The position numbers were made by a program, and so were the translations under genes. From assembly GCA_016934935.1 (NCBI GenBank), contig JAFGRW010000050.1, positions 811 through 64,810 on the forward strand: DNA of 64,000 nucleotides, in the 5' to 3' direction. The notes under the pieces are model-generated. The model did not search any database. It saw only the letters and a program-made list of their open reading frames with translations, and was not told the DNA's origin. The stretch is from Spirochaetota bacterium. Its GTDB lineage: Bacteria > Spirochaetota > UBA4802 > JAFGJZ01. How positions within the stretch are numbered: position 1 is the first letter of the stretch; every line of letters begins with the position of its first letter. Positions 1 through 64,000 of the stretch are shown here, one piece after another.

Positions 1-209
1 GGTATCATGATTTAAAGAGCAGAGTTACCGCGGATTGTATATATGGTGCTGCCGGTGACAGCTTCATTTTATAGAAAGTCTCTGCAATTACAAAATTTGT
101 AACTGATCCGGTGTTTTAATCTGATCTGTTAAAGCTTACCGCATTGTTTTAATGTTTGTGTAAAAACGACATGAGTATCTTAAAAAGCTAAAAAGGGAGA
201 ACATATATA

Positions 210-1067
210 ATGAGAATTGTTGTAGTAAGTGGAAAAGGAGGGGCGGGTAAAACCACGTTTTCAGTAATACTGTCTATTTTGTTAAGTAAAGAGGTGGATA
301 TCGAGCTTATCGATTCTGATGTTGAAGAGCCGAATTCGAATCTTTTTCTGAACAGTGCTCTTGAATCGGCAAGTGTTTATAGAAAGATACCCCGTCTTAA
401 CAGCGAAATATGCACGGGATGTGGAAAATGTGCCGATATTTGCGCTTATAACTCTGTGGTTATGGTTAAGCAGAAGCCGCTTATTTTTACCGATCTTTGT
501 CACTCTTGCGGCGGTTGTGTTGAAGTGTGTCCGGTTAATGCTCTTACCGAAGCTGATGACAAATATGGCGAAATCGGCAGCGGGACTTCCGGAAACATGA
601 TGTTTAAAGAGGGTAGAATCGATGTCGGAAAGATTCAGTCCCCAATGCTGATAAAAGAACTTTTGGCTGATAAGAGTAGTGACAGGGTTCAGATCGTTGA
701 TGCGCCTCCCGGAACGGCTTGTAACACCGTACAGGCACTTTACGGGGCAGATTTCGCGCTGATAGTGGCCGAACCGACACCTTTTGGAACGAGTGATTTT
801 AAGCTGATTCACGAACTGACGCGTGTCATGAATATTGATAGTGCTGTTGTAGTTAACAAGGATGAAGGTTATTCAAAAGATTTTTATAAATTATGTGAAA
901 GTCTTGAAGTGCCTGTTCTGGCTGCAGTAGCTTTTGACGAAAAATTATCGCAATACTATTCAGTAGGAAATTTGAAAGGATATCTGGAAAATGAAGACAT
1001 AACCTCTTACAAAGGGGCTGTTGATGGTTTGAAGAGTCTGATAATGTCGGAGAAGAAAAATGGTTGA
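210..1067 (+). CDS. MinD/ParA-type P-loop ATPase with inserted 2x[4Fe-4S] ferredoxin domain
   Basis: N-terminal Walker A SGKGGAGKTT. Cluster motifs CTGCGKCADIC and CHSCGGCVEVCP. SD aagggaga precedes the ATG. 8-nt overlap with the next gene. Confidence 0.85.
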   Translation: MRIVVVSGKGGAGKTTFSVILSILLSKEVDIELIDSDVEEPNSNLFLNSALESASVYRKIPRLNSEICTGCGKCADICAYNSVVMVKQKPLIFTDLCHSCGGCVEVCPVNALTEADDKYGEIGSGTSGNMMFKEGRIDVGKIQSPMLIKELLADKSSDRVQIVDAPPGTACNTVQALYGADFALIVAEPTPFGTSDFKLIHELTRVMNIDSAVVVNKDEGYSKDFYKLCESLEVPVLAAVAFDEKLSQYYSVGNLKGYLENEDITSYKGAVDGLKSLIMSEKKNG

Positions 1068-1932
1068 TACAATTGCTGTTATAAGCGGGAAAGGAGGTAC
1101 CGGAAAATCTTCTTTAACCCGTGCTTTTTTTGAACTTGAAAAAAATGCCTATGCGGCTGACTGTGATGTTGACGGAGCCAACCTGTTTGTTTCGCTGGAT
1201 CACGATATAGTAGAGAGTGAAGACTTTATTGCCGGTTTTGATTATGAAATTGATGCTGAAAAGTGTGTGCATTGCTCGAAATGCGAAAAACTTTGCAGGT
1301 TTGGCGCCATAAAAGATTTTAAAATTGACTCATTTTTGTGTGAAGGTTGTAACGTATGCTATTATGTCTGCGGAAGTGAAGCGGTAAAAAAGAGCCCGAA
1401 AAATTGCGGTAAAATACATCGTGCAAAAAGCAATGCCGGTTTCTTTGTTTACGGAAGACTTGTAGCTGGTGAAGAAAATTCAGGTAAAATGGTCAGCCGG
1501 GTCAGGGAGATTTCAAAAAAACATGCCGAAGAGATTGGATCCGCAATGCTGATTATTGACGGACCTCCGGGAGTAGGCTGCCCGGTAATTGCTTCGGTTA
1601 CAGCTACAACCGGAGTTGTGATAGTAACAGAACCAACACTCTCCGGTTTGAGTGATCTTAAGCGGGCTGCTGGTCTTGTAACCGGTATGAATATCCCTGT
1701 TTCCATAGTTATAAACCGGGCAGATATTAATACTGAGATATGTGAGCAAATTGAGAAATTTGCAGCGGATAATGCTCTTTCATTTGCAGGCCGTATTAAC
1801 TATTCCGCCATTTTTAATGAATCACAGCGAGACAGGCGTTCTGTTGTAAGCTATGAAGAAAGCAGTGCTGCTGATGAGGTAAAAAAAGTATGGAAAAATA
1901 TTCGAAAGGATTTGTTAAAACAGGAGAAATAA
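1060..1932 (+). CDS. Second MinD/ParA-type ATPase with ferredoxin insert (paralogue of 210-1067)
   Basis: SGKGGTGKSS Walker A. CVHCSKCEKLC and CEGCNVCYYVC motifs. DGPPGVGCP. Confidence 0.85.
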   Translation: MVDTIAVISGKGGTGKSSLTRAFFELEKNAYAADCDVDGANLFVSLDHDIVESEDFIAGFDYEIDAEKCVHCSKCEKLCRFGAIKDFKIDSFLCEGCNVCYYVCGSEAVKKSPKNCGKIHRAKSNAGFFVYGRLVAGEENSGKMVSRVREISKKHAEEIGSAMLIIDGPPGVGCPVIASVTATTGVVIVTEPTLSGLSDLKRAAGLVTGMNIPVSIVINRADINTEICEQIEKFAADNALSFAGRINYSAIFNESQRDRRSVVSYEESSAADEVKKVWKNIRKDLLKQEK

Positions 1933-1933
1933 G

Positions 1934-2758
1934 GTGATTGATGAAAAACTAAAAGAGAACATGAGCGGTGTTGATCATAAAATTATTGTTATGTCGGGCA
2001 AAGGCGGTGTCGGCAAAAGTACAGTGGCCGTGAATCTGGCATTGTCTCTTGCCCAGAAAGGTTTCAAAACGGGACTTCTGGATGTCGATCTGCATGGCCC
2101 TTCGGTGCCTACATTGCTGGGTATGGAAGGTGAACATCATACCCAGGATGAATCGGGTAAGATCAGGCCTATAGATTACAATGAAAATCTCAAGGCTGTA
2201 TCGATAGGTTTTCTGATTGATAGCCGTTCAGACGCCATGATCTGGCGCGGACCAATGAAGCATAACGTAATTAAACAGTTTTTAACCGATGTAAGCTGGG
2301 GAGATCTGGATTTTCTTATTATAGATTCGCCTCCGGGAACCGGAGATGAGGTTCTTGCAGTTTGCCAGCTTATTGAAAACCCTGACGGAGCAGTCATCGT
2401 AACCACTCCGCAGGATCTGGCGCTGGTTGATGTGGCAAAATCGGTTACTTTTTGTGAAAAACTGAATATACCACGCCTGGGAGTAATTGAAAATATGAGC
2501 GGTTTCTGGTGCCCGCATTGTGGAAAGGTTTCCGATCTTTTTAAACGGGGCGGTGGTAAAAAAATCTCCGAGATAAGTTCAATACCTTTTCTTGGGGAAA
2601 TTCCGATATCTCTTGCTGTATCAGAGGGTGGGGACAGTGGAAAACCGTTTTCACTTTCCGGTGATTCATCGGATGAGGCTGCTTCAGGGTTTAAAAACGC
2701 GGTGGACAGATTAATGCAAAACCACTTTGCTGATAAAAAAACAAAAGTCATAAATTAA
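1934..2758 (+). CDS. mrp: Mrp/NBP35/ApbC-family Fe-S cluster carrier ATPase
   Basis: SGKGGVGKST, DSPPGTGDE and CPHCG motifs. GTG start lies 7 nt after aggaga; an ATG alternative is at 1961. Confidence 0.85.
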   Translation: MIDEKLKENMSGVDHKIIVMSGKGGVGKSTVAVNLALSLAQKGFKTGLLDVDLHGPSVPTLLGMEGEHHTQDESGKIRPIDYNENLKAVSIGFLIDSRSDAMIWRGPMKHNVIKQFLTDVSWGDLDFLIIDSPPGTGDEVLAVCQLIENPDGAVIVTTPQDLALVDVAKSVTFCEKLNIPRLGVIENMSGFWCPHCGKVSDLFKRGGGKKISEISSIPFLGEIPISLAVSEGGDSGKPFSLSGDSSDEAASGFKNAVDRLMQNHFADKKTKVIN

Positions 2759-2820
2759 AAAATTTATTTATGAATTAGTCTTTAAATAATACTATAAGAA
2801 AATGTTTTAAGGAGATATTT

Positions 2821-3159
2821 ATGAAAATTGCAATACCTTGTGTAGAAGATACACTGTCCCTTCATTTTGGGCACTGTGCCTATTTCTCTTTTGTAACAGT
2901 GGATGACGCGACAAAGAAAATTACAGACGAAAAAAGAGAAGATGCTCCGCCTCATGAGCCGGGTCTTTTGCCGAAGTGGGTAAAAGATCGTGAAGCCGAT
3001 ATGGTAATTTGCGGAGGAATGGGACAGAGGGCACAGCAGTTGTTTATTTCACAGGGAATCAAAGTTATGGTTGGTGCTCCATCCGAAACACCGAAACAGA
3101 TTGTACAGTCATATCTTGACGGAACACTTGTAACAGGTGTAAACGGATGTGACCACTAG
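2821..3159 (+). CDS. NifX/NifB-C-terminal-like (FeMo-cofactor-binding family) small protein
   Basis: 112 aa starting MKIAIP....HFGHC.YF, typical of the family. SD aaggaga. From about codon 36 onward it is duplicated at 33681-33915. Confidence 0.8.
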   Translation: MKIAIPCVEDTLSLHFGHCAYFSFVTVDDATKKITDEKREDAPPHEPGLLPKWVKDREADMVICGGMGQRAQQLFISQGIKVMVGAPSETPKQIVQSYLDGTLVTGVNGCDH

Positions 3160-3256
3160 ATACTGCCGTGAATAACCTGAATTGCCTACCGTGGCTCAAT
3201 CCGCATGATAGAAAACATGCCGGTTGTTTTATTAAAGGTTTTTATAAAGAGTAGCG

Positions 3257-3460
3257 GTTTAAGAAGTTCCCCTGATAAAAAAAGCAGTCCGGTTTTGCCG
3301 GACTGTTATTATTATCTACACGACTTATCAAATGAGAGGCAACAAGAGAGAGGGCAGAATAGCTGGGCGGCTATTCTGCCCTCTCTGCATGTTTGGACGC
3401 GCAGTGCAGGGAACAGTAATGTCTATCGGGAGGGATATTACAGACTGTTCCCTTCAATTA
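3257..3460. repeat. Hairpin-rich conserved element of ~204 nt, copy 1 (candidate sRNA or recombination site)
   Basis: 8 mismatches and 1 indel versus 34028-34230, and only 1 mismatch in the last 120 nt. Hairpins at 3285-3305, at 3347-3386 (16-bp perfect stem) and at 3408-3453. Confidence 0.6.
3277..3315. terminator. Bidirectional rho-independent terminator hairpin
   Basis: A7-CAGTCCGG-ttttg-CCGGACTG-TTATTATTAT, which gives a T7 tract on the minus strand. It lies downstream of the NifX-like gene (+) and of the long minus-strand operon. Confidence 0.7.
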
Positions 3461-3596
3461 GGTAGAGGCTTTAAGAACTTTATCCAGAGGCTGGACTTTG
3501 TGTGACTCAGGTTGAAGATATTTTATCATTTATTATAAATTAAGGATTAAACAGGTCAGAAGTGAAATCTTCGCAGCTGAGAACTCTGTCCGTAAT

Positions 3597-6500
3597 TTAA
3601 AGATTTTCATAAGTCACAGTATGGTTGATCTTTAATCCAAATATCCGGATGATAACTAATCCGCATATTATAATAATCCCGTAAATCTGGAGTATCGGTA
3701 TCAATGCCGAATGTATATTTCCGGTTGCAAGCAGCGGATAGAGAACCGGAAGAACAGAAACAAGTGAAATAATAGCGGATATAAACAGTAGCCGTGAGTA
3801 GTGAATAAAGTGAACATGCTTTAGAGCCATCTGTGAAAATCCAAGAGAGCGCATCAGTATAATTCGCCTGCTATCATCGTTATTTCCGGAACGGATAAGA
3901 AGCGCAAGCCCGGCAAGTCCCAGCAAGAGAGCCAGAGTCGAAAGTGTCTGAAAAATTCGCAGATAGGTGTTTTGCAGATGCATAAACTCTCTGAGTGTTT
4001 CGGTACTTGGGCGCACATGGGCTCCCCAATCGTTAAAGAGTCTTTGCAGAAGCCGCCTCTCTTCGGCTGATCCTCCGGTACCTGCAAGAAATATACCCGC
4101 GCCGGATGGGCTGTTAAAATTGGAGTAAAGCAGCTTGTGATCCATATATATCCGTCCCTGAAGACAGGTGTCATTTGCCAGTGCTGTTAATACTACGCGC
4201 CGTTTTTTTCCGTCTTTACCCCGGTATATTAACGTGTTGTTCAGATTTTTTTTAAGCCCCCACTGAAGTACAGAGGCGTCTATTGCGGCCGGAATTGCTC
4301 CGTCGTCACGCAGGTTGGCAAGCGTCTTCCATTTAAGTTTTTTTCCGTCGCCGTCACTCAATGTAAAGATATCTTCAGCATCCATAAGTTTGGTGTCAAC
4401 TCCAAGGATGCCGGGTGTATCCAGGGCGTTTAAGTTCAGACAGTTAGCGCTCTCTTCACCAAAGACTGTAAAGGGAATCATTTTCTCTTCGCGATCAGGG
4501 ATTCTGTCGGCAGGAACAGGTATATTTGTGTTAATTATAAAGTGTTTGCCTCCGGTTGGAGAACTGCTCTGTTCTGGATCAAAGGTTATCACCAGTCTGT
4601 TAGCTGAAACAGCAGTAACAATAAAAAAAGATATTGTCAGTACAACTATTACAGCACGGTCGCGCGGTTCACGACAAAGAAAAGAGAGTGCCGCCGCTGT
4701 AGCAAGTGAGAGCAGAAGGAGAAGACCGGAAATAAAAAAAAGTGTACTTTGCAGGGATTGGTAGGTGAGTGCTGTAAAAAAGAGAATTGCCGCTGCAACA
4801 AAAAGTAATATGGATAATAAAAAGAGTATCCGGGTATTACGTTTAGAGACGGTGGGAACGGGCAGATTGATATCCCTCATGCTGAAGTTTATCAGCCGTT
4901 TTTTTATGACAATGGCCGAAAGCAGCAGCACCGGAACGCTTCCCGCTATAAAGGAGGCCGGAACGATCCATGGCGCTATAAAAAGATAGAGGGCATCCGT
5001 GTTGACTGCTCCGTACCAGATGCTTCTCAGTAATGAAAGCAGAATGCGCACAAGGAAGATCCCGAAAAGGCTCCCGGTAATGCTTGAAATTAATACCGGT
5101 AAAAGTATCTCCCGCGTGTAAAGTTTTCGCAGCTTTGTAACGCTGTATCCTGTTGTACGCAGCAGTCCGGCTTCACCTTTTCGCGCGTTAATAAACTGAA
5201 TGGCAAGAACAGCGTGAATAAAAAGCAGAGCTGCTATCAGAAAAAAACTCATAGAGAGAAAGAGCATGGCAAAGTCAACCGATCCGCGCGAAGCCTTAAC
5301 AAGCTCCTCTCGTATTGGTGTTACTGCTATTCCGGCGTCGTCAATCGAAACATGATTTGAAAATTCATTTCTGACCATTGCAGAAGTTATTGTCTTTTCA
5401 AAACGTATAAGAACCGGATCCGGCGATATTGTTTTCGCTGCCCCGGTGTTAAGTATGATATGAGGCCGTTTGCCGTGACGTTCCCAATCCTCTTCGATAG
5501 CCGGTGTTATTTGTGAAAAATCAATAGGTAACGAGCTATCCCAATCACGACAGCTTGCACCCTCATCAAGACCGGGAAAGTCAGGTATGTCGCTGCTTCG
5601 TTTAAGAAAGAGTGCTTCGTTACCGATAGAATCGATAATAACAGGATACTCTCCTATTGTCAGTTTCCCGTCGTCTTCGGAAAACTTGTAGTATTTCAGA
5701 ATTATGGTGTCACCGGGTTTGGCCCCTGTAGTTTGCGCGAGAAGCGGCGAAATTATATTCTGCTTATCCGGTGAAGAGACAAAGAAGAGATAAAATCTTG
5801 AGCCCGCTTTTGCCTCCGCGCTGTGCAGAAACGAAGCGTGAACGTGCTCAGAGTCAAGTGAAGATAGCGCCTTCTGTATGTATGATGGAATAAAATGGGC
5901 GTCGCTTGTTAACACAACGTGTTTGCTGTCATCTTCATGCAGTTTGAGCCCCGGATCTTCGAGTGACAGAATATCCGGCGGAAACTGGAACGATTCATTG
6001 TCTGATCGAATAAGGACTCTGTTAGCACGTCCGGGAATACGCGCGATTTGCCCAAGCTCATCCCTGTTTGCGAAAATTAATCGGGACGGTCGCTGTGTTA
6101 TCTCTGTTTGAAATGAGGCTATAGAGGATTCTTCCAGAATACGACTGACGGTAAACTCCCTGTCAGAATAGCCGTGAATACCACGGGCTGCAGGTTCTAC
6201 TATTTCACCAGTTGATATATGTGCAATTCTAAGCGTTAGCGGATCACCGGGCTTGACATCAAGATAGTCGGCTGCCATTTTGTTAAGCCATAGTTCACCC
6301 TCATCCGGGGAGTCACCGGGAGTTTTGTCGTCAGAAAAAAAAGAAAGAAAGTATGTGTCAATACCGGTTACCGAAAGTGGTGAGTCCGGGTTTTGAATAC
6401 CCGATGCCGATATCAGCGGCAGTTGCAGATATGCTGCTGCCTCTATATTGCTATCGCTGATGATACGCTTTTCAAGATCATTTATAAACGGTGTTTGCGA

Positions 6501-6686
6501 AATTATTAGATGAGTTGCCTTGCCGATTTTATTGAGGTTGTATGCCTTAATACTTTCGCGGACTGAGTGTCCCACCAGTAAATTGGCACAGATCAATGCC
6601 GAAGCAAGAAACCCGGCAATGCCAAGAAGAGTCAGGCGGTTTCTGTAATAGCGTCTTGAGGCTCTTGTAAAACGGGCTCTATCCAT
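3597..6686 (-). CDS. Large ABC permease with two FtsX-type TM modules and two large extracytoplasmic domains (MacB/LolCE-like)
   Basis: N-terminal TM, a soluble region of about 430 aa, a TM cluster, a second soluble region, then a C-terminal TM cluster. ATG 6686 overlaps the TGA of the upstream ATPase gene (TGATG); TTG 6689 is an alternative start. Confidence 0.75.
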   Translation of the reverse strand: MDRARFTRASRRYYRNRLTLLGIAGFLASALICANLLVGHSVRESIKAYNLNKIGKATHLIISQTPFINDLEKRIISDSNIEAAAYLQLPLISASGIQNPDSPLSVTGIDTYFLSFFSDDKTPGDSPDEGELWLNKMAADYLDVKPGDPLTLRIAHISTGEIVEPAARGIHGYSDREFTVSRILEESSIASFQTEITQRPSRLIFANRDELGQIARIPGRANRVLIRSDNESFQFPPDILSLEDPGLKLHEDDSKHVVLTSDAHFIPSYIQKALSSLDSEHVHASFLHSAEAKAGSRFYLFFVSSPDKQNIISPLLAQTTGAKPGDTIILKYYKFSEDDGKLTIGEYPVIIDSIGNEALFLKRSSDIPDFPGLDEGASCRDWDSSLPIDFSQITPAIEEDWERHGKRPHIILNTGAAKTISPDPVLIRFEKTITSAMVRNEFSNHVSIDDAGIAVTPIREELVKASRGSVDFAMLFLSMSFFLIAALLFIHAVLAIQFINARKGEAGLLRTTGYSVTKLRKLYTREILLPVLISSITGSLFGIFLVRILLSLLRSIWYGAVNTDALYLFIAPWIVPASFIAGSVPVLLLSAIVIKKRLINFSMRDINLPVPTVSKRNTRILFLLSILLFVAAAILFFTALTYQSLQSTLFFISGLLLLLSLATAAALSFLCREPRDRAVIVVLTISFFIVTAVSANRLVITFDPEQSSSPTGGKHFIINTNIPVPADRIPDREEKMIPFTVFGEESANCLNLNALDTPGILGVDTKLMDAEDIFTLSDGDGKKLKWKTLANLRDDGAIPAAIDASVLQWGLKKNLNNTLIYRGKDGKKRRVVLTALANDTCLQGRIYMDHKLLYSNFNSPSGAGIFLAGTGGSAEERRLLQRLFNDWGAHVRPSTETLREFMHLQNTYLRIFQTLSTLALLLGLAGLALLIRSGNNDDSRRIILMRSLGFSQMALKHVHFIHYSRLLFISAIISLVSVLPVLYPLLATGNIHSALIPILQIYGIIIICGLVIIRIFGLKINHTVTYENL

Positions 6687-8671
6687 CAACGAATCCTCCC
6701 GTCTAAAAGCTCTATGGTTCGATCCATAAGTGATGCCATCTCCTTCTCATGTGTCACCATCAAGAGAGAGCTTTTATGCTCCTTTGCCAGTTTTTTAAGC
6801 AGGTTAAGCACGGTTATACTGTTGTCGCTGTCAAGCGATCCCGTCGGTTCATCCGCGAGTATCAGTTTAGGCCGATTTATCAATGCCCGGGCGACGGCTG
6901 TGCGTTGCCGTTCTCCTGTTGAAAGCTCTCCGGGATAATGGGTAATCCTCGCGCTCAGGCCGACCTCGTCGATTAGTTCGTGCGCGCGTTCTTTTTGTTG
7001 CGCGTCTGGTTTTTTCATATCGGGAGCCATGGCCGGTAGCAGAACGTTTTCCATAAGGGTCAGTTGCGGTAGCAGAAGATGCTCCTGAAAAACAATGCCA
7101 AGCTCTGTTGCTCTGAAACGGTCACACTGTTCTGCTGTCCACGCGGCAGTATCGTCACGCAGAAAAGTTACTGATCCGTTGTCGGGGCGGTCGAGCAGGG
7201 CGCAGAGCATAAGCAGTGTTGTCTTGCCGCTGCCTGAGGGTCCGCAAAGGGCGACACATTCACCCTCGTCAATTTTGAATGAGACGCCTTTCAGCACATC
7301 AGCAAGTACAAGACCGTCCCTGTTTTTAAATGAACGATGCAGATCATTTATTTCAAGAACTCTCCGTCTTTTATTATGCAGCGGTTTTACAAGCGTAAGA
7401 AGTTTTTCTGCTGCTGTGTTATGCGAAAAATTTGTCCCGGCTCGTTTTCGAGCCGCCTCTGAAAGTTTTTGCGCGTAGGCCGGGTCACCAAGAAGTGTGT
7501 CGAGTGCGTCAGTCAGGGCAGAGACATTCTGCGGTGTATAGAGCAGTCCTGATCTGTCTGTATCCCCTATAATTTCACTAAAGGCTCCTATGTCCGGTTC
7601 CACAACGGGTATACCGCGTGCCATCGCTTCAAGAAGATAATATCCGAATGCTGTTGGCTCTTTTTGTGGAACGCATAGCAGTGTCATGCCCTCAAAAAAG
7701 GAGTCGCGCTGACTGCTGGTAATGTTTGGATACAGTTCGACCTCGCCGGTCGTTATGTGCGGAGCAAGAATCCTGCGAAGCCGGAGCACGTATGGGCGGT
7801 CATCACCGTTATAGCCTCCGCCGATACGCAGTCGAAGATTCTTGTACCTTTTTTTAAGTGTAAGCCACGCTTCAACAAGTTTATGCGGCGCGCCATCTTC
7901 GCATATACGTGAAAGATATCCTATTACCGGAGCATCACTTGTAACAGTTGCTGTTACCGGGCACGCCGGAACATCAATTGCCGGATATAAAACCGGAAGC
8001 TTCTCCTGTGCAAGCGGGAGCCTGTTCAGCATATAATCCCGATAATAGTTACTGACCGGTAAAAAAAGATCTACCATACGGGACTGGCTTTTTAATAGTT
8101 CCCAGGCCGTGTGTCTCCAGGGGGCGCGCATGCTGTCAAGCCAGGTATGCTCATCCTGTAAAAAGCAGACAAGCCGCGCGGCCGGATAGCGTTTTACCAG
8201 ATCAGAGCCAAGCCCGATAAGAAGCGCGTTTGAAAGAAGAATGGTGTCGGGAGAGTAGTTGTCCAGAAGGCCATGGAAATGCTCCTTCTCTTCCTGCTGC
8301 ATCAGCAGAGAGCCGCTCATCATCTGCAGCGTCATCTTTTCGAGTCCCCGCGATCGTGTACTTGCTGAAAGATGCGCGGCAATTTTAAGAAATGGGTGTG
8401 TATCAAGAATGCGGCTGATAAATGGCGCGTGTCTTCGCAGCCAGGGAATTTTGCTGCGAAGGCTCATCGAGACTGCTCCGCAAACAAGCAGCTCTTCACC
8501 TTCCAGGCGTTCGCCGTCATTAAAAAGAGGCATGTAGAGAGGAACGATCATTACCTGTGCTCCGGCATTTCGAAGCGCGCGGACGAGTGGTCTGTCGCGC
8601 AGGCAGTTTTCACAATAAAAGGCGCCGCCTGAACCGGGTATCAAATATACTATTTTTTGGTCTCTATTCAT
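6686..8671 (-). CDS. Fusion protein: N-terminal GT4/GT1-type glycosyltransferase plus C-terminal ABC ATP-binding domain (LolD/MacB-like)
   Basis: GT-B motif EPTAFGYYLLEAMARGIPVV. This is followed by Walker A GPSGSGKTTLL, signature LSTGERQR, Walker B LILADEPTGSLD and H-loop VTHE, all in a single 661-codon ORF. Confidence 0.8.
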   Translation of the reverse strand: MNRDQKIVYLIPGSGGAFYCENCLRDRPLVRALRNAGAQVMIVPLYMPLFNDGERLEGEELLVCGAVSMSLRSKIPWLRRHAPFISRILDTHPFLKIAAHLSASTRSRGLEKMTLQMMSGSLLMQQEEKEHFHGLLDNYSPDTILLSNALLIGLGSDLVKRYPAARLVCFLQDEHTWLDSMRAPWRHTAWELLKSQSRMVDLFLPVSNYYRDYMLNRLPLAQEKLPVLYPAIDVPACPVTATVTSDAPVIGYLSRICEDGAPHKLVEAWLTLKKRYKNLRLRIGGGYNGDDRPYVLRLRRILAPHITTGEVELYPNITSSQRDSFFEGMTLLCVPQKEPTAFGYYLLEAMARGIPVVEPDIGAFSEIIGDTDRSGLLYTPQNVSALTDALDTLLGDPAYAQKLSEAARKRAGTNFSHNTAAEKLLTLVKPLHNKRRRVLEINDLHRSFKNRDGLVLADVLKGVSFKIDEGECVALCGPSGSGKTTLLMLCALLDRPDNGSVTFLRDDTAAWTAEQCDRFRATELGIVFQEHLLLPQLTLMENVLLPAMAPDMKKPDAQQKERAHELIDEVGLSARITHYPGELSTGERQRTAVARALINRPKLILADEPTGSLDSDNSITVLNLLKKLAKEHKSSLLMVTHEKEMASLMDRTIELLDGRIR

Positions 8672-8695
8672 ATTTTCCTCTGTTTATGCCCTTAG

Positions 8696-9793
8696 CTATT
8701 TTTTAACAACTTCCAGAATATGAACACGACCAGCAGCGTTGCCAACGGCAATAAGGTTTTGGTGTATCGCGGCACCGAGCGAGGGCAGTGCACCAAGGTT
8801 GTACGATGCTATTTCGCGGCCGGTCTCTCGATCAATCAGCATAATTGCGCCCGAAGCGTTCGCGCTTATGATACCTTCGTCGATATTCACTGTTTCAAAG
8901 TCAATCGCGCTGCCGCTTTCAAAACGCCAATTCAATTTGCCGTCTTTTGCGTCAAAGGAGTAGATGCGTCCGCGTTGATCGGCGCTGATTACAGCTCCAT
9001 TTGTGTAAAGAACCGGCGCGCGGACCGGCGCGCTCATATCGGGTATAATGCTCCATCGGAAACCTTCACCGGGAACATATGCGCTTATATGTCCCTCATA
9101 GCCGGCGAAGTAGATTGTTCCTGTTTCGTCTGTTGCAGGAGTTGATGGAATATATGAACGCACAGTTGCCGAATCGATAAGCGTGCCGTCTGCACGTTTT
9201 AGTATGTAGAGCGTCGCGTCACACGATCCAAAGACTACTGTTTCGCCTATGATTACCGCTCGTCCGTTTATAAAGCTCTTTGGTGAAAAGGTCCAGATTG
9301 TTTCAAGACTGTGCCGGTCTATTTTAAAAAATTTGTTTTCGTAATTACCGGCATAGATTGCCTGCTTGCCGGGATCCATTGTAAGGCCGCCCTGTATCTG
9401 TCCAAGACCAGCTCTCTCTTTTAAAAGTGAGCCGTCCATTGCGTTTATCGCGAGAAGTACACCTTCGAGTGAGGCAATGTACAGTGTCTCGCCAACAAGC
9501 AGCATTGATGCCTCGAAGGATAGCTCGCGCGAGTATTGCCACACTTTTTTTGCGTCGGGGAAAGTGAACGCTGTAATCTCTCCCTCTCCGGTGGCGACAA
9601 AAAGATATGTTAAGTCGCCTGCTTTTTTTATAAGCGGCGGAGCTGTTACCGATGAAGAGAGTTTTACACTGTTGCGCAGTCGAATCACCGTTTTTTTTTC
9701 GCTCTCATTTTGACGGCTGCATGCAGTTGTAATTAATATCATCAGTAAAAAAACAATTATGCATGGATGACAATTTATTTGTTTTCTACTCAT
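8696..9793 (-). CDS. PQQ-like/BamB-like beta-propeller repeat lipoprotein (P1)
   Basis: Signal peptide with lipobox-like ITTAC. Repeated blade pattern (G.LY....DG.L.A.....G...W). 8-nt overlap with the upstream gene. Confidence 0.7.
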   Translation of the reverse strand: MSRKQINCHPCIIVFLLMILITTACSRQNESEKKTVIRLRNSVKLSSSVTAPPLIKKAGDLTYLFVATGEGEITAFTFPDAKKVWQYSRELSFEASMLLVGETLYIASLEGVLLAINAMDGSLLKERAGLGQIQGGLTMDPGKQAIYAGNYENKFFKIDRHSLETIWTFSPKSFINGRAVIIGETVVFGSCDATLYILKRADGTLIDSATVRSYIPSTPATDETGTIYFAGYEGHISAYVPGEGFRWSIIPDMSAPVRAPVLYTNGAVISADQRGRIYSFDAKDGKLNWRFESGSAIDFETVNIDEGIISANASGAIMLIDRETGREIASYNLGALPSLGAAIHQNLIAVGNAAGRVHILEVVKK

Positions 9794-11192
9794 CTATCTT
9801 TTCTCCATAATCTTTACAGCGAAGTGCTCCGATTGGGCAGACTTGCGCGATCCTGTGAGCAGTTTTTACAGGGGCAGGTAAATTATAATCAAAGAGAAGA
9901 CGGGTGTCAATCCCCCGGTTTTCGAATGAGAGAGGGTAGGGTTCTGATAATTTTTGAGCGGTGTTTATACAGAGCCCGCAGCGCATGCATTTAGCCGGTT
10001 CGTATTCGAGAGCACCGCATATAACAAGCTCAAGATCCCGTTTATGATTTAGTCGCGGTATTGTTGCTGTTTTTATCTTATGATCTTCGGCCGCCTTTTT
10101 TAAAAGACAGGTTTCTGATTTCCAGCAAGTGCAGTCAAGACAGAGTTTGCCGCCGGCAACAGATTCGGTTTTGTGTGCATTTCTCTTCAGCCGGTTTTGC
10201 AGGAGTGTCTCAATTTCGGGAACGCTGCATTTTCCTAAACGCGAGGGCGAACTCTTCTGTCTCAGATGCGGTGTTACCCCTTTTGCGTGAGCTATAACTT
10301 TCGCGGCCTCTTCACGTCCATGATAAAAGGCACGGGCGACAGCCATTTGCGCGGAGATCAAACCTGTATTGATTAATATATCGAAGTCTTGTGTTAAGGG
10401 GTCATCGGTTGCAATATCACGCGTTATCAGTGAGGCGTCTGCCGCTTTTACAAGATTGTCAATTTCAGCAGCTATAACGGGCTTTTCGTCTATGCCGGCT
10501 TTCAGCATACCGGCGTATCCCTGCGAATCGGCAAGTGTGACAGCATATCCATTGCAGGCCGCGTACCACACAGCGGCGATGCCGGCTGGGCCGCCGCCAA
10601 TAATCAATGCCTTCTTTTTATTTGCGTTATCCGCAGTATTATTTTTCAGTACAGGAGGATAGTTTGCGGCAAGAAAATCCTTAACCGGACGTATGCTCAC
10701 CGGTATGCCGTCTTCCTCTTCTGCCCTGCGGCAACTTTTTTCGCATGGCCCCGGACAGAACATATTGCTGGCTCGCGGAAGCGGGATGGCACTGTAGAGA
10801 AGTTGAGCCGCTTCCTCGTATTTTTGGTCTTCGACCAGGCGAACCATTTTATCTGTTTCAAGATGAGCGGGGCAGACAAGCGCACAGGGTGCTGTACAGT
10901 CACCTGCGTGTTCGGCAAGAAGCATTGTTAATGATTGCGTTCTCATATCTTTGACAGCATGTGTGTTTGTATTAAGGCTCATGCCATGGCTGACTTGTGT
11001 CTCGCAGGCCGGCAGAAGCTTCCCGGATTTTGTATCCTCAACAAGACAAAGAAGGCAGGACGCGCGATGATCTCCCATCCCCCGGCACAGCGACGGAATA
11101 TAAATATCGTACCGGTTGCAGACTTCAAGAACAGTCTCTGACTTGCCTGCGGCAAGAGCTTTACCATCAATCGTTATCGTGCATGCTGACAT
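9786..11192 (-). CDS. Fe-S flavoprotein: NuoG/HydA-N-terminal-like 2Fe-2S domain, GltD-like FAD domain and C-terminal 4Fe-4S motifs
   Basis: The N-terminus ITIDGK...C..C...C resembles the Fer2_4 type. AEHAGDCTAPC. CPGPCEKSC. Dinucleotide fold LIIGGGPAGIAA. C-terminal CMRCGLC and CPIGAL. SD gaaggag. Confidence 0.7.
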   Translation of the reverse strand: MSACTITIDGKALAAGKSETVLEVCNRYDIYIPSLCRGMGDHRASCLLCLVEDTKSGKLLPACETQVSHGMSLNTNTHAVKDMRTQSLTMLLAEHAGDCTAPCALVCPAHLETDKMVRLVEDQKYEEAAQLLYSAIPLPRASNMFCPGPCEKSCRRAEEEDGIPVSIRPVKDFLAANYPPVLKNNTADNANKKKALIIGGGPAGIAAVWYAACNGYAVTLADSQGYAGMLKAGIDEKPVIAAEIDNLVKAADASLITRDIATDDPLTQDFDILINTGLISAQMAVARAFYHGREEAAKVIAHAKGVTPHLRQKSSPSRLGKCSVPEIETLLQNRLKRNAHKTESVAGGKLCLDCTCWKSETCLLKKAAEDHKIKTATIPRLNHKRDLELVICGALEYEPAKCMRCGLCINTAQKLSEPYPLSFENRGIDTRLLFDYNLPAPVKTAHRIAQVCPIGALRCKDYGEKIDE

Positions 11193-13461
11193 AAACAGCT
11201 CCTTCGGGACAGATTCTGCGGCATGTGCCGCAACGTATGCATAACTTCTGCTGTATTATATGGCGCTCTCCCGGAGTGAATGCAATAGCGCCGGTTGGGC
11301 ACTCCCGCGCGCATCGGGTACATCCAATACAGTCGTCGCTTATTTCAAAGAGCGTTAACTCTCTGCAAACACCGGCCGGGCACCTTCCGTCGATGTGCTG
11401 CAGGTACTCATCTTCAAAATGGGTGAGTGTAGAGAGTACCGGATTCGCAGAAGTGCGTCCGAGGCCGCAGCGTGAAATACTTTTAAGGCTGTTGCCGATT
11501 CTTTTAAGAGAATCAAGATCTTCGGGTTTCCCAGAACCGGTAGTTATGCGTGTTAATATATCGGTCATGGCATGATTGCCTGTACGGCAGATAACACAGC
11601 GTCCGCAGCTCTCCATTGCCGAAAAGGCGGTAAAGTAGCGGGCCATCTCGACCATACAGTCATTTGTATCCAGCACTATAATACCTCCGGAACCCATCAT
11701 CGCTCCAATGCCTGCAAGCGAGTCAAAATCTATCGGAACATCAAGAGCCGATTTGTCCAGACAGCCGCCGGAGGGGCCGCCAATCTGTACCGCCTTGAAG
11801 CGGCTGCCGTCTGGAACGCCACCACCAATATCTTCAATAATTGTACGCAGTGTTGTACCCAAAGGGACCTCAATAAGCCCGGGACGGTTGATCTTGCCCG
11901 CAAGGGCAAAACTCTTTGTTCCCCGGTTATTACCTTTGCCATGCCGTGTAAAGTTTTCTGTATTACTGATAAGTGAGGGAATTGATGCGAATGTCTCGAC
12001 ATTATTTATTATTGTCGGATGATTATAATATCCCGATTCTGACGGGAAGGGGGGGCGGGGCCGTGGTATTCCTCTGCGCCCCTCAAGCGATTCAAGCAGG
12101 GCGGTCTCTTCTCCGCAAACAAAGGCGCCTGCCCCCTCAACAACAGTAAAAGGAACCCGCAGTTCAGGAATCGCGGCATCCGGACCTATGACCTTTTTTT
12201 CTTTCAGAGTATCAATTGCATGACGTATCTGTCTGATTGCAAGCGGATACTCCGCGCGTATATAGAGTATTGCCTCCGCTGCATGCAGCAGCCAGACAGC
12301 TACGGCTATACCTTCGAGTACAGCAAAGGGAACCGATTCAAGAAGCATCCTGTCCATAAAGGCACCTGGGTCACCTTCGTCGCCGTTGCAGATAACGTAT
12401 TTAATACTATCCATACTCTGCATGGCCATCTGCCACTTGCTGCTGGTCGGATATCCACCGCCTCCGCGTCCACGAAGGCCGCTTTCGGTAATAATCTGTA
12501 AAATCTCTTCACGTGAATGCGAGCGAAAACAACGGTCAATGGCTTCTCCGCCACCTGCATTAATATAGCTGGTGTAACTTAGGGGATCTCTCTCATCACA
12601 ACCAGCGAATGTGAAGCGGCTCTGCATGTTAAAGATATCGGCATATTCAGAGTCAATTCGATTGTCGTTGAGCTGAGCACGTTCGCGTCCGCCTGTAAAG
12701 AGAAGATCTATTAATCTGTCTGTCATGGAGATTGCGCCGGTTGAGCCGGTAAGATACTCGTCTATTATTCGCCGGGCAAGACGCGGTGTAACCTTTCCCC
12801 AGAGTGCTTTTTTACCGTTATCGTGGCTTATCTGTAAAAGAGGGGACTGATGTGATATACCTGTGCAGCCGGTTTGCTCCACGTTAACAGGCAGTTTGCG
12901 AGCCGCTACATGTTCAATGACTGCGTGACGAACACTCTCCGAGCCGGCCGAGCGGCAGCTTGTACACGAGCAGATCTGTACCGTCGTGTTATTTGTCGTA
13001 ACTGTTTGCAACACAGGCAGTTGACGTTCTTTTTTAAATTGTGAGGCAAGAAATGTTTTTATTGTGCCCTCAACATCTTCCGGATTGACAGGTCCATAGA
13101 TGGTATCATCTATCTGCACGGCAGGCGCGAGCATGCAGCAACCAAGACAGGCTACCTTGTCTACAGAGAAGAGTCCTTTTGGATCAATATCTTCATTATC
13201 CGCAATAGAGAGTTTCTCGCGGAAAGTCTCGTAAATCTTTTCGGCTCCCTTCATGTGACAGGCTGTTCCAATACAGACATGTATCGCATGACGTGCCGGC
13301 GGGGTAAACCTGAAATAGGTGTAGAAAGTGGCACATCCCCTAGCTTCGGGATAGCTAAGACCGTATTTTAGAGCAACCGATCGAAGTGATTCTTCAGAAA
13401 GCCAGCCCTCTCTATTCTGTATTATTATCAGTTCATCCAAAATTGTTGCCAATTTTCTCAT
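11167..13461 (-). CDS. NuoE-NuoF fusion (HydC/HydB-like NADH-binding FMN Fe-S flavoprotein) with C-terminal 2x[4Fe-4S]
   Basis: NuoE-like VCIGTAC...ACLGCC. FMN/NADH motifs GRGGGGYPT and NGDEGDPGAFMDR. ESCGRCVICRTG. CIGCTRCARECP and CIRCGTCRRICP. I place the start at ATG 13461, which overlaps the upstream stop (ATGA). The track start at 13524 is rejected. Confidence 0.85.
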   Translation of the reverse strand: MRKLATILDELIIIQNREGWLSEESLRSVALKYGLSYPEARGCATFYTYFRFTPPARHAIHVCIGTACHMKGAEKIYETFREKLSIADNEDIDPKGLFSVDKVACLGCCMLAPAVQIDDTIYGPVNPEDVEGTIKTFLASQFKKERQLPVLQTVTTNNTTVQICSCTSCRSAGSESVRHAVIEHVAARKLPVNVEQTGCTGISHQSPLLQISHDNGKKALWGKVTPRLARRIIDEYLTGSTGAISMTDRLIDLLFTGGRERAQLNDNRIDSEYADIFNMQSRFTFAGCDERDPLSYTSYINAGGGEAIDRCFRSHSREEILQIITESGLRGRGGGGYPTSSKWQMAMQSMDSIKYVICNGDEGDPGAFMDRMLLESVPFAVLEGIAVAVWLLHAAEAILYIRAEYPLAIRQIRHAIDTLKEKKVIGPDAAIPELRVPFTVVEGAGAFVCGEETALLESLEGRRGIPRPRPPFPSESGYYNHPTIINNVETFASIPSLISNTENFTRHGKGNNRGTKSFALAGKINRPGLIEVPLGTTLRTIIEDIGGGVPDGSRFKAVQIGGPSGGCLDKSALDVPIDFDSLAGIGAMMGSGGIIVLDTNDCMVEMARYFTAFSAMESCGRCVICRTGNHAMTDILTRITTGSGKPEDLDSLKRIGNSLKSISRCGLGRTSANPVLSTLTHFEDEYLQHIDGRCPAGVCRELTLFEISDDCIGCTRCARECPTGAIAFTPGERHIIQQKLCIRCGTCRRICPEGAVYVSMHDND

Positions 13462-15227
13462 AGGCTCTCTCCAATAGCTAATAACCGACTTGCTGTTCGG
13501 ATAATTAGCCTGTCGCCGGTCCATGCAGGTGTAGCGTCCACAGGCTCTCCAATACTATTAACAATTACCTGCGGATCACTGGTATCAAGTTTAATCATCT
13601 GGCTCTCTCCATCCCGGTCAAAAAGTACAAGGTAGTCGCCTATGATAAGCGGAGAGGCGTACCAGCCAGTTACCTGATCATGTTCCCAGATTAATTCTCC
13701 CGTTTCACTGTTAATACAGTGCAGTATTCCGTAAGATGTCGGGATATAAAGTTTACCGTTATGAGCGATCGGGCTTGATACATCGGGAACAACTTCGAAG
13801 TACTCCCACATAAAGGTTCCTTTCGCCAGATGAAAGGCTTTTATCTCTCGCGCGGGACTGACAGTAAACAGGCGTGTTCCGTCAAACGCGGGAAGAGGGC
13901 ATACCTCTCCCGAAAGAACATCCTGTTCCCAGATCATATCACCAGTCAGGGGGTCGCTCACTGTGACATTTTTACTTCCCTTGGTTACAAGGAGCACCGC
14001 TTTCCCCGTGTCGATAAGAGCCGGTGATGACCATGAAAGCCCTGATGGACGTTGTACCGTATAACGGGTTTCCCCGCTTTTTGAGTCAAGCGCTACGAGA
14101 CGTGAAGGCCCGTTATGATCATATTGAATATAGAGGTGTTCCCGGTATACCCTAAGCGATGAGGCGTATCCGTAACTAATATCAATTTCGCCGGGGTCGT
14201 GCTTCCATAACAGATTACCGTCGTGCGATAATGCAACAACGATTCCGCCCGAAAAAATGGCATAGACACCATGGCTGTCAACGGCCGGACTGGGCGCTGC
14301 CGCACCGGTCTGTTGATCAGCGCTTGGCAGTGTGGTAAAGCCGGCATCAGATAGATTATATGTCCAGAGATGAGAGCCATTATCCAGGCTGTATGCCGAA
14401 ACAAAACCGCGGTTCACATCATCCGAAGATGTTATAAAAATTTTATTTTTATAAATTACAGGGGAACTCTTGCCGGTTTTATTGAGTGGTGTACTCCATA
14501 TAACGTTTTTGCCTGTATTCAGATCCCATGAAAGCGGAGGCTGGCCAGAATTTTGCTGTCCGCTTCCGGATGGCCCTCGAAGCGCGCTCCAGCTGCCTGC
14601 CGCATCTTCCGTGACTGATACATAGTTAGCTTCGAGTGAACGGATTTTTATGCATGGACACTCATCTTTATCTTTTTCTGCTGATTTAAAGAGCTCTGGA
14701 AGCGGAGGGGATCCGGCTATATAATTCTCTGTAAGAATTGAACTGCTAATACCACCCAGACCCGTTATGATAAGAATTGTAGCAAGTACCATCATTGCTC
14801 GTCTTGAAAGGGCAATCTGAGCCCGGGGGCTGTCGCCGGTTCTGGACGACAGACCTGTAAAGGTTATAAATACGGGATCGGCGCCCGGTTTTTGCGATTT
14901 CGCGTACAGAGCCGTTAATATCTGCCAGCAGAAGAAAAAGATTGCCATCGAAATAATCAGAAAAAAGCGCCCCCAGCGAAGTTGGGTAATACGTAAAAAA
15001 TGGGCGCGTCTTACCATCAGGTGCAGTTCCCTGAAAAGTTCCGGGTCAGACTCGCCTTCCTCGAGTCGCGCACGCTCCTCTTCCAGAACAGGATTATCAA
15101 TCGCGTATCCCTGTGAGCTTTGAACAAGGTTTAAGATGAATATTGTTCCGAAAAGAAGTGAAAATATAAAGCTGATAAGCAATATTGATATCAGAACAGA
15201 ATGCAGAGAGTTTCTATCGGGTTTCAT
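13458..15227 (-). CDS. Membrane-anchored PQQ-like beta-propeller repeat protein (P2)
   Basis: Three predicted N-terminal TM segments followed by propeller repeats. Start ATG 15227 follows SD aaggtgat and overlaps the upstream TAA (TAATG). Confidence 0.7.
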   Translation of the reverse strand: MKPDRNSLHSVLISILLISFIFSLLFGTIFILNLVQSSQGYAIDNPVLEEERARLEEGESDPELFRELHLMVRRAHFLRITQLRWGRFFLIISMAIFFFCWQILTALYAKSQKPGADPVFITFTGLSSRTGDSPRAQIALSRRAMMVLATILIITGLGGISSSILTENYIAGSPPLPELFKSAEKDKDECPCIKIRSLEANYVSVTEDAAGSWSALRGPSGSGQQNSGQPPLSWDLNTGKNVIWSTPLNKTGKSSPVIYKNKIFITSSDDVNRGFVSAYSLDNGSHLWTYNLSDAGFTTLPSADQQTGAAAPSPAVDSHGVYAIFSGGIVVALSHDGNLLWKHDPGEIDISYGYASSLRVYREHLYIQYDHNGPSRLVALDSKSGETRYTVQRPSGLSWSSPALIDTGKAVLLVTKGSKNVTVSDPLTGDMIWEQDVLSGEVCPLPAFDGTRLFTVSPAREIKAFHLAKGTFMWEYFEVVPDVSSPIAHNGKLYIPTSYGILHCINSETGELIWEHDQVTGWYASPLIIGDYLVLFDRDGESQMIKLDTSDPQVIVNSIGEPVDATPAWTGDRLIIRTASRLLAIGESL

Positions 15228-16525
15228 TATATCACCTTTTCGCTCAATTTTTTGGATTTTTCGCGTGGGCACGTATTCATGCAGCGGGTACAGAGGAAGC
15301 ACTCCTTCTGTCTGATCTGTGCCGATTCGCGATATCGCCGGAAATCAGTCGAGGCAAGAGAGATGCCAAGAAACAGTCCGGCCACGACACCGCTTATGGT
15401 CATTATGGTAATAAAACGGGTTTTGATCTTTCCGGCTGTGATGGCCAACTCTTCGGGTTTGCCACCCTGTTCAAGAAAAGATTCGACCTCTGTGCTTTCT
15501 GTTTTCTGCTGAATAATAAGCGAGTTAAGACGGACATCGGTGTGTACGAAACTTAAATATCTTCCCGCAAGGTTGCCCGCAAACGCAAGCACTACCATTA
15601 ATGATGCTGTAATCAGAAGAAGCGGAAGAATTTTCGCGCGAGCCTCTTCGGTGTCGATTGGGTTATCGGGAGGGCTGATTGCGTCAGCCGGGCAGAGCTC
15701 GTTACAGAGTTTGCAGTCGCTGCAAGTATGGCCGGTTATTGTCGCTCGCTTGCCGGAGAAGAGAGCCGCCAGAGAGAGCATAACACCATAGGGGCAGATG
15801 ATGCGGCAGTAGGGTCTGTAGAGAATAAGTGAAGTTGCAAGAAAAACGGCGGTCAGAATCCCCATCCCCGTAACACCGCCTGCATGGAAGACTGGAAGAA
15901 AGGGATCCGAAAGACAGATAATATTTGGTGCGCCCGTCCAGGCCGCTGCGGCTGCTGCCCCAATGTAAAATATCGGAACAATAGTAAGGGTCTGCCATAC
16001 GGTTCGTGGAATAGGTAGCCGCTTGATAAAAAGCAGCTCCTGAATCGCGCCAAGCGGGCATGCACCTCCGCAATAGAGCCGCCCCAAAAACAGGGCGGCA
16101 GCGAGCGGTAGCAGAAAGAACAGAAGCACAGGGAGGTCGATGCGTGCCTCGGGATGCAAAAAGAGGGCAAGGACGTTTTGAACACTACCGACAGCGCAAG
16201 GGCATCCCTGACGTACTATTCCGAAATAGAGAAGTCCGGCCAGAGTGACACCCAGAAAAAAAAGGCGTGAACGAAAACGGTAAATAGCAGCCGCTGTTAA
16301 AGTCATTATAATTATCAGAACAATTATATCTCCATAGGCACTCAGAAAACTTCCTGTGTTGCCGAGAACCATCGGGGGATATTCATAACCCGACGCAAAG
16401 TCGGGTTGTGGAAATCTGAATCCGGATTCTGATAAAATTAATGTTAATGGGCTTTTATACACACAATTTCTCCAACATTGCTTCTTAGATACAGGTAACC
16501 GTTCCAGTAGCTTGGCGCAACCCAT
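15227..16525 (-). CDS. NapH/MauN/YccM-family membrane polyferredoxin
   Basis: Multi-TM protein with GRLYCGGACPLG and RPYCRIICPYG (R.xC...CP motifs). C-terminal CSDCKLCNELCP and CTRCMNTCP. Strong SD gaggagg before ATG 16525. Overlaps the P3 3' end by 82 nt; an alternative ATG is at 16372. Confidence 0.75.
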   Translation of the reverse strand: MGCAKLLERLPVSKKQCWRNCVYKSPLTLILSESGFRFPQPDFASGYEYPPMVLGNTGSFLSAYGDIIVLIIIMTLTAAAIYRFRSRLFFLGVTLAGLLYFGIVRQGCPCAVGSVQNVLALFLHPEARIDLPVLLFFLLPLAAALFLGRLYCGGACPLGAIQELLFIKRLPIPRTVWQTLTIVPIFYIGAAAAAAWTGAPNIICLSDPFLPVFHAGGVTGMGILTAVFLATSLILYRPYCRIICPYGVMLSLAALFSGKRATITGHTCSDCKLCNELCPADAISPPDNPIDTEEARAKILPLLLITASLMVVLAFAGNLAGRYLSFVHTDVRLNSLIIQQKTESTEVESFLEQGGKPEELAITAGKIKTRFITIMTISGVVAGLFLGISLASTDFRRYRESAQIRQKECFLCTRCMNTCPREKSKKLSEKVI

Positions 16526-17727
16526 GATCCTCCTCTGCCGCTTTCTGACAGTACATCAAGACCCTCACTCGCGGAAAATCCGGATGTCGTGGGTTCTACC
16601 GTGTGCAGATAGCCGTGTTCCGTAAGGTAAACCAGGGTGTTATTAACTTTAATCAGGGATCCATACATTCCGGTTTTTTCCTGATAGTATATCTCTCCTG
16701 TAAGTGGATCAAGACTGGTAAAGGTACATCGGGCACGCGCGTTTGTGTCGCCGTTTATGCCGAACAGAGCGCCTTCATGCTCAATAAGGCTGCTGAAGTG
16801 AGTACTGATACCCTCCTTGATCCACACCTCTTTAAAAGATCCGGTAGAGAAGTCAAGCAGCGCGTTTCCTTCGTCGCGGTATGATGATGAGATCAGCACC
16901 TTATTGTTATCAATAATTACTGGATCAGCAGCGTTTATATGATACATGTTTATCCACTCGTAACGTGCTTTCTCCTGGCCGTCTGCAGCGTCAATCAACA
17001 GAAGGTGTTGTCCACCAAAAAGCATAATATTGCGCTTACCTTCGTAATCAAACAGAACCGGAGTCGCGTAACCATTTGCCAGTGTTGTATCACCCTTCCA
17101 GATAGTGCTGCCGTCGGTTTCGTTTAGCGCAACGCCGCCGCCAATATTCAGATAAATAACTCCATTTTCGATAACTGGTGACCCGGAAATTCCCCATTCA
17201 TTAATTAGAGTGTTCTCCTCCCGGGCGACATTTCTTTTCCATCGCACACTGCCGTCTTTAACAGAGAGTGAAATAACATCGCCATCACCACCAACAGCTA
17301 TTACGTGTTCACCCGAAATAACCGGCATCGATCGCGGTCCCGCGTATTGATAATCGGTTTTTTGCTCAAACTCAAATTTCCATATAACTTCACCATCGGA
17401 TGAATCCAGGCAATATACCTCTTCAATGATTTCGCTTCCTGTTGCTATTTTGCGTCCCATTGTATAGACGCGGTTATCCGAGACTGCCAGTGCCGAGTAA
17501 CCCCAGCCGACAAAGGCGCGCCAGACTACCGGGTTCTCCTTTTTGATAAAATCAGCATTAAAAACTTCATCTGTTATTGTTCCATTGCTGTTTGGGCCGC
17601 GCCACTGGATCCAGCCTGTGTCCTGAGGGACATTATTGACTTTTTTTGAACACGAAGTTGAAAATAGAATTATTAATACAATATGCAAGACCGGTTTGAT
17701 ACTTTTAAATAAATATTGAAAAACCAT
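16444..17727 (-). CDS. PQQ-like beta-propeller lipoprotein (P3; same subfamily as P5 and P6)
   Basis: Signal peptide ending STSC. Shared motifs GW..WRGP, YAGPR.MPVI, VIYLNIGGG, INAADP, STHFSSLIEH and LYLRSN.GE..C. Confidence 0.75.
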   Translation of the reverse strand: MVFQYLFKSIKPVLHIVLIILFSTSCSKKVNNVPQDTGWIQWRGPNSNGTITDEVFNADFIKKENPVVWRAFVGWGYSALAVSDNRVYTMGRKIATGSEIIEEVYCLDSSDGEVIWKFEFEQKTDYQYAGPRSMPVISGEHVIAVGGDGDVISLSVKDGSVRWKRNVAREENTLINEWGISGSPVIENGVIYLNIGGGVALNETDGSTIWKGDTTLANGYATPVLFDYEGKRNIMLFGGQHLLLIDAADGQEKARYEWINMYHINAADPVIIDNNKVLISSSYRDEGNALLDFSTGSFKEVWIKEGISTHFSSLIEHEGALFGINGDTNARARCTFTSLDPLTGEIYYQEKTGMYGSLIKVNNTLVYLTEHGYLHTVEPTTSGFSASEGLDVLSESGRGGSWVAPSYWNGYLYLRSNVGEIVCIKAH

Positions 17728-17729
17728 AA

Positions 17730-18824
17730 TTATATGATCTCCTCTTTAGAATAAGATTTTGACTGTAATTTTAATTTTGAATATCCGTTAAAGTCCATAA
17801 GATGTGAAAAACCAGCTGAAACCATCATCTTTCTGCAATCGCAAGTTGTAATTTCATCATTATCACGCCATAAAGCGGTAGTAAAACCTTCTTTGTCTTT
17901 TACTGGATGATTCTCCGGATCTCCATGAATTGGTTCCCCAGTCTCGGGAAAAAATGCATTTGCACCGCTAAATAATCCAGCAACACTAGGTGCGTTTACT
18001 GCTATGCTTTTTATGTTTGGTTTGTTTTGGGTTGCCAATGCAACAACTGCAATAATCTGGTTCAGTCTGGATAAACTGACCTGACCGTATTTATATAGCG
18101 GTGAGCCTTTAACGGGAAACCGCTGCATAACTCCGTGCTGAACACATGGATAATCAATTCCTATCCATATTTGCTCAGCCAGCTCTTCAGGTGTATGCTC
18201 CGGTCCAACCGGTTCACACATATTAAACCATGACAATCCAGCCTCCAGGATGTACTCAATAGTTTTTTTTCTTGAATCCGGACTGATGCACGAGTCTGTG
18301 CCTTCTCTCAAGCGGGAAACGTGATAAGCTCCTGTAACGCCGGCATCTTTAAGTTCTTTAAGTTGTGAAAGTGAGAGGTCTCCTACATTAGCCAGTATTT
18401 CAAATTGATTTGGAATTAAATTACGTAAATCTGCACATAAGTCTCTAAACCAATCAAGACCAAACCGATGCATGGTCATTAAGAAAACTCCTTGGGCACC
18501 TCCAAGGACAAATTGTATGCAACGATCTATAATTTCTTGTTTGTCAAGAGCAGACGGTTTAATTAAAGCATTAGAATTCGCAAAAAAACAAAACGCGCAA
18601 TCACCATCACATGGCGCCATATCCACACCAATTTGCCCCAGAAGAAGCGCGTGATTCGAAAATTTTTGACGACTGACAATGTTGGCTGTAGATGTTAATA
18701 TAGATGATTCTAATGAGTTTTCTGGCAACTTCAGTAGATTTATTGCTTCATCTTTTGTAATGGATTTACCGTTCTCGGCGTTCATCAGAATACTGATTAT
18801 TTTTTTGTCAGCTTTCACATTCAT
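17730..18824 (-). CDS. Radical SAM enzyme (BioB/HydE/PylB-like TIM-barrel type, no SPASM tail seen)
   Basis: CDGDCAFC is a CX3CX2C motif at about aa 80, with an upstream helical region typical of the BioB-like group. Confidence 0.65.
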   Translation of the reverse strand: MNVKADKKIISILMNAENGKSITKDEAINLLKLPENSLESSILTSTANIVSRQKFSNHALLLGQIGVDMAPCDGDCAFCFFANSNALIKPSALDKQEIIDRCIQFVLGGAQGVFLMTMHRFGLDWFRDLCADLRNLIPNQFEILANVGDLSLSQLKELKDAGVTGAYHVSRLREGTDSCISPDSRKKTIEYILEAGLSWFNMCEPVGPEHTPEELAEQIWIGIDYPCVQHGVMQRFPVKGSPLYKYGQVSLSRLNQIIAVVALATQNKPNIKSIAVNAPSVAGLFSGANAFFPETGEPIHGDPENHPVKDKEGFTTALWRDNDEITTCDCRKMMVSAGFSHLMDFNGYSKLKLQSKSYSKEEII

Positions 18825-18943
18825 TTCCTGTTATTTGCTAAGGTCAGCGTCTTAAATAAAACCTGGTATACCATAAATTGATGTATGGTTTTTTTCGGTA
18901 TCATAGTATAGCAAACTATTTTTATAAGAGTAAATAATCTGTT

Positions 18944-19489
18944 TTACCCTCCTTTTAGCAGATATGGTAAGCTTGCTTCAGTTGGTCTGATCGCATTTGC
19001 CGGGCACACTGCCGCGATAGCGCACTGGTTACAGTGAGAACAGTACTCCTGATCTATCTGAAGATAGAGCGATCCGTTCCCGAATGCCTCGCAATTTTTA
19101 GCGCACCGTCCACAGCCGATACATAATTCCCGGTTTATTCTGTACTCGAAATAAGGGTTCTCTATAAAATTGCGTTCAATAGCACCAGTCGGACAGATCT
19201 GTCTTTCGGGGGCTGTGTCAAGCATGGCGGTACCTTGCCGATAATATCCCGAACAGAGGTCGCAGTAGCCACAGATTGCGTAGGTATGTACACATCTTAC
19301 AGCTGAGTGAAACTTGACACAGGCATTTTCACAGAGACCGCAGTTGGTACATTTGTCAGGATCGATCTGCCATAACCGCCTCTTGAATGCAATTCGGTTA
19401 AACCATGGTCCCAGTATGAGTCCTGCAACGGTTCCACCAGTGGCCCATAAAAATAGCTTCTTTAACAGGTCGCGTCTGCTTAATGACAT
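18944..19489 (-). CDS. Tat-signal (RRDLLKK) NapG-like poly-[4Fe-4S] ferredoxin
   Basis: MSLSRRDLLKK plus a hydrophobic stretch. Motifs CTNCGLCENAC, CGYCDLC, CIGCGRCAKNC and CSHCNQCAIAAVCP. Confidence 0.75.
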   Translation of the reverse strand: MSLSRRDLLKKLFLWATGGTVAGLILGPWFNRIAFKRRLWQIDPDKCTNCGLCENACVKFHSAVRCVHTYAICGYCDLCSGYYRQGTAMLDTAPERQICPTGAIERNFIENPYFEYRINRELCIGCGRCAKNCEAFGNGSLYLQIDQEYCSHCNQCAIAAVCPANAIRPTEASLPYLLKGG

Positions 19490-19491
19490 GC

Positions 19492-19707
19492 TTATGACTC
19501 CTTGCCGGTAACTCTCTTATACGAGAGAGCTTCAGCTCTTGAGCACTTATTAACAGCTCCACATCCTCTGCATACACCACTGCGGCTGCAACCGGAGCTA
19601 GTATTGTCGGTGTCTATCTTGTCATGCAGCAGGTAACCTCCCATTAACATAAAAGCGGCACCAGCTACAAATCGGCATCCGGTTAGTAAAAATTCTTTAC
19701 GGTTCAT
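19492..19707 (-). CDS. 71-aa membrane-anchored Cys-rich protein resembling the RnfB N-terminal Fe-S domain
   Basis: One TM helix followed by C-x6-C-RG-C-GAVNK-C-SRAEAL (compare RnfB NCGGCGYAGCRAFAEAL, from memory). ATGA overlap with P4 and a 2-nt gap to the ferredoxin gene. Confidence 0.5.
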   Translation of the reverse strand: MNRKEFLLTGCRFVAGAAFMLMGGYLLHDKIDTDNTSSGCSRSGVCRGCGAVNKCSRAEALSYKRVTGKES

Positions 19708-21155
19708 GGTAAATCTCCATTCAAATCATAACAGCGTAAGCGTTTATCATCTCTCGCGATCAGGATACCGGTTTCGGTCAATGCCAGCGGTCCCCATGCG
19801 TCACGTCCATCCGGCAAAATAATTTGAGAATCCAGAAGCTCGTATCCTTCACGGTTAACTCTAAAGAGATAGAGAGTTCCGTCATCGTTAAGAAGCAAAA
19901 GTCTATCGCCTGATAACAGGTAAGGACCAAGACCAAAGCGCAGGTCTGATCCGCTGCTCCAGAGTATCGTGCCCGAACTATCGGCGGCGACCAGTTGTTC
20001 CCGTAGCGCGCCGGCATCCTTAGGTTGTATACCAATAATAAAAGAGCCGGCGTTTATCGGTGTCTGCTGTTCGCTTGCAAGCCCTTCGTGAGGAGCACGA
20101 TGAATCCCTTCGTCTACTATCCAGTTGCCGCTTTGTAAACTTACGTCAAAAAAAATGGTGCCGCTTCCGTATCCGGCACTCTGGATTATACGATTACCCA
20201 TAATTACAGGTGAGGGCGCTATGACATTCGCATTCCACTTATATGTCCACAAAAGCCGTCCCTTATCTCCCTGCTTCGCGGAAACTGATACAATACCTCC
20301 AACTGCCGCGTATATATATTGCGGCACACCATCAATCGTTGCCTTCATGATAGAGCTGTGTGAAAGTCCAAATTGTTCTGTATTCGGTGTCTCCCAGGCT
20401 ATCTCTCCACTGCTCTCCTCGATGCCGATCATAAGCGCTCTATCCGATGCCGGAGCAACGACAACAATGCCGTCATCAACAAGTGGGCACTGCGCCGTAT
20501 ACCATGATGGAATGGCGGAGTTCCACTCGGAGGCAAGGTCAACTCCCCATAACAGGGAGCCGTCGGTATTGTTAACGGCCATCACATGTCCTGACGGGCC
20601 GATTGATACAACACTGTTTTCTGTAACAGCAGGAACAGCCCGAGAGTAACCATGGTTTTTCTTTATTGGCTGCTGGTAGCCGTTCTGCCAAAGTTCTCTG
20701 CCGTCGGATAATCTGAAACAGCGAAGAAGATCACGCTGGGCATTTTCATCATAATCAATAATGTAAACTTTGCCGTCACGCACAGCTGCAGCCGCATAAC
20801 CTTCACCAAGCGTGATCTCCCATAAAAGCCGCACACCACTTAGAGAGTTAAAGTCGGCCGGCAGGGCACTGGCTGTTTGAATATTATTTCCTCTTTCACC
20901 GCGAAAGGAGGGCCAGCTGCCGTCAATATCATGTTTTGAATCGGGAACATCGAAAACGACATGCCAACTACCAAACCGCGCGACATTGGAGCTACCTTGT
21001 CGCCAGTCGGGTGGTTGGTTGTCCATATCGGATGTGTGAGCAGTCCAAGATATAGTTGGGTCGTATCGCAACATAAAAACAAGTATCGCGATAAAGGGAA
21101 GGCTGATAAGCAGAGCAGCCGGCTTGCTGTAAATGCTCAGTCCGTTCTGACGCAC
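19704..21155 (-). CDS. Membrane-anchored PQQ-like beta-propeller repeat protein (P4)
   Basis: N-terminal TM (AALLISLPFIAILVFML), then SWPSFRG and propeller repeats similar to P2. Confidence 0.7.
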   Translation of the reverse strand: MRQNGLSIYSKPAALLISLPFIAILVFMLRYDPTISWTAHTSDMDNQPPDWRQGSSNVARFGSWHVVFDVPDSKHDIDGSWPSFRGERGNNIQTASALPADFNSLSGVRLLWEITLGEGYAAAAVRDGKVYIIDYDENAQRDLLRCFRLSDGRELWQNGYQQPIKKNHGYSRAVPAVTENSVVSIGPSGHVMAVNNTDGSLLWGVDLASEWNSAIPSWYTAQCPLVDDGIVVVAPASDRALMIGIEESSGEIAWETPNTEQFGLSHSSIMKATIDGVPQYIYAAVGGIVSVSAKQGDKGRLLWTYKWNANVIAPSPVIMGNRIIQSAGYGSGTIFFDVSLQSGNWIVDEGIHRAPHEGLASEQQTPINAGSFIIGIQPKDAGALREQLVAADSSGTILWSSGSDLRFGLGPYLLSGDRLLLLNDDGTLYLFRVNREGYELLDSQIILPDGRDAWGPLALTETGILIARDDKRLRCYDLNGDLP

Positions 21156-22342
21156 GTTACCTCCCCAGTATTGCTTCTCAGGTAAAGACGGTTGTTCCAG
21201 AATGTAGGAGTGCTCCAGGCTATGCCTCTGCCTTTAAATATCTCCATTGTTTTCCCAGCACTGTATCCACTTCGCGATGGGTTTATCGGAATTAGGATGC
21301 CATCTTCTCCAAAAAAAATGATGGTGTCATTAATCTTAATTAGCGAACCGTATTGAGAAGTTTTTTCTTTCCAGATAACCTTTCCTGTTCGCGGATCCAT
21401 ACAGACAAAATTATTACGGGAGCGTTGTCCTGTGTTTCCTTCAATTCCGTATACAAGACCTTTATGCTCAATTAAGCTGCTGAAATGTGAACCAAGATCT
21501 TTGGACTCCCAAATTTTTTTAAATGATCCGGTCGAATAGTCTAAAAGTGTCGATCCACGACCATAACCGGATGAGATAAGCACCTTGTTGCCTGCAAGAA
21601 GAAGTGGGTCGGCTGCGTTAACGTTATGTGATGTTTTCCAGCTATATTCAGCCAGCTGTCGACCGTTTACCGCGTCAAGCATAACAAGAGCCGTGGAATT
21701 AAACATCATAATTGAACGTTTTCCTTTAAACGAAAAGAGAACCGGAGACGCGTAACCCGGTTCTGCGTCACTATTTTTCCAGCGAGTTTTACCGGTTTCA
21801 GCATCAAGAGCGATTCCGCCTCCGATATTCAGATATATTACATCGTCTTCGATGACTGCGGATGAAGCAATCCCGTATTGCCCTGCCGAAAGCTTCTCTT
21901 TCTTGCGCAGGTCGCGTTTCCAGACAGGTCTGCCGTTGTCAAGAGTGAGGCAGTGTATATCTCCATCAGAACCAATCATATAAAGCCTGTTGTCGTATAT
22001 AACCGGCATTGCCCGTGGGCCGGCATATTGATATTTTTTTCCTGCTTCAAAGTCATGGGTCCAGATAACACGTCCGTTAGAGGCATCCAGCGCGTAAATT
22101 GTTGTCAACTGCTTACCTCCACTGGATTTTAATCCCGCGGTATATACGCGATCTGATGTCGCGGCTATGGCGGAATAGCCATTTCCGACAGAAGCTTTCC
22201 AGACAGTTTGTCCGCTCTTTTTTGTAAACTCCGGATCAAATCCGGTAGTGCTTATTGAACCGTTGCGCAATGGTCCGCGCCAGATGGTCCATCCCGACGC
22301 GTGAGGGGAAGCCTCGCCGATCAAATATGTGTCATCATCCAT
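21137..22342 (-). CDS. PQQ-like beta-propeller protein (P5), separated from its signal peptide
   Basis: Same subfamily motifs as P3 and P6, but the ORF begins MDDDTYLIGEASPHASGWTIWRGP with no signal peptide. The signal peptide sits in the short upstream ORF. Confidence 0.7.
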   Translation of the reverse strand: MDDDTYLIGEASPHASGWTIWRGPLRNGSISTTGFDPEFTKKSGQTVWKASVGNGYSAIAATSDRVYTAGLKSSGGKQLTTIYALDASNGRVIWTHDFEAGKKYQYAGPRAMPVIYDNRLYMIGSDGDIHCLTLDNGRPVWKRDLRKKEKLSAGQYGIASSAVIEDDVIYLNIGGGIALDAETGKTRWKNSDAEPGYASPVLFSFKGKRSIMMFNSTALVMLDAVNGRQLAEYSWKTSHNVNAADPLLLAGNKVLISSGYGRGSTLLDYSTGSFKKIWESKDLGSHFSSLIEHKGLVYGIEGNTGQRSRNNFVCMDPRTGKVIWKEKTSQYGSLIKINDTIIFFGEDGILIPINPSRSGYSAGKTMEIFKGRGIAWSTPTFWNNRLYLRSNTGEVTCVRTD

Positions 22343-22376
22343 AAGCGGTCCATCCCGACGCGTGAGGGGAAGCCTC
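22286..22376. repeat. Two exact 30-nt direct repeats (22286-22315 and 22347-22376) with a 61-nt period
   Basis: ggtccatcccgacgcgtgaggggaagcctc occurs twice. Both copies are read as EASPHASGWT in their respective ORFs. Confidence 0.9.
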
Positions 22377-22490
22377 TGCTCTTCGTATCATTATGCCGTT
22401 ATTATCTATCAGATCTGTTTCATAATGCATCAGACCAAATAAAATGGCTGTGAACGTCCATATCAGTAACAGGGTTTTGCGTGTAATCAT
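22335..22490 (-). CDS. Detached signal-anchor fragment belonging to P5
   Basis: MITRKTLLLIWTFTAILFGL...EASPHASGWTAYG-stop. SD ggaga lies 9 nt before ATG 22490. It shares the 30-nt repeat with the P5 start. Confidence 0.4.
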   Translation of the reverse strand: MITRKTLLLIWTFTAILFGLMHYETDLIDNNGIMIRRAEASPHASGWTAYG

Positions 22491-22770
22491 AACTTTTGTC
22501 TCCATGGATAAAGGTTTATAAGTTACGGTTCGTTGTACATGAATCACTAATAAGAAGTGACTCTATGTGTAAATATTTACCATGAACAATATAGTATCAC
22601 CTGTACTGATAGACAATAAATATCATAAAATGATACAACGCGCGACCTATCTTAGAAGTTCGGTCGTATTTTTTTTTTGCGGTTAAATAATTACTTGCGC
22701 CACTATTTTGCATGAATAGTTTGTTAAGATAATGATGTGTGGATCAGTGTGAAAATCATATCAAATTAAT

Positions 22771-22857
22771 AGGTAACAGTTTGTTTGACAGGTAACTTTA
22801 GAATTTCAGCAAATAGAATATCATATGTATAATCTGCTTAAGTGAGGAAGCCAGGTG
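22771..22857 (+). promoter_or_regulatory. Putative activator-dependent promoter of the AraC/terpenoid cassette
   Basis: AGGTAAC direct repeats at 22771 and 22790. Weak -35 TTCAGC (22805-22810), 17-nt spacer, perfect TATAAT (22828-22833). SD gaggaag, GTG at 22855. Confidence 0.3.
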
Positions 22858-24018
22858 CTTAATTCGATAAAACAGAATCTTCATCTTCTTATTATATTTC
22901 AGTCTCTACTATTTATGATTCTTCTCTGTCTGCTTTCATTTAAAAAAAACAGGGCAAATCGTTATCTTTTTTTCTTTTTTTTGTTTATGTTATGCGGAGA
23001 GGTCGGCGGGCTTATTAATCGTTTTATGCCGTCTGATTTATGTACCGCATTTGTAATAGTTCCGCGTATTTTCTTTATTCTGATTACTTTGAGTTTTCTT
23101 GCTTTTCCTTTTTTTCATTTATATGTTCTTTCCAGTACTGACAATAGTTTCCGTCTCTCCTTACGTCATTTGATCCATCTCATACCATTTTCAGCTGTTC
23201 TTTTATATGTTTTCTTCGAGTATATAGTCAGTGGCTCGGTAACAACTTATCTGATCAGCTCTAATAACCATACTGTTTTTGCGTTTTTTGAGTATCAGAA
23301 TATCCGCATAGCCCGAGTCATTCAGTTCTACTCCTATATCTTACTTGCGTGGTACAGCCTGTACCAGCACAAAAAAAATATCACAAATATATTTTCTTCT
23401 GTTTCCAATATCAGTCTGCGATGGTTACGGTTTTTTTTGGTTGCAATTGCCCTGTGGGGATTGTTCGAGATAGCGGCGATATTGGTCTACAGAGGAGTCT
23501 TGAAGTTCTACTACCCCTATGCCTACATTCTTTCGTCAGTTGCCCTTTTAATAATCTTAACAACTCTCTTTTTGAAGGCATTATCTCAGCGTGAGATAAT
23601 TATACCTGTCAAACTTGAGCGTGTTGGTAAGTATAAAAAAAACCCTCTCGATGAAAAGGAAAAGAACATTTATCTGAAAATGCTCAACGAATATATGCTG
23701 CGAGAAAAGCCCTATCTTGAACCGGAGCTGACAGTAAAAAACCTTTCCGACATGACAGAGATCCCACCGCATAGGATCTCACAGGTGTTGAATAGCGCCC
23801 TTAAAATTAATTTTTATGATTATGTTAATAGTCACCGGATAGAGGAGAGTAAACAACTACTTTCTTCTGATCCAGAAGATAAAAAAAATATTATTGAGGT
23901 TGTGTATGAGTCCGGTTTTAACAGCAAGTCAACATTTAACAGCGTTTTTAAAAAACATACGGGTATGACTCCCTCCGAGTATAAGGCTGCAAAAAAAGAG
24001 CCATTTATGGCTTCGTGA
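22855..24018 (+). CDS. AraC-family transcriptional regulator with multi-TM N-terminal membrane domain (A1)
   Basis: About 240 aa of hydrophobic helices followed by the AraC HTH region (FYDYVNSHRIEESKQLL, ESGFNSKSTFNSVFKKHTGMTPSEY). Confidence 0.85.
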   Translation: MLNSIKQNLHLLIIFQSLLFMILLCLLSFKKNRANRYLFFFFLFMLCGEVGGLINRFMPSDLCTAFVIVPRIFFILITLSFLAFPFFHLYVLSSTDNSFRLSLRHLIHLIPFSAVLLYVFFEYIVSGSVTTYLISSNNHTVFAFFEYQNIRIARVIQFYSYILLAWYSLYQHKKNITNIFSSVSNISLRWLRFFLVAIALWGLFEIAAILVYRGVLKFYYPYAYILSSVALLIILTTLFLKALSQREIIIPVKLERVGKYKKNPLDEKEKNIYLKMLNEYMLREKPYLEPELTVKNLSDMTEIPPHRISQVLNSALKINFYDYVNSHRIEESKQLLSSDPEDKKNIIEVVYESGFNSKSTFNSVFKKHTGMTPSEYKAAKKEPFMAS

Positions 24019-24072
24019 TTTGTATCAAACAAAAATAAGTTAGCTCTGAATATTTTTTGAACTGAGGAATTT

Positions 24073-24903
24073 ATGAAAACAAAACAGATTATAATATGCA
24101 ATTGCCGAGGCAAACGAGGCGGGGATATTCTGGATGCTGATTTAGCAGAATATTTAAATAACAAAAAAATTTCCTGCCGTCAAGTCTCAGACCTTTGCGG
24201 TATGGCCGCTCGTAATAAAGATACTCTATCATCTATCTTGCACGCGGCAGACCAAACAATGATTGTGGCATGCACTCAGCGTTCAATTCGCCTTATCGCA
24301 GATTATGCGGGTATTTTACTTAAACAAGATAAATTTTATGTCTGTGACCGCTTTAAAGAAGAGGCCAGCGAACTTCGTCTTAAAATAGATGAGTTTTGTG
24401 GAAGCGGCAGTCTGCCTGAACTGACATCTGTTGAATCACTTAAATCTGATGAATCAGAAATTTGGAATTCATGGTATCCCATTATTGATTATGACAGGTG
24501 CAGCTCATGTGGAAACTGCGCGCAGTTCTGCCTTTTCGGTGTGTATGAACAGAAAAAAGGAAAGGTTCGCGTTATTAATCCTGCTGGTTGCAAGGATCTA
24601 TGCCCTGCCTGCGCGCGAATCTGCCCGGAGGCCGCAATTGTCTTTCCCAAGTACGAGGGGGGCGGCGCAATCGGTGGAAGTGACACTATTGATGAAGCGG
24701 CTGAGAAACATAGAATAAAAGATGATCTTCAAGAAATTGCTGATAATGATATTTACGCTACACTCCAAAAAAGAAAGGAAAAACGTCTCTCGCTTCTCAA
24801 AGAGGGTGTCGTTAAACGGGCAGAGAAGGAGAGAGAAGAGGCGTTAGCGGAAAGTGCCCAAGATAAGGTAAAAAAAGTACAAATAAAAATGGATAAAAAA
24901 TGA
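24073..24903 (+). CDS. 4Fe-4S dicluster ferredoxin-domain protein with Cys-containing N-domain and charged C-tail
   Basis: CSSCGNCAQFC and CKDLCPACARICP motifs. Lys/Glu-rich C-terminus. ATGA overlap with the next gene. Confidence 0.7.
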   Translation: MKTKQIIICNCRGKRGGDILDADLAEYLNNKKISCRQVSDLCGMAARNKDTLSSILHAADQTMIVACTQRSIRLIADYAGILLKQDKFYVCDRFKEEASELRLKIDEFCGSGSLPELTSVESLKSDESEIWNSWYPIIDYDRCSSCGNCAQFCLFGVYEQKKGKVRVINPAGCKDLCPACARICPEAAIVFPKYEGGGAIGGSDTIDEAAEKHRIKDDLQEIADNDIYATLQKRKEKRLSLLKEGVVKRAEKEREEALAESAQDKVKKVQIKMDKK

Positions 24904-26084
24904 GATTAATTCTGCGATTTATATTTAAAATTAATGCCGGATGCCGTCGTAAATTTATCCGTAATCTGGTAATAAAAGGTGTTGGAACCCTTAGAACCTT
25001 CCGTCGTCGAAAGAAAAATGGAGGCCACTTTCCGGCATTTCATTTTATATCGATTACTAACAGGTGTAACCTGGCGTGTCAGGGATGCTGGGTAAGCAGA
25101 AGTGATGAGGGTACAGATTTGCCTCTTGATCGCATTGACGCAATTATAGCCGAAGGCAAAAGAAATAAAAGTTATTTTTACGGACTTCTTGGAGGAGAGC
25201 CTCTTTTGTACCCCCAGCTTTTTGATATAGTCTCTAACCATTCCGACTGTTATTTTCAGCTCTTTACAAACGGACTGCTTCTTGATGATACGGTTGCAGA
25301 TCGTATTCTTGAATGTGGTAATGTAACCCCGCTGATCAGTCTTGAGGGTAATCAAACCGCTGCTGATATCAGACGCGGAGGCAGTGATGTCTATCGTCAA
25401 ACAGTTGACGCGATTAAGCGCTGCACCTCGCGCGGTATTATAACCGGTGTGGCAATGAGCGTCTGTAAATCAAATTACGATATGGCTCTTGATAGATCCT
25501 TTTTAAAAGAGCTCTGGAAAATGGGGGTTGTCTATCTCTGGTATTATATATATCGTCCCGTCGGAGAAAACCCCTGTTATGAGCTGGCACTCGAATCAGA
25601 TCAGATAGAGTCATTAAGGCGCTTTATGATAGATGAGCGAAAATCTCAACCGCTGATAATTGTTGATTCGTACTGGAATGCTGACGGCGCGCCATTTTGT
25701 CCGGCAGCTGAGGGATTAAGTCATCATATTAATCCGGCAGGATATGTCGAGCCGTGTCCGGTGCTTCAGTTTTCACACGACAAAATAGGTAAGGATACGG
25801 ATATCAATGCGTTTTACAATCAGGGTGCCTTTTTGCCTTCGTTTAAGCGAGCGCTCTGTGATAAAACAGACGGGTGCATTCTTATGGAGGATCCAAAATG
25901 GCTTGCTGACTATATTATTAAATCTGAAGCTATTAATACCTCAAACAGAAAACATTATATAAACATGCTTGGTGACGCTCCGACGCTTTGCAGCCATTCG
26001 GTTGCGTCATCAATTAAAGAGAAGAGCTTCTTTTATCGTTTTGCAAAGCGTCACGCTTTTTTCGGGATGGGGGCCTATGGATAA
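24900..26084 (+). CDS. Radical SAM enzyme (MoaA/PqqE/HpnH-like fold)
   Basis: ITNRCNLACQGCW (CX3CX2C), GGEPLL, TNGLLL. Translationally coupled on both sides. Confidence 0.75.
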   Translation: MRLILRFIFKINAGCRRKFIRNLVIKGVGTLRTFRRRKKNGGHFPAFHFISITNRCNLACQGCWVSRSDEGTDLPLDRIDAIIAEGKRNKSYFYGLLGGEPLLYPQLFDIVSNHSDCYFQLFTNGLLLDDTVADRILECGNVTPLISLEGNQTAADIRRGGSDVYRQTVDAIKRCTSRGIITGVAMSVCKSNYDMALDRSFLKELWKMGVVYLWYYIYRPVGENPCYELALESDQIESLRRFMIDERKSQPLIIVDSYWNADGAPFCPAAEGLSHHINPAGYVEPCPVLQFSHDKIGKDTDINAFYNQGAFLPSFKRALCDKTDGCILMEDPKWLADYIIKSEAINTSNRKHYINMLGDAPTLCSHSVASSIKEKSFFYRFAKRHAFFGMGAYG

Positions 26085-27678
26085 ACAGGTTGTCTTTTGT
26101 GATACAAATGTCATGCTCCATGTGCCATCTTTGGCAGATGACAGAAAAAGCATACGTGATTCTGCCGCGAGTTTTGCGCGTGAACAAAAAATTATCGCGC
26201 CTCTTCCGGCAGTCCATCTTTCACTTCTTGCGGATTCATTTTTGCGGGCCTATATGTTTGATGAGTCATATCGCGCATACTCTATGCTTGCTCTGGCCAA
26301 TGAAGTATGGCGCCCTGTCGTTGCTTCTGTTCCCTATGAGCGCCGTATACTGATACTGCCTGAGTGCCTTAAAAGTTCAACATCATGCCAAGCCGCGCGT
26401 GACTCAATGGGGCTTGTTTGCGCGGGTTGCATGAAATGTCAGATCGGAGAGATCTATGAAAAGGCAGAGGGCTGCGGATATCAGGTTATAGTTTCTGAAG
26501 GGACTACAGTTGCGCGGCAGATAGTTTTACAAGGAGGCGCGGATGCTATTATCGGTGTAGGCTGTTTGGATTCGCTGAGCCGAATATTTGAAGATGTGCA
26601 AGGCAGTTTAATACCCTCAATTGGTATTCCTCTTCTTCGTGACGGTTGTATGGATACTGCTGTTGATATGGGCTGGCTTGAGGAGGAGTTGCTGGTACAA
26701 ACTGAAGCTGAGAGCATTCTTCATTATGCTTATGTTAAAAGAAGCACTGAGGCGATGTTTACTAAAACGGTACTTGGGATGCATGCTCAAAATTCATATA
26801 ATTCAGATAAAACTGTTAATATTGCCCTCGAATACCTTTTGCTCGATGGAAAAAGAATCCGGCCTATGCTTTTTAATCTTGTTTATGAGTCTCTTTGCGA
26901 TGAGCATAATAAAAAGGCACAGCAAAAGCTAGCTCTATCGATTGAATCTTTCCATAAAGCATCACTGATCCATGATGATATTGAGGATGATGACGATACC
27001 CGTTATGGAGTAAAAAATCTGCATCGCCGATATGGAGTACCGGCCGCGATTAATATCGGTGATTACCTTATCGGATTAGGGTACAGTCTGATCTCTGGCT
27101 GTGGACTAACAGAAAAAAAAATAGCTGATTGTCTTAAAATAGCATCGCGTGGGCATGTCGATCTGACAATTGGTCAGGGGCATGAACTCTTTTCGCGATT
27201 AACAGATGATATTGTACCGCTTGCGGATCTGATAACCCGTTTCAAGAACAAGACCTCCGCTGCGTTTCGTATTCCTCTTCTTATGGGGGCGGCTGCGGCT
27301 GGGGCTCCAAAGCCTCTGTTTGCTATTCTCGAACAGTTTGCCGATTCGCTTGGTATAGCATATCAGATTCACGATGATCTGCATGACTACTCTGTGGGGC
27401 AATCCGGTTTCCTGGTTAGTGATTCTTCGTTTCTTTTCGCGCTGGCGATTGAGGATGCTACTGAAAAAGAAAAAGATAGCGTTCGCGAATACTTAATAGA
27501 AAAGGATTACGATAAGATTATTAAGTTTATCGGACAGGGGATGGTAGTCGAACAAGCCAAATCCCTGCTCAAAGAAGAGTTAAACAAGGCTCTAACGCTC
27601 GTAGGTACGATTCAAAATAAGAGTATCCATCTTACACTTCGTCAGCTTGTTATCGGTTATTTTAATGAGTATCTGTGA
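26077..27678 (+). CDS. Fusion: Cys-rich DUF116-like N-domain plus trans-polyprenyl diphosphate synthase
   Basis: LILPECL..STSC...GLVCAGCMKCQIGE...GVGCLD resembles DUF116 (recalled, not verified). LIHDDIEDDDDTRYG (first Asp-rich motif) and YQIHDDLHDY (second). Start ATG 26077 overlaps the upstream stop (ATGGATAA). The track start at 25969 is rejected. Confidence 0.75.
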   Translation: MDKQVVFCDTNVMLHVPSLADDRKSIRDSAASFAREQKIIAPLPAVHLSLLADSFLRAYMFDESYRAYSMLALANEVWRPVVASVPYERRILILPECLKSSTSCQAARDSMGLVCAGCMKCQIGEIYEKAEGCGYQVIVSEGTTVARQIVLQGGADAIIGVGCLDSLSRIFEDVQGSLIPSIGIPLLRDGCMDTAVDMGWLEEELLVQTEAESILHYAYVKRSTEAMFTKTVLGMHAQNSYNSDKTVNIALEYLLLDGKRIRPMLFNLVYESLCDEHNKKAQQKLALSIESFHKASLIHDDIEDDDDTRYGVKNLHRRYGVPAAINIGDYLIGLGYSLISGCGLTEKKIADCLKIASRGHVDLTIGQGHELFSRLTDDIVPLADLITRFKNKTSAAFRIPLLMGAAAAGAPKPLFAILEQFADSLGIAYQIHDDLHDYSVGQSGFLVSDSSFLFALAIEDATEKEKDSVREYLIEKDYDKIIKFIGQGMVVEQAKSLLKEELNKALTLVGTIQNKSIHLTLRQLVIGYFNEYL

Positions 27679-28561
27679 TTATGCACGTTTTCTGAGGATC
27701 ATGTGGAGCGTCCCCTCGATAAAAGCTGTTCTAAAAAAAGGCTATCGGCAAATTTCATTGCAGGATCAAGAGAAGATCAGAGATTATTTGCAACAGTCTC
27801 AATGCTCAACAGGTGGCTTCACAGATCGTAATGGACGTGAAGATATATACTATACTTTTTTCGGAACAATAATCGCGGACTCTCTATCCATTCGCTATGA
27901 TTACAGCTCTGTCGCTAAATATATAGGTCACTACTCTGTGGATCAAGAGACTTCCCTTGCGGATATGATATCTTACGCGGCTCTTTTATATAAACATACA
28001 GGCAATAAAAAAAGAGCTTTATCAATTCTCAGCAAAATTGACACTGTAACAACCAAAAAAAAGATTGTCGAGCCTGTCTATGCTGACATCATGATGACTC
28101 TTGCCTGTTTGCAATGCCGCTTATACTTCCGAGCAGCTCACATCCTTAAATCTCAAGCCGAACAGATGTTTTGTGAAACTGCCGCTATGACACCTCTTGT
28201 TGCCGCAAGAGTTACAATGATTAGTATATATTTAAAGAAGGCTGGTCTGTTTAAAAAAAAAGAAAGTGCTGTGACGGAGTTAAAGCGTCATGCGGAATCC
28301 TGTGTGGATGTATTGATTAACCGGGTGTCCGACGTAGGTGGTTTTAAAGCATCTGCTAAAGTTATCGTGCCTGATCTTCTATCTACTGCGGTTTCACTGT
28401 ATGCACTAAAATGTTATGATTATGATCTGCGTGCCATTGCTCCATCAATGCTTGATTTTATTACTTCTGTATATTGTGACGGTAGCTTTGCCCCTTCGGA
28501 ATATGAGGCAGGAGATGTTGAGTATCTCTTTTATGGTCTTCTTGCTCTCGGCTCATTATAG
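27665..28561 (+). CDS. Prenyltransferase/terpene-cyclase alpha-alpha-toroid repeat protein (~300 aa)
   Basis: Repeats of the type QQSQCSTGGFTD, VSDVGGFKAS and YCDGSFAPS. ATG 27665 overlaps the upstream 3' end by 14 nt; TTG 27647 is an alternative start. Confidence 0.6.
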   Translation: MSICDYARFLRIMWSVPSIKAVLKKGYRQISLQDQEKIRDYLQQSQCSTGGFTDRNGREDIYYTFFGTIIADSLSIRYDYSSVAKYIGHYSVDQETSLADMISYAALLYKHTGNKKRALSILSKIDTVTTKKKIVEPVYADIMMTLACLQCRLYFRAAHILKSQAEQMFCETAAMTPLVAARVTMISIYLKKAGLFKKKESAVTELKRHAESCVDVLINRVSDVGGFKASAKVIVPDLLSTAVSLYALKCYDYDLRAIAPSMLDFITSVYCDGSFAPSEYEAGDVEYLFYGLLALGSL

Positions 28562-28652
28562 TGCTTGGTTAAGCAAATTATTTTCAACAGAAAACTTTAA
28601 AAACGCATAACTTTAACAATAGCATAGTTGTTATATTAACAGGATACAGAAT

Positions 28653-30473
28653 ATGAATAACGTCAGACAGATATACAAAGAGTGTGCCTCCTCTTTGGTG
28701 CAAAAGAGAGAGGGTGATCTTTGGAAGGGGCGTCTCTCTTCGAGTGCACTTGCCGTATCCGTTGCCATTACGGCTTTCGCGATGTATGACAGTAATTTGC
28801 TAAAACAACAGATTAAAGATGGTGTACGCTGGCTTATTGCCACACAGAATGGGGACGGTGGTTATGGTGACTCGCCACAAAGCATCAGCAATATTAGTAC
28901 AACTCTTTTATGCTACGCTGCCTTAACAATCTGCGATGATCAGAAAGAGTCAAGAGTCGCACGCGGTCGGATCTGCTTATATCTGTATAGACAAGATATT
29001 GATATGAAGAGAGATTTTGTAGAACGTTCGGTTCTTGACCATTACGGCAGGGATCTAACATTCTCGGTTCCAATATTGACTATGCTTGCGATCTGTGGTG
29101 TGATTGATGATTTTGAAAAAATTCCTCAGTTGCCCTTCGAGTTTTCCCTTCTGCCAAGATCTCTATTCCGTTTTTTCAATCTTCAAGTGGTTAGTTACGC
29201 GATACCGGCATTGATAGCTGTTGGAATTGTTTGCCTAAAAAAGAAGAGAAAATCTAATCCATTTCTTCGTTTTATAAGATACAGGCTGGTAAAAAAAGCT
29301 TTATGTCGACTGCAATCGTTGATGCCGCAAAGTGGAGGCTTTCTGGAGGCTGTTCCGTTAACCGGTTTTGTCTCCCTCAGTCTGCTTGCGGCAGGTGTTC
29401 GCAATCAAACAGTTGAAAGAGGAATTTCGTTTTTAAAAAAAATACAGCGGAGTGACGGATCATTTCCTATAGACACGGATCTTTCACTCTGGGTCACAAC
29501 ACTTTCTATTAAAGCATTAAATGATAATCTGAATACCAGTTGCGGTCAAGAGGCCATTGAGCGGCTTCGGAATATACTTTTAAATAGTCAGTATCGACAG
29601 GTTCATCCGTTTAACGGAGCAAAGCCCGGTGGCTGGGGATGGACTACCTTTAGCGGCGCTGTTCCGGATGCCGATGACACCTCCGGTGCAATACTTGCAC
29701 TGGCTATTTTATCTGACGGATCTGCAGAAGTTAAGCGCTCTATTAAACTCGGATGTGACTGGTTAATCTCGCTTCAGAACAGGGACGGTGGTGTACCTAC
29801 ATTCTGCAAGGGGTGGGGTCGTCTTCCATTTGACAAGAGTTGTGCCGACCTTACTGCTCACGCCTGTGCTGCAATTATTAGAAGCAGGTATTACCTTAAT
29901 GGGGTGATAACCAATAATACAGCGCGTTGTTACGGCCGTTTTATTAATCGCGCTCTTGGCTATCTTGAAAAAAACCAGTCTTCAACTGGAGCGCTATTGC
30001 CTCTATGGTTTGGAAATCAAGATCATCCCGAACATAAAAATCCTGTCTATGGTAGCGCAAAGATCTCTGTATATCTGCGGGACTCTTTGCAGTTTGTTTG
30101 TGAAGATAGTCAAGAGTATAGGCGGATTTATAAACTTGCAGATAAAGCCTGTCGTTATCTTGAGTCATGCCAGAACGAGGACGGTGGTTGGGGTGCTGCC
30201 TCTGGTATAAAGTCGACTTTGGAAGAGAGCGCATTATCTGTATCGGCATTAACATCTTTTAACCGGGACAGAGCGGTGCGTGGTGTTGATTACCTTCTCA
30301 GCGCAATTAAAATTAATGGAATTACCGCGTCACCAATTGGTCTCTATTTCGCTTCACTCTGGTATGATGAGGAGCTTTACCCTCATGTTTTCCTAACAGA
30401 GGCGCTGGGGCGTTATATCCGAACTGCGGATAATGGCTGCACTGAAAATTTGGATAAGCTTGAAAAAATGTAA
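28653..30473 (+). CDS. Class II terpene cyclase (squalene-hopene cyclase family, DxDD type)
   Basis: GGWGWTTFSGAVPDADDTSG (compare SHC GWAF....PDVDDTA). QW-like motifs TQNGDGGYG, IQRSDGSF, LQNRDGGVP and CQNEDGGWG. Confidence 0.8.
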   Translation: MNNVRQIYKECASSLVQKREGDLWKGRLSSSALAVSVAITAFAMYDSNLLKQQIKDGVRWLIATQNGDGGYGDSPQSISNISTTLLCYAALTICDDQKESRVARGRICLYLYRQDIDMKRDFVERSVLDHYGRDLTFSVPILTMLAICGVIDDFEKIPQLPFEFSLLPRSLFRFFNLQVVSYAIPALIAVGIVCLKKKRKSNPFLRFIRYRLVKKALCRLQSLMPQSGGFLEAVPLTGFVSLSLLAAGVRNQTVERGISFLKKIQRSDGSFPIDTDLSLWVTTLSIKALNDNLNTSCGQEAIERLRNILLNSQYRQVHPFNGAKPGGWGWTTFSGAVPDADDTSGAILALAILSDGSAEVKRSIKLGCDWLISLQNRDGGVPTFCKGWGRLPFDKSCADLTAHACAAIIRSRYYLNGVITNNTARCYGRFINRALGYLEKNQSSTGALLPLWFGNQDHPEHKNPVYGSAKISVYLRDSLQFVCEDSQEYRRIYKLADKACRYLESCQNEDGGWGAASGIKSTLEESALSVSALTSFNRDRAVRGVDYLLSAIKINGITASPIGLYFASLWYDEELYPHVFLTEALGRYIRTADNGCTENLDKLEKM

Positions 30474-30582
30474 TAAGTGTTCGCTAGAATTATTAAATAA
30501 TATCCACAAGTATAGTATTTTACTATTCCTGTAATAGTAGTGGTTTTATAATAATTAAAATTAATATAAAGAGGAGATGTAA

Positions 30583-31848
30583 ATGATGAACAAATTTAAT
30601 TGGTGTAAGAATATGTTTTTACAGGCAGTTGTGATAATTTCATTGCTACTGTTATGTGCGTGTTCGAAACCTATTGATCAGCAAGAGGGGTGGACCAAAT
30701 GGCGAGGACCTTCAGGCGATGGAACCATACGTGATGAAGCTTTTAATCCTTCGTTTATTAATAACAAAGACAATATCAAATGGCGGACGACGGTCGGTTC
30801 CGGATATTCTGGATTGTGTGTATCCAATAATCGCGTCTATACCATGGGTAAAAAAAATGATTCTGGTGCATTTATCGATGTAGTCTATTGTATCGACAGT
30901 AAAAATGGGAAAATTGTCTGGACTTACGAGTATACATTGATGAGAGAATATCCGTACGCAGGTCCTCGTGCAATGCCGGTTGTAGATGGTGATCGACTTT
31001 TTACCTTAAGTGCTGATGGCGATTTGACTGCTCTTGATGTCCATAGTGGAGAAAAAATATGGGACAGAAATATTCCCTATTCAGAGAATCTTCCGATTAG
31101 TATTTATGGTATTACAGGATCACCGGTTATCGAGAAAGGTGTTATTTACCTTAATATCGGGGGTGGAATTGCTCTTAATGCGGATACCGGTAAGACAATC
31201 TGGAAAGGAAAATTTGCTCCAACCGGTTATGCGACGCCTGTGCTGCTGGATTATAAAGGAACGCGGGCTGTGATGTTTTTTACGGGTAATATGCTTCGAT
31301 TGTTGAATGCTGCTGATGGAAAAATTATTGCAAGTAGCGACTGGATAAATGAACAGGGTATTAACGCGGCGGATCCTCTTATTGTTGAAGATGGAAATGT
31401 GCTGGTTTCTACTTCATACAGAAGTGATGGTTCCGGCATGTATGATTTTTCATCAGGCTCCTTTGAGGAAAAATGGGTGAGATCGGGTATCAGCACCCAC
31501 TTCAGCAGCCTGATTAAGCACGATGAACTCGTTTACGGTATACATGGTGATACAAATGCTCGGGGTCGATGTGAGTTTACCTGCCTTGATCCATTGTCAG
31601 GAGAGGTTGTTTGGAGCAGTCGCACATCGCTTTATGGCTCACTTATTAAGGTTAATAATACCATTATATATTTGAATGAAAATGGACAGCTTTATACTGT
31701 TGAACCTTCCCGAGAAGGATTCAAAGTAAGCTCCTCGCTTAACGCTCTTTATGGTAGAGCTAATTCATGGGTAGCGCCTTCGTACTGGAAAGGACATCTT
31801 TATTTACGATCTAATTCCGGTGAAGTTGTTTGCGTAAAAGCGATTTGA
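30583..31848 (+). CDS. PQQ-like beta-propeller lipoprotein (P6; paralogue of P3 and P5)
   Basis: Signal peptide with LLCAC lipobox. The same motif set as P3 (GWTKWRGP, YAGPRAMPVV, VIYLNIGGG, INAADP, STHFSSLIKH, LYLRSNSGEVVC). SD gaggag. Confidence 0.8.
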   Translation: MMNKFNWCKNMFLQAVVIISLLLLCACSKPIDQQEGWTKWRGPSGDGTIRDEAFNPSFINNKDNIKWRTTVGSGYSGLCVSNNRVYTMGKKNDSGAFIDVVYCIDSKNGKIVWTYEYTLMREYPYAGPRAMPVVDGDRLFTLSADGDLTALDVHSGEKIWDRNIPYSENLPISIYGITGSPVIEKGVIYLNIGGGIALNADTGKTIWKGKFAPTGYATPVLLDYKGTRAVMFFTGNMLRLLNAADGKIIASSDWINEQGINAADPLIVEDGNVLVSTSYRSDGSGMYDFSSGSFEEKWVRSGISTHFSSLIKHDELVYGIHGDTNARGRCEFTCLDPLSGEVVWSSRTSLYGSLIKVNNTIIYLNENGQLYTVEPSREGFKVSSSLNALYGRANSWVAPSYWKGHLYLRSNSGEVVCVKAI

Positions 31849-31906
31849 TGTTCGTATCACGAAGTTTATAGTTTGTCTAGCGAAGCTGTTAAACCCGATC
31901 TCTTGA

Positions 31907-32179
31907 AAGAAAAGACACACTCCTGATCAGGAGGGAAAAGGTCCGATCGCCAAGAGCTGGTCGTCCAGCATCACTTTCAAAAAGCAAAGTGGTGCTGGAT
32001 TGCATATCTCATATGCGGGGAATCAATCCCGTTCGCACCGCCTGTTAGAAGACTTAATGCATAAAAGCTTCTCCACTACTTCTGATTGCTTATTGTGGGC
32101 CGATCACCAATATAATGTCACAGTAGAAGATTATAACGAGTTTGCAGGCCAACACTATGAAACAATATATAAGTATTGA
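31907..32179 (+). pseudogene. Possible gene remnant: 90-codon open frame with no usable start
   Basis: Hand translation ...GPIAKSWSSSITFKKQSGAGLHISYAGNQ...WADHQYNVTVEDYNEFAGQHYETIYKY-stop. The only starts are TTG at 32000 and ATG at 32057. I do not recognise the family. Confidence 0.25.
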
Positions 32180-32214
32180 TAATTCTCGAGTTAATCAGGT
32201 TTTCCTGATACAAA

Positions 32215-33378
32215 TCATGATGCTATGGATGACTTTCTTTTTTTATTTTTAAACTGGGAAGGTGTCATACCTGTATGTTTTTTAAAAACACTGTTAAATG
32301 TTGACTTGCTGTTAAATCCGGACTCGTACACAACCTCAATTATGTTTTTTTTCTCTTCAGGATCGGAAGAGAGTAACCGTTTACTCTCTTCAATTCGGTA
32401 ACTATTGACATAATCATAAAAATTAATTTTTAGGAAGCTATTTAACACCTGTGATATCCGGTGAGAAGGGATTTTTGTCATATCAGACAATGTTTGTACA
32501 GTCAACTCTGGTACAAGAAAAGGTTTTTCATGTAACATGTATTCGTTTAGTATTTTCAAATATGCACTTCTCTCTTTTTCATTAAGAGGATTTTTTTTAT
32601 ATTTGCCAACATGCTCTAGTTTTGCAGGTAGAATTATTTCGCGTTGTGAAAACGCCCACAAAAAAAGTATTGTCAGAATAATAAGAAGAACGACTGATGA
32701 AAGTATATAGGCATATGGATAATAACCTTTAAAAGATTCCCGGTATACAATGATAGCTACTATTTCAAAAACACCCCACAAACCTATTGCAATCAGAAAG
32801 AAATGCAACCATCTAAGACTAATGCTGGAAACTGAAGAGAAAATATCAATAATATTTTTTCTATGGCAATAAAGGCTGTGTGAAGTAAAAATAAGATAGG
32901 CGTAAATCTGGATAACCCTAAGTATACGTATGTTTTGATATTCAAATACAGAAAAAAGACTATGATTGTAGGTGCTCATAATTATCGTATTAGCCGGTCC
33001 TTTAGAAATATACTCAACAAAAATATACAGAAGCACAACTGCAAAAGGTAACAGATGAATTAAATGCCGGGAAGAGAGGCGAAAATTATTATTGGCAATA
33101 GACTTTGTATAAAAATATAAAAAAGGAAATGAGAGAAAGCTCAGAGGTGTTGTAAAAAAGAAAAAGGGAGGAGCAGGGTGATAAGCTTTAAATTGATCTG
33201 TTGGAACAGAGTGATTTAAGAATCCACCCACCTCACCACACACTATAAAAAAGAAAAAGAAGAAAAGATAACGATTTGACCGGTTTCTATTAAAAGGCAA
33301 CATACAAAGAAAAATCATGAACAGCAGTGATTGAAAGGTGGTTAGAAGATGAATATTTTGTTTTATTGAATAGAGCAT
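32215..33378 (-). CDS. AraC-family regulator with multi-TM N-terminal domain (A2; inverted paralogue of A1)
   Basis: Same length (387 aa) as A1 and roughly 70 percent identical by eye. The HTH region is nearly identical (ESGFNSKSTFNSVFKKHTGMTPS). Confidence 0.85.
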   Translation of the reverse strand: MLYSIKQNIHLLTTFQSLLFMIFLCMLPFNRNRSNRYLFFFFFFIVCGEVGGFLNHSVPTDQFKAYHPAPPFFFFTTPLSFLSFPFLYFYTKSIANNNFRLSSRHLIHLLPFAVVLLYIFVEYISKGPANTIIMSTYNHSLFSVFEYQNIRILRVIQIYAYLIFTSHSLYCHRKNIIDIFSSVSSISLRWLHFFLIAIGLWGVFEIVAIIVYRESFKGYYPYAYILSSVVLLIILTILFLWAFSQREIILPAKLEHVGKYKKNPLNEKERSAYLKILNEYMLHEKPFLVPELTVQTLSDMTKIPSHRISQVLNSFLKINFYDYVNSYRIEESKRLLSSDPEEKKNIIEVVYESGFNSKSTFNSVFKKHTGMTPSQFKNKKRKSSIAS

Positions 33379-33680
33379 CTTGTCCTCTAAATTGGTTTTA
33401 ATGTAGATAAACTATACTATATGGTAAAATAATCTTTAATATTTTGAAGATGATAATTCCAATAACCTTGAAAATGCCAGAGATTTTTTAGAAAAGTTAT
33501 GAATTTCCGAAAAACATTACTTGTGTTTGGTAATATATTTCTTTGCAAATAGTATCTGTTCTGTTAATAGACAGTCTGTTCGAGGTTCAATCGCTATTGT
33601 TGTATTATTATTTAATAAATAATTAACTGTGAATACAAGTAAGAAGTATAACTCTTTTAAATAAGGGATTATAAAAAAGG

Positions 33681-33915
33681 AGACGAAAAAAGAGAGGAAG
33701 CTCCTCCACACGAACCGGGTCTTTTGCCGAAGTGGGTAAAAGAGCGAGAAGCCGATATGGTAATTTGCGGAGGAATGGGACAAAGGGCTCAGCAGCTTTT
33801 TGTTTCACAAGGGATAGAGGTTTTGGTGGGTGCTCCTTCTGAAACACCGGAAAAAATTGTGCAGTCATATCTTGATGGAACACTTGTAACAGGTGCTAAC
33901 GGATGTGACCACTAG
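33681..33915 (+). pseudogene. 5'-truncated NifX-like gene fragment (right repeat copy)
   Basis: Encodes (D)EKREEAPPHEPGLLPKW...GANGCDH, which is 68/76 aa identical to the end of 2821-3159. It lacks about the first 36 codons and has no ATG; the only candidate start is internal TTG 33724. Confidence 0.8.
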
Positions 33916-34027
33916 GTACCATTGTGAATAGAAGAAAGTTATTTATGCTTCACTGGACATAAAATTGAGTATGTGATTATATTTGTATCGCAGGCCTGTA
34001 TTGCTGTTACATTTAATAATTACTGCA

Positions 34028-34230
34028 GTTTAAGAAGTTCCTCTAATAAAAAAGCAGTCCGGTTTTGCCGGACTGTTATTATTATCTACACGACTTTTCA
34101 AATAATGGGTAACAAGAGAGAGGGCAGAATAGCTGGGCGGCTATTCTGCCTTCTCTGCATGTTTGGACGCGCAGTGCAGGGAACAGTAATGTCTATCGGG
34201 AGGGATATTACAGACTGTTCCCTTCAATTA
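34028..34230. repeat. Hairpin-rich conserved element of ~203 nt, copy 2
   Basis: Same three hairpins as copy 1 (34055-34075, 34117-34156, 34178-34223). The single stem substitution in hairpin 2 gives G-U on the plus strand. Confidence 0.6.
34048..34085. terminator. Bidirectional terminator hairpin (copy 2)
   Basis: A6-CAGTCCGG-ttttg-CCGGACTG-TTATTATTAT. Confidence 0.55.
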
Positions 34231-34477
34231 TGTTCGGTATAGATAGGCAATACTTTAGCTTTTTTTTTATTTTTTTGTAAAATTATAAAATATTCTGCTC
34301 GTTAGATTCTGTGATTATTAGATTCTTATCAATAATTTTCAGGAAACTATTTGAATAAAACTGGATGAGAAGAGAAATAGCATAAAAACTTATTGAAGTG
34401 ATGAACCTGGGGATTATCGTGGAAAAAGTTTTAATTATGAGTGATTAGAGGCTTTTCTCTTTTATTAAGGAAATAAT

Positions 34478-35431
34478 ATGAGTAATTCAGGTCAGGAAAA
34501 TCTTGGAACCGGCATAATAAACAAAGTGTTTGGGTTATACTATACAGTCAATGACGGACAAAAAGATATAGCCTGTTTTTTAAAAGGGAAAAACCGTATA
34601 AATAAGGAGTTCAAAAAATTCACAAATCCGGTTGCAGTCGGTGATAATGTGAAATTTCAGTATAATGATGATGGAAGCGGTTCGATCATTGACCTGTTGC
34701 CGCGTAGTAATCTGTTTTCAAGACGGGACAAGGGGCGAAATGCCCGTGAAGACGTAATAGCGGCCAATCTTGATATGGTTCTTGTTATTCAGTCTTTCCT
34801 TGATCCGCCTGTTAATCCGCGTTTTGTTGACCGGCTTGCCGTAAGGGCAATTAAAGAAAACATAGAACCGGTTCTGTGCATGAACAAAGAAGATCTGGCC
34901 ACTGAGGATATGACCAATTCGATAATGGAATATTACAGGAATTCCGGTTTGAAAATTATCGTTACAAGCGCATTGAGTATGAATGGAATCGATAGTCTTA
35001 AAAACATGTTAACCGGAAAAAGAACTCTGCTGGCCGGATATTCCGGAGTGGGCAAAAGTTCGTTGATAAACTCGATATACAGTGATCTTAACCTCGCTGT
35101 TTCAGATATATCGGATAAGACAGGTAAGGGACGTCATACTACAACGAACGTTATTATGTATAAGCAGAAAGATGGTACAGAGCTTATTGACTCACCGGGC
35201 GTACGCGAGTTTGGTCTGGTCGATATCGAGCCGGAAGAGCTAGGCAGTTTTTTTTACGAGTTTACACAATACAGGTCGGATTGTACTTTTTCAAATTGTA
35301 CACATGAGCATGAACCCGGATGCGGTGTTAAAGATCGTGTTGAGTCGGGTATTGTTTGTAGAGAGCGTTATGTCTCTTATCTCAATATGCTGGAATCGCT
35401 CTTGGAGTATCGGGAGCAGAAATACCGATGA
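34478..35431 (+). CDS. rsgA: Ribosome small-subunit-dependent GTPase A
   Basis: GYSGVGKSSLIN, GRHTTT, DSPGVREF, and the C-terminal zinc motif CTFSNCTHEHEPGC. Confidence 0.9.
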   Translation: MSNSGQENLGTGIINKVFGLYYTVNDGQKDIACFLKGKNRINKEFKKFTNPVAVGDNVKFQYNDDGSGSIIDLLPRSNLFSRRDKGRNAREDVIAANLDMVLVIQSFLDPPVNPRFVDRLAVRAIKENIEPVLCMNKEDLATEDMTNSIMEYYRNSGLKIIVTSALSMNGIDSLKNMLTGKRTLLAGYSGVGKSSLINSIYSDLNLAVSDISDKTGKGRHTTTNVIMYKQKDGTELIDSPGVREFGLVDIEPEELGSFFYEFTQYRSDCTFSNCTHEHEPGCGVKDRVESGIVCRERYVSYLNMLESLLEYREQKYR

Positions 35432-36171
35432 TACAGGTTAAAAATGTCACGGTCTCTTTTGACGAAATAAAAGTTTTGGATAACATATCATTTGAGGTGC
35501 CCGAAAAGGGTAATCTGGTAGTTCTTGGTAAAAATGGTTCAGGCAAAAGTGTACTATTAAAATCTATTGCCGGTTTGATCAATACAAGCGAAGGTTTTAT
35601 TGAAATAGATAATGTTAAAGCCGGACCGGAGCTTTATGAAAACGGTGCAAGTGAGCGGTCTACTGTTGGCTATGTTTTTCAAAAGGGCGGTCTTTTCGAT
35701 TCAATGACTGTTGCCGAAAATATAGCCTTCGGAATGCTGCGGAAAAAATATGATAGAAGTGTTATAGACAAAAAGATAGAAGAGGTTCTGGTAAGTGTCG
35801 GGCTTGCCGGATCAGGGGAGAAATATCCGTCAGAGTTGTCCGGAGGTATGCAAAAAAGGGTTTCTTTGGCACGCTGTTTATGTCTTGAACCAAAAATTAT
35901 GCTTTATGATGATCCGGCTGCGGGTCTTGATCCCGTGTTGACAGATTCAGTTGCTGACCTTATCTTGGCAATACGGGAGAGCGCGGCGATTACGTCTGTA
36001 ACAGTAACACATGATCTGAAATTTGCCAGAAAAATCGCAGATACCGTGATATTGCTTTATGGAGGAAAGATAGCATGTATGCTGGAAGTAGAAGATTTTT
36101 TTTCAAAAAAAGATCCCTACGCTAAACAGTTTATTGAAGGTTCGGATGTTGGTCCGATTGATCTTTTTTAA
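35428..36171 (+). CDS. ABC transporter ATP-binding protein (MlaF/Ttg2A-like), with no adjacent permease
   Basis: GKNGSGKS, LSGGMQKRVSLARCL, MLYDDPAAGLDP. ATGA overlap with rsgA. Confidence 0.75.
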   Translation: MIQVKNVTVSFDEIKVLDNISFEVPEKGNLVVLGKNGSGKSVLLKSIAGLINTSEGFIEIDNVKAGPELYENGASERSTVGYVFQKGGLFDSMTVAENIAFGMLRKKYDRSVIDKKIEEVLVSVGLAGSGEKYPSELSGGMQKRVSLARCLCLEPKIMLYDDPAAGLDPVLTDSVADLILAIRESAAITSVTVTHDLKFARKIADTVILLYGGKIACMLEVEDFFSKKDPYAKQFIEGSDVGPIDLF

Positions 36172-36225
36172 AAAGTGTCTTGCGAATATTTATTCTTGAT
36201 ATTTTATACATTAATGGAGAGTTAA

Positions 36226-36537
36226 TTGTTAAACAAAGAACGAAGGTCGGGTGATCGTCATGATTGTAACGGCGACTATTTTTTCTCGCCGGATAGTCGC
36301 AATCAAAAATATAGCTGCTTATTGAAGAATGTTTCAGTTACTGGAGCCTGCATTTTAACTGAATTTCCGTTGAAAAATGATGATCAGATAACTCTACATG
36401 TTTGCCTTGGCAGGGATATCGAGTTAAAAAGCAGTGTAGTATGGAAAAAAAATGATTTATATGGACTTTTGTTTGAGCTTGAAACACCTGAAGCGTTTGA
36501 CAATATTAGTTATCTGATTAATAATCGTCCTGTCTAA
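36226..36537 (+). CDS. PilZ domain protein (c-di-GMP receptor type)
   Basis: RRSGDR (RxxxR) and NVSVTGA (D/NxSxxG) motifs. TTG start follows ggagag. Confidence 0.65.
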   Translation: MLNKERRSGDRHDCNGDYFFSPDSRNQKYSCLLKNVSVTGACILTEFPLKNDDQITLHVCLGRDIELKSSVVWKKNDLYGLLFELETPEAFDNISYLINNRPV

Positions 36538-36662
36538 TCGGCATAGTTGCCCAAAATCAGGTGTAATTAGTGCATTTGACGTTTTATGACGTTAATCGAT
36601 AAGCGTTACAGGTGTGCGGGATGTAATATTATTTATGTTTATCACGAATTCAGGAGAAAACA

Positions 36663-37688
36663 ATGAGTGTTGTTAAAGCCGACCTTGACTGGTCAAATTT
36701 GCCTTTTACGTATGTAAAAACCGATAAAAATGTGAGATATCACTATAAAGACGGCAGCTGGGGTGCTCCGGAAATATGTGAAGAAGACATGTTGTCTATT
36801 AATATTGCCGCGCCGGCGCTTCATTATGGGCAGCAGGGGTTTGAGGGACTCAAGGCTTTTGAAACCAGAGACGGCAGAGTTGTCTGTTTTCGACCGGATG
36901 AGAACGCTAAACGGATGAACCGGACAAACAGTCGTATAAATATGCCGGAGATTCCGGAAGAGATATTTATTTCTGCTGTAGAGACCGTAATACGGGAAAA
37001 TATACGATTTGTTCCACCATATGGAACAGGAGCCAGTCTCTATTTGCGCCCGCTAATGATTGGTGTCGGACCCAAAGTAGGCCTTGGCCCGGCAGATGAA
37101 TATATATTTCTGGTTTTTGCCACACCGGTAGGTCCTTATTACAAGGGAGGCTTTAAACCTGTAGATGCCGTTATTGTAGAAGGTTTTGACAGAGCTGCTC
37201 CGCATGGAGTTGGTGATTGTAAAGTCGGAGGAAATTACGCGGCTGGACTTCCCGGCAGCAAGTTTGTGAAGGAGCAGGGATGTGCGGTAGGGCTTTATCT
37301 TGATCCACAACATAACAGATATATCGACGAGTTCAGTACATCTAATTTCATTGGTATCAAAGACTCTTCTTATATTACTCCAAAATCACCAAGTATTTTA
37401 CCCAGCATTACAAACAAGAGTCTTGCAACAATTGCGCAAGATATGGGAATGCTCGTCGAGAGTCGACAGGTCGAGATCGGTGAAGTCGAAGGTTTCGATG
37501 AAGTAGGTGCAGTTGGGACCGCAGCGGTTATAACTCCTGTACATAGTATAAAGTATGGAGATAAGATTTTAACTTTTGGAGAAAAAGATAGTGCCGGACC
37601 TGTTTTGACAAAACTTTACGAAACCTTGACAAAGATACAGACAGGTGAGGTCGAGGATAAACATCGTTGGCTTTTAGAGATATTATAA
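36663..37688 (+). CDS. ilvE: Branched-chain amino acid aminotransferase
   Basis: 341-aa class IV aminotransferase pattern (YGQQGFEGLKAF, CKVGGNYAA). SD aggaga. Confidence 0.85.
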   Translation: MSVVKADLDWSNLPFTYVKTDKNVRYHYKDGSWGAPEICEEDMLSINIAAPALHYGQQGFEGLKAFETRDGRVVCFRPDENAKRMNRTNSRINMPEIPEEIFISAVETVIRENIRFVPPYGTGASLYLRPLMIGVGPKVGLGPADEYIFLVFATPVGPYYKGGFKPVDAVIVEGFDRAAPHGVGDCKVGGNYAAGLPGSKFVKEQGCAVGLYLDPQHNRYIDEFSTSNFIGIKDSSYITPKSPSILPSITNKSLATIAQDMGMLVESRQVEIGEVEGFDEVGAVGTAAVITPVHSIKYGDKILTFGEKDSAGPVLTKLYETLTKIQTGEVEDKHRWLLEIL

Positions 37689-37709
37689 TTATAAATAAGG
37701 AATTTAGAA

Positions 37710-39419
37710 ATGCGTTTATCACAGTATATATTACCTACACAAAAAGAGGATCCGTCTGACGCGCAGGTTTCCAGTCATAGACTTATGATTCGAGCAGGGC
37801 TTATTCGCAAAGAGGCAGCAGGTATGTACGCGTATCTTCCTGCTGGGTTAAGGGCATTGCGCAAAGTTACAGCAATTGTCAAAGAAGAGATGGATAAGGC
37901 CGGAGCGATGGAGTGTTTAATGCCCGAGCTTACAAGTGCAGATTTATGGAAAGAGTCTGGACGTTGGGAAAGCATGGGGCCTGAGATGTTTCGTATAAGA
38001 GATCGAAATTCAATGGAATACGCTTTGGGACCCACACACGAGGAGGCTTTTACGGCGCTGGTACGGTCGGTTGTTTCTTCGTATAAGGATCTGCCCGTTA
38101 ATGTTTATCAGATAAATACCAAGTTTCGTGACGAGATACGTCCCCGTTTCGGAGTTATACGTAGTAAAGAGTTTATAATGAAAGATGCTTATTCTTTTGA
38201 TGTAGATCAAAATGGATTAGATCTGTCTTATGATAAGATGGCATCGGCTTATAGAGCCATATTTGATCGTTGCGGGCTTGAGACAATTCCTGTTCAGGCT
38301 GATAGCGGAACCATGGGAGGTTCGGCTTCGGAAGAGTTCATGGTCGCTTCAGAAGTTGGCGAAGAGACTCTATTGATATGTCGAGAATGTGGATATAGTG
38401 CGAATCAGGAAAAGGCCGGTTTTAAACGTGAAGATAATGTTGCAGGTGAAGTTGCAGAGCTAAGGGAAGTCCACACTCCGAATATTAAGACAATAGATGA
38501 TTTGGCTGCTTTTTTTAAATGTGAAAAAAAAGTTTTTTTGAAAACCATAGTTTTTGTTGCTGATGGAGAAGCTGTTGTAGCGGTTGTAACCGGAGATCGC
38601 GACATTAACGAAACAAAGTTAAAAAGCTTTTTAGGTGCAGCCGAGCTTGAACAGGCTGATGATAAAACTGTAGAGTCTGTAACAGGTAGCGCTGTCGGTT
38701 TTGCGGGGCCTGTTAATTGCGATGCGAAACGTATTGTGTTTGATTACGGTGTTGCTCAGGTTCAAGGGGCGATTACCGGTGCGAATAAAACAGATTATCA
38801 TTTTGCGGGAGTACACCCGGGGCGGGACTTTGTGATCAGTGAAGAGGCAGATATTGTTGAGGCTATCGATGGAGATCTTTGCCCTGAATGTGGTAAGCCC
38901 ATGATTACACGTAAAGGTATCGAGGTTGGGCACATATTTAAACTTGGTAAAAAATATACGGAATCAATGAAAGTTAACGTTCTTGATAATAACGGTAAGG
39001 CTGTTGTACCTTTGATGGGGTGTTACGGAATCGGAGTGACTCGAACTTTGGCTGCGGTAATAGAACAGCATCATGATGAGAAGGGATTAATATGGCCAAA
39101 AGCAGTTGCTCCTTTTGATGTTCACCTGGTGGGCATCGGGAAGAGTGAAGGCGAGAAAGCTGCTATTGATGAAGTTTACACTGCTCTTTTATCTGACGGA
39201 CTTGAAGTATTATATGACGACAGAAAATTAAGTCCGGGAGTTAAGTTTGCTGATGCTGATCTTCTGGGTTTGCCTGTAAGGATAACATGCGGAAAGTCAT
39301 ATTTTCAGGATGGTGAGCTGGAGATAAAAATCAGAAAAACAGGGGAGCAGTTGACCGTAAAACCGGATGTTCTTGCAAAAAAAATCAGGGAGATAATTGC
39401 AGGGCTTGACCGGGAATAG
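37710..39419 (+). CDS. proS: Prolyl-tRNA synthetase (bacterial type with editing insertion)
   Basis: MRLSQYILPTQKE...SHRLMIRAGLIRK, class II motifs, 569 aa. Confidence 0.92.
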   Translation: MRLSQYILPTQKEDPSDAQVSSHRLMIRAGLIRKEAAGMYAYLPAGLRALRKVTAIVKEEMDKAGAMECLMPELTSADLWKESGRWESMGPEMFRIRDRNSMEYALGPTHEEAFTALVRSVVSSYKDLPVNVYQINTKFRDEIRPRFGVIRSKEFIMKDAYSFDVDQNGLDLSYDKMASAYRAIFDRCGLETIPVQADSGTMGGSASEEFMVASEVGEETLLICRECGYSANQEKAGFKREDNVAGEVAELREVHTPNIKTIDDLAAFFKCEKKVFLKTIVFVADGEAVVAVVTGDRDINETKLKSFLGAAELEQADDKTVESVTGSAVGFAGPVNCDAKRIVFDYGVAQVQGAITGANKTDYHFAGVHPGRDFVISEEADIVEAIDGDLCPECGKPMITRKGIEVGHIFKLGKKYTESMKVNVLDNNGKAVVPLMGCYGIGVTRTLAAVIEQHHDEKGLIWPKAVAPFDVHLVGIGKSEGEKAAIDEVYTALLSDGLEVLYDDRKLSPGVKFADADLLGLPVRITCGKSYFQDGELEIKIRKTGEQLTVKPDVLAKKIREIIAGLDRE

Positions 39420-39540
39420 AGGTACGGGCATTGCGTGTCTGGTTTATCATAATTAAATTTACATTTTTTTAAGTATACTGCTAGAATTTAAAAGCTATAT
39501 GCTTGACTAAAATATGCCGTTTTTATAGTTGTTAACTGAT

Positions 39541-39613
39541 GGGGATGTAGCTCAGCTGGGAGAGCACCACAATGGCATTGTGGGGGTCGCGTGTTCGATC
39601 CACGTCATCTCCA
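39541..39613 (+). tRNA. tRNA-Ala (anticodon GGC)
   Basis: Hand-folded cloverleaf: GGGGATG acceptor stem with G3:U70, D arm GCTC/GAGC, anticodon stem CCACA/TGTGG with loop ATGGCAT, and T arm with TTCGATC. No encoded CCA. Confidence 0.9.
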
Positions 39614-39630
39614 AAAATTACAATATTACA

Positions 39631-39664
39631 AAAAAGGGCTCTGCGATATCGCTGAGCCCTTTTT
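39631..39664. terminator. Bidirectional rho-independent terminator between tRNA-Ala and adhE
   Basis: AAAAAGGGCTC-tGCGATATCGCt-GAGCCCTTTTT. Confidence 0.8.
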
Positions 39665-39692
39665 GATGTGAAATTATAATTCTCTGTGTTGA

Positions 39693-42329
39693 CTATTTTA
39701 CTTGTGATTTGTCGTAAAAAGCTGTTTTGTACATATCCTTGATCTCTTCTATCAACGGATAACGCGGATTTGCGCCTGTACACTGATCATCATACGCTTT
39801 TTCGGCCATATCGTCAAGGGTCTTCAGAAATTCGCTTTCGTCTACACCTGCTTCGTTTATACAACCAGGAATTCTGATCTGTTTCTTCAGCTCGTCAATT
39901 TTGTCTATCAGCTTTTTTACCTTGTTTTCAACACTGTTTCCGCCAAGTCCAAGATAATCTGAAAGTCTTGCGTATCTTTCGGCAGCTTCGTGAACCTCGT
40001 ACTGCGGAAAGGTTCCCTGTTTATTCGGTACAGAAACACTGTTAAAACGAATTACTTCGTTTATCAAAAGCGCGTTGGCTAAACCATGAGGAAGCTTGTG
40101 AAAAGAGCCCAATTTGTGCGCCATGGAGTGACAAACACCAAGAAACGCGTTTGAGAAAGCCATACCTGCCATATTGGCAGCATGGTGAACCTTTTCTCGA
40201 GCCTTCATGTCGTTTCCATTATCATAGGCTTTTGGTAAATATTCAAAAATAAGTCGAGCTGCTTCCATTGCCATTGGGGTTGTGTATTCTGTTGCCAGAA
40301 CACTGACTATTGCCTCAAGGGCATGTGTCAGCGCGTCTATGCCGGAGAAAGCGGTAAGGCCTTTGGGCATATCTCTTACAAGGTCGGCATCTACAATAGC
40401 CATGTTAGGTGTCAGGGCGTAATCGGCTATCGGGTACTTAACTCCTTTCTTCTCATCCGTAATAACGGCAAAAGGAGTGACCTCTGAACCGGTTCCGCTT
40501 GTTGTCGGTATGGCGACAAAGATAGCCTTTTGTCCCATTTCCGGAAATGTAAAAACTCTTTTTCTAATATCCATAAAACGCATTGACATGGATTCAAAAT
40601 CAGTTTCTGGATGCTCATATACAAGCCACATTATTTTCGCTGCATCCATTGGTGAGCCGCCTCCCATGGCAATAATTACGTCCGGGTCGAACATGCTCAT
40701 CTTCTTTGCACCTTCCAAGGCCGTTTCGACAGTCGGATCGGGTTTTACATCAGAGAAAACAGAGTATGCTATTCCCATAGTGTTTAGTTTTTCAGTTAAA
40801 CCGTTAAGGTAGCCGTTCTTATACAGAAAATCATCTGTAACAATAAAAGCACGTTTTTTGCCGGCAAGATCGTCCAGTGCGTAATTTAATGAGCCGGCCT
40901 TGAAATATATTTTTTCCGGCAGCCTGAACCAGAGCATGTTTTCTTTTCGGCGTGCAACTGATTTGATGTTTATAAGATGTTCCGGTGTAACATTCTGGCT
41001 AATGCTGTTGCCACCCCAGCTTCCGCAGCCAAGCGTCAGGGAAGGGTCAAGAGCGAAATTGTATAAATCTCCAATCGCGCCCTGGCTTGACGGCATATTT
41101 ATCAGAGTTCTGCCCGTTTTCATGCGCTGTCCAAAAGCTTCAATTTTTTGTGCTTCGTTGGTATCAACATACAGAACGCTTGTATGACCAAGACCGCCAA
41201 AGTGAATAAGAGCGTCGGCTTTGCTCAGGGCGTCATTAAAGTCGGAAGCCTTGTACAGCCCGAGTACCGGTGAAAGCTTTTCGTATGCAAACGGCTCATT
41301 ATGATCTATCGCCTCGGCTTCGCCGATAAGAACTTTTGTTTTTTTATCTACTTGAATTCCGGCAATTTCTGCAATAGTATATGCGCTCTGGCCGACAATT
41401 TTTGCGTTAAGACGACCATCAATAATTATTGTACTTGCGACAAGATTTCGCTCTTTTTTGTTTAAAATGCAGGCTCCTTGTTTTGTGAGCTCTTTCTTGA
41501 AATCATCGTATATTGTTTCATGTACAACAATGGCCTGCTCGGAAGCACATATTACTCCATTATCAAATGTTTTGCTGATAAGAATTGATGCGACAGCCAT
41601 TGGTATATCAGCTGTTTCGTCAATAATTACTGGAGTGTTTCCTGAGCCCACTCCTATAGCGGGTTTCCCAGATGAGTAGGCCGCTTTAACCATGCCTGGA
41701 CCGCCAGTGGCAAGAATAGTGTTTATTTCAGAGTCAGTCATCAGTTGGTTTGACATTTCGACAGTTGGATCTTCAATCCAGCCGATTATACCATCAGGAG
41801 CACCTGCTTTTACTGCAGCATTAAGTACAATTTTTGCGGCTTCAATTGTACATCTTTTAGCCCTGGGGTGTGGTGAAAAAATTATACCGTTACGTGTTTT
41901 TAGAGCCATAAGAGCTTTGTATATTGCAGTTGATGTCGGATTTGTTGTTGGAATAATTCCTGCAATCAGGCCTAAAGGTTCAGCTACTTTTGTTATGCCT
42001 TGTATCGGATCGTCTTCAATAATTCCGCATGTCTTTAAGTTTTTAAATTTATTGTAAATATATTCTGAAGCAAAATGATTTTTGATCACCTTGTCCTCTA
42101 CAATACCCATTCCGGTTTCAGCCACAGCCATTTTGGCTAGTTCCAGTCTTTTTGCGTTTGCTGCCATAGCTGCTGAGTAAAAAATATGGTCGACCTGTTG
42201 TTGTGTAAATTCTGAGTATTGCTGCTGAGCAGTTTTTACTGTTTTAATGATTTTATTGACTGATGCAGTATCACTGTTTGTTTCTGTCATGATTTTTTTT
42301 TCGGTTAATGTTTTCATATGTGCCTCCAT
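39693..42329 (-). CDS. adhE: Bifunctional acetaldehyde-CoA/alcohol dehydrogenase
   Basis: About 875 aa, with an N-terminal ALDH domain and a C-terminal Fe-ADH domain (GGGSPMDAAK). The start overlaps the rex stop (TAATG); ATG 42317 is an alternative start. Confidence 0.92.
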   Translation of the reverse strand: MEAHMKTLTEKKIMTETNSDTASVNKIIKTVKTAQQQYSEFTQQQVDHIFYSAAMAANAKRLELAKMAVAETGMGIVEDKVIKNHFASEYIYNKFKNLKTCGIIEDDPIQGITKVAEPLGLIAGIIPTTNPTSTAIYKALMALKTRNGIIFSPHPRAKRCTIEAAKIVLNAAVKAGAPDGIIGWIEDPTVEMSNQLMTDSEINTILATGGPGMVKAAYSSGKPAIGVGSGNTPVIIDETADIPMAVASILISKTFDNGVICASEQAIVVHETIYDDFKKELTKQGACILNKKERNLVASTIIIDGRLNAKIVGQSAYTIAEIAGIQVDKKTKVLIGEAEAIDHNEPFAYEKLSPVLGLYKASDFNDALSKADALIHFGGLGHTSVLYVDTNEAQKIEAFGQRMKTGRTLINMPSSQGAIGDLYNFALDPSLTLGCGSWGGNSISQNVTPEHLINIKSVARRKENMLWFRLPEKIYFKAGSLNYALDDLAGKKRAFIVTDDFLYKNGYLNGLTEKLNTMGIAYSVFSDVKPDPTVETALEGAKKMSMFDPDVIIAMGGGSPMDAAKIMWLVYEHPETDFESMSMRFMDIRKRVFTFPEMGQKAIFVAIPTTSGTGSEVTPFAVITDEKKGVKYPIADYALTPNMAIVDADLVRDMPKGLTAFSGIDALTHALEAIVSVLATEYTTPMAMEAARLIFEYLPKAYDNGNDMKAREKVHHAANMAGMAFSNAFLGVCHSMAHKLGSFHKLPHGLANALLINEVIRFNSVSVPNKQGTFPQYEVHEAAERYARLSDYLGLGGNSVENKVKKLIDKIDELKKQIRIPGCINEAGVDESEFLKTLDDMAEKAYDDQCTGANPRYPLIEEIKDMYKTAFYDKSQVK

Positions 42330-42964
42330 TACTGTTTGGTTTTGAACTTATGTGAAAGCTTTACAGAGAGTAAAGCAAGACTGGCCGACAGGTTTTCCCG
42401 CTGAACAACTATATCATCGGGAACCTTGAGATTTTCCGATGAGAAATTCCATATTCCTTTAATACCGGCTTTTACCATTAGATCTGTTATCTGCTGCGCC
42501 GAACTCTGGTTTACAGTCAGAATCCCTATAGACACTTTCAGTAGTTTGACCTGTGATTCAAAATCATCTATGTGCAGAATCTTTTTGCCGTGGATTTTTT
42601 TCCCTACTATTTTTTTATTAACATCAAATCCTGAAATGATATTCAAACCATAATCTTCAAACCCCTTGTATCCTAGTAGTGCAGATCCTAAAGCACCAAC
42701 TCCGACGAGAATGGCATCATTTGTGTTTTGCCATCCAAGAAAAGAGGTTATGACTTTTTCCAATTCTTTAATATTATATCCAATTTTAGGTTTGCCGATG
42801 ATTCCTGTGTAACCTATATCTTTGCGCACTTGAATATTTGTAAAACCAAGATTTTGTGCAATATCTGTCGCAGATATGGTTTTAATACCTGCTAATTGCA
42901 GTTGCTTTATAACTTCAAGATACAAAGGAAATCGTTGTATTGTCGGATATGGTACTGGTTTCAT
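42329..42964 (-). CDS. rex: Redox-sensing transcriptional repressor Rex
   Basis: N-terminal winged helix (TIQRFPLYL...ISATDIA), Rossmann motif VGVGALGSALL, 211 aa. SD aaaggag. Confidence 0.9.
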   Translation of the reverse strand: MKPVPYPTIQRFPLYLEVIKQLQLAGIKTISATDIAQNLGFTNIQVRKDIGYTGIIGKPKIGYNIKELEKVITSFLGWQNTNDAILVGVGALGSALLGYKGFEDYGLNIISGFDVNKKIVGKKIHGKKILHIDDFESQVKLLKVSIGILTVNQSSAQQITDLMVKAGIKGIWNFSSENLKVPDDIVVQRENLSASLALLSVKLSHKFKTKQ

Positions 42965-43039
42965 TGTTGCTCCTTTAATCGATAAATATATATCGTTATA
43001 AATATATCGATATATATTTATCTAAAAGTTGTCAATAGA

Positions 43040-43079
43040 TTTGCACTTTTTTGTGAATAAAATCACAAAAAAGTGCAAA
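43040..43079. promoter_or_regulatory. Rex operator-like site inside a 17-bp perfect inverted repeat, upstream of rex-adhE
   Basis: The core TTGTGAATAAAATCACAA (43051-43068) matches the Rex box TTGTGAAnnnnTTCACAA with one mismatch. It abuts a perfect -35 TTGACA on the minus strand (43030-43035). Confidence 0.65.
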
Positions 43080-43249
43080 CCGTCCAGACGGTGAATAATC
43101 TAATGAGGAAGTTGTTTAATCCTGATTTAAGCCTGTTCTGCTAGAAAAGTATTTTGATTAATATTTTTAAAATTCAGACTGTATATATATAAAAATATAT
43201 AGAGAAGAACTAAGGATTTTATGAGATTCTAAGAGTTATTAGTTTGTCG

Positions 43250-43286
43250 AAAAAACCATGAAGTGACTTTTAAAACCACTTCATGG
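43250..43286 (-). terminator. Rho-independent terminator downstream of rtcB
   Basis: On the minus strand: CCATGAAGTG-loop-CACTTCATGG followed by TTTTTT. Confidence 0.7.
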
Positions 43287-43459
43287 GTAGATTAATTATT
43301 ACTTTAATAGCTCAAACTTTTCACCTTTAAAAACAAGAGTTGGGTTGCCTCTTATTAAATAATTGTGATATGACCATTGCTGGTTTTTTTCCTGCTTATC
43401 AATATTTTTAATTTTTTGTTGAAAAGCTTTATGAAAACGTTTGAGCGCTTTCTCTTTAT

Positions 43460-44488
43460 TCAGTTTTTGAGAACGTACTTCTGCAGCAGCTCGGCTTTTT
43501 CCATATCACCGATAACTTCAGTTATCTTTTTGTAAGCCTCCGGTGCTTCTTCAAAAAGAATATCACTGTTGGCTGATACTACACGACTGCCTAATTTTGT
43601 TCGTTTGATAGACTCTTTTGTATACTTGTTAAGTAACCTGTCTTTGCACTGATTTCGGTTCCATTTGCGACCAGCTCCATGAGGAAGAGAAAAACCGCTT
43701 TTTATACCTGCATTTACCGGTTTTATAATATGGCTAAAATCTCCCCTGCTTCCTGGAATGACTGAATAGTTGCAAAGCGCCGATGATGCCCCCTTGCGGT
43801 GTATGATGTATTCACAATTCTCGATGGTTAGCATTTCTACGTAGTTGTGAGTGCTTTCTATAACCGGTTTTTCTTCCAGGTTAATGCCAGAGTTATGACA
43901 GATATCTAAAGCAATATTTGCTCTGTTCTCTGAAGCTTTTATGCACGCATCATCATGATCTTTAAGATAATTGGTGCAAAGTTCGCTTCCTGTTTCAAAA
44001 CCATGATGCGCATTATGTTCGCGAAGATAGTGATTGTAAATCATATTGCCATACCCACGAGAACCGCTGTGCACAAGCAGGTAGATGCTCTTTGTATCAA
44101 TAAGAGTATCTTTCACCATTTGATCATCAATGGATTCCACGATGAGAAATTCAGCAAAGTGGTTACCTCCACCGATGGATCCAGCATTTTCATTGCCAAT
44201 ATTCTTTTCGAGTTTATCAGCAATCCTGTTTGTAGAAAATTTGCTAGACCTTATGTTTGTTTTAAAAAGTGACATTCCACAACCAATATCATTTCCTATA
44301 ATATGAGGATAGATAATATCTTTGGCAATACAGACTGCTCCTACAGGAATACCTCGCCCAGGGTGTAGATCGGGTAACCCGATCATATATTCTACTCCTT
44401 TGAGCCGGGCCAGAGCTTCCATTTGGTCTATAGCGCTTGACTCTATCCACGATGTGGAAGAGGCAATGATACTTATTTTACTGTTCAT
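43460..44488 (-). CDS. rtcB: RtcB-family RNA ligase-like protein (short, 342 aa)
   Basis: LPDLHPGRGIPVG, GGGNHFAE, HSGSRGYG and THNY motifs. Confidence 0.8.
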   Translation of the reverse strand: MNSKISIIASSTSWIESSAIDQMEALARLKGVEYMIGLPDLHPGRGIPVGAVCIAKDIIYPHIIGNDIGCGMSLFKTNIRSSKFSTNRIADKLEKNIGNENAGSIGGGNHFAEFLIVESIDDQMVKDTLIDTKSIYLLVHSGSRGYGNMIYNHYLREHNAHHGFETGSELCTNYLKDHDDACIKASENRANIALDICHNSGINLEEKPVIESTHNYVEMLTIENCEYIIHRKGASSALCNYSVIPGSRGDFSHIIKPVNAGIKSGFSLPHGAGRKWNRNQCKDRLLNKYTKESIKRTKLGSRVVSANSDILFEEAPEAYKKITEVIGDMEKAELLQKYVLKN

Positions 44489-44822
44489 TTATTAATTTCC
44501 TATTGTTTGAGAGAATATGACATATAAAAGATTATAACATACCTCGATTTTACCATTGTTAGTGCAACAAGGCGCAAGTTAAAACGATCTGTTCGAATAC
44601 AGACTTGATTAAAATTTAGATTGTAATATTGAAAGGGGAGTGCCTGAGGTAAGAAACCAAAGAGGGTAAAGCAAGAATCTTTATTTTCTTATCTTGCAGG
44701 AAGCCCTTTGTTATTTTGATTGATCATAGTAGCCTCCAGTAATGAATTAATTGTTGAATAAATATAGAGAAAAGATCAATATTGTCAAGATATAATTCTC
44801 AAATACGTTAATTCTTTTATAA

Positions 44823-47387
44823 TTACTCACATGGAAAAGTGACGATACTGATAGTACCATTATCATTGTTATCAATTGTAAAAGATCCTTGCAGTTGTTG
44901 TGATAGCATCTTTACCAGCATCAAACCAAATCCGCTGTTTCTTTCCGGGTCAAAATCTTTTGGAAGCCGGTCTCCATTATTTAGTACTGTGAGTTCTATT
45001 AGCGTTTCTTTTTTTATTAATATAACCTGAATGGTTCCGTCATTTTTTGTTTTAAAAGAATGCTTTATAGAATTAGTAACAAGTTCATTAATGATAGACC
45101 CTAAAGGGAAAAGTATTTTTGCATTCATGTTAAAATCGAAAATATCTGTTATAATTTTTATATTTTTTCTGTCGGAATAAACTTGAGTAATTGCAGATAA
45201 TAGATCTTCAAGATAAGCTTTGACCGACGTGTTTTTATAGTCACGAGATAGCAATAGTTTGTCGTAAATTATACGCATACTTTGAATTCGTCTTAGAGCA
45301 TCAGCAATAATCTCTTTTGATTCAGGGTTTTTAATTTCGGCAATCTGCAAAGATAAAACAGCTTCAATTGAGCGTATGTTATTTTTAATACGATGGTTCA
45401 CCTCTTTAAGTATAATCTCTTTTTCATTAAGTTGTCGGGTTAATTCAAGTTCTGTTTCTTTTCGGTTTGTTGCATCCCATACTGTAGATATCATTTCACT
45501 TGAATTTGGCAGGGGTATGTTCCGCGCGCAGATGTAATAGGTCTTACCGTCGCTGATAAAGGGGATATCATCCCATTGCATACGGGTTGGATCCCCTGAT
45601 GCACAGTCCATCTCTACCTGTTTTTGCAGCTTATCACGAAATTTTTTGTCTTTGTAAACAGTTTCCCAAAAGGAGTTGTTTTCAAAAAGTTTTTCACGTG
45701 TTGTATGATAAAATACAGGAAAATTATCATTCATATATGTAAATTTAACAGTTGGTGTAACGGTATTTATTGCAATACCAATTGGCAAATTGTCCATAAT
45801 TGCTTTTATATAAGCTTCGCTTTGCCGTAATGCCTCTTCATAATGCTTACGTTCAGTAATATCAAGAAAAAGTGAATATACTTGATAGGGTTTATCTTCT
45901 CCCTCTTTAAAAAGTGGAACAGAATTGACGATAATCCAAACATAGTCGTTGCGTTTCGGATTGTAAATTCCTTGAATAAAATTTTTTATAACTTTTCCGG
46001 TTTTTAAAGCGATCATAGAGGGGTGCTCTTCGCCAGACAGTTTATTCATATTCTCATCAACAGCTTGCCAGCGCGGGTCAATAGACGTAACACCTTTCAT
46101 TTGATCAATTGTTATACCAAGTATCTCTTCAGCTGCCGGGTTGGCAGAAATAATGGCTCCATTAACATCCTGATAGACAACTCCCTGGGCCATAGTTGTG
46201 AAAAGGTTGCGATACCGCTCTTCACTTAATTGTAACTGTTTATGCGATTTCCGGTTCTCGGTCGTATCATTGCAATAAGCAAGATAAATATTGTCAGATA
46301 TTTTTTGAGCGGCGACATTCCAGTAGCGATGTTCACCGTTTTTTGCTAAAAATGATACTTCTTTCTCATAAGTACCATTCTTTATAACGTTCTTGAAATG
46401 TTCATAGCCTTCTTTTTTTCTGTTTATGGGGACGATATCAAGAATAGTCATGGAAAGAAGTTCTTCACGGCTATAGCCCGTTATTTTTGAAGCCATAGGA
46501 TTAACGTCAAGATACCTTCCATCTTTATCTGAAACAAAGATTGCGTATGGAGCGTATTCTATATAGCTTTTCCATTTCAGCTCGTTAAGTTTTAGCGCTT
46601 CTTCGGTGTTTTTAACCTCGGTCAGATCACGAAACTCAACAGTTCGAACCATCTTGCCCTTGTACGGAACATTTCGTGCTTCAAGTCTCATCGGGAATAT
46701 CTCACCGTCTTTTCGACATCCCTTTGCTTCATAAGCTTGTTCGTATCCCGTTACTATTTTGTTTAATACATAATCACGGTCTTCTTCGGCAATAAGCAGA
46801 AGACCATCCATTCCGATAAGTTCATCAACTGTATATCCGGTCATCAAAGATAAACCGTTATTACAATCGATAATCACTCCTTTGTCATGTATTACTATGC
46901 CGCCAAAAGAGGCATTATGCAGTGCTTTAAAGCGTTCTTCACTTTCCTGAAGTTCTTTTTCGATTCTTTTGTGGTTTTCGATCTCCACCTGAAGCCGGCA
47001 TTTTGCTTCAAACAATTTAAACGCCATTTTGATTGATGCGTCCAGTACCACAATACCGGAATTCTTAACAACATAGCCATAAGATGTAATTTTTTCTGTT
47101 TTTTCTACAATTGATGGTTCCGTATGGGAGGAAAGAAATACAATTGGTATCTCCTTGTCTTTGACGATCTTTTCTGCTGCTTCGGTTCCATCCAGTCCGG
47201 AACCTAAGTCAATATCCATTAAAATCAGATCAAGATGTTTGTCAGTTTCGAGGGCAGTTTTAATGGCCTCAATCGCGTCGGCTACATGAATAACAGAATA
47301 GCCATATTTTTCAAGTTCACTTTTCTCTAGAGTAGCCGTTACCAGCTCGTCTTCAACAAGAAGTATATTTTTGCCTATTCTATTCAT
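44823..47387 (-). CDS. Hybrid sensor: N-terminal receiver, multiple PAS domains, and HisKA_2/HATPase_c histidine kinase
   Basis: The REC region (ILLVEDE...DLILMDIDL) is followed by repeated PAS-like segments. EVNHRIKNN H-box. C-terminal GFGLMLV. Confidence 0.8.
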   Translation of the reverse strand: MNRIGKNILLVEDELVTATLEKSELEKYGYSVIHVADAIEAIKTALETDKHLDLILMDIDLGSGLDGTEAAEKIVKDKEIPIVFLSSHTEPSIVEKTEKITSYGYVVKNSGIVVLDASIKMAFKLFEAKCRLQVEIENHKRIEKELQESEERFKALHNASFGGIVIHDKGVIIDCNNGLSLMTGYTVDELIGMDGLLLIAEEDRDYVLNKIVTGYEQAYEAKGCRKDGEIFPMRLEARNVPYKGKMVRTVEFRDLTEVKNTEEALKLNELKWKSYIEYAPYAIFVSDKDGRYLDVNPMASKITGYSREELLSMTILDIVPINRKKEGYEHFKNVIKNGTYEKEVSFLAKNGEHRYWNVAAQKISDNIYLAYCNDTTENRKSHKQLQLSEERYRNLFTTMAQGVVYQDVNGAIISANPAAEEILGITIDQMKGVTSIDPRWQAVDENMNKLSGEEHPSMIALKTGKVIKNFIQGIYNPKRNDYVWIIVNSVPLFKEGEDKPYQVYSLFLDITERKHYEEALRQSEAYIKAIMDNLPIGIAINTVTPTVKFTYMNDNFPVFYHTTREKLFENNSFWETVYKDKKFRDKLQKQVEMDCASGDPTRMQWDDIPFISDGKTYYICARNIPLPNSSEMISTVWDATNRKETELELTRQLNEKEIILKEVNHRIKNNIRSIEAVLSLQIAEIKNPESKEIIADALRRIQSMRIIYDKLLLSRDYKNTSVKAYLEDLLSAITQVYSDRKNIKIITDIFDFNMNAKILFPLGSIINELVTNSIKHSFKTKNDGTIQVILIKKETLIELTVLNNGDRLPKDFDPERNSGFGLMLVKMLSQQLQGSFTIDNNDNGTISIVTFPCE

Positions 47388-47549
47388 ATTCGTTTAATCC
47401 CGGAAAAGATTTTGTTGTCGAGCAGTATGGACATAATAGGGTAAAAGGGTCGACTACTGAAAGATATGAAAATAAACAGTAAAGTCAAATATGATGAAGT
47501 GTGTGCCGTAAAAATATGGATTTTTTAATAGAGTGATTACAAATTTATA

Positions 47550-48383
47550 TTAATCGCAGGTTTTTAGCTTTCCCTGAATACTTAACCCGAAGAGAGAAAA
47601 GTCATATTTTACCGGGTCGTGCGGGTCAAACTCCCGCAGTTTTATAGTCAGCTCTTCTACAGCCAGCCAGTCATTTTGTTTGCGGTTAAGTAACCCCATG
47701 CTTCTGGCTGCATTTCCGCAGTGTACATCGAGCGGGATCATTAATGCCGAAGTTGGAATATTCCATAATCCGAAATGAACACCGCGCCCATCATTACGGC
47801 ACATCCACATTAATAAAAGGTTCAATCTTTTAGCGGCTGATTTCTTTTTAACATCGGAAATATGCCTTGTAAAACGGGGAGGGTGATTTGAGTTAAGAAA
47901 ATCATTTCTAAATCGGATTAAGGTATTGCGAATTGTACCTTCAGTATTAAAAACAGACTCGAAATAGGCTCCTAGATTGTTATATTTTGTATAAAATCTT
48001 CGCAAGGCCATAATTTCGGTACGGCAATCATCCGCGTTAAATGTACGGTGAACAAAACCATCTATTTTCTTTAATTCATTATTTGATGCGTTTAATACAA
48101 AATCATAAGGGCTGTTATCCATAATGTTCATCAGATTATATCCGTTTCTGATAATCATGCTTCTTTTTCCCCAAGCTATCTGGGCAGTCAGAAAAGCTGA
48201 AATTTCTATATCTTCCTGTTTTTTGAAATTATGGGGTATTTGTATAGGGTCACATTCAATAAATTCAGGAGTGTTGTTGTTTACATATTCAGCTTCAAGG
48301 AGCTGAGCTATTTTTGTTTTACTTTGAAAATCCATGATTAACATTTCTGTTTTGAAATGTATAAATGCAATAAAAAACTTCAT
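47550..48383 (-). CDS. TIGR02757/DUF2400-like conserved hypothetical protein
   Basis: Assigned from recalled family resemblance only (CDPIQIPH...AFLTAQIAWGKR). The start is more likely ATG 48335 (MDFQSK). Confidence 0.5.
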   Translation of the reverse strand: MKFFIAFIHFKTEMLIMDFQSKTKIAQLLEAEYVNNNTPEFIECDPIQIPHNFKKQEDIEISAFLTAQIAWGKRSMIIRNGYNLMNIMDNSPYDFVLNASNNELKKIDGFVHRTFNADDCRTEIMALRRFYTKYNNLGAYFESVFNTEGTIRNTLIRFRNDFLNSNHPPRFTRHISDVKKKSAAKRLNLLLMWMCRNDGRGVHFGLWNIPTSALMIPLDVHCGNAARSMGLLNRKQNDWLAVEELTIKLREFDPHDPVKYDFSLFGLSIQGKLKTCD

Positions 48384-48843
48384 AATTTAGAAAAACATGA
48401 AAAAAACTTCGTTTTCCGGTTATCTAGTTAAAAAAAAATCATATTTAGTAGAAAAAATATGATTTTTTATTACTTTAAATTAAACTATTCCAAATGTGTC
48501 ACTTGCGGCATTTTGTATATCACTTATTATGATAGGTAAAGTTATATAATAAAAATATCAATTTACTGGAATTTATATTGAAAACTACTATTTTTGTGAT
48601 ATATTAGTAATATCGGCTTGACAATATACTATAAATAATGTAAACAAAATACATAGTATGTTAAGGAAAAAGGCTGTTCATTCTTGGTATTTTGATAATT
48701 GCCATTTAACTATAGAAATTTCATTTTTATTTTAAAATTATCAAAAAAAACATAAGCAAAACATTGAAAATGTTTGCGAAAAATTCTTAAACTTTAAAAA
48801 AAACTTGCTAAATAAAATTAAAATTCTCTAATTGTTATAAATT

Positions 48844-49425
48844 ATGATAGGTTCGCTAAAAGGCAGTATACAGAAACTTAAAACCAGTTCTTTGATAATT
48901 GATGTATCCGGTGTAGGATATTTTGTGAGTATATCTTTGAATACGTATTATAATCTGGCAGACAAACAAACCGTTTTTTTGTATATTTATACTTATATCA
49001 AAGAAGACAAGTTTGACCTTTATGGTTTTTTGACTGAAGAAGAAAAAGATATATTCAAGGTACTTATTTCAGTTACAGGTGTTGGGCCATCGCTTGCTCT
49101 TGCTATCTTGTCGGGTATGAGTTTTACTGAACTGCTAAACGTAATTCGAAATAGAGATGTAGCAATGCTTACCAAAATTCCGGGTATTGGTAAAACAAAA
49201 GCTGAAAAGATACTTCTTGATCTGCAAAGCAAGACAAAAAAACTTAATTTGCAAAGTAGTGAAACGATAAGCGGTGGTAATCCTTTTTTGGAAGATGCCG
49301 TTGAAGCTCTTGTCGCCCTCGGTTTTGAAGAGAGAAAATCAAGAACTGCTGTTGCGGATTGTATTGGGTCAAAAAATCCTGAAGACTTACAGGAAATAAT
49401 TAAGGGTTCGTTAAAGTTATTATAA
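48844..49425 (+). CDS. ruvA: Holliday junction DNA helicase subunit RuvA
   Basis: MIGSLKG....L.IDV.GVGY, HhH motifs (IPGIGKTKAEKIL), 193 aa. No ruvB adjacent. Confidence 0.88.
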   Translation: MIGSLKGSIQKLKTSSLIIDVSGVGYFVSISLNTYYNLADKQTVFLYIYTYIKEDKFDLYGFLTEEEKDIFKVLISVTGVGPSLALAILSGMSFTELLNVIRNRDVAMLTKIPGIGKTKAEKILLDLQSKTKKLNLQSSETISGGNPFLEDAVEALVALGFEERKSRTAVADCIGSKNPEDLQEIIKGSLKLL

Positions 49426-49471
49426 CAGATTTGAAATTTTTTTAGAGCATACTATTAAAAAGGAGATTATT

Positions 49472-50002
49472 ATGGATCAAAAGAAAAAGAAAAAAGAGAG
49501 TGTAAATACAATCAAATTGATTATTCTTGGAATGTTAATGGAACGTAATCTTTACGGTTATGAGATAAATAAAATTATCAGAGAAAGATTTCAGGGGTAC
49601 GTTGATATTAAGTTTGGTTCTATCTATTATGCAATTAAAGAAGCCATTAAAAAGGGTTATGTAAAGAAATATGAGACAATTAAAGATACCCCGACACCTC
49701 CAAAAGATATTTTCAAAATTGAGCAGGCTGGAAGAAAACAGTTTAAGATTCTTTTAAGAAGGTATTTCTCGGAAAATTTCATCCATTTTGATGTTGATAT
49801 TGCATTAATGTTTCTAAATTCTCTTACTGATGATCAAAAAGAAGCATTTATTGAGGAAAGAAAAGAGCTTTTAAAAGAGAGGCTTGCTGATATCAAAAAA
49901 GCCATAAACGGTGATGACGGTAGCGATAAAGATTATATGCATATTTATACTTATCTTGAAAATCATTTGAAAGCTGAAAACAACTGGGTAAAAAGCCTTT
50001 AA
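49472..50002 (+). CDS. PadR-family transcriptional regulator
   Basis: LIILGMLMERNLYGYEINKII...GSIYYAIKEAIKKGYV. Confidence 0.8.
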   Translation: MDQKKKKKESVNTIKLIILGMLMERNLYGYEINKIIRERFQGYVDIKFGSIYYAIKEAIKKGYVKKYETIKDTPTPPKDIFKIEQAGRKQFKILLRRYFSENFIHFDVDIALMFLNSLTDDQKEAFIEERKELLKERLADIKKAINGDDGSDKDYMHIYTYLENHLKAENNWVKSL

Positions 50003-50103
50003 GTTATTCAATATCGGTATTTTTTTCATATATTGCTTTTCCTTGATTATCAGGGAAAAGCTTTTTTTTTATTTTCTTAAATATTATGAATATGTTTTGG
50101 GTA

Positions 50104-51165
50104 TCAAATTTTTAAAAACCGATCCAGTTTTTCTCGAATATAGTCGGCATTGTGGCTGTACAACAGTTCATCTACATGGAATTTCAGTTTTTCAAGATCA
50201 TGGGATATGCTGCTGATCTCTTTACGTTCACTTATTTTCCCTTCCTCCTCTTCAAGTTTTTTATTTAACACCGATGCATTGATATCACGGATCAAGCTTA
50301 TATTGTTATAGAATTTCTTAGTCAGCGAGTATACAATCTGTAAAATAGTTTCAATATCTGTTTTGGCTATCGTTTTAAGATCATTAAGATTTAACTTCGT
50401 AACGCGAACAGAAGTTAAAGTCTTTATTGTTGCGCTTCTTTTTTCGCCCAAAAGAAGTGAAATTTCACCAATAGTCGAACCAACTTCATTGATCAAGGCG
50501 ACACGGTTACTGTTTACTGTAACCTCAAGAGTTCCTGACTGCAAAATGAACATTTCATTATCGTTATCCCCTTCTTTGCATAGTATATGATCGGGTGGAA
50601 GATCGATTGTCTTCTCACTCAAGGCCTCTGTTTCATAAATTTTAACTGGGATATCGGCTTTGGCATATGATTCTGCCTTTAAAAACTGAATTGAAGAGGT
50701 GTATTTATTAATTGTGTCTTTTAACCAGGGTAATTTCCTTTTATTATATTCGTCGCGCAGTATTGATACTATTGAATAATATTGTGTAAATAGTTGTTTA
50801 AGTGTTTTCTTTCCTGATAAAAGAATATCCTGGTTTTTCTTGATAATGGAATTGGTAAGTCGCAGCTTTTGTGCTGTAACTCTTGCGATGTTTATCAAGT
50901 ATCCTTCATGCTTAAATTGCTCTAGAAAAGTATCTATCTTTACATATTTTACATCGGTTTTTTGAGGAACTACCGCTGTTTCCACCCTTTTGGTAGGAAT
51001 ACCCAGCAAATTCGATAGAATAATTTCGCTGGTTCCTATAATCAGGTTTTGCCCGGTTATCCGGTAACGATCATCGTTTGTGGCAAAAAAAATTACTTCT
51101 CCGGATTGCATAATATATACAGTATCAGGATCATGTCCTTTTTCGTATAATAGTTTGTAATTCAT
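50104..51165 (-). CDS. Cyclic-nucleotide-binding domain protein (two cNMP-like modules plus a coiled-coil tail)
   Basis: YIMQSGEV and FILQSGTLEV...GEISLLLGEKRSATI. ATGA overlap with the upstream receiver gene. Confidence 0.6.
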   Translation of the reverse strand: MNYKLLYEKGHDPDTVYIMQSGEVIFFATNDDRYRITGQNLIIGTSEIILSNLLGIPTKRVETAVVPQKTDVKYVKIDTFLEQFKHEGYLINIARVTAQKLRLTNSIIKKNQDILLSGKKTLKQLFTQYYSIVSILRDEYNKRKLPWLKDTINKYTSSIQFLKAESYAKADIPVKIYETEALSEKTIDLPPDHILCKEGDNDNEMFILQSGTLEVTVNSNRVALINEVGSTIGEISLLLGEKRSATIKTLTSVRVTKLNLNDLKTIAKTDIETILQIVYSLTKKFYNNISLIRDINASVLNKKLEEEEGKISERKEISSISHDLEKLKFHVDELLYSHNADYIREKLDRFLKI

Positions 51166-51518
51166 ATAAGACTGTTAACAGCATTTTGAAGGTCTTCTTT
51201 TTTAAAGGGCTTTGTGACATACGTGGTTACGGACAAGTCACGACTGCTGTTTTGAAGTGTTTTTTTACTTAATGCCGATACAACAATTATTTTGGCATCT
51301 GGATTGTCCTTCTTAATATCCTCAATTGTCTGTATACCGTCTTTCCCATGAATAGTGATATCCATAGTGACAATATCAGGATGTAAATCGTTATAAAGAG
51401 TAATGGCGTCTACTCCATTATCCGTTTCTGCGACTATCGTATGGTTATTCTCGATTAGAGTCTCCTTTATTATTGAACGCATAAATTTGGAGTCATCAAC
51501 TATCATGATATTTGCCAT
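51162..51518 (-). CDS. Single-domain CheY-like response regulator
   Basis: IMIVDDS...DIVTMDI...K, 118 aa. Confidence 0.85.
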   Translation of the reverse strand: MANIMIVDDSKFMRSIIKETLIENNHTIVAETDNGVDAITLYNDLHPDIVTMDITIHGKDGIQTIEDIKKDNPDAKIIVVSALSKKTLQNSSRDLSVTTYVTKPFKKEDLQNAVNSLI

Positions 51519-51845
51519 AGAATCCTCTTGGTATGTTATTTTATAGTTTCAAGTATGTTAATAATGAAAAATCAGAATATTACACTGTAATCTGATTTAT
51601 TTCTAGCGAATATGAATATAAAGTTATAAGAACCTTAAATAATAAATATATTAACAGTGAACATGAGAAAATTCATTTAAAATAATCGTATAAGCCGCAC
51701 TGACCGGTAAATAGAAATAAATAATTCGAATTTTCTTTATTATTTTATCAAATACCGATTCAAAAATATCGCACTTAAATAATATTATATTCAAATATCA
51801 ATCCATTATCAATAATAATAAAATAAACAAAACAAAAAAATAGTC

Positions 51846-52436
51846 TTATTTAAATATTTCAGGCGTTTTTAATGCGCAATATTTCAAAAAAACCCGTACA
51901 GGAAACCCTACCACATTGGATATTGAACCATTTACTGAAGAAATTATCAACTCGGGATGTTCCTGAATTGCATATGAGCCCGCTTTATCGTGCCAGTCAA
52001 TAGAGTCCAGGTATCTGTTTATTACTGAATTTGAAAGTTTTTTAAAAATTACCTCTGTTACATCATAATCGGATGCAATTTTCAAAGATCCCTGGGCAGG
52101 GCGGGCAATTGAAATAGAGGTTATTACCTCGTGACGTTGTCCGCTGAGTCTTGTAAGCATATTCTCCGCTTTTGCCCGATTTTTTGGTTTACCGAGTATT
52201 TTGTTATCCAGGCTTACAACTGTATCGGCTGTCACAACAAAGAAATTATCAGAAGTTACTCTTTCTTTAGTAATCCAGGATGCTTTTTCAGAAGAGATTC
52301 TAAGAGCATAATCAAGAGCTGTTTCATCAGGAAAGGGGGCTTCGTCAATTTCTGGAGTTATTTGCTGAAATTCGTCAAAAAGAAGAGAAAAAAAATAGTG
52401 GCGGCGAGGTGACGATGAACCTAAAATTATAATCAT
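51846..52436 (-). CDS. maf: Maf-like nucleoside triphosphate pyrophosphatase
   Basis: IILGSSSPRR...DTVV...GKP...AGSYAIQ. Confidence 0.85.
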   Translation of the reverse strand: MIIILGSSSPRRHYFFSLLFDEFQQITPEIDEAPFPDETALDYALRISSEKASWITKERVTSDNFFVVTADTVVSLDNKILGKPKNRAKAENMLTRLSGQRHEVITSISIARPAQGSLKIASDYDVTEVIFKKLSNSVINRYLDSIDWHDKAGSYAIQEHPELIISSVNGSISNVVGFPVRVFLKYCALKTPEIFK

Positions 52437-54478
52437 TTTCGTTTAATTACTTTTTCTTTTAGTTTATATACTTCAACTACATCTTTTACGCTTTTAAGTC
52501 TATCTATAACAAAATGTAAATGATCCACACTTTTTACTTCGACAATCAGCCTGATGACTGCAAAACCCGCCTTTGACTCCTGAGCTTCCAGTTTCATTAT
52601 GTTAATTCGGCTTTGGCTTATTTCTGTGGTTATGTCAGCAAGCAAATTAGGCCGGTCGATGGCTTCGATTGCTATTTTAACAGGATGAACATGGTGCGAA
52701 TTAGACCAGGCAATTGAGATAAATCTTTCCGGTTCTATATTAAGCCGTTTAAGTGACGGACAGCCTTTTTTATGTACTGAAATTCTTTTATCCTTGGAGA
52801 TGAATCCGATAACTGGATCTCCTGGTATCGGTTGGCAGCATTGAGCGAGTCGTATAGGGACATTGTTGTTATCTTCCACCAGAATACCTGACTTCAGGTT
52901 ATCAGGTGATTTCGATATTTTCGGCATTTCGGCCATATCAATAGTAAAAGATGCGATTTTGTCGGGCTCGGGTTTTGTATCTTTTCTGGATTTTGCTGAT
53001 GCTTCGTCAGAATCGGTTGGCTGCTGTTTTTTCAGCCAGCTTCTTATTTTATATCTTGCGTTTGATGATCTTACAATTTTCAGCCAGTTTTCGGACGGAT
53101 GTTTTGCCGGATTTGTTGTTATTTCAACAATGTCTCCGTTGGATAATTTTGTTCGGAGGGGTTTTATCTTGTGGTTAATCTTTGCACCGGAACAGTGATG
53201 GCCAACTTCGGAGTGTATGGCATAGGCAAAGTCAATGGGGGTGGCACCCTTTGCAAGCCTGATGATTTTGCCTTTAGGTGTAAAAACGAATATTTCGTCG
53301 TTATACAAATCCATTTTGAGAACTTTCATAAATTCACGGGTATCGTTTAGTTCCGAACGCCATTTATTAATGCTCTTCAATAGTGAGAGGTCAGACATCT
53401 TGGATTTTTCTTTTTTCCCATTCTCTTTATACATCCAGTGAGCAGCAATACCCATTTCAGCGGTTATATCCATCTCTTTTGTGCGAATCTGTATCTCAAG
53501 AAAATGCTTGCCGGGGCCGGTTACAGTTGTATGAAGTGACTGATACATGTTCGATTTTGGTACAGCTATGTAATCTTTAAATCTTGATGGTACAGGCGGC
53601 CAAATAGTATGCACTATACCCAGAATAGCGTAACAATCTTTCACCTCTTCTGTAATTATTCTTATCGCTCTAACGTCAAATATCTCTTCAAACGGTTTTT
53701 GCTGATCTACCATTTTTTTGTATATAGAATACAGATGTTTTATGCGTCCTGAAATATCAGCCTTGATATTCATTTTACTTATATTTGAGTGCAGGGTGGA
53801 ATGTATCTCGTTAAGATATTCATCAAGTTCTTCTTCCTGCTTGGACAGTTTTGCAGTTATATCCAGGAATTCATCACGGTGTAGAATATAAAAAGCGAGA
53901 TCTTCAAGTTCGGACCTTATTTTGGACATACCCAGGCGGCCGGCAAGAGGTGCATATATGTCCATTACTTCCTGGGCAATCTTGAGCTGTTTTGGTTTCG
54001 GTTGAAACTCAAGAGTACGCATATTATGGGTCTTGTCTGCAAGCTTAATGATAATAACCCGCGGATCATCTATTGTTGCAAGCAGCATCTTGCGCAGTGT
54101 TTGTGCCTGTTCATGCGATTTTGTACGGTTTTTAAGCGATGAAATCTTTGTTACTCCGTCTACCAGGAGGGCAATTTCAGAACCAAAGGTGTCGGCTATA
54201 GAGTCAAGACCGGTAACGGTGTCCTCAACAACATCATGAAGAAGTGCTGCTATAATGGATGATGAGTCTAGAGAATGTTTGGCTAATATTATTGCCACGT
54301 TTATGGGATGGATTATATAGGGTTCACCAGAAAGTCGTTTTTGATCACGGTGAGCAGTTTCTGCAACAGTAAAAGCCTTTTTGATAAGGGTAACGTCTAT
54401 ATCCGGATGTTTTACGGAGATTATTTGAAGCAAATCTTCAAAAAGATCAAAAATATCATTATAGTTATATTCGGACAT
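52433..54478 (-). CDS. rel: Bifunctional (p)ppGpp synthetase/hydrolase (RelA/SpoT homologue)
   Basis: HD domain (HDVVEDT), synthetase domain, and TGS and ACT-like C-terminal domains. 681 aa. Confidence 0.9.
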   Translation of the reverse strand: MSEYNYNDIFDLFEDLLQIISVKHPDIDVTLIKKAFTVAETAHRDQKRLSGEPYIIHPINVAIILAKHSLDSSSIIAALLHDVVEDTVTGLDSIADTFGSEIALLVDGVTKISSLKNRTKSHEQAQTLRKMLLATIDDPRVIIIKLADKTHNMRTLEFQPKPKQLKIAQEVMDIYAPLAGRLGMSKIRSELEDLAFYILHRDEFLDITAKLSKQEEELDEYLNEIHSTLHSNISKMNIKADISGRIKHLYSIYKKMVDQQKPFEEIFDVRAIRIITEEVKDCYAILGIVHTIWPPVPSRFKDYIAVPKSNMYQSLHTTVTGPGKHFLEIQIRTKEMDITAEMGIAAHWMYKENGKKEKSKMSDLSLLKSINKWRSELNDTREFMKVLKMDLYNDEIFVFTPKGKIIRLAKGATPIDFAYAIHSEVGHHCSGAKINHKIKPLRTKLSNGDIVEITTNPAKHPSENWLKIVRSSNARYKIRSWLKKQQPTDSDEASAKSRKDTKPEPDKIASFTIDMAEMPKISKSPDNLKSGILVEDNNNVPIRLAQCCQPIPGDPVIGFISKDKRISVHKKGCPSLKRLNIEPERFISIAWSNSHHVHPVKIAIEAIDRPNLLADITTEISQSRINIMKLEAQESKAGFAVIRLIVEVKSVDHLHFVIDRLKSVKDVVEVYKLKEKVIKRK

Positions 54479-54720
54479 TAATTGTGTTCACCCGTTTTTA
54501 ACTGTCGCTTTGGAGAATGGCTGCTATGCATAAATATAAAAAAATTATACTCTTTAGACTTCTCCACAAACAGTATTTTCTCATTCACACCGTTAAATAT
54601 AGCAACAAAAGAGTCAAGAGGGAAGTGTTAAAAAAAATCATATTTTTAAATTATACTTAAGGGATTTAGTAATTGTCCGATATTATTAAGGATTGATTAT
54701 CATACTCCATGTACCATTTG

Positions 54721-54763
54721 TTTAAGGGCTTGCGCGGACGGCACTCCGGTGTAAGCCCTTAAA
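54721..54763 (-). terminator. Stem-loop after the IMP-cyclohydrolase-domain gene (no U-tract)
   Basis: TTTAAGGGCTT...AAGCCCTTAAA, 11-bp stem, 10 nt past the stop codon. Confidence 0.35.
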
Positions 54764-54773
54764 ACAAAATGGT

Positions 54774-55361
54774 TTAACGACTTATATAATCGAAAATAGC
54801 TTTGTCATACGAAGACGTCTTTTTGAAAACTTTGCATGCAAGCTCGCGATTTGTATCAACAGATACTGACATTTCGTTATCTTCCATCTCTCTTTCTATT
54901 CTGGTATAGTCTTCTGGATCTGTTATCACTGTAACCGATTCAAAATTCTTGGCAGCGCTACGCAGCATGCTGGGACCACCGATATCAATATTTTCGATAG
55001 CTTCTTCAAGTGTAACACCGGATTTCGCCACTGTTTTTTCGAAAGGGTACAGATTTACAATTATCATATCAATCGGAGTGATACCATGCTGTTCCAGAGT
55101 CTTCATATGCTCAATGTTGGAGCGAACTGCCAGAAGTCCCCCATGAACTTTTGGGTGAAGAGTCTTTACTCTTCCATCCATTATTTCAGGAAACCCGGTA
55201 TGATCTGAGATATCCTTAACAGAAATACCGTTCTCTTTTAAAAGCTTTGCGGTTCCTCCGGTTGAAATGATTTGTACGTTGTTTTGCGATAAAAATCTTG
55301 CAAAAGGTACAATTCCGTCTTTATCCGAAAGACTGATAAGAGCTGTTTTGATTCGACTCAT
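54774..55361 (-). CDS. Stand-alone PurH N-terminal (MGS-like IMP cyclohydrolase) domain protein, 195 aa
   Basis: LISLSDKDG...STGGTAK.L...[28 protein letters not shown]...NLYPFE. The ORF stops at the inter-domain linker, and no AICARFT domain follows. Confidence 0.75.
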
Positions 55362-56554
55362 ATATTACCTCTTTTAACTAATAGTGCCAATGATTCCATG
55401 TGTGGCGTTTGTGGAAACATATCAAAAACCTCAAAACTTTCGAGGTTGTATTGTTCTTTGAGATTCTCATAGTCCGACTTAAAAGTGGCTGGATTACACG
55501 ACATGTATATTATTCTTGAAGGCGAAAGCGAATGCAGGTATTTATACATTCTCGGGTTTATGCCTGCCCGGGGGGGATCAAGTATTAATGTTTCAAAAGA
55601 TTTACTATTCTCTTTAATAAATGGACGCGCATCGGCACATACAAAAGAGGCATTTTCAATATTATTAAGCTGCATGTTACGCTTTGCCGAATTTATCGAA
55701 TCTTCTACAATATCAACTCCTGTTATACTTTCGCATTTATCAGCGCAAAACAGGCTGATTGAACCGACACCGCAATATAGATCAAGAACCCGACCCGAAA
55801 CAAGCTCCCGGATTTTCCGGTACATGTTAACAGCAACTTTTGAATTTGATTGGAAAAAAGTATTTGGATGAATTGTGAATTCTATCGATTTATTATTGTT
55901 ATGAGGGCTGTTTTCCAGATCAAAGCTTTCCGTAATAGAACCACCTTTTATTGTGTGTATTTCCGGGCCGAAACTGAGGTCTGTAAGTGAATCATTAAGA
56001 AGTATTGATGATGATTTAATCAGGCTATCAACAGAGTTTATAATTTTCTCAAATATCTCGAAATCTTTTTTTTCAGATACAACAAAATTAAGCATTGTTT
56101 CTCCTGAAAAAAATCCTTGTCTCAGTACTGTGTACCTTAGAAACCCGTTGTGAGAAAGATAATCGTAGTCTTCAATCTCATGGATTGAGTTGTGTATTCT
56201 CTTCCATACTTTTTCAGAGTTATTTTGAAGAAGTGGACATTCGGTGATATCGACTACCTGTTTGAATGATCCGCGTTTACGAAAACCACGGCAGCCAAAT
56301 GCAGCAACATAGTCCATTCGATTGCGGTAACCAAAGGGTTCTGTTGCATGTATATTCTCTATTTTTGGCAAAACATCTGCACAGACCTGATTCAAATATT
56401 GCGCTTTGATTTTTAACTGGTTCTCATAAGATATGTCCTGAAAAAGGCATCCACCGCATTCACCAAAATGACTGCAAAGCGTTTCACCGGTACCCCTGTA
56501 TTTTTCAGCTATATCAAGAATAAGTTCCTTGTTTTTTCTTCTTCGTTTACCCAT
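55358..56554 (-). CDS. RumA/RlmD-family RNA (uracil-5)-methyltransferase
   Basis: Fe-S motif [13 protein letters not shown] fold [25 protein letters not shown]. Confidence 0.8.
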
Positions 56555-56946
56555 TCAGGCTCCATTATTTTTAATTTGTCTTTGCAACAGTTGCAATCAG
56601 GATGTCCAATAAAGTATAAATCGATGATTAATGTTATTTGTAAGATTGGTTTCTTTAATCGGTTAATGATTATTAATCTTGCTAAAATTGCTGCTGGTGA
56701 AAAGATATACACCAAGTTCGATGATTAACAATTTAGGATATTGTGAAAATTTATGTTTATCAGTAAAGCTTTTTTATTTATGGTTCTTAAAATCGCGGTT
56801 TTATTGCTTTAAGTTAAGCGGTTACAAATTTGATAATTACTGAGTCGCCATTAGTTTTGTGATAACTATCGAAAAATATAGCATCAGAACTTATTATAAG
56901 TCGAGATTATATTACTGGAATATATTGGGTGTGTTTGAGGTTAAGA

Positions 56947-58044
56947 ATGGAAGAGAGAACAAAAAAGGCAAGTATTGGTTCAGTACAGATTGGAGGAGGA
57001 CTTCCAGTTTTAGTACAGTCTATGTGTAATATTCCTCTTAGTGAAACAGACAGTGTCATAAATCAGATAGGTCAGTTGCATGATAGAGGTGCGCGGTTGG
57101 TAAGGTTTTCCGTGCGTAATATGAATGAAGCCGGCTATATAAGAAAAGTTGTTAATTCTTCAGAAATTCCGGTATGCGCGGATATCCATTTTGACTATAA
57201 ATTAGCAATTGCGGCAATTGAGGCTGGAGTCGCCAAGATAAGGCTTAATCCTGGAAATATTAAATCTGAAGATGGAGTTCGCAGGGTAGTGGAAGCGGCT
57301 AAGAGTAATGGGACGGCGATACGTATCGGTGTAAATGGTGGTTCTGTTAATCGAACGGGGTTCAGCGGATCGGAAGAACGCATTCTGGTTGATCATGCTT
57401 TTGAACATCTTAGAATTCTTGAAAATAATAGTTTCTATAACACTGTTATATCAATAAAATCATCTGATGTTCTATCAACTTTAAAAGCAAACAGGCTTCT
57501 TGCTAAGGAGTGCGATTATCCGATTCATATTGGGCTCACCGAAGCTGGTTATGGTAATAACGCACTGATAAAAAGCTCTGTAACAATAGGAGCATTGCTT
57601 CTTGACGGAATTGGCGATACAGTCAGGGTGTCAATGACTGGCGATCCTTTGCAAGAGATTGACGCGGCATATGAGATACTCAAGGCTGTAAACCGGCTTG
57701 ATTATGGAATTAATATTATATCGTGTCCAACATGTGGACGAACCGACAGGCTTATTGATTTGGAGGCATTAGCCCGAGATATTGACAAAGCAGTGAATGC
57801 CAGGTACTTGAAAGTAATACGGGATCAAAAAAAGATAATTAATATTGCGGTAATGGGGTGTGAAGTAAACGGTCCGGGCGAAGCATCTGAGGCAGATATT
57901 GGAGTTGCCGGTTGTGGTCGCGGACAGCTTGCACTGTTTTTGCGCGGAAAGATAATAAAGAAGGTTAATCAGGACCGGGTTGTAGATCAGATTTTGGAAT
58001 ATGCGGGCAAAATAGTGGCCGGTATTGGTTTACCGGCCGAATAG
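56947..58044 (+). CDS. ispG: 4-hydroxy-3-methylbut-2-en-1-yl diphosphate synthase (MEP pathway)
   Basis: IGSVQIGGGLPV.VQSM, and CPTCGR with GCEVNGPGEA cluster ligands. I place the start at ATG 56947; the track start at 56929 is non-ATG. Confidence 0.9.
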   Translation: MEERTKKASIGSVQIGGGLPVLVQSMCNIPLSETDSVINQIGQLHDRGARLVRFSVRNMNEAGYIRKVVNSSEIPVCADIHFDYKLAIAAIEAGVAKIRLNPGNIKSEDGVRRVVEAAKSNGTAIRIGVNGGSVNRTGFSGSEERILVDHAFEHLRILENNSFYNTVISIKSSDVLSTLKANRLLAKECDYPIHIGLTEAGYGNNALIKSSVTIGALLLDGIGDTVRVSMTGDPLQEIDAAYEILKAVNRLDYGINIISCPTCGRTDRLIDLEALARDIDKAVNARYLKVIRDQKKIINIAVMGCEVNGPGEASEADIGVAGCGRGQLALFLRGKIIKKVNQDRVVDQILEYAGKIVAGIGLPAE

Positions 58045-58072
58045 GTGCATTTTGTATTAAATTGTTATCATT

Positions 58073-58912
58073 CTATTTTGTCTTTTTTGCACTGGTTTTC
58101 TTTGCTGCTTTCTTGGTGTTCTTTCTGCTTGTTGAATCAGATTTATTTTGACTGGTTTTGCCTGCTGGTTTTATCTTGGCGATAGAGCTTGGTTTCTTTG
58201 CAGCAGGTTTTTTTGATCTGTTTTTTGTTTTAGTCTGAAGAACAAGGGCGGTGTCACTAAGGTGATAATGAAAATCTGAGTTTTCGACTATTCTATGGTC
58301 GTGTGTCACAATTACAAAGGCTTTGTTATTCTCCTTGGCGAGTTTTATAAAAAGGTTGTTTATATCTTCTGCTGACTCGTCATCAAGGTTTCCGGTAGGT
58401 TCGTCCGCAAGAATAATGTCGGGATTATTTATAACGGCCCTTGCGATAGCAATTCGCTGTCTTTCTCCTCCGGAAAGTGTTTCTGGATGATTTGAAGAAA
58501 TTGCTTTAAGGTTAAGATACTCAATTAGTTCTTTTGCTTTTTTTGAGGCATTTCTTGCAAATGGGTTAAACATTGTTGGCAGAAGAATGTTTTCAAAAGC
58601 GCTGTAATCGTTAAGAAGGTTAAAAAATTGAAATATAAAGCCAATGTTTTTGCTTCTATAAAACGAACGGCGTATATCGCCCCACCTTAGAATGTTTTTT
58701 CCTTTAAAGTAAACCTTGCCGTCATTGGGTTTTAGCAATCCTGAGATTATTCCAAGAAGGGTTGTTTTACCGCATCCTGATTTTCCAGTTATTACTGTAA
58801 TAGTTCCCGGTTCCACAGAAAAATTAACATCGCTAAGAATCATTCTCGAACCGAATTTCAGTTTAATGTTTTCGACTTTAAGTAGTGATATGTTCTGTTT
58901 GTTTTTTTTCAT
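58073..58912 (-). CDS. LolD-like ABC ATP-binding protein with a Lys/Ser/Ala-rich C-terminal tail of about 55 aa
   Basis: GKSGCGKTTLL, LSGGERQRIAIARA, ILADEPTGNLD, VTHD, then ...KTKNRSKKPAAKKPSS...KKAAKKTSAKKTK. Confidence 0.85.
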   Translation of the reverse strand: MKKNKQNISLLKVENIKLKFGSRMILSDVNFSVEPGTITVITGKSGCGKTTLLGIISGLLKPNDGKVYFKGKNILRWGDIRRSFYRSKNIGFIFQFFNLLNDYSAFENILLPTMFNPFARNASKKAKELIEYLNLKAISSNHPETLSGGERQRIAIARAVINNPDIILADEPTGNLDDESAEDINNLFIKLAKENNKAFVIVTHDHRIVENSDFHYHLSDTALVLQTKTKNRSKKPAAKKPSSIAKIKPAGKTSQNKSDSTSRKNTKKAAKKTSAKKTK

Positions 58913-58921
58913 TAAAATACC

Positions 58922-60253
58922 CTATCGTCTCACTGCTTTAAATAGATTTATGTTAGATGCAAATATAGCTGGAAGTAGCGCCGAAGAAGCGGAAACAAGA
59001 GCAGATAATCCCATAGCTATCATAAATACTTCCCTGTTACGTTGAGCAACAAATTCTATACCTGCTATATCCGGTAAAAATGAAGATATTGATTCGGCTG
59101 CATAAGAGAAGAGGTAATTGCCCGCGTAGTATCCAATGATTCCATATATCGCACCGACAATTGCTGCTTCTACAATAAAAGTGATAATTATCCGTATTTT
59201 GGTTACTCCGAGTATACGAGTTAATGAAAATTTATGACTCATATGGTAAACGACATTCAGATTGGCGTTAAAGATAGAGACAATCGTTAAAAGAATAAGA
59301 ATTCCTACGATAGTTAATGAAAAAGCATCGATAATTTTCATTACCTGGTTTGCTTTATCCGCGATTCCGCGATCAGACTTAACCTGTAAACCGAGTTTTT
59401 CGAGTTTATCAACGGTTTCGGGTAATTTTTTAATATCCTTAACCTTTGCATAAAATTGAAGATAATGGTAGCCGCGTTTCCATCTGCCGGAGGAGACCTC
59501 GGCTCGTTTGGAAAAATATGTTATAAAATCCATAGGCACAATGGCTCCAATACGTTCGGTGACATTGGTGAAACTGAAGACTGACACATCCAGATCCGTA
59601 TGTGTTTTTCCCTTGTCTTCTTTGAATTCTATTTTTGCTCCGGGGAAAGGTCGTGGAGATTTGAGAGTTTCGATCTGTATTTCCATGGGAAAGCCTTTCA
59701 GATCCTCAATTTTAAATTGTGGAAGCCCATTGAAATAGAGGTAGTTATTAAGCATAACCAATGTAAATTTTGGTGCTATCAGTTTAAGAGGCCGGCCAGG
59801 CTTATAGTAGAACTGATCCCATTTGGGAATTTTGTTTTTAAAAAACTCTGGTTCTATTGCGAAAAGGGGAAGAATCATTGTGCTTCTGTTGCCAAACATC
59901 TCTCCACGCAGCCTGACCCGGTAATCAAGCATAATTAAAGTGAAAACTTCTGAAAAATCGTCCATTTCGCGAACGGCCTTAACTTGATCAATTGTCAGTT
60001 TCGCGCCCTGTCGTGATGAAGCTGCATAGACATTATCAGCTTTTTCATTAATCGGAAGAATTTCTATCTCATCGATTTCAAGTGAACCTAGCAGATTTTC
60101 ATCAATAAAATCACTGATAGATGTACGAAAAGAGAGATAAATAATTAGAAATGTAATAATAAAAAGTATACCGAAGCTTGAAAAAAAAGAGGTAATTATT
60201 GATTTGAATGAACTGCGTAAACCGTAATAAATTGAGCGTAATAGATGTACCAT
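58922..60253 (-). CDS. FtsX-type ABC permease (LolC/E-like)
   Basis: N-terminal TM, large periplasmic domain, three C-terminal TMs. Located 9 nt upstream of the ATPase gene. Confidence 0.75.
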   Translation of the reverse strand: MVHLLRSIYYGLRSSFKSIITSFFSSFGILFIITFLIIYLSFRTSISDFIDENLLGSLEIDEIEILPINEKADNVYAASSRQGAKLTIDQVKAVREMDDFSEVFTLIMLDYRVRLRGEMFGNRSTMILPLFAIEPEFFKNKIPKWDQFYYKPGRPLKLIAPKFTLVMLNNYLYFNGLPQFKIEDLKGFPMEIQIETLKSPRPFPGAKIEFKEDKGKTHTDLDVSVFSFTNVTERIGAIVPMDFITYFSKRAEVSSGRWKRGYHYLQFYAKVKDIKKLPETVDKLEKLGLQVKSDRGIADKANQVMKIIDAFSLTIVGILILLTIVSIFNANLNVVYHMSHKFSLTRILGVTKIRIIITFIVEAAIVGAIYGIIGYYAGNYLFSYAAESISSFLPDIAGIEFVAQRNREVFMIAMGLSALVSASSALLPAIFASNINLFKAVRR

Positions 60254-60716
60254 AATTAATCCTGATTTGATTTTTATTCAATTATTAGTTTTTATGCCTT
60301 TAAAAAACATATTCGTAAACATTTAACCTTTATAGAGAACTTCGAAAATTATCATATTAATGAGAGAAATCGTCATTAAATTACATGTTTATTGAAAATT
60401 ATCGCAAGTTCCCAGTTAAAATATTAATTATTAAAGGTTCTCTATAATTAAAAAAATATTTGTAAACAGTAAAAAAAGAAAAATAAAAAAAAATGGAAGT
60501 GCATTGGTTAAAAGTACGAAAAGTCGAAATAATATTGATCAAATTTAAACTTCCAAACACGAGGGCACTATATAGAAAAGCGTTTTAAAAATGAAAGGAT
60601 TTTTTTCTTAATTATTTAAAGTGCAAGATGTCTATCGTGTTATAAAATTGACAAAAAAATATCCGTGCCGGTTTTCTTAAAAAACGACACGGACTCTGTT
60701 AATGGTAATGAAAAAA

Positions 60717-62051
60717 CTAAATGCGTGCTTTCGATGCTTCAAAAGCGTAATCTGTTTCTTCCGCGAATGAGTCATCAAGATAATTATCCAGTATCTTGTA
60801 AAAATCATAATTTTTAAGAACATGGTTTCGTGCGTTATCACGCATGGTTTTATAACCTGAGTCATTATTGCGTATTTTTCTTACAAGGTCTGATATTTCG
60901 TTAAACCACAAACTGCTGTCACGTGAGTTTAACACAAAACCGTTTTTTGTATCCTGAACTATATTTCTGGGACCACCAATATGTGACACTATAGCTGGAG
61001 TTCCACAAGAAAGTGATTCTAAAACTGCCATTCCGAAAGTGTCCGTCTCGCTTGGGAAAACAAGAAGATCAGAAGCGGAATATAGAACAGGAAGTTTGCG
61101 ATTTTCGATACGTCCGGTAAAGAAAATATGTTTATGTGTGTTATACTGTTCTTTCAGGCCTTCGTACATTGGGCCTGCACCCGCAAAAATCAGATTAACA
61201 TCATTATTTGCATCAAGAAGAGGTAATAACGACTTTAACATGAAATTAATGTTTTTGTCTTCAGATATTCTTCCGGAATAGATCAGGTTAATGCCTTCGG
61301 GGATACTGAATTCACTTTCGGCTATCGATTTCGCGTTATCTATGGGCCTAAAAATATTTGTGTCAATTCCTCGGTAAAATATCCCCATCTTTTTGTTTCC
61401 AAATCCCCTTTTGCGTAAAATATCAATGTACTCTTTAGTCGGTACAAGCAGGGTGTCTGCAATCAGGTGAAAAAAACGGGTATAAAATTCAACAATTCGC
61501 ACAAGCCAGTTCCACTTGCCTATTACATTATATGCAAGCATTGTGAAATCTGTATGGTAAATAGCAGTTGTTTTAACGCGAAACAGCTTCGCAAATATCA
61601 TTCCGTATGTGCCGATTATACTTGGTGAAGAGAGAAAAATCTCGTCAGGCCTGTAGTTGTAAATTGTGATTAATGATGATATAAGATTAGGTATTTTAAC
61701 CGTCATTGTATGGTAATAAGGAAGTTTAAAGTGAATAACAGGTTTAAGATTCACAACATTCGGAGGAAGATTTGTTATATCTTCATCAGGTAGCATAGAT
61801 GCTACAATTGTTATATCATCTTCACGCTTATGAGCCAGCCATCCTATATTACGTAGAGTAATGGATACTCCATTGAGATCATTTATGGTATCGGTAAACC
61901 AGAGTATACGCTTTTTCCTGGTGGATCTTGCTTCAGATGATCTTTTCTTTGAGTCGTTGTTTTGAATACGATAAAATACATATTCGGCTACTATCCATAA
62001 AAGGAGTCCTGCCCAGAACAAAACAACAATTTGTATTAAAGATATATTCAT
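60717..62051 (-). CDS. GT4-family glycosyltransferase with N-terminal TM anchor
   Basis: PSETDTFGMAVLESLSCGTPAIV (E-x7-E region). The N-terminus is hydrophobic. Confidence 0.8.
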   Translation of the reverse strand: MNISLIQIVVLFWAGLLLWIVAEYVFYRIQNNDSKKRSSEARSTRKKRILWFTDTINDLNGVSITLRNIGWLAHKREDDITIVASMLPDEDITNLPPNVVNLKPVIHFKLPYYHTMTVKIPNLISSLITIYNYRPDEIFLSSPSIIGTYGMIFAKLFRVKTTAIYHTDFTMLAYNVIGKWNWLVRIVEFYTRFFHLIADTLLVPTKEYIDILRKRGFGNKKMGIFYRGIDTNIFRPIDNAKSIAESEFSIPEGINLIYSGRISEDKNINFMLKSLLPLLDANNDVNLIFAGAGPMYEGLKEQYNTHKHIFFTGRIENRKLPVLYSASDLLVFPSETDTFGMAVLESLSCGTPAIVSHIGGPRNIVQDTKNGFVLNSRDSSLWFNEISDLVRKIRNNDSGYKTMRDNARNHVLKNYDFYKILDNYLDDSFAEETDYAFEASKARI

Positions 62052-62437
62052 AAGACTCTCCGTTCAAAAGTATACAGTACTTATGAAGCAATATGCATGC
62101 CATACTTTGAGCGAATTTAATAAAACAAGCGGAGATTGAGAAAAAACCAGAAATAATCTGTCAAAATAAGTGACAAAATGCGTCCAAATGTCACATAAAG
62201 TAGCATAATTTTAAATAATGTCTATTTTAACATGTTAAAAGATTATATTTTTTTTGTAAAGATTATGTTTGGATTGGATCTGTAATTTTTGAATTACGAT
62301 GTATCATTAATGCTACATTTCGTATATGATTAATAACAGTGGAATTGCCCCCTTTTCAAAAATGGTTGTAGTGATAAACTGCTTGCTATCATACGGGACT
62401 GAAGAGTAATTGGTGTATTGGTTATTTAGGTCCGTCA

Positions 62438-63535
62438 ATGTCTGAAATATGTAATAGCATACTATTATTTTTGAAAATGGGGAAATTCTTGAGATTATTT
62501 GCAAAGCTGAATTTTAAGCGTCTGGGTTTTTATCTTGGTTTGATTGCCGGCCCTTTGCTTATATATATATTATTTAGAAATACCGATTTCTCGCTTCTTG
62601 CCGATAAATTATCCGGCTTGCGATTGACCTTTGTTCTTATCATCGCGATAACCACGGTGTCACAGCTTTGTGCTGTTATCGCCTGGTATCTTGCTTTTCC
62701 CGAAAAAATGAAAGTCAAAAGCCTTTACAGTTTATTTAAGATAAGGCTTATTGGAGAAAGTTTTGCTCAGATAAATCCTTTAAACTTGATCGGTGGTGAG
62801 ACCTTCAAGGCGTTATTGTTAAAACGTTGGCTTAAAGTTGGGCTTGCAAAGGGAGCCATGTCTATATTGACTTCACGTATATTGCTTGTCTTATCGATGT
62901 TTCTACTTGCTGTGATTGGCGGTACCATGCTTTTTATGCGGTTTGATTTGGCTGGTATTCGTGTTTATGCTTATGTTTTTCTCGGCATGGTGATTATCTT
63001 ATATTCCTATTCTTTCTATACATTGGGTAAAGGCCATGGCCTTTTTTTCTTTGCTGCGGGTCTTCTTGCTCCCTTGGCTTCCAAAACGGCTATAGCGGCA
63101 AAGGCGGTAAGTCTGTTCAAAGAGATTGATCGTGATATGGTCATTCTTTACAAAAAAAGAAAAAGCGCGTTTTTTTCAGCTTTTTTTCTTTCAATCATGC
63201 ACATGGTTATTGGAGCAACGGAGTACTATGTTATTTTCAAGGCACTTGATGTTGATGTGGGTTTTTTTACATGTATCGTCTTTGATCTTTCATCAACTGC
63301 GGTAAGATCCATGGGGTTTCTTGTTCCGGGACAATTAGGGTTTGAAGAGCTGACAAACAGAATCATGTTCTCGCTGGTGAATCTAAACGATGACTATTTA
63401 TGGCAAACTGTTTCGATTATAAGAAGAGGGCGTCAGTTTTTTTGGATAATTACCGGGTTTATTTTCTATGCCGTGGCTTCCAGGTCTGGCATGGTTCCAG
63501 CGTCTGATAAGGCGAATTATGAAAACAAGCAGTGA
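62438..63535 (+). CDS. Multi-TM flippase-like / lysyl-PG-synthase-TM-region family protein
   Basis: About 8 predicted TM helices. Family assignment is by recalled resemblance only. ATG 62477 is an alternative start. Confidence 0.5.
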   Translation: MSEICNSILLFLKMGKFLRLFAKLNFKRLGFYLGLIAGPLLIYILFRNTDFSLLADKLSGLRLTFVLIIAITTVSQLCAVIAWYLAFPEKMKVKSLYSLFKIRLIGESFAQINPLNLIGGETFKALLLKRWLKVGLAKGAMSILTSRILLVLSMFLLAVIGGTMLFMRFDLAGIRVYAYVFLGMVIILYSYSFYTLGKGHGLFFFAAGLLAPLASKTAIAAKAVSLFKEIDRDMVILYKKRKSAFFSAFFLSIMHMVIGATEYYVIFKALDVDVGFFTCIVFDLSSTAVRSMGFLVPGQLGFEELTNRIMFSLVNLNDDYLWQTVSIIRRGRQFFWIITGFIFYAVASRSGMVPASDKANYENKQ

Positions 63536-63616
63536 CAAAAATGATTTTTTAGTCTTATTTTCTGATCTGAACGATGTTATTTCTTATTATTATTTACTGA
63601 TCTGGAGGATGCAGTT

Positions 63617-64000
63617 TTGAAATTACTTCTGGTAACACACAGATTCCCGCCGTCGGTAGGTGGAATGGAAAACCAATGTTATGAACTTTACAAGGGCTTG
63701 TCGTTAAAGTATCAGGTTGTTTTATGTTCCATGCCGCAAAAAGCGTCACATATCTGGTTTCTTTTAAGCCTCAAATCCAGGATAAAAAAAATACTGAAAA
63801 ATGATCCCGATATAACTCATGTTTATTTTAATGATGCTCTGATCGCGACTGCCGCACCAGCAGTCAAGAAAATATCTGATAAAATACATACGCTTGCCAC
63901 TGTGCATGGTCTGGATGTGGTTTATCCATCAGTTATTTATCAAAAAAAAATTATAGGAAATCTTAATCGGAGTATTGATACAGTAGTTGCGGTTAGCCGG
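63617..64000 (+). CDS. GT4-type glycosyltransferase, N-terminal part (runs off the window)
   Basis: The TTG start lies 7 nt after ggagga. (M)KLLLVTHRFPPSVGGMENQ is typical of the Glyco_trans_4 N-domain. Open to the window end; not in the supplied ORF track. Confidence 0.65.
   Translation, partial: MKLLLVTHRFPPSVGGMENQCYELYKGLSLKYQVVLCSMPQKASHIWFLLSLKSRIKKILKNDPDITHVYFNDALIATAAPAVKKISDKIHTLATVHGLDVVYPSVIYQKKIIGNLNRSIDTVVAVSR

Follow-up and report, generated by a model that had tools for sequence, protein, structure and literature searches.

A 30-kb metabolic island between two diverged copies of a NifX-like gene 3′ end in a Spirochaetota bacterium

The stretch of DNA analyzed here, called the window, comprises 64,000 nt from a Spirochaetota bacterium (assembly GCA_016934935.1, contig JAFGRW010000050.1, positions 811–64,810 of the forward strand), and all positions given below follow window numbering. 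Near its left end lies an intact 112-codon gene on the plus strand (2821–3159) that encodes a NifX/NifB-like (Nitro_FeMo-Co) protein (Pfam PF02579, E = 2.8e-21). An island block of ~30.8 kb separates this gene from rsgA, the first gene of a core right flank that continues on the plus strand with genes for an ABC ATPase and a PilZ protein, an ilvE-like gene, and proS (34478–39419) and that is syntenic in the contigs L004, L005, and L022–L025. Two direct repeats of 539 and 553 nt (2925–3463 and 33681–34233) enclose 30.2 kb of cargo. An earlier note on this DNA had described the bracketing repeats; a repeat search and BLASTN between the two copies (E = 2.8e-156) both recover them, with right edges at 3463 and 34233 rather than at 3460 and 34230. 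All of the sequences used, that of the window included, come from metagenome assemblies.

The repeats align in two blocks. The first (2925–3174 and 33681–33930) is ungapped and 86% identical at a spacing of 30,756 nt, and the second (3278–3463 and 34048–34233; 186 nt) is 96% identical at a spacing of 30,770 nt. Between the blocks lie 103 nt in the left copy and 117 nt in the right that cannot be aligned (~54% identity), so that the unalignable ~100 nt after the stop codon and the near-identical tail reported earlier are both borne out. Codons 1–35 of the NifX-like gene lie outside the repeat, and codons 36–112 form the start of the left copy, which continues 304 nt past the stop codon through a spacer (3160–3277) and a downstream element (3278–3463). 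The right copy consists of a truncated NifX-like 3′ fragment, in frame from 33682 to 33915, followed by its own spacer and a second downstream element. Its start is abrupt, at the position equivalent to codon 36, and no canonical start codon precedes an internal TTG at 33724. A database entry annotates the fragment as an 84-amino acid protein starting from a noncanonical ATA codon. At the left edge of both copies is the same 15-nt stretch, AGACGAAAAAAGAGA (2925–2939 and 33681–33695, plus strand).

The coding parts of the two copies, referred to here as the α allele (left) and the X allele (right), differ at 29 of 234 nt and 8 of 78 amino acids, exactly the numbers of differences counted by hand in the earlier note. 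Seventeen codon changes are synonymous and eight are nonsynonymous (dS 0.54, dN 0.05, dN/dS 0.10). The low dN/dS at this dS argues that the copies diverged as working genes; this substitution pattern indicates diverged alleles shaped by purifying selection and not a fresh in-place duplication, as had been proposed. A second occurrence of the X allele was not found among the sequences searched, and the viral contigs searched hold no copy of the repeat.

Structural features recur in the 3′ part of both copies. A terminator-like hairpin follows the NifX-like gene (34053–34077 by a terminator scan of the right copy; 3283–3307 in the left copy by the 30,770-nt offset). Farther downstream, a 115-nt element (3339–3453, with its twin at 34111–34225; plus strand) is predicted to fold into two hairpins, one of 19 bp. 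Within this element, both copies contain an 11-6-11 palindrome, GGCAGAATAGC-TGGGCG-GCTATTCTGCC, that is single-copy in relatives and conserved there beside the NifX-like gene.

The cargo comprises two modules. Module A (3464–22600) is a single minus-strand operon (genes 3597–22342) with a G+C content of 47.0% (GC3 0.42–0.49), compared with 41.7% in the left flank and 37.2% in the right (GC3 0.27–0.40). Its genes encode a 1030-residue FtsX-type permease, a GT4 domain fused to a LolD/MacB-type ABC ATPase, and six BamB/PQQ-like β-propellers. Also encoded are a NuoE–NuoF fusion, a 2Fe-2S/GltD-like protein, a NapH-like membrane polyferredoxin, a ferredoxin, and a radical SAM protein. None of the module A proteins reached a curated equivalog cutoff in the Pfam and NCBIfam scans. 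From its domains, module A appears to encode a redox chain running from cytoplasm to periplasm that would feed secreted β-propeller proteins, plus an exporter of Lol/MacB type. The core of the module is syntenic, at 48–51% amino acid identity, in other contexts in L014, L015, and L017. Among the 8000 best word-sharing candidates from ~5.8 billion proteins, only three homologues of the FtsX-type permease reached at least 39% identity (39, 48, and 51%), and the two closest sit in genomic contexts unlike that of the window. Together with the operon composition, this placement supports a foreign origin for the cargo.

Module B (22855–33378; 40% G+C) is bracketed by two inverted AraC-family paralogues (22855–24018 on the plus strand and 32215–33378 on the minus strand) that form a 774-nt inverted repeat of 74% identity. 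Between them lie genes for a ferredoxin, a radical SAM/SPASM protein, a DUF116–polyprenyl synthase fusion, a prenyltransferase-like protein, a squalene-hopene-cyclase-like protein, and a β-propeller, a set that appears suited to making or cyclizing a polyprenyl lipid under AraC-type control. The mosaic composition claimed earlier therefore holds for the minus-strand operon and not for the second half of the island (22601–33680), which at 39.8% G+C is host-like. Upstream of the second AraC gene, the island ends in an AT-rich segment (33379–33680) with an abrupt junction at 33680|33681 that is also seen in independent assemblies. The rare redox, β-propeller, and ABC-exporter operon and the accompanying polyprenyl/cyclase module are targets for follow-up.

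The absence of an integrase, transposase, or relaxase from the island, remarked on in the earlier note, extends to the whole window: Pfam and NCBIfam scans covering all ORFs of at least 80 residues, in the island and across the 64 kb, found no integrase, recombinase, excisionase, transposase, or relaxase domain. The intergenic gaps, 513 nt at most, leave no room for such a gene. An integrative conjugative or mobilizable element, which would be marked by a relaxase, a coupling protein, type IV secretion genes, or an oriT, was rejected: no domains of this kind were found, and there is no DNA similarity to any of 72,556 plasmids. A composite transposon or insertion sequence was rejected on the lack of a transposase and of terminal inverted repeats, the ends being direct repeats of ~540–550 nt. 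Nor is the repeat a REP/MITE-like or other multicopy element: it occurs twice in the 64 kb and once per matching contig elsewhere (two genome-contig loci and one metagenome contig), as the reading in the earlier note required.

In three lineages the site is empty, rsgA coming directly after the NifX-like gene and the ABC, PilZ, ilvE, and proS genes after that, and the comparison with relatives thus upholds the view of the locus as an accessory island. The first is a sister lineage, lineage 8, represented by six contigs from five sample accessions that are mutually 99.99–100% identical over common spans; the others are L004, the sole contig known of the lineage bearing the α allele, and the distant Spirochaetota MAG GH29. 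Over 20 kb elsewhere, the identity between lineage 8 and the window is 95.1 ± 2.3%.

The two repeat copies have different affinities. Over its whole length, the left copy matches L004 at 99% identity, as the NifX-like protein does its L004 counterpart (P0001; 99% amino acid identity), and the left-copy haplotype goes on leftward past codon 36, at 99% identity to L004 back to 2249. To lineage 8, the left flank is only ~86% identical back to at least −809. For the right copy, the spacer (90%), the element (100%), and the adjoining 450 nt of flank (92–96% at 34281–34680) all match lineage 8, compared with 54–71% for these segments against L004. Because its spacer and element share a haplotype with the proximal right flank, the right copy looks resident. 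Neither copy changes type between the first allele-separating site, 2940, and a point at most 70 nt from its end, and at 2940 the right copy is already of X type. These affinities suggest that the gene-proximal copy may be the element-borne one and the distal copy the resident 3′ end.

A further observation, new relative to the earlier note, comes from lineage 8, in which the intact NifX-like gene is a three-part chimera. Its codons 1–34 are set apart from the left-copy allele by 14 differences in 102 nt. In the stretch from a point between 2923 and 2940 to 3120 (about codons 36–105), 27 sites distinguish the right copy from the left, and at 25 of them the gene agrees with the left copy; from codon 107 it is of right-copy type. 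The α-type patch in this island-free gene thus starts at most 15 nt from the left edge of the repeat (2925). For this single boundary, the probability of coincidence by chance comes to roughly 0.5% when taken over the flank and 5% when taken within the gene. A patch of this form is what would be expected of a scar, left either by loss of the left copy and island through recombination between copies or by gene conversion from that unit, and we regard it as a probable excision scar. If so, the scar allele of a genome that lacks the island can disclose a past insertion. The occupied site, three empty sites, and the probable scar are all open to comparison.

Tentatively, we favor a reading in which 2925–33680 is a transferable unit that inserted at codon 36, rebuilding the gene and displacing its resident 3′ end. 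The unit would consist of a spare NifX-like 3′ end (codon 36 to stop), the spacer, the conserved element, and the 30.2-kb cargo. Entry would have been through a single reciprocal exchange with the unit in circular form, or through an equivalent break-repair event, confined to the 15 identical nt of AGACGAAAAAAGAGA; this exchange site is suggested by the resident look of the right copy and by the α allele traveling with the island. So narrow an exchange has the look of a site-specific or illegitimate event and not of a homologous one. It would join the element-borne 3′ end in frame to the resident 5′ end, keeping the gene intact, and move the resident 3′ end 30.8 kb downstream, where it would persist as the truncated copy by rsgA. 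The unit could be removed again through recombination between its two copies, and the start of the lineage 8 patch within 15 nt of the repeat edge suggests that the left copy and island do behave as one unit at codon 36. The catalyst may have been a recombinase that was lost from the unit or acted in trans, or the import may have been illegitimate and facilitated by homology. Some observations sit less easily with insertion of a unit at codon 36. A junction of the circular form was not seen. The left-copy haplotype extends to the left of codon 36, so an extra recombination tract is needed, and the 99% identity of the element-borne copy to the L004 chromosomal allele fits recent chromosomal capture better than it does a long-independent attP arm. 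A stronger version, that the island is a mobile element without a recombinase moved in trans by a chromosomal enzyme recognizing the 15-nt site or the 115-nt structured element, strikes us as a long shot; if true, it would represent a new class of host-dependent integrative element delivering an undescribed periplasmic redox, β-propeller, and isoprenoid system.

The rival explanation with most to commend it, although we consider it unlikely, is one-ended import by homology-facilitated illegitimate recombination or break repair. A long fragment (left flank, NifX-like gene, element, and island) from an L004-like donor of the α lineage, with the island directly after its conserved element, would have recombined homologously at its left end, and its free right end would have been joined illegitimately to codon 36 of the recipient gene, with the duplication a by-product of the offset join. 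Such import needs no recombinase, and none was found; it also suits the background of the window, which resembles lineage 8 (95% over 20 kb), whereas the entire left flank (at least 4.3 kb) reaches only 75–90% against lineage 8 but 99% against L004 over the part that L004 covers. Along the first 3.5 kb of right flank, blocks resembling L004 and blocks resembling lineage 8 are interspersed, as a long donor entering in several tracts would leave them, and displaced 3′ fragments at Vibrio T6SS and Rhs loci offer a precedent (PMC5361080). What it leaves unexplained is the lineage 8 patch at the same codon 36, which would require two independent events in the same 15 nt, and no α-lineage genome with the island is known, the sole α contig, L004, being empty. 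The earlier note had instead suggested a Campbell-type crossover of a circle. Its geometry of a single reciprocal exchange fits the repeats; the RecA-dependent form, acting through the 540-nt homology, appears improbable, as the haplotypes point the other way. In that form, a circle with an X-type NifX 3′ segment, its spacer, the element, and the cargo would have entered an α-type chromosome. The crossover would be expected in the longest identical runs between the copies (40 and 97 nt, both inside the last 186 nt), which would reproduce the window but would therefore make the right copy foreign. A C at position 3396 of the left copy, where every other sequence has T, accords with a switch close to the palindrome. 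Yet in its spacer and element the supposedly foreign copy has the haplotype of the adjoining, supposedly native flank and of lineage 8, so that a second breakpoint would by coincidence have to lie exactly at the island edge, and the lineage 8 chimera is again unexplained.

We also considered whether the arrangement is an assembly artifact, the cargo and one repeat copy being a separate circular molecule or belonging to another strain and having been threaded in through the shared element. The reliance on metagenome assemblies makes this worth weighing, the link from the left copy into the island (3021 to 3431) is present only in the contig of the window itself, and the short-k Logan contigs break inside the repeat. 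These contigs nevertheless match every other junction at 100% identity, the separate MAG assembly L001 runs from the island (33512) through the right copy into rsgA, and the junction at 33680|33681 is recovered in both L001 and L010, which are independent assemblies. In addition, the longest exact repeat, 97 nt, is shorter than a read, and copy-specific differences lie within ~130 nt of both junctions, so an artifact seems very improbable. We give even less credence to an island that was ancestral at the locus and repeatedly lost in relatives, with nothing recently inserted. The lineage 8 chimera is the product expected of a deletion between copies, which makes at least one loss plausible, but L004 and the outgroup GH29 lack the island, the operon composition is deviant, the closest relatives of the cargo are ~50% identical and in unrelated contexts, and the two copies come from different haplotype families.

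Insertion of a unit at codon 36 can be set beside several known routes of acquisition. Elements of the IMEX type, such as CTX phage and the gonococcal genetic island at dif, integrate through host recombinases without an integrase of their own. The island likewise has no integrase and has direct repeats containing an 11-6-11 palindrome. Here, the palindrome is not at a terminus, and the putative exchange point at codon 36 lies 420 nt from it. A Xer-dependent element at dif was rejected: the skew profile shows no replication terminus in the window, the replication component of GC skew keeping its sign throughout, and the palindrome is single-copy and conserved by the NifX-like gene in relatives. 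In the formation of F-primes and specialized-transducing phages, flanking chromosomal DNA is captured and later returned by Campbell integration. The island resembles these in that the mobile DNA carries a chromosomal piece matching the insertion locus (99% to the L004 allele), and it differs in having no replication, transfer, or phage genes and a putative crossover away from the place expected for RecA.

The parallel in overall design is the integration of e14 and phage 21 within the Escherichia coli icd gene (Hill et al. 1989, as outlined in PMC6379469). There, insertion occurs inside a protein-coding gene; e14 supplies a replacement icd 3′ end with mostly conservative changes that leaves the gene intact, and the resident 3′ end stays at the far end as a 163-bp pseudo-icd, giving direct repeats. 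The present locus shows an empty site in relatives, direct repeats of the 3′ part of the target, an intact gene, and a fragment at the far end. By that same account, e14 has its own integrase beside the att site; the Pfam and NCBIfam scans reveal no such gene here, so that the defining catalyst of an e14-type design is absent from both the unit and the window. The duplicated segment is also much longer, at 539–553 nt, and runs past the stop codon, and the cargo is metabolic rather than phage. For Vibrio cholerae, orphan T6SS and Rhs 3′ fragments are attributed in PMC5361080 to homology-facilitated illegitimate recombination (citing de Vries and Wackernagel 2002 and Prudhomme et al. 2002). As described there, the acquired DNA encodes no mobility genes, homology to a conserved upstream gene anchors it, and the resident 3′ part is shifted downstream instead of being replaced, features that this locus appears to share; the modules in that account are 1–3 kb rather than 30 kb, and recurrence of the codon 36 boundary in a second lineage is not predicted by a random illegitimate join. 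Overall, the case is a tidy but fairly ordinary one of horizontal gene acquisition of a known kind. It offers a clean natural example of how a 30-kb metabolic block that lacks mobility genes may enter and leave a chromosome with its target gene kept intact.

The 115-nt noncoding element downstream of the NifX-like gene merits follow-up in its own right. It has no match in Rfam, its predicted RNA fold is unusually stable (z = −6.8), and it is far better conserved than the neighboring genes, being 97% identical between the window and GH29, whose genes are only 66–77% identical.

The accessory island between the NifX-like gene (2821–3159) and rsgA is flanked by direct repeats, as the earlier note had read from the sequence. 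A repeat search aligned 2925–3174 with 33681–33930 at 86% identity and 3278–3463 with 34048–34233 at 96%, the two blocks being co-linear and separated by DNA that does not align (103 nt on the left and 117 nt on the right); in BLASTN, the two copies match each other at E = 2.8e-156. The left copy comprises codons 36–112 of an intact Nitro_FeMo-Co (NifX/NifB-like) gene and 304 nt downstream. The right copy begins abruptly at codon 36, has no usable start codon, and is preceded by AT-rich DNA that is also the upstream region of a divergent AraC-family gene. Coding differences between the copies, previously counted by hand, are exact (29/234 nt, 8/78 codons), with dS 0.54, dN 0.05, and dN/dS 0.10. 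Duplication in place is ruled out by this dS together with the unalignable spacers. The possibility that the repeat is a multi-copy genomic element was also excluded, as it is single-copy in relatives: a 25-nt core from its conserved end matched two loci in genome_contigs, a collection with one genome for each GTDB species, and one metagenome contig, always as a single copy. The same query found no match among viral contigs.

Relatives do not all carry the same genes at this locus, and the empty site that the earlier note had proposed to look for was observed in three of them. In the ENA contig L004, a gene whose product is 99% identical to the NifX-like protein is followed by rsgA after 545 nt. 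Both genome_contigs loci matching the 25-nt core likewise have the NifX-like gene and then rsgA; one belongs to an island-free lineage, lineage 8 (also the source of the metagenome match), and the other to GH29, a distant Spirochaetota MAG with the same synteny and a NifX-like protein 79% identical in amino acids. Lineage 8 is represented by six contigs from five sample accessions that are 99.99–100% identical over shared spans, so it did not arise by an assembly accident. Over 43.5–64 kb, contigs from these samples share 95.1 ± 2.3% identity with the window, which makes lineage 8 the window's sister at about the species boundary. L004 is a single contig of low coverage (2.4x), and we considered whether it could be chimeric. 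This reading is the less likely one: in nearly every 200-nt block, the window is near exactly one of L004 and lineage 8, a signature of a recombinant window, and L004 is more likely a real haplotype.

Block-by-block comparison with L004 and lineage 8 separates the two copies. The left copy (coding part, spacer, and conserved end), compared as a whole with L004 alone, is 99% identical to it. In the right copy, the spacer is 54% identical to L004 and 90% to lineage 8, the conserved end is 96 and 100% identical, respectively, and the adjoining flank (34281–34680) is 71–91 and 92–96% identical. Because all three are nearer lineage 8, the right copy is unbroken in affinity into the proximal right flank. 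It thus resembles resident DNA that runs on to rsgA, whereas the left copy belongs to a different family (alpha). The X allele, which is the coding part of the right copy, shares 88.5% identity with all other sequences and was not found elsewhere.

The intact NifX-like gene of lineage 8 is a three-part chimera. Its codons 1–34 differ from alpha at 14/102 nt; from a point between 2923 and 2940 as far as 3120, it has the alpha base at 25 of the 27 positions that set alpha apart from the X allele; and from codon 107 it is of right-copy type, continuing so into the right-copy spacer and conserved end. Given this onset, the alpha patch starts within 15 nt of the left edge of the repeat (2925), and it ends at the point where the two spacers cease to align. 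Such a patch would be left if an alpha 3′ end and the island had sat as one unit at codon 36 of a resident gene and then been deleted by recombination between the copies, and also if a unit carrying both had merely converted the gene. With either deletion or conversion, alpha has to stop at codon 36 because the DNA of the unit to the left of alpha lacks homology. An unrelated recombination tract would end at this point with a probability of roughly 0.5% over the aligned flank, or about 5% within the gene.

We tentatively favor a model in which a transferable unit, 2925–33680, inserted at codon 36 in the manner of e14, an Escherichia coli prophage that brings a 3′ end to icd and leaves a 163-bp pseudo-icd as the duplicated region (PMC6379469). 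Entry would occur by one reciprocal exchange inside 15 identical nt (AGACGAAAAAAGAGA); the alleles first differ at 2940, where each copy is already of its own type. As with e14, the insertion would rebuild the target gene and push the resident 3′ end away. Unlike e14, the island carries no recombinase gene; the recombinase would have been lost, leaving the island anchored, or would act in trans. The island is of a known general kind, a gene-end-replacing insertion between long direct repeats, and is unusual in having no recombinase and in having three empty sites and a probable excision scar on record. Of the Campbell-type single crossover proposed in the earlier note, this model keeps the one reciprocal exchange. 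A RecA-type crossover should fall in the identical runs of 40 and 97 nt within the conserved end; the right copy would then be foreign, which agrees less well with the haplotypes.

Insertion at codon 36 does not account for everything at the locus. The alpha haplotype of the window extends left of codon 36, at 99% identity to L004 back to 2249, and the left flank shows only 75–90% identity to lineage 8, extending at least 809 nt past the start of the window. An alpha-type tract would have to have overlaid the left flank after insertion, ending in a left copy that was already alpha-type. Alternatively, an alpha-lineage donor could have supplied the left flank, left copy, and island together, recombining homologously at the left end and being joined illegitimately to codon 36 at the right end. 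Homology-facilitated illegitimate recombination of this sort, which has been proposed for displaced 3′ fragments at Vibrio T6SS and Rhs loci (PMC5361080), requires no recombinase but leaves the lineage 8 boundary unexplained; we regard it as the main rival, less likely than insertion of the unit, itself a tentative choice. An assembly mis-join is very improbable, because no exact repeat exceeds 97 nt and each junction has copy-specific SNPs within about 130 nt. A contig of a second MAG extends from 33512 in the island across the right copy and into rsgA, and Logan contigs match at 100% from the left flank to 3021 and over 3431–12377, 26215–33777 (read from a 21,429-nt contig that, by its length, would reach back to about 12349), and 34201–39570, so that the stretch 3021–3431 alone depends on the contig of the window. 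As the second MAG and the Logan contigs reproduce its sequence at 100%, the window is a real recombinant of two haplotype families, which share only 82% identity at this locus.

Over its first 3.5 kb, the right flank switches between blocks of 200–600 nt that resemble L004 and blocks that resemble lineage 8; the locus is a recombination hot zone. Within 34480–37480 (rsgA to ilvE), blocks are near L004 (95–98%) or lineage 8 (93–98%), with the other at 70–86%; L004 and lineage 8 are 73–88% identical to each other in this region. Away from the locus (43.5–64 kb), identity between the window and lineage 8 is uniform at 95 ± 2%.

The conserved repeat end contains a 115-nt non-coding element downstream of the NifX-like gene (3339–3453 and 34111–34225; 10541–10655 of contig L005 in GH29). 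It is 97% identical between the window and the distant GH29, with flanking genes at just 66–77%. Its predicted fold (z = −6.8) has two hairpins, one of which is a perfect 19-bp hairpin with an 11-6-11 palindrome at its core. Rfam gave no match to the conserved element at gathering thresholds and only noise at E values up to 10. Both GH29 substitutions would be non-synonymous in the sole overlapping ORF, so the constraint is at the RNA or DNA level. A dif/IMEX reading of the palindrome was ruled out, as the replication component of GC skew keeps its sign; skew is about +0.2 in plus-strand genes and about 0 in minus-strand genes on both sides. About three tandem copies of an ~30-nt unit (GATATTGGGGACGGAGGTTG...; L005 10700–10900) also lie in the spacer that separates the NifX-like gene from rsgA in GH29; neither the window nor lineage 8 has them.

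The description of the island as compositionally mosaic holds for one half in terms of G+C. Module A (3597–22342) has 47.0% G+C and GC3 of 0.42–0.49, against 41.7% in the left flank, 37.2% in the right flank, and GC3 of 0.27–0.40 in both; module B (22855–33378) is host-like in G+C (39.8%, GC3 0.28–0.39). The tetranucleotide correlation of module B with the flanks is 0.77–0.80, compared with 0.90 between the two halves of the right flank. Given these values and a host-like radical SAM gene in module A, the island itself is a mosaic. That gene (17730–18824), BioB/PylB-like with 39% G+C and GC3 of 0.31, suggests a secondary insertion or replacement.

Module A is one minus-strand operon that, by Pfam and NCBIfam domains, encodes a 1030-residue FtsX-type permease, a glycosyltransferase fused to a LolD/MacB-type ABC ATPase (6686–8671), six BamB/PQQ-like β-propeller proteins, a NuoE-NuoF fusion, a 2Fe-2S/GltD-like protein, a NapH-like membrane polyferredoxin, a ferredoxin, and the radical SAM protein. 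A search of ~5.8 billion proteins, scoring just the 8000 candidates with most shared words, found three homologues of the permease at ≥39% identity (39, 48, and 51%). In both homologue contexts read, the core is syntenic (propeller, NapH-like, propeller, NuoEF, 2Fe-2S protein, propeller, ABC, FtsX) and the neighbors are unlike those in the window; one homologue adjoins toxin-antitoxin genes and a group II intron. The island cargo is rare and has moved before. In MAG GCA_023396665.1 (contig L017, 13091–23066), the module A homologue is followed by a WYL-domain regulator and an AAA/STAND-like ATPase, with BrnT/BrnA and CopG-type toxin-antitoxin genes and a group II intron reverse transcriptase, a mobile or defense-rich neighborhood. 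The ABC ATPase of the window has 661 residues in total, with a GT4 glycosyltransferase domain at its N terminus; in the homologous clusters of L014, L015, and L017, it is a stand-alone protein of 235–236 residues. At the 5′ end of the first β-propeller gene, a perfect 30-nt direct repeat (22286–22315 and 22347–22376, up to 22489; spacing 61 nt) encodes EASPHASGWT twice, once closing a short upstream ORF that has a signal peptide-like start and once opening the main ORF; a frame-shifting insertion thus seems to part the leader from the body of the gene.

Module B encodes a ferredoxin, a radical SAM/SPASM enzyme, a DUF116-polyprenyl synthase fusion, two terpene-cyclase-like proteins, and one β-propeller, with two inverted AraC paralogues at its ends. 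The paralogues (22855–24018, plus strand; 32215–33378, minus strand) face each other, have 387 residues each with membrane-spanning N-terminal halves, and share 74% nucleotide identity over 774 nt. They exactly enclose the 8.2-kb isoprenoid/radical SAM module, as if it were a separately acquired cassette. No island protein reached a curated NCBIfam cut-off, and therefore none is a named equivalog; a literature search on such a cluster found nothing relevant. Judging from domains only, the NuoEF-like and GltD-like proteins would draw electrons from NAD(P)H, the NapH-like polyferredoxin would carry them over the membrane, and the many signal peptide-type β-propellers would work outside the cytoplasm. 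A glycosylated or lipidated product would be exported or anchored by the Lol/MacB-type pump and the glycosyltransferase fused to it, and module B would make and cyclize a polyprenyl compound under AraC-type control.

Domain scans of all ORFs in the 64 kb, where intergenic gaps are ≤513 nt, bore out the absence of an integrase, transposase, or relaxase and found no phage domain. A plasmid origin was considered; neither island half had a BLASTN match among 72,556 plasmids. A tRNA-targeted island was also discounted, as the sole tRNA (Ala-GGC, 39540–39614) is 5 kb distant and not repeated. The left flank encodes three MinD/ParA-type Fe-S ATPases, and the right flank encodes rsgA, an ABC ATPase, a PilZ protein, an ilvE-like gene, proS, tRNA-Ala, adhE, rex, and more housekeeping genes. 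At 42964–43460, the window is missing ~500 nt present in lineage 8 (contig L019, 21007–21682), which include a gene for a 210-residue RF-1-domain (ArfB-like) protein between rtcB and rex; a 14-nt tandem repeat (42978–43022) lies at this gap.

Follow-up and report, generated by a model that had tools for sequence, protein, structure and literature searches.

A conserved three-module envelope system with a redox module, beta-propellers and a YbbP-like type VII ABC transporter in an uncultured Spirochaetota

NosZ and the heavy chain of methylamine dehydrogenase (MADH) are both propellers, and the nos and mau gene clusters contain NapGH-type and ABC partners. NosR and NosGH act for NosZ, to which NosDFY delivers a building block, and MauMN is associated with methylamine dehydrogenase. 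The Fe–S clusters of NapH proteins are thought to face the cytoplasm. In E. coli, YbbP is a lipid-extracting type VII transporter, and YbbAP extracts hydrophobic molecules and supplies a periplasmic partner enzyme (PMC12646458). The window analysed here, a stretch of 64,000 nucleotides from the metagenome-assembled genome (MAG) of an uncultured Spirochaetota, encodes a combination of such parts that a preceding sequence-only reading had called uncharacterized. This claim stands, as the neighbourhood is conserved, no propeller passes the cut-off of any characterized family in profile searches, and neither a description of the gene combination nor a characterized counterpart was found in the literature.

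Gene order, boundaries and conservation

The minus strand holds 14 of the 14 open reading frames (ORFs) called from 22547 down to 3597, with few gaps (Table 1), and Pfam and NCBIfam searches confirm each domain call made earlier. On re-reading, the single strand and the quoted junctions (ATGA at 19704–19707 and 13458–13461, TAATG at 15225–15229, TGATG at 6684–6688) are all exact. The 119-nt gap, supposed to be the only one, is also exact, but it is joined by a second sizeable gap, of 71 nt, between the P3 and NapH-like genes after correction of the starts of the NapH-like (16372, as in the 381-aa database product P0001), P4 (15227) and NuoEF-like (13461) genes. The promoter-like site in the 119-nt gap (18934–18905) has 9 of 12 matches, and promoter-like sites overall show no enrichment over shuffled sequence. 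At the far end, the hairpin separates the permease gene from a convergent NifX-like gene. The run would be one transcription-unit-like block, the word operon being used on the basis of spacing and conserved synteny. It makes up most of a conserved envelope system with three modules, namely a redox module (R), an extraction module (X) and a terpenoid cassette (T). The limits of 3597–22547 drawn initially were too narrow, since the system continues through the divergent terpenoid cassette to about 33.4 kb. The AraC-family regulator that is divergent from the operon has a 69%-identical paralogue at 32215–33378 on the minus strand.

Table 1. Features of the locus, with positions in the window and number of syntenic loci
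Feature	Position	Strand	Details	Loci (of 39)
Terminator-like hairpin, bidirectional	3283..3307	.	11-bp stem, 6 GC pairs, T-runs on both strands	
Double-FtsX permease, 1030 aa	3597..6689	-	FtsX matched in two stretches	
GT4 glycosyltransferase::LolD/MacB-type ABC ATPase fusion, 661 aa	6686..8671	-	Glycos_transf_1 + ABC_tran	31
P5, lipoprotein propeller	8696..9793	-	PF13360 + PF13570; always precedes GT4/ABC	34
Fe–S wire subunit, 468 aa	9786..11192	-	Fer2_4 + Fer4_20	35
Fused NuoEF-like flavoprotein	11167..13461	-	NuoE-like + 2Fe–2S + NuoF-like (FMN/NADH) + 2x[4Fe–4S]	37
P4, propeller	13458..15227	-	multi-spanning N-terminal membrane domain	38
NapH/NosR-family membrane polyferredoxin	15227..16372	-	Fer4_5, E 4e-14	
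P3, lipoprotein-type PQQ_2 propeller	16444..17727	-	PF13360, E 1.3e-31; N-terminus ..LFSTSC	
BioB/PylB/HydE-like radical SAM enzyme	17730..18824	-	Radical_SAM; accessory insertion	0
Intergenic gap, 119 nt	18825..18943	-	upstream of accessory radical SAM gene; weak promoter-like site	
Tat-signal polyferredoxin, NapG-like design	18944..19489	-	Fer4 families	36
71-aa 4-Cys protein	19492..19707	-	Tat-like N-terminus M-N-R-K-E-F, one hydrophobic segment, C-x7-C-x2-C-x6-C	
P2, 8-bladed propeller	19704..21155	-	N-terminal membrane anchor	37
P1, PQQ_2 8-bladed-type propeller	21137..22342	-	PF13360, E 2.5e-44	
Exact 30-nt direct repeat	22286-22315 + 22347-22376 (span 22286..22376)	-	brackets 31-nt spacer with in-frame TGA	
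Severed 5' part of P1 gene	22335..22547	-	signal/anchor segment LLLIWTFTAILFGLMHY	
AraC-family regulator, membrane-embedded	22855..24018	+	six hydrophobic segments	
Terpenoid cassette, whole	24073..30473	+	outside the earlier finding	
Fer4 protein	24073-24903	+		
Cassette radical SAM	24900-26084	+		
DUF116 + long-chain-type prenyl diphosphate synthase	25969-27678	+		
Half alpha/alpha-toroid protein	27647-28561	+		
Class II cyclase	28653-30473	+	DxDDT motif	
P6, PQQ_2 propeller lipoprotein	30583..31848	+	P1/P3 class; last gene of the cassette	

Two genes of the run were rejected as members in their own right. The 70-aa ORF at its 5' end is no independent gene or mini-protein, as the repeat and its TGA spacer split P1: removal of 61 nt joins both ORFs into a single one of 449 aa, the same size as the homologue in locus L014, and the C-terminal peptide of the 70-aa ORF, EASPHASGWT, recurs at the P1 start. 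Because of this insertion, P1 as written is devoid of a signal peptide, and the severed piece has no lipobox, contrary to the lipoprotein type first assigned. Only the window and locus L007 link the BioB-like radical SAM enzyme to the system, while the family of this enzyme (538 unnamed clusters at 60–67% identity) normally occurs in unrelated contexts. The GC content of its gene is 39.3% versus 47.1% for the operon.

Synteny was counted around the NapH-like gene as anchor in 39 loci whose 10-kb flanks are complete, and all system genes counted in Table 1 lie on the NapH strand. The carriers belong to Bacteroidota, Planctomycetota, Verrucomicrobiota, Acidobacteriota and Spirochaetota; cultured ones include Draconibacterium orientale, Marinifilum fragile and Carboxylicivirga marina. 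An Acidobacteriota MAG, JGI metagenomes and a genome of 4.57 Mb show the same gene order. The NapH-like protein has at least 595 tblastn-confirmed matches in a one-genome-per-species collection and 682 representative clusters (50% identity) at E ≤ 1e-30. Shared as it is by dozens of unrelated genomes, the gene order is far from a chance arrangement, and the suggested comparison across genomes shows propeller, NapH-like, NuoEF-like and GT–ABC genes conserved together across phyla.

The redox module and the propellers

The 785-aa flavoprotein contains the domains 2Fe-2S_thioredx, Complex1_51K, NADH_4Fe-4S and two Fer4, and the FMN, NADH and N3-cluster motifs of NuoF are intact in its translation (GLRGRGGGGYPT, CNGDEGDPGAF and ESCGRCVICR). 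The architecture is like that of HydC plus HydB, and electron bifurcation or reverse flow could be an alternative to simple NADH entry. The Fe–S subunit carries a NuoG/HydA-N-type 2Fe–2S cluster, a GltD/DPD-type pair of [4Fe–4S] clusters and C-terminal Cys clusters. It had been announced as a 2Fe–2S/FAD protein, of which the 2Fe–2S part (Fer2_4) is upheld, while the FAD domain is only vestigial, with a short Rossmann-type GxGxxG stretch left at residues 194–229; orthologues range from about 217 to 535 aa and vary in size exactly in this middle part.

The NapH-like protein, for which no solved structural relative was found, displays six hydrophobic segments, two CX3CP motifs, one GCxC and two CxxCxxCxxxCP clusters; the CX3CP pair and both clusters are invariant in 36 sequences. 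Natural fusions of NapH-like protein and P4 (P0248, 1040 aa; P0251, 1136 aa; further matches of about 1000 aa) identify P4 as its predicted partner. The 17-Cys Tat ferredoxin bears four CxxCxxCxxxC-type motifs; across 75 orthologues, R5, R6 and 16–17 of the Cys reach a conservation of at least 95%. Upstream of its gene, most loci hold a small ORF equivalent to the 71-aa protein, with R-[RK]-x-F and four Cys conserved. This protein, once taken for an RnfB-N-like mini-protein, is re-read as a Tat-signal protein and is probably a periplasm-facing 4-Cys carrier, perhaps of Fe–S type. Profile and motif searches of the island revealed neither a haem c motif nor a molybdoenzyme, as previously stated for this NapGH-type module, which leaves the propellers as the sole exported candidates for a partner.

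Pfam and NCBIfam searches detect PQQ_2 in the five minus-strand propellers, and P6 raises the former count of five to six. P1, P3 and P6 belong to a single group of paralogues with 44–54% identity (P1–P3 46%, P1–P6 44%, P3–P6 54%), which elsewhere has 0 to 4 copies per locus; identity comparison sets P2, P4 and P5 apart from one another and from this group. P2 is the best conserved of the propellers, with 56 invariant columns across 60 sequences of only 40–61% identity and with more than 1240 database clusters, and is probably a catalytic or ligand-binding component. Its AF2 model (pLDDT 91.7) consists of a TM helix at 3–30 and a confident 8-bladed propeller. The nearest folds, at 12–20% identity, are tetrathionate hydrolase and the scaffold BamB.

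The extraction module and the terpenoid cassette

As separate neighbouring genes encode GT4 (about 428 aa) and ABC (about 227 aa) in most other loci, their fusion in the window is lineage-specific. The permease gene comes next wherever the flank extends far enough. In a TM scan the permease shows 10 hydrophobic segments, with two large loops on the periplasmic side at about 40–470 and 698–911, and its orthologues have 1023–1093 aa. Its only PDB sequence match is E. coli YbbP (9ge6, E 0.0025), whose type VII ABC architecture it resembles, and P5 is a candidate for its periplasmic partner.

In the conserved cassette, the cyclase has an invariant DxDDT motif and squalene-hopene cyclase as the closest solved protein, and small residues occupy positions −4 and −5 before the DDxxD of the prenyl synthase. 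T adjoins R in the window and in loci L013 and L014, and both form a single co-directional operon in locus L030; with overlapping genes, they are co-operonic there, in Prevotella and other rumen or gut Bacteroidales, and in Carboxylicivirga, Saccharicrinis and Plebeiibacterium. The redox module is present in 20 of 53 cassette loci, the P5–GT4–ABC trio directly follows the cassette in locus L098, and T and R lie far apart in four genomes. Judged by this genetic linkage, the cassette with P6, overlooked by the sequence-only reading, is assigned to the same system. T lies beside R in only 6 of the 39 NapH-centred loci, and the cassette scan gave 269 confirmed matches against at least 595 for the NapH-like scan, the two being unequal in sensitivity; R and X may therefore often work without T.

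Proposed working and rival explanations

The reading that we tentatively favour is an NADH-to-periplasm Fe–S conduit for propeller enzymes whose substrate, a cyclised and glycosylated polyprenoid, would be pulled out by the YbbP-like transporter. While domains, retained motifs, Tat signals, synteny, gene fusions and the linkage of R, X and T are observed, the course of the electrons, the contacts between proteins, the nature of the lipid and its role as electron acceptor are inferred. In R, the flavoprotein would oxidize NADH and pass electrons from its Fe–S clusters through the NuoG/GltD-N-like subunit to the cytoplasmic clusters of the six-helix NapH-family protein, and from there to the periplasmic side, where the four-cluster Tat ferredoxin and the 4-Cys mini-protein would receive them. 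Membrane-anchored P2 and P4 would stand at the electron exit, P4 being physically coupled to the NapH-like protein and P2 providing the probable substrate-binding or catalytic site. In T, the prenyl synthase, the DxDDT cyclase with its half-toroid partner, and the radical SAM enzyme, which has a ferredoxin of its own, would make the cyclised polyprenoid, and GT4 would decorate it. P5, GT4, the LolD/MacB-like ATPase and the permease of X would then pull the glycosylated lipid from the inner membrane and hand it to the propellers, where electrons from R would drive a periplasmic reductive step. To our knowledge, NADH-driven periplasmic lipid reduction has no precedent. Moreover, orthologue alignments of P2, P4 and P5 show no conserved Cys/His constellation typical of a redox cofactor, which leaves electron acceptance by a propeller unexplained and argues against this model. 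The nearest folds of P2, cofactor-free tetrathionate hydrolase and the scaffold BamB, and the cytoplasmic position ascribed to the clusters of NapH proteins also speak against it. The conduit serving the propellers, already proposed from the sequence, gains support from the intact NuoF motifs, the conserved RR signals and the NapH-like::P4 fusions.

A rather less probable reading is a stand-alone redox-balancing or respiratory conduit that reduces, at P2 and with the NHL propeller of other genomes, an acceptor in solution or in the envelope (oxygen or peroxide, sulfur compound or organic oxidant). The ABC, GT4 and terpenoid genes would then help in assembly or be only loosely associated. The R genes are indeed the most constant part of the loci, most NapH-centred loci are without T, the carriers, which seem to be mostly fermentative or facultatively anaerobic, would gain from an extra NADH sink, and AdhE and Rex are encoded in the window. 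The best structural match of P2, tetrathionate hydrolase, is a cofactor-free 8-bladed enzyme of sulfur metabolism; however, this match reaches only TM 0.59 and 12–13% identity, and P2 has no visible cofactor-ligand pattern. Against this reading, P5–GT4–ABC follow R on the same strand in 31–34 of the 39 loci, with the permease next when the flank suffices, and T shares the operon in several lineages.

It is unlikely that the NapGH-like pair builds, or keeps reduced, a periplasmic cofactor or active state of one propeller enzyme, with the ABC transporter delivering a building block, in the manner of Nos, Mau or QHNDH maturation. A NapH/NapG-type pair, beta-propellers and an ABC transporter in one cluster make a parallel design, JGI names the NapH-like relatives 'NosR/NirI family', and a thioredoxin-like gene inserted in some loci (L021) recalls MauD. 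Nevertheless, the system shows no Cu, haem or quinone-cofactor signature, no cupredoxin domain and no small cofactor-bearing subunit. P2 has only two invariant His, whereas CuZ needs seven, the transporter is of the FtsX type rather than the NosD/NosY type, and the NADH module and terpenoid cassette are left unexplained.

Lower still stands the very unlikely proposal of the sequence-only reading that the propellers serve an exporter of lipid or glycoconjugate as passive scaffolds, with the redox module feeding cytoplasmic radical SAM chemistry. Its export half is supported by the linked cassette, GT4 beside ABC and the YbbP-related permease; its redox half fails with the absence of the BioB-like enzyme from all 39 loci. 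The island does encode two radical SAM enzymes (the BioB-like one and that of the cassette), such enzymes require a reductant, and BamB-like propellers are often scaffolds. However, the cassette enzyme has its own adjacent ferredoxin-like gene, a cytoplasmic reductant supply requires no NapH-like membrane protein, pair of Tat-signal Fe–S proteins or NapH::P4 fusion, and the conservation of P2 is far too high for a passive scaffold. Finally, unrelated units packed by chance in one genome, to which the weak promoter-like site and the indeed unrelated radical SAM insertion might point, can practically be dismissed, as this is contradicted by the same order in dozens of loci of at least five phyla and by two gene fusions linking the parts, NapH-like::P4 elsewhere and GT4::ABC in the window.

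The system is present in hundreds of bacterial species, mostly anaerobic; most carriers seem to live by fermentation or as facultative anaerobes, for which an extra NADH sink would be advantageous.

Gene content and boundaries

The minus-strand genes form an unbroken, co-directional and gap-poor run of 14 ORFs, as the sequence-only reading had proposed, and the overlapping junctions and the 119-nt gap it quoted are found at exactly those positions (see the table). These overlapping junctions set the true starts of the membrane-anchored propeller P4 and the NADH flavoprotein NuoEF at 15227 and 13461, respectively, while the start of the NapH-like protein is placed at 16372 because the database holds a 381-aa product (P0001); the database products of the NapH-like and radical SAM ORFs of the window are P0001, P0121, and P0389. 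A strong bidirectional hairpin lies behind the last gene of the run. Promoter and terminator consensus scans gave no enrichment over shuffled sequences, and this hairpin is the only convincing signal. The hairpin falls within an 86-aa ORF that matches no family and is probably not a gene. Profile searches with Pfam and NCBIfam supported all domain assignments. In these searches, all proteins stayed below the curated cut-offs of the named equivalog families and, thus, the genes belong to known superfamilies and to no characterised family.

Several genes of the run have to be redescribed. The 70-aa ORF is not a separate gene and represents the detached 5' end of the propeller P1, which is split by an exact 30-nt direct repeat around a 31-nt spacer with a stop codon. 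A 61-nt deletion yields a single P1 ORF of 449 aa, the same length to the residue as the homologue in L014, a related locus of another genome, and the interruption could be a true pseudogenisation, a slippage, or an assembly artefact. The 71-aa ORF, previously taken for an RnfB-N-like mini-protein, instead encodes a second Tat-signal Cys protein with an R-K/R-R-x-F N-terminus, a single hydrophobic segment, and a C-x7-C-x2-C-x6-C motif, and most related loci have an equivalent small ORF ahead of the Tat ferredoxin. The presumed 2Fe–2S/FAD protein retains its 2Fe–2S domain but has a flavin domain reduced to a GxGxxG stub. This part differs among orthologues of about 217 to 535 aa, and the protein is most plausibly an Fe–S wire of the NuoG/GltD-N type. 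The five propeller paralogues of the run are all present, but the three subtypes assigned to them become four classes, namely P1/P3/P6 (mutually 44–54% identical), P2, P4, and P5, each of the last three being distinct. No CxxCH haem motif occurs in any protein of the island.

The unit extends past the run to divergent genes, which comprise a terpenoid cassette closed by a sixth propeller, P6. Two AraC-family regulators, each of 387 aa and with a six-segment membrane domain, bracket the cassette, whereas in other lineages (L021, L029, L030, and L165) a LytS-like histidine kinase and a LytTR regulator are found in their place, which suggests control by a membrane signal. The GC content amounts to 47.1% in the operon, 42.9% in the terpenoid cassette, and 37.1% in the rest of the window (33379-64000), a composition that would fit a lateral acquisition of the system and the later insertion of a host-like radical SAM gene.

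Features of the system and its surroundings in the window
Feature	Position	Strand	Remarks
Two CbiA/MinD-type ATPases with inserted 4Fe–4S domains; Mrp/NBP35 (NUBPL-type) ATPase; NifX/NifB-C-like Nitro_FeMo-Co protein	210-3159	+	four-gene Fe–S-related block, convergent with operon
86-aa ORF	3205-3465	+	holds hairpin
Hairpin	3283-3307		bidirectional
Minus-strand run	3597-22547	-	14 ORFs
TGATG junction	6684-6688	-
ATGA junctions	13458-13461; 19704-19707	-
TAATG junction	15225-15229	-
119-nt gap	18825-18943	-
P1 interruption	22286-22376	-	repeat copies 22286-22315 and 22347-22376
70-aa ORF	22335-22547	-	5' end of P1
Membrane-embedded AraC regulator	22855-24018	+	divergent from operon
Fer4 protein, radical SAM enzyme, DUF116-prenyl diphosphate synthase fusion, half alpha/alpha-toroid protein			divergent from operon
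Class II cyclase			606 aa; divergent from operon
P6 propeller lipoprotein	30583-31848	+
Second AraC gene	32215-33378	-	69% identical to first
AdhE beside Rex; single-FtsX permease (one entry)	39693-42964; 58922-60253	-

Conservation and distribution

A neighbourhood search was anchored on the NapH-like protein, which has 131 close database clusters, 682 representative clusters at E<=1e-30, and at least 595 confirmed hits in a one-genome-per-species collection. Where full 10-kb flanks are available (39 loci), the same strand carries P4 in 38, P2 and NuoEF in 37 each, the Tat ferredoxin in 36, the Fe–S subunit in 35, P5 in 34, and the glycosyltransferase GT4 with the ABC ATPase in 31, and the permease is present wherever the flank is long enough. 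The canonical order comprises one to three P1-class propellers, P2, an NHL-repeat propeller, the small Cys protein, the Tat ferredoxin, the NapH-like protein, P4, NuoEF, the Fe–S subunit, P5, GT4, the ABC ATPase, and the double-FtsX permease. The NHL-repeat propeller (~320 aa), which shows weak matches to the scytonemin protein ScyF and to SGL, stands between P2 and the small Cys protein in most related loci (e.g., L021 7839-8813, L030 8176-9201, and L007 1557-2534) and is missing from the window and its closest relatives L012-L014.

Cultured carriers include Draconibacterium orientale, D. sediminis, Marinifilum fragile, M. flexuosum, Labilibaculum, Ancylomarina, Carboxylicivirga, Saccharicrinis, and Plebeiibacterium, and many metagenome-assembled genomes (MAGs) from rumen and gut belong to Prevotella, Bacteroidaceae, Alistipes, and Parabacteroides. 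Further carriers are found in Phycisphaerae, Planctomycetaceae, Verrucomicrobiota, Acidobacteriota, Aminicenantia, and Spirochaetota. The window itself belongs to an uncultured Spirochaetota MAG, and its ProRS gene matches a contig of 'Spirochaetota bacterium AMR_MDS_3064' at 99% identity. Of the best 150 NapH-like representatives, about ten reach a length of ~1000 aa, and in these the C-terminal 500–600 residues can be aligned to both the membrane domain and the propeller of P4. In turn, GT4 and the ABC ATPase are separate neighbouring genes in most loci and a single protein in the window. These NapH-like::P4 and GT4::ABC fusions link the modules as Rosetta stones. Unusual sizes occur in planctomycete genomes, such as a P4 of 1019 aa in a Planctomycetaceae MAG (L096 3649-6708) and a 602-aa ORF over the NapH-like region in a Phycisphaerae MAG (L088 9326-11134), which may be a ferredoxin::NapH fusion.

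Redox and lipid modules compared with described systems

Across 36 NapH-like sequences, C101-x3-C105-P106, C189-x3-C193-P194, C217..C227-P228, and C358..C368-P369 are invariant or nearly so, which gives the two CX3CP and two C-terminal 4Fe–4S motifs of NapH/MauN. The NapH/MauN family cut-offs were not reached (TIGR02163, 36.7 bits vs 213; NF007013, 38.7 vs 234), and comparison of the model structure returned no match at E<=0.001; no NapH relative has a solved structure. The Tat ferredoxin carries an RR signal and 16–17 conserved Cys and scores 21.4 against a NapG family cut-off of 269. The system shares with NapGH and NosGH, and with NosR and MauMN, a membrane protein with two CX3CP motifs and two CxxCxxCxxxCP clusters, paired with a four-cluster ferredoxin bearing an RR signal. 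NosZ and the MADH heavy chain are themselves propeller proteins encoded alongside NosGH/MauMN-type pairs, and propeller genes likewise accompany the NapH/NapG-type pair here. The differences include six hydrophobic segments instead of four, a dedicated NADH flavoprotein as the probable electron source in place of the quinol pool, the additional 4-Cys Tat-signal mini-protein, and the capability of P4 to be fused to the membrane protein. Moreover, Nap, Nos, and Mau enzymes are lacking, and neither the island nor the related loci contained a domain of a molybdo- or haem enzyme (NapAB, NosZ, or MADH) that could be the periplasmic partner.

The motifs of the NADH/FMN flavoprotein are intact in the translation, including the FMN, NADH, and N3 motifs of the NuoF/HydB type, and its Complex1_51K, NADH_4Fe-4S, and NuoE-type 2Fe–2S domains score 145, 95, and 146 bits, respectively (Pfam cut-offs 31, 23.5, and 24.8). 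The complex I NuoF equivalog was not reached (TIGR01959, 401 vs 558.65), and the window contains no nuoA-N genes. A NuoE-like 2Fe–2S domain and a NuoF-like FMN/NADH/N3 core are shared with NuoEFG, HydABC, and the Sporomusa-type Nfn (StnABC), as are the C-terminal 2x[4Fe–4S] of the flavoprotein, which is that of HydB, and a second subunit combining a 2Fe–2S domain of the NuoG/HydA-N type with a GltD-type 2x[4Fe–4S]. Unlike those complexes, the system lacks a hydrogenase, a formate dehydrogenase, a quinone module, and a functional GltD FAD/NADPH domain, and the NADH module genes are located downstream of the NapH-like gene, between those of membrane-anchored and lipoprotein propellers. A complex I or hydrogenase was rejected for want of partner subunits. 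The HydBC-like architecture is compatible with bifurcation or reverse flow. The Hmc, Tmc, and Qrc complexes of sulfate reducers also connect cytoplasmic and periplasmic redox pools by a multi-subunit Fe–S wire with a Tat-exported Fe–S subunit, a concept in common with the system described here, whose membrane subunit belongs to another family, whose cytoplasmic partner uses NADH, and which has no cytochrome c or b subunits. The lack of cytochromes also led to the rejection of an extracellular electron-transfer conduit. A QHNDH-like peptide–quinone system was discarded since the small ORFs are a gene fragment and a Tat-signal 4-Cys protein, not cofactor peptides.

Some observations accompany the redox genes. 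A thioredoxin-like gene (Thioredoxin_3) lies between NuoEF and the Fe–S subunit in Draconibacterium orientale (L021 15385-15840), and ORFs of other sizes (~125–393 aa) occupy this junction in several other loci. The Fe–S-related block convergent with the operon may be relevant to Fe–S supply; it was not found beside the system in other loci. Elsewhere in the window, AdhE stands beside Rex as a typical fermentative redox-sensing unit.

The membrane-anchored propeller P2 has 56 invariant columns and a predicted model with a pLDDT of 91.7. Structure comparison of this model retrieved nothing more specific than 8-bladed folds, namely those of tetrathionate hydrolase, BamB, and PQQ dehydrogenases (12–20% identity), and no function can be transferred. 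With BamB, the likeness of P2 is structural (TM ~0.7 at 16–20% identity) and the cut-offs TIGR03300 and NF008351 were not reached by the propellers (<=87.5 bits vs 285.2), while the 8-bladed fold is the only feature in common with PQQ-dependent alcohol dehydrogenases (TIGR03075, <=42 bits vs 480 for every propeller). No cofactor-ligand pattern is visible in any of the propellers.

The permease has ten hydrophobic segments with large loops at ~40–470 and 698–911, and two stretches of it match FtsX (40.9 vs 25.5), as in type VII ABC transporters. LolD, DevA, YbbA, and MacB are the best models for the ATPase, which resembles the LolD/MacB-like ATPases of YbbAP-TesA, LolCDE, and MacAB without reaching the equivalogs LolD (218 vs 307.75), YbbA (170 vs 336), or MacB (168 vs 966). 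As in YbbP, a single permease combines two FtsX modules, 10 TM segments, and two periplasmic domains, but sequence similarity to YbbP in the PDB is marginal (E 0.0025 only) and the present permease is ~230 residues longer. The gene of a periplasmic partner adjoins in both cases, P5 here and TesA in E. coli (PMC12646458), the former being a propeller lipoprotein and the latter a hydrolase, and a GT4 glycosyltransferase is adjoining or fused to the ATPase only in the present system. The substrates that YbbAP passes to TesA are hydrophobic (PMC12646458). Elsewhere, the window encodes another permease, which is of the ordinary single-FtsX kind.

In the terpenoid cassette, the cyclase motif V-P-D339-x-D341-D342-T343 is invariant among 9 orthologues, as in class II DxDD(T) enzymes, and the closest solved relative is squalene-hopene cyclase. 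The class II triterpene cyclase cut-offs were not reached (TIGR01507, 81.4 vs 431; TIGR01787, 106 vs 323), and the island contains no squalene synthase gene, only the DUF116-fused prenyl diphosphate synthase of long-chain type. This synthase has the conserved motif FHKASL[IV]HDD[IV][EQ]D. By the established chain-length rules for trans-prenyl synthases, its small residues at positions -4 and -5 before DDxxD point to a probable product of at least C20. The system resembles hopanoid and sesquarterpene pathways (HpnF, HpnH, and HpnN; SqhC of Bacillus) in its DxDDT cyclase, radical SAM enzyme, glycosyltransferase, and dedicated envelope transporter. It differs in its scores (cyclase, 81 vs 431 for hopene cyclase; radical SAM enzyme, 46 vs 225 for HpnH) and in that the exporter is of type VII ABC instead of RND. 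We know of no hopanoid pathway with a redox conduit or propellers.

The cassette adjoins the operon in the window, L013, and L014. In L030 and many other Bacteroidales, as well as in Carboxylicivirga, Saccharicrinis, and Plebeiibacterium, it lies upstream of P2 as part of one co-directional operon with overlapping genes. Among the cyclase-anchored loci with enough downstream sequence, 20 of 53 contain the redox module. In L098, the cassette is directly followed by P5-GT4-ABC, and in four genomes the cassette and the redox block occupy distant positions.

Interpretation, alternatives and significance

With a NADH/FMN flavoprotein, a string of Fe–S domains, a NapH-family protein, and two Fe–S-type proteins with conserved twin-arginine signals, these genes probably constitute one conserved functional system containing a NADH-to-periplasm Fe–S conduit. 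Electrons would pass from NADH to the periplasmic face of the membrane. In turn, the ABC machine would extract a GT4-decorated cyclic polyprenoid made by the terpenoid cassette, the propellers would receive it in the way that TesA receives substrates from YbbAP (PMC12646458), and P2 and P4 would spend the exported electrons on a reduction of this polyprenoid. This integration of conduit, lipid extraction, and periplasmic reduction is given somewhat less than an even chance. Less likely still is the full proposal that a quinone- and haem-independent conduit (NADH flavoprotein to NapH-like::propeller to Tat Fe–S carriers) powers propeller enzymes tailoring a new cyclised and glycosylated polyprenoid lipid, which is extracted and moved by a propeller-partnered type VII ABC transporter. 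The sequence-only reading had offered a NAD(P)H-fed conduit and a lipid exporter as separate hypotheses; both gain support, and the idea that the redox module supplies the BioB-like radical SAM chemistry falls.

The system could instead stand alone and serve as a NADH sink for a soluble acceptor in the periplasm, consistent with the fact that the terpenoid cassette lies next to the redox module in a minority of loci; this is unlikely, as P5 and GT4/ABC regularly share the strand of the redox genes. A cofactor-maturation system of the Nos or Mau style appears rather improbable, since P2 contains just two invariant His, domains of the cupredoxin or NosD type are missing, and the transporter is of the FtsX type and not NosDFY. 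The absence of Cu ligands and NosDFY had likewise excluded a Nos-like (N2O reductase) cluster.

Far less probable is the earlier envelope-export model as written, in which the redox module feeds a BioB-like radical SAM enzyme. This gene shows only the radical SAM CxxxCxxC motif (CDGDCAFC), scores 29.9 bits vs 225 for BioB (TIGR00433), and has no biotin context. Its family comprises 538 clusters in unrelated contexts, with neighbours that include sulfatases and a PadR regulator beside a PFL-like enzyme; 10 of 11 loci in a search anchored on it lack any other gene of the system, to which it is linked only in the window and L007. Moreover, its GC content is host-like (39.3%) and it is located behind the only large gap of the operon. 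Rare linkage, unrelated contexts, composition, and position together identify it as an insertion and not a system component. In a Planctomycetota lineage (L258/L259 6001-9902), the family lies directly upstream of the PadR regulator and the PFL-like glycyl-radical enzyme, a neighbourhood that may be a lead to its own function. Chance juxtaposition is very improbable given the same gene order over many loci and the two natural fusions.

Returning to the integrated system, NapGH/NosGH/MauMN, NuoEFG/HydABC/Stn, YbbAP-TesA/LolCDE, and the hopanoid pathways all share superfamily motifs with it, while their curated cut-offs are not reached and their partner genes are lacking. No known system combining these modules was found, in agreement with the earlier claim, and literature searches yielded no paper on this cluster, only the YbbAP-TesA work being relevant. 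Thus, the system is real, widespread, and uncharacterised, and lies outside every described kind, even though each part belongs to a known superfamily.

With 15–20 genes, this is a large and common system; rumen and gut Bacteroidales are among its hits, as are several cultured Marinilabiliales of marine origin. For transmembrane electron transfer by the NapH/NosR family, it represents a self-contained example, in which the donor is defined as NADH and NapH::propeller fusions occur naturally. It also points to a possible new cyclic terpenoid lipid, which bears on lipid biomarkers and on the envelope biology of gut anaerobes; to our knowledge, no such lipid has been reported in these groups. The existence of cultured carriers makes each step accessible to ordinary genetics, lipidomics, and biochemistry. 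If the full proposal is true, type VII ABC transporters would gain a new kind of periplasmic partner, the propeller, and anaerobic Bacteroidota, PVC bacteria, Acidobacteriota, and Spirochaetota would possess a hopanoid-like envelope-lipid pathway that needs reducing power outside the cytoplasm.

Follow-up and report, generated by a model that had tools for sequence, protein, structure and literature searches.

A conserved gene cassette with an SHC-like cyclase and its own polyprenyl synthase as a candidate route to a cyclised, non-squalene polyprenoid lipid

The stretch of DNA analysed here (the window, 64 kb) comes from an uncultured Spirochaetota MAG and carries, at 24073-31848, a cassette of six ORFs, all on the + strand. 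The initial annotation had described six co-directional genes, and each ORF was recovered on that strand, with these Pfam assignments:

24073-24903, + strand: ferredoxin-like protein, 276 aa (Pfam Fer4_7/Fer4_10, 4Fe-4S dicluster)
24900-26084, + strand: radical SAM enzyme, SPASM/twitch type, 394 aa (Pfam Radical_SAM, 8.8e-18)
26077-27678, + strand: DUF116 fused to a trans-polyprenyl diphosphate synthase, 533 aa (Pfam DUF116, 8.9e-33; polyprenyl_synt, 1.9e-41)
27665-28561, + strand: single-domain (α/α)6 toroid, 298 aa (weak Pfam Prenyltrans match; AlphaFold)
28653-30473, + strand: βγ class II terpenoid cyclase, 606 aa (Pfam SQHop_cyclase_N and _C)
30583-31848, + strand: BamB/PQQ_2-type β-propeller lipoprotein, 421 aa (Pfam PQQ_2, 1.8e-24; lipobox LLLCAC)

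Overlaps of 4, 8 and 14 nt join only the first four genes, and the radical SAM ATG overlaps the ferredoxin stop (ATGA). The translational coupling that had been proposed for all six genes holds for these four but not for the cyclase and propeller lipoprotein genes, which follow gaps of 91 nt and 109 nt, respectively. The fusion ORF is open from TTG 25969 and the toroid ORF from 27647; homologue alignments and gene callers make ATG 26077 the likely start of the fusion and favour ATG 27665 for the toroid protein.

We compared the cyclase with the squalene-hopene cyclase (SHC) of A. acidocaldarius (PDB 1GSZ; TIGR01507), with which it shares the βγ double-toroid fold, QW motifs, the DxDD acid with its His partner and an aromatic-lined cavity. 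The two were aligned by hhalign with a probability of 99.3 at 25% identity. The catalytic motif, D339-A-D341-D342, aligns D339/D341/D342 with SHC D374/D376/D377, the partner pair D399/H403 aligns with D447/H451, and W280, W330, Y182, W452 and Y466 align with W312, F365, W169, W489 and Y495; these acid, Asp/His and aromatic residues are invariant in 60 homologues. Two SHC residues are replaced, E45 by V37 and Y420 by L391. Some motif details needed correction, as the spacing is GWGW-x7-PDADDT and not x8, and what had been counted as at least four QW-like motifs are three canonical and two degenerate ones. A hopene cyclase identity was rejected, with a score of 81 bits on the hopene_cyclase model TIGR01507 against a cut-off of 431, and none of 60 cyclase family members comes close to that cut-off (best E = 3.9e-30). 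Together with the SHC alignment, these scores bear out the earlier view that the enzyme belongs with the protonation-type (DxDD) class II cyclases but not with the bona fide hopene cyclases. The homologues form 463 clusters at 50% identity (E ≤ 1e-30) and are annotated 'squalene--hopene cyclase' in public records.

An 'SHC-like' or 'unknown function' clade of class II terpenoid cyclases has been described (Santana-Molina et al. 2020, PMC7306690; McShea et al. 2025, PMC12414744), with a substrate that is probably not squalene and a Planctomycete gene context said to suggest precursors other than squalene (PMC7306690; PMC12414744). The cyclase at 28653-30473 very probably belongs to this clade, a placement made from matching distribution and length rather than from a tree: it is inseparable from the clade in its spread (PVC, FCB, Spirochaetota, Acidobacteriota), its length of ~600 aa, its conserved catalytic residues and its non-squalene context.

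The genomic context was searched for squalene and hopanoid genes by a Pfam scan of every window ORF of at least 120 aa. SQS_PSY, RND/HpnN and HpnG were not found among these ORFs, no squalene-forming (sqs, hpnCDE) or hpn genes were found within the 64 kb, and an SQS/PSY signature regex returned 0 matches in the window and no convincing one in 80 related loci. HpnH was rejected as the identity of the radical SAM protein at 24900-26084 (45.7 bits against a cut-off of 225). The absence of sqs, hpnCDE, hpnG, hpnH and hpnN from the window, as initially annotated, is thereby borne out. Were the enzyme an ordinary squalene cyclase, hpnCDE or sqs would lie elsewhere in the genome, the product would be a hopanoid-like triterpene and the adjacent synthase would merely boost FPP. 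Squalene is chemically possible because the strong SHC-type acid is kept, which counts against the main reading given below, and retention of DxDD, the Asp/His pair and most SHC aromatic active-site residues, along with the public naming of homologues, would fit such a role. We nevertheless consider it quite unlikely, given the low hopene_cyclase scores of the enzyme and its family, the low identity to SHC, the loss of the termination residue E45 and of Y420, the missing squalene genes in the window and the 80 related loci, and the fusion of the synthase to DUF116 together with its fixed tie to the cyclase across phyla.

That linkage was counted in related loci flanked on either side by at least 6 kb, 16 from Bacteroidota and 19 from Planctomycetota. 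The fusion adjoins the cyclase in 15/16 Bacteroidota and 18/19 Planctomycetota loci, and on these counts the gene arrangement is far from chance. Among the Bacteroidota loci, 15 of 16 have the ferredoxin and radical SAM genes side by side, and 13 of 16 have propellers no more than 10 kb from the cyclase. NuoF is found in only 6/16 Bacteroidota loci and FtsX in 7/19 Planctomycetota loci, which counts against the main reading. The order ferredoxin, radical SAM, DUF116-synthase, toroid, cyclase is shared by Bacteroidota, Fibrobacterota, Lentisphaerota, Auribacterota, Acidobacteriota and this Spirochaetota MAG; Planctomycetota have the cyclase followed by the fusion, with radical SAM, toroid, ABC and FtsX genes nearby, the last three in the order toroid, ABC ATPase, FtsX. 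The proposal that a dedicated polyprenyl synthase, and not squalene genes, is tied to the cyclase thus holds in at least seven phyla.

The two-domain architecture of the synthase is the one noted in a single line for Pirellula staleyi Psta_0175 as a fusion of DUF116 (arCOG02078, PF01976) to a polyprenyl synthetase (Makarova et al. 2015, PMC5898192), where the prediction for DUF116 is a flavodoxin-like domain, rich in Cys, that transfers electrons (PMC5898192). Beyond that remark, we find that the fusion sits constantly beside the SHC-like cyclase, in at least seven phyla, and that its RYG signature is invariant. Its DUF116 domain has an α/β fold and seven invariant Cys. The synthase domain carries the FARM DDIED (within DDIEDDDD), the SARM DDLHD, and the GGxRxRP motif, KT pair and YQ...DD motif of head-to-tail elongating synthases, and a fusion with the family signature FHKASL[IV]HDDI[EQ]DxDxxRYG is present in 61/80 related loci. 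The fusion is annotated 'geranylgeranyl diphosphate synthase' in the sources.

Chain length was approached through the AlphaFold model (pLDDT 86.8, pTM 0.82), whose structural neighbours are C20 to C45 synthases that it does not discriminate, and through sequence, where the best PDB match is an archaeal GGPPS. Sequence and fold searches together matched C15 to C45 synthases and do not narrow the chain length, which counts against the main reading. The chain-length positions, of which the initial annotation had singled out those before the first Asp-rich motif for inspection, point beyond C20: Ala and Ser stand at −5 and −4 before the FARM, the FARM insertion is absent, and Ile332 and the invariant Gly333 occupy the positions of the yeast GGPPS floor residues Y107 and F108. 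These positions bear on the possibility that GGPP or a C25 chain is converted to a bicyclic or tricyclic prenyl diphosphate, a class II diterpenoid or sesterterpenoid that the radical SAM enzyme and a glycosyltransferase would decorate into a secreted small molecule and not a membrane lipid. The GGPPS annotation and PDB match, a FARM (DDIEDN) that resembles that of type III GGPPS, the abundance in bacteria of class II cyclases acting on diphosphates, and the presence of an ABC exporter and a glycosyltransferase all lend this some credit. It is still unlikely, since the chain-limiting residues of type I and type III GGPPS are small in this synthase, the cyclase has the full βγ length of 600 aa and a γ domain in agreement with the 'triterpenoid' type, a class I terpene synthase partner is lacking, and for a system found in at least seven phyla, with 463 clusters at 50% identity, a structural lipid is a better fit than a niche metabolite.

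In FPPS, the second Arg of the RRG motif is a ligand of the IPP diphosphate. RYG replaces the canonical RRG in this synthase, with Tyr throughout the fusion family, so one predicted IPP-diphosphate ligand is missing and the domain may be no plain elongating enzyme, a point against the main reading. This substitution would suit a new reductive coupling enzyme that joins two prenyl diphosphates into a squalene-like or longer hydrocarbon for the cyclase, with the DUF116 iron-sulfur domain, fed by ferredoxin, giving electrons in place of NADPH; the fusion would then be the cassette's own 'squalene synthase' of a novel type. The redox domain with its seven invariant Cys, fused to the synthase in every lineage, and the dedicated ferredoxins and NADH-linked electron module that accompany the cassette would also be explained. 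We regard such coupling as very improbable, however, given that all motifs of elongating head-to-tail synthases are kept (FARM, SARM, GGxRxRP, KT, YQ...DD), the nearest structures are those of ordinary elongating enzymes, head-to-tail chains are what the sister cyclase clade acts on and the proposed chemistry is without known precedent.

The ~300-aa toroid-repeat protein of the initial annotation proved to be 298 aa with a single toroid domain, modelled by AlphaFold as one (α/α)6 barrel (pLDDT 90.5). Its best Foldseek matches, all weak, are monodomain class II cyclases (8pak, MstE), DMS and RabGGTase-β. PDLLSTA stands at the place of the cyclase DxDDTA, and the lack of the catalytic Asp of DxDD counts against the main reading. 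The family alignment shows invariant D60, Y62, Y63, F66, Y139, D237, D284, E286 and Y290 and no conserved Cys or His. In three homologous proteins (P0384, P0514, P0453) the toroid is fused N-terminally to the cyclase, and a fourth (P0483) is a toroid–cyclase fusion by sequence inspection, with no toroid BLAST match.

In the ferredoxin-like protein, a 22-sequence family alignment shows invariant C9, C11, C42 and C67 in the N-terminal domain and eight invariant Cys, for 2x[4Fe-4S], in the C-terminal domain. Of the cassette proteins, the radical SAM enzyme is the best conserved (52-57% identity to Bacteroidota homologues). It carries CNLACQGC at residue 56 (CX3CX2C, C56/C60/C63) and further conserved C189, C267, C286, C326 and H275/H276, and its family profile matched SkfB (1e-17), BlsE (2e-13), SuiB, CteB and GDGT-MAS (4e-6) in the PDB.

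The cassette is flanked by two regulators and a divergent operon:

3597-6689, − strand: large FtsX-type permease, 1030 aa (Pfam)
6686-8671, − strand: GT4 glycosyltransferase fused to a LolD/DevA/MacB-type ABC ATPase, 661 aa (Pfam, NCBIfam)
8696-9793, − strand: β-propeller lipoprotein, 365 aa (Pfam PQQ_2; N-terminus)
9786-11192, − strand: 2Fe-2S/GltD-like protein, 468 aa (Pfam, NCBIfam)
11167-13524, − strand: NuoE-NuoF fusion, 785 aa (Pfam, NCBIfam)
13458-15302, − strand: β-propeller, 614 aa (Pfam PQQ_2)
15227-16525, − strand: NapH/MauN-like membrane iron-sulfur protein, 432 aa (Pfam Fer4_5; NCBIfam NapH, 5.9e-10)
16444-17727, − strand: β-propeller lipoprotein, 427 aa (Pfam PQQ_2; N-terminus)
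17730-18824, − strand: second radical SAM protein, CDGDCAFC, weakly BioB/PylB-like, 364 aa (motif, family models)
18944-19489, − strand: polyferredoxin, 181 aa (Pfam Fer4)
19492-19707, − strand: small protein with Tat-like N-terminus MNRKEFLL and four Cys, 71 aa (counterparts)
19704-21155, − strand: membrane-anchored β-propeller, 483 aa (Pfam PQQ_2)
21137-22342, − strand: β-propeller, first gene of the divergent operon, 401 aa (Pfam PQQ_2, 2.5e-44)
22855-24018, + strand: AraC-family regulator with N-terminal membrane domain (Pfam HTH_18/HTH_AraC)
32215-33378, − strand: second AraC-family regulator, convergent with the cassette end (Pfam; paralogy)

The cassette is not a stand-alone unit; synteny and fusions argue for a system of ~28 kb that takes in the divergent operon at 3597-22342. 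The cassette propeller is paralogous to the 427-aa and 401-aa propellers (53.5% and 44% identity), and a protein from another organism, P0419, is a cyclase-TM-propeller fusion whose residues 630-1089 are 41.6% identical to the propeller at 19704-21155 (E 2e-111). The polyferredoxin is kept downstream of the cyclase in seven related loci (L001, L031, L032, L038, L048, L066, L086), and that of L067, missed by ORF clustering, was found by tblastn. The 71-aa protein is kept beside the ferredoxin gene, with counterparts beginning RRDFLL (L084) and RRHFLL (L086). The NapH-like gene is conserved together with the cassette in related loci, and in L086 a single co-directional operon comprises both the cassette and the ferredoxin/NapH-like genes. 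NuoEF/GltD-like genes, which probably provide an NADH-linked low-potential electron supply, lie alongside the cassette in L003, L011, L014, L031, L032, L038, L048, L066 and L067. The ABC ATPase is closest to LolD (8.4e-65), DevA (3.4e-55), a glycolipid exporter, and MacB among NCBIfam models, and the FtsX permease clusters with permeases of 10 related loci; the two genes probably form a glycosylation and export module. The second radical SAM protein, with 0 counterparts in the 80 related loci, appears to be a lineage-specific extra. The two AraC regulators are 69.5% identical paralogues, and the one directly upstream of the cassette is a candidate for its regulator but not part of the core, because it is absent from the locus of the nearest relative (L084).

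With three propeller genes (8696-9793, 13458-15302 and 16444-17727) interleaved with redox genes, the product could instead serve the propeller, NapGH-like and NuoEF-like proteins as a lipid cofactor or anchor, the real job of the system being periplasmic electron transfer rather than membrane reinforcement. Up to six propellers, the NapH-like protein, the Tat-like Cys protein and the polyferredoxins in the operon, and the fusion of cyclase to periplasmic propeller in P0419, agree with this. We think it rather improbable, as no UbiA/MenA-type aromatic prenyltransferase or quinone-head genes were found in the window and the electron module occurs in only a minority of related loci; the module is also explained more simply by the electron demand of the radical SAM enzymes themselves.

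The reading we favour, at a probability of roughly 0.55, is that a conserved multi-gene system, with this region as its core, makes a cyclised non-squalene polyprenoid lipid, most likely a cyclised head-to-tail polyprenoid longer than C20 that is made, tailored and exported. The synthase domain of the DUF116 fusion would make a dedicated all-trans head-to-tail prenyl diphosphate, predicted to exceed C20. The βγ cyclase, acting together with the toroid partner, would protonate the terminal double bond through D341 of DxDD, polarised by H403 as in squalene-hopene cyclase, and fold the tail into a polycyclic ring system with a termination unlike that of hopene formation. Ferredoxin, the twitch/SPASM-type radical SAM enzyme and the Cys-rich DUF116 domain may carry out at least one reductive or radical tailoring step, with low-potential electrons supplied by the NuoEF/GltD-like proteins and perhaps passed to the periplasm via the NapH-like protein, ferredoxin and the small Tat-like protein. 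GT4 would attach a sugar, the ABC ATPase and FtsX permease would move the lipid out of the inner membrane, and the membrane-anchored and lipoprotein β-propellers may be periplasmic partners. Domain identities, catalytic residues, the linkage of the genes in several phyla and the natural fusions are observed; the substrate, chain length, product and sequence of reactions are inferred, as are all functions given to the iron-sulfur, radical SAM, propeller and transporter proteins.

Hopanoid systems (SHC, HpnH, HpnI, HpnN) offer a parallel outline of cyclase, radical SAM enzyme, glycosyltransferase and dedicated exporter, but without orthologous proteins: the hpn context is absent, a polyprenyl synthase takes the place of squalene genes in the linkage to the cyclase, the radical SAM enzyme resembles SkfB/BlsE and the exporter is of the ABC/FtsX rather than the RND type. 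Bacillus HepS/HepT, YtpB and SqhC share the logic in which a polyprenyl diphosphate, joined head-to-tail, is passed to an SHC-type protonation cyclase. The analogy to Bacillus sesquarterpenes that had been drawn stands for this logic but is otherwise loose, as a YtpB-type synthase is lacking, the cyclase is not SqhC, whose group sits next to SHC, and the iron-sulfur and radical SAM proteins, toroid partner and export module are extra here. The actinomycete epoxy-polyprenyl cyclases Lon15 (C40) and AtoE (C25), a reported sister clade, act on chains that are head-to-tail throughout. They need an epoxidised substrate made with O2, whereas the cassette hosts are mostly anaerobes, the window holds no epoxidase and this cyclase keeps a strong DxDD/His acid suited to plain alkenes.

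Less is new than was first implied, since publications already cover the 'SHC-like' clade, the non-squalene setting of its genes in Planctomycetes and the fusion of DUF116 to a synthase. What we add is the five-gene core order across phyla, rearranged in Planctomycetota, the natural toroid–cyclase and cyclase–propeller fusions, and the assignment of the divergent 19-kb operon, with its putative electron supply and export genes, to the same system. We suggest that a cassette centred on an 'SHC-like' cyclase, with its own chain-building synthase, iron-sulfur helpers and probable export machinery, offers a defined, testable route to a ringed membrane lipid.

We found that the cassette comprises six open reading frames, all on the + strand and at the positions given in the initial annotation, and the domain assignments made there were upheld by Pfam. 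The start codons used for the DUF116-synthase fusion (ATG 26077) and for the toroid (ATG 27665) rest on alignments of homologues together with gene callers.

Genes of the cassette
24073-24903, + strand: ferredoxin-like protein, 4Fe-4S dicluster (Pfam)
24900-26084, + strand: radical SAM enzyme, CNLACQGC at residue 56 (Pfam and motif)
26077-27678, + strand, ATG start: fusion of DUF116 and polyprenyl_synt, 533 aa (Pfam, E 8.9e-33 and 1.9e-41)
from ATG 27665, + strand: toroid, 298 aa (weak Prenyltrans match, Pfam)
28653-30473, + strand: cyclase, 606 aa (Pfam SQHop_cyclase_N and SQHop_cyclase_C)
30583-31848, + strand: PQQ_2/BamB-type propeller with lipobox (Pfam)

All six genes had been described as translationally coupled, which holds for the first four, overlapping by 4, 8 and 14 nt, but not for the cyclase and the propeller, which follow after gaps of 91 and 109 nt. 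The cyclase motif reads GWGW-x7-PDADDT, with seven residues in the spacer instead of the eight first counted. The cassette is flanked at 22855-24018 (+) and 32215-33378 (-) by a pair of regulators of the AraC type, 69.5% identical to each other and each with a membrane domain at the N-terminus; both are absent from the locus of the nearest relative (L084) and are thus a local addition.

As had been noticed from the sequence, the window lacks the partners of a hopanoid locus: Pfam matched no squalene-forming gene (squalene/phytoene synthase), HpnG, HpnN or HpnH equivalog in any window ORF of at least 120 aa. A regular expression for the SQS/PSY signature had no match in the window and found nothing credible in 80 related loci, and no sqs or hpnCDE was found in the 64-kb window or in those 80 loci. 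In the SqhC/sesquarterpene pathway the cyclase is accompanied by a YtpB-type synthase and HepS/HepT, whereas neither a YtpB-type tetraprenyl-β-curcumene synthase nor the HepS/HepT pair appeared among the Pfam matches of all window ORFs. IspG is encoded at 56929-58044, which indicates that isoprenoid units in the host come from the MEP pathway. Rfam had no match anywhere in the window, and promoter and terminator scans of the window gave no useful signal over background.

We compared the cyclase with models and structures of squalene-hopene cyclase (SHC). It scored 81.4 bits against the TIGR01507 hopene_cyclase equivalog, with a curated cut-off of 431.1, and 106 bits against the general squalene/oxidosqualene model, with a cut-off of 323; the best E to the hopene_cyclase model among 60 cyclase homologues was 3.9e-30, well short of the cut-off. 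The nearest solved structure in a PDB sequence search was that of A. acidocaldarius SHC, a distant match (E 2e-9), and a profile of the 60-sequence family aligned to this enzyme with a probability of 99.3 and 25% identity, using a reference sequence checked as identical to PDB 1GSZ. In that alignment SHC D374/D376/D377 and D447/H451 correspond to cyclase D339/D341/D342 and D399/H403, so that the DxDD general acid and its His partner (SHC D376/H451) are kept as D339-A-D341-D342 and D399/H403, and SHC W312, F365, W169, W489 and Y495 correspond to W280, W330, Y182, W452 and Y466; both sets are invariant in the family. SHC E45 and Y420, which belong to hopene termination and the cavity, are replaced by V37 and L391. 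The acid is thus intact and the hopene-termination part of the cavity different. Judged from its residues and profile scores, the cyclase is not a hopene cyclase, and it retains what is predicted to be a strong alkene-protonating acid. An ordinary squalene cyclase whose substrate is fed from elsewhere would share this acid and these aromatic positions; given the model scores, the changed termination residues and the lack of squalene genes in the window and the 80 related loci, we see only a slim chance that the enzyme is one.

The cyclase family is large, with at least 7,800 clusters matched at 90% identity and, at 50% identity, 463 clusters with E<=1e-30. It has members in Bacteroidota, Fibrobacterota, Planctomycetota (Gemmataceae among them), Lentisphaerota, Acidobacteriota and Auribacterota. 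The host here belongs to Spirochaetota: the window's housekeeping proteins share at least 90% identity with those of a Spirochaetota MAG, and the contig is also recorded as GCA_016937815.1. By its match to the published description the cyclase very probably belongs to the clade named "SHC-like" by Santana-Molina et al. 2020 (PMC7306690) and "unknown function" by McShea et al. 2025 (PMC12414744): the spread over PVC, FCB, Spirochaetota and Acidobacteriota agrees, as do the length (606 aa within 550-700 aa), the retained catalytic residues and a gene context that points to a non-squalene precursor. Planctomycete members of the clade keep the catalytic residues, and their context suggests non-squalene precursors (Santana-Molina et al. 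2020, PMC7306690). The clade has been named the priority for future work, with function and structure both described as undetermined (McShea et al. 2025, PMC12414744). DUF116 has been described as a Cys-rich, probably flavodoxin-like electron-transfer domain, with a polyprenyl synthetase fusion in Pirellula staleyi mentioned in a passing remark (Makarova et al. 2015, PMC5898192). A 2026 preprint reports that Bacteroidota and Spirochaetota lack true SHC or carry it extremely rarely. The central idea of the initial annotation, a non-squalene cyclase with its own synthase, is therefore sound but already in print as an idea, since clade and fusion had both been described. New is a Spirochaetota member of a known, functionally orphan clade. 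We found no report of a characterised product of the clade or the cassette in the literature searched, and it did not contain the system-level picture, namely a core of five genes shared across phyla, Rosetta-stone fusions, and modules for electron supply and export.

The synthase domain of the fusion scored 142 bits against PF00348 (cut-off 27), and the DDxxD motifs are invariant, as D300/D301/D304 in the first Asp-rich motif (FARM) and D433/D434/D437 in the second (SARM). Across about 60 homologues, which cover all the phyla, the stretch FHKASL[IV]HDDI[EQ]DxDxxRYG (residues 292-311 of 533 aa) hardly varies. RYG, and not the canonical RRG, follows the FARM in about 55 of about 60 full-length homologues listed, with a few having no R.G match. 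The Tyr takes the place of an Arg that in FPPS serves as a ligand of the IPP diphosphate, so that one expected ligand of this diphosphate is missing. Unlike type I and type II short-chain enzymes, the synthase has Ala and Ser at -5 and -4 and no insertion in the FARM. Ile332 and the invariant Gly333 sit at the positions of Y107 and F108 of yeast GGPPS, the residues that limit its chain length. Inspection of the chain-length residues, as proposed with the initial annotation, thus suggests that the product exceeds C20; sequence and fold searches matched C15 to C45 synthases alike. A C20-C25 specialised metabolite would be compatible with these searches; in view of the chain-length residues we regard it as unlikely.

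The DUF116 domain has seven invariant Cys (C97, C104, C115, C118, C121, C163 and C191), and in a structure model of the fusion (pTM 0.82) this α/β domain is docked onto the synthase. In a Foldseek search with that model the synthase domain dominated the matches, which were uninformative on DUF116 and did not discriminate chain length. The fusion might also be a reductive coupling enzyme of a new kind, supplying the cyclase with a squalene-like substrate; with both DDxxD motifs kept in the synthase, we consider this highly improbable.

The toroid was modelled as one (α/α)6 barrel (pLDDT 90.5). Its best fold matches in Foldseek were weak, namely the monodomain class II cyclases 8pak and MstE (E >= 1e-3, TM about 0.53), drimenyl diphosphate synthase and RabGGTase-β (TM 0.36), and a PDB sequence search gave no match. 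At the site of the cyclase DxDDTA the toroid has PDLLSTA, where only the first Asp (D237) is kept and the catalytic Asp expected of a monodomain class II cyclase of the MstE type is gone. A Zn prenyltransferase (protein prenyltransferase β subunit) was rejected because the Zn-binding Asp/Cys/His triad is missing, with no conserved Cys or His in 62 homologues. The invariant residues D60, Y62, Y63, D284 and E286 suggest that the toroid may bind something specific.

The radical SAM enzyme is the best-conserved protein of the cassette. When its family profile was searched against the PDB, SkfB, BlsE, SuiB and CteB (twitch/SPASM) were closest and the lipid C-C-bond-forming GDGT-MAS was more distant. 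It carries a CX3CX2C core, the conserved C189, C267, C286 and C326 and an HH pair. HpnH was rejected as its identity, as it scored 45.7 bits against a cut-off of 225 with TIGR03470, over the radical SAM core only. The ferredoxin carries an additional N-terminal four-Cys domain.

We next consider the 80 loci around cyclase homologues, to which the window proteins were mapped by tblastn and ORF clustering. The arrangement of the cassette, from the ferredoxin through the radical SAM enzyme, the DUF116-synthase and the toroid to the cyclase, is found again in Bacteroidota, Fibrobacterota, Lentisphaerota, Auribacterota and Acidobacteriota. In Planctomycetota the cyclase is followed by the DUF116-synthase, a confirmed fusion, with the radical SAM enzyme, toroid, ABC ATPase and FtsX near. 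Among loci with at least 6 kb of flanking sequence on both sides, the fusion, radical SAM enzyme and ferredoxin were each present in 15/16 from Bacteroidota, the toroid in 14/16 and the propeller in 13/16; the Planctomycetota loci had the fusion in 18/19, the toroid in 9/19, the ABC ATPase in 8/19, and the radical SAM enzyme and FtsX in 7/19 each. The cyclase of one locus (L015, CBDDLB010000002.1) stands alone within ±10 kb, and that genome probably holds both it and a DUF116-synthase (P0341), unlinked. A 180-aa protein family (F6, for example 13794-14348 of the related locus L060) follows the DUF116-synthase gene in 13 of the 19 Planctomycetota loci and has no Pfam match; chorismate lyase, a guess from sequence, was dropped for this family. 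An FAD-dependent oxidoreductase (halogenase/GGR-like) follows in 7 Planctomycetota loci.

A search of 1.84 billion representative proteins recovered natural fusions of these components. The toroid is joined to the N-terminus of the cyclase in P0384, P0514 and P0453; a fourth protein, P0483, resembles such a fusion by inspection of its sequence, with no toroid BLAST match. In P0419 (10001-13279 of its locus, L086) a TM helix and then a β-propeller come after the cyclase, and the propeller half is 41.6% identical (E 2e-111) to the window gene at 19704-21155, which on this alignment is its orthologue. L086 is one tight co-directional operon that runs propeller, ferredoxin, radical SAM enzyme, DUF116-synthase, toroid, cyclase-propeller, NHL-like protein, 71-aa protein, polyferredoxin and NapH-like protein. 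The last four of these gene kinds lie, in the window, in the divergent operon on the - strand (3597-22342). Because L086 joins in a single operon what the window splits in two, we infer that the divergent operon belongs to the same functional unit as the cassette.

Genes of the divergent operon
minus strand: five propellers (Pfam)
19492-19707, - strand: small protein, 71 aa, with a Tat-like N-terminus and four Cys
minus strand: polyferredoxin
minus strand: NapH-like membrane iron-sulfur protein
minus strand: NuoE-NuoF fusion
minus strand: 2Fe-2S/GltD-like protein
17730-18824, - strand: second radical SAM protein, lineage-specific
minus strand: fusion of a GT4 glycosyltransferase and an ABC ATPase of the LolD/DevA/MacB type
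minus strand: FtsX permease, 1030 aa

A recent mobile insertion of the cassette was rejected, since the closest relative of the cyclase among the matches listed is only 56% identical and its locus, L084, has the same divergent layout as the window. The Tat-like four-Cys ORF (71-78 aa) is conserved at 2190-2423 of L084 and 14232-14447 of L086, with the starts RKEFLL, RRDFLL and RRHFLL, and lies beside the polyferredoxin gene in all three loci; together with the NapH-like protein it resembles the NapG/NapH electron route to the periplasm. These electron-transfer genes would also suit a redox machine in the periplasm for which the pathway makes a lipid cofactor, a reading that we hold to be quite improbable. 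The second radical SAM protein (CDGDCAFC) is weakly BioB/PylB-like and had a counterpart in 0/80 related loci.

Midway through the divergent operon, at 6000-16000, G+C is 48-50%, whereas most of the window has 33-43%; this could stem from amino-acid content or foreign origin. Elsewhere in the window, 210-2758 (+) encodes three P-loop ATPases in a row, all of the CbiA/ParA/Mrp-NBP35 type and two of them with inserted 4Fe-4S ferredoxin domains, which may be iron-sulfur cluster carriers. Genes for an ABC ATPase, an FtsX permease and a GT4 glycosyltransferase form a second, separate set at 58073-62051 (-), after which comes an LPG_synthase_TM protein (62438-63535). A tRNA-Ala (GGC) at 39540-39614 (+), between proS and adhE, has no sign of an integration site.

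Based on the domain identities, catalytic residues, linkage and fusions, we propose, with a probability of roughly 0.55, that the locus encodes a pathway dedicated to making a head-to-tail polyprenoid that is cyclised. The DUF116-synthase fusion would make the polyprenyl chain, and the cyclase with its toroid partner would protonate the terminal double bond and build the rings. The iron-sulfur and radical SAM proteins may add a reductive or radical step. The divergent operon would supply low-potential electrons and glycosylate and export the lipid, and the propellers would act on the periplasmic side.

Tricyclic terpanes (cheilanthanes) are common in sediments and oils. To our knowledge, a biological source of tricyclohexaprenol has never been found, and we know of no precedent in terpenoid pathways for coupling of a polyprenyl synthase to an iron-sulfur domain or for a twitch-type radical SAM step. 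Tricyclohexaprenol is still cited in geochemical papers as the presumed parent of tricyclic terpanes. It is conceivable, and in our view distinctly unlikely, that such a coupling and radical SAM step yield polycyclic head-to-tail polyprenols without O2, for example "tricyclopolyprenols" of the tricyclohexaprenol type. In that case a major class of orphan biomarkers would have its missing source in anaerobic Bacteroidota, Planctomycetota, Spirochaetota and related groups, and these bacteria would own a separate hopanoid-like membrane lipid system.

Recent literature singles out the clade as the foremost branch of the terpenoid cyclase superfamily still to be characterised, and its substrate would help settle how the use of squalene versus epoxide evolved (McShea et al. 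2025, PMC12414744). Our analysis defines a minimal expression set of ferredoxin, radical SAM enzyme, DUF116-synthase, toroid and cyclase, and since the synthase is built into this set the substrate need not be guessed. Together with the cultured carriers Macellibacteroides, Mangrovibacterium, Thalassoglobus and Anatilimnocola, it offers a practical means to settle an acknowledged open question. New enzymology or a new lipid-export route could come to light from each of three parts, namely DUF116, the toroid and the fusion with a propeller. Should a cyclised regular polyprenoid prove to be the product, as we favor, bacterial membrane lipids would gain a new class, in anaerobes without hopanoids or sterols, and orphan biomarkers a candidate source.
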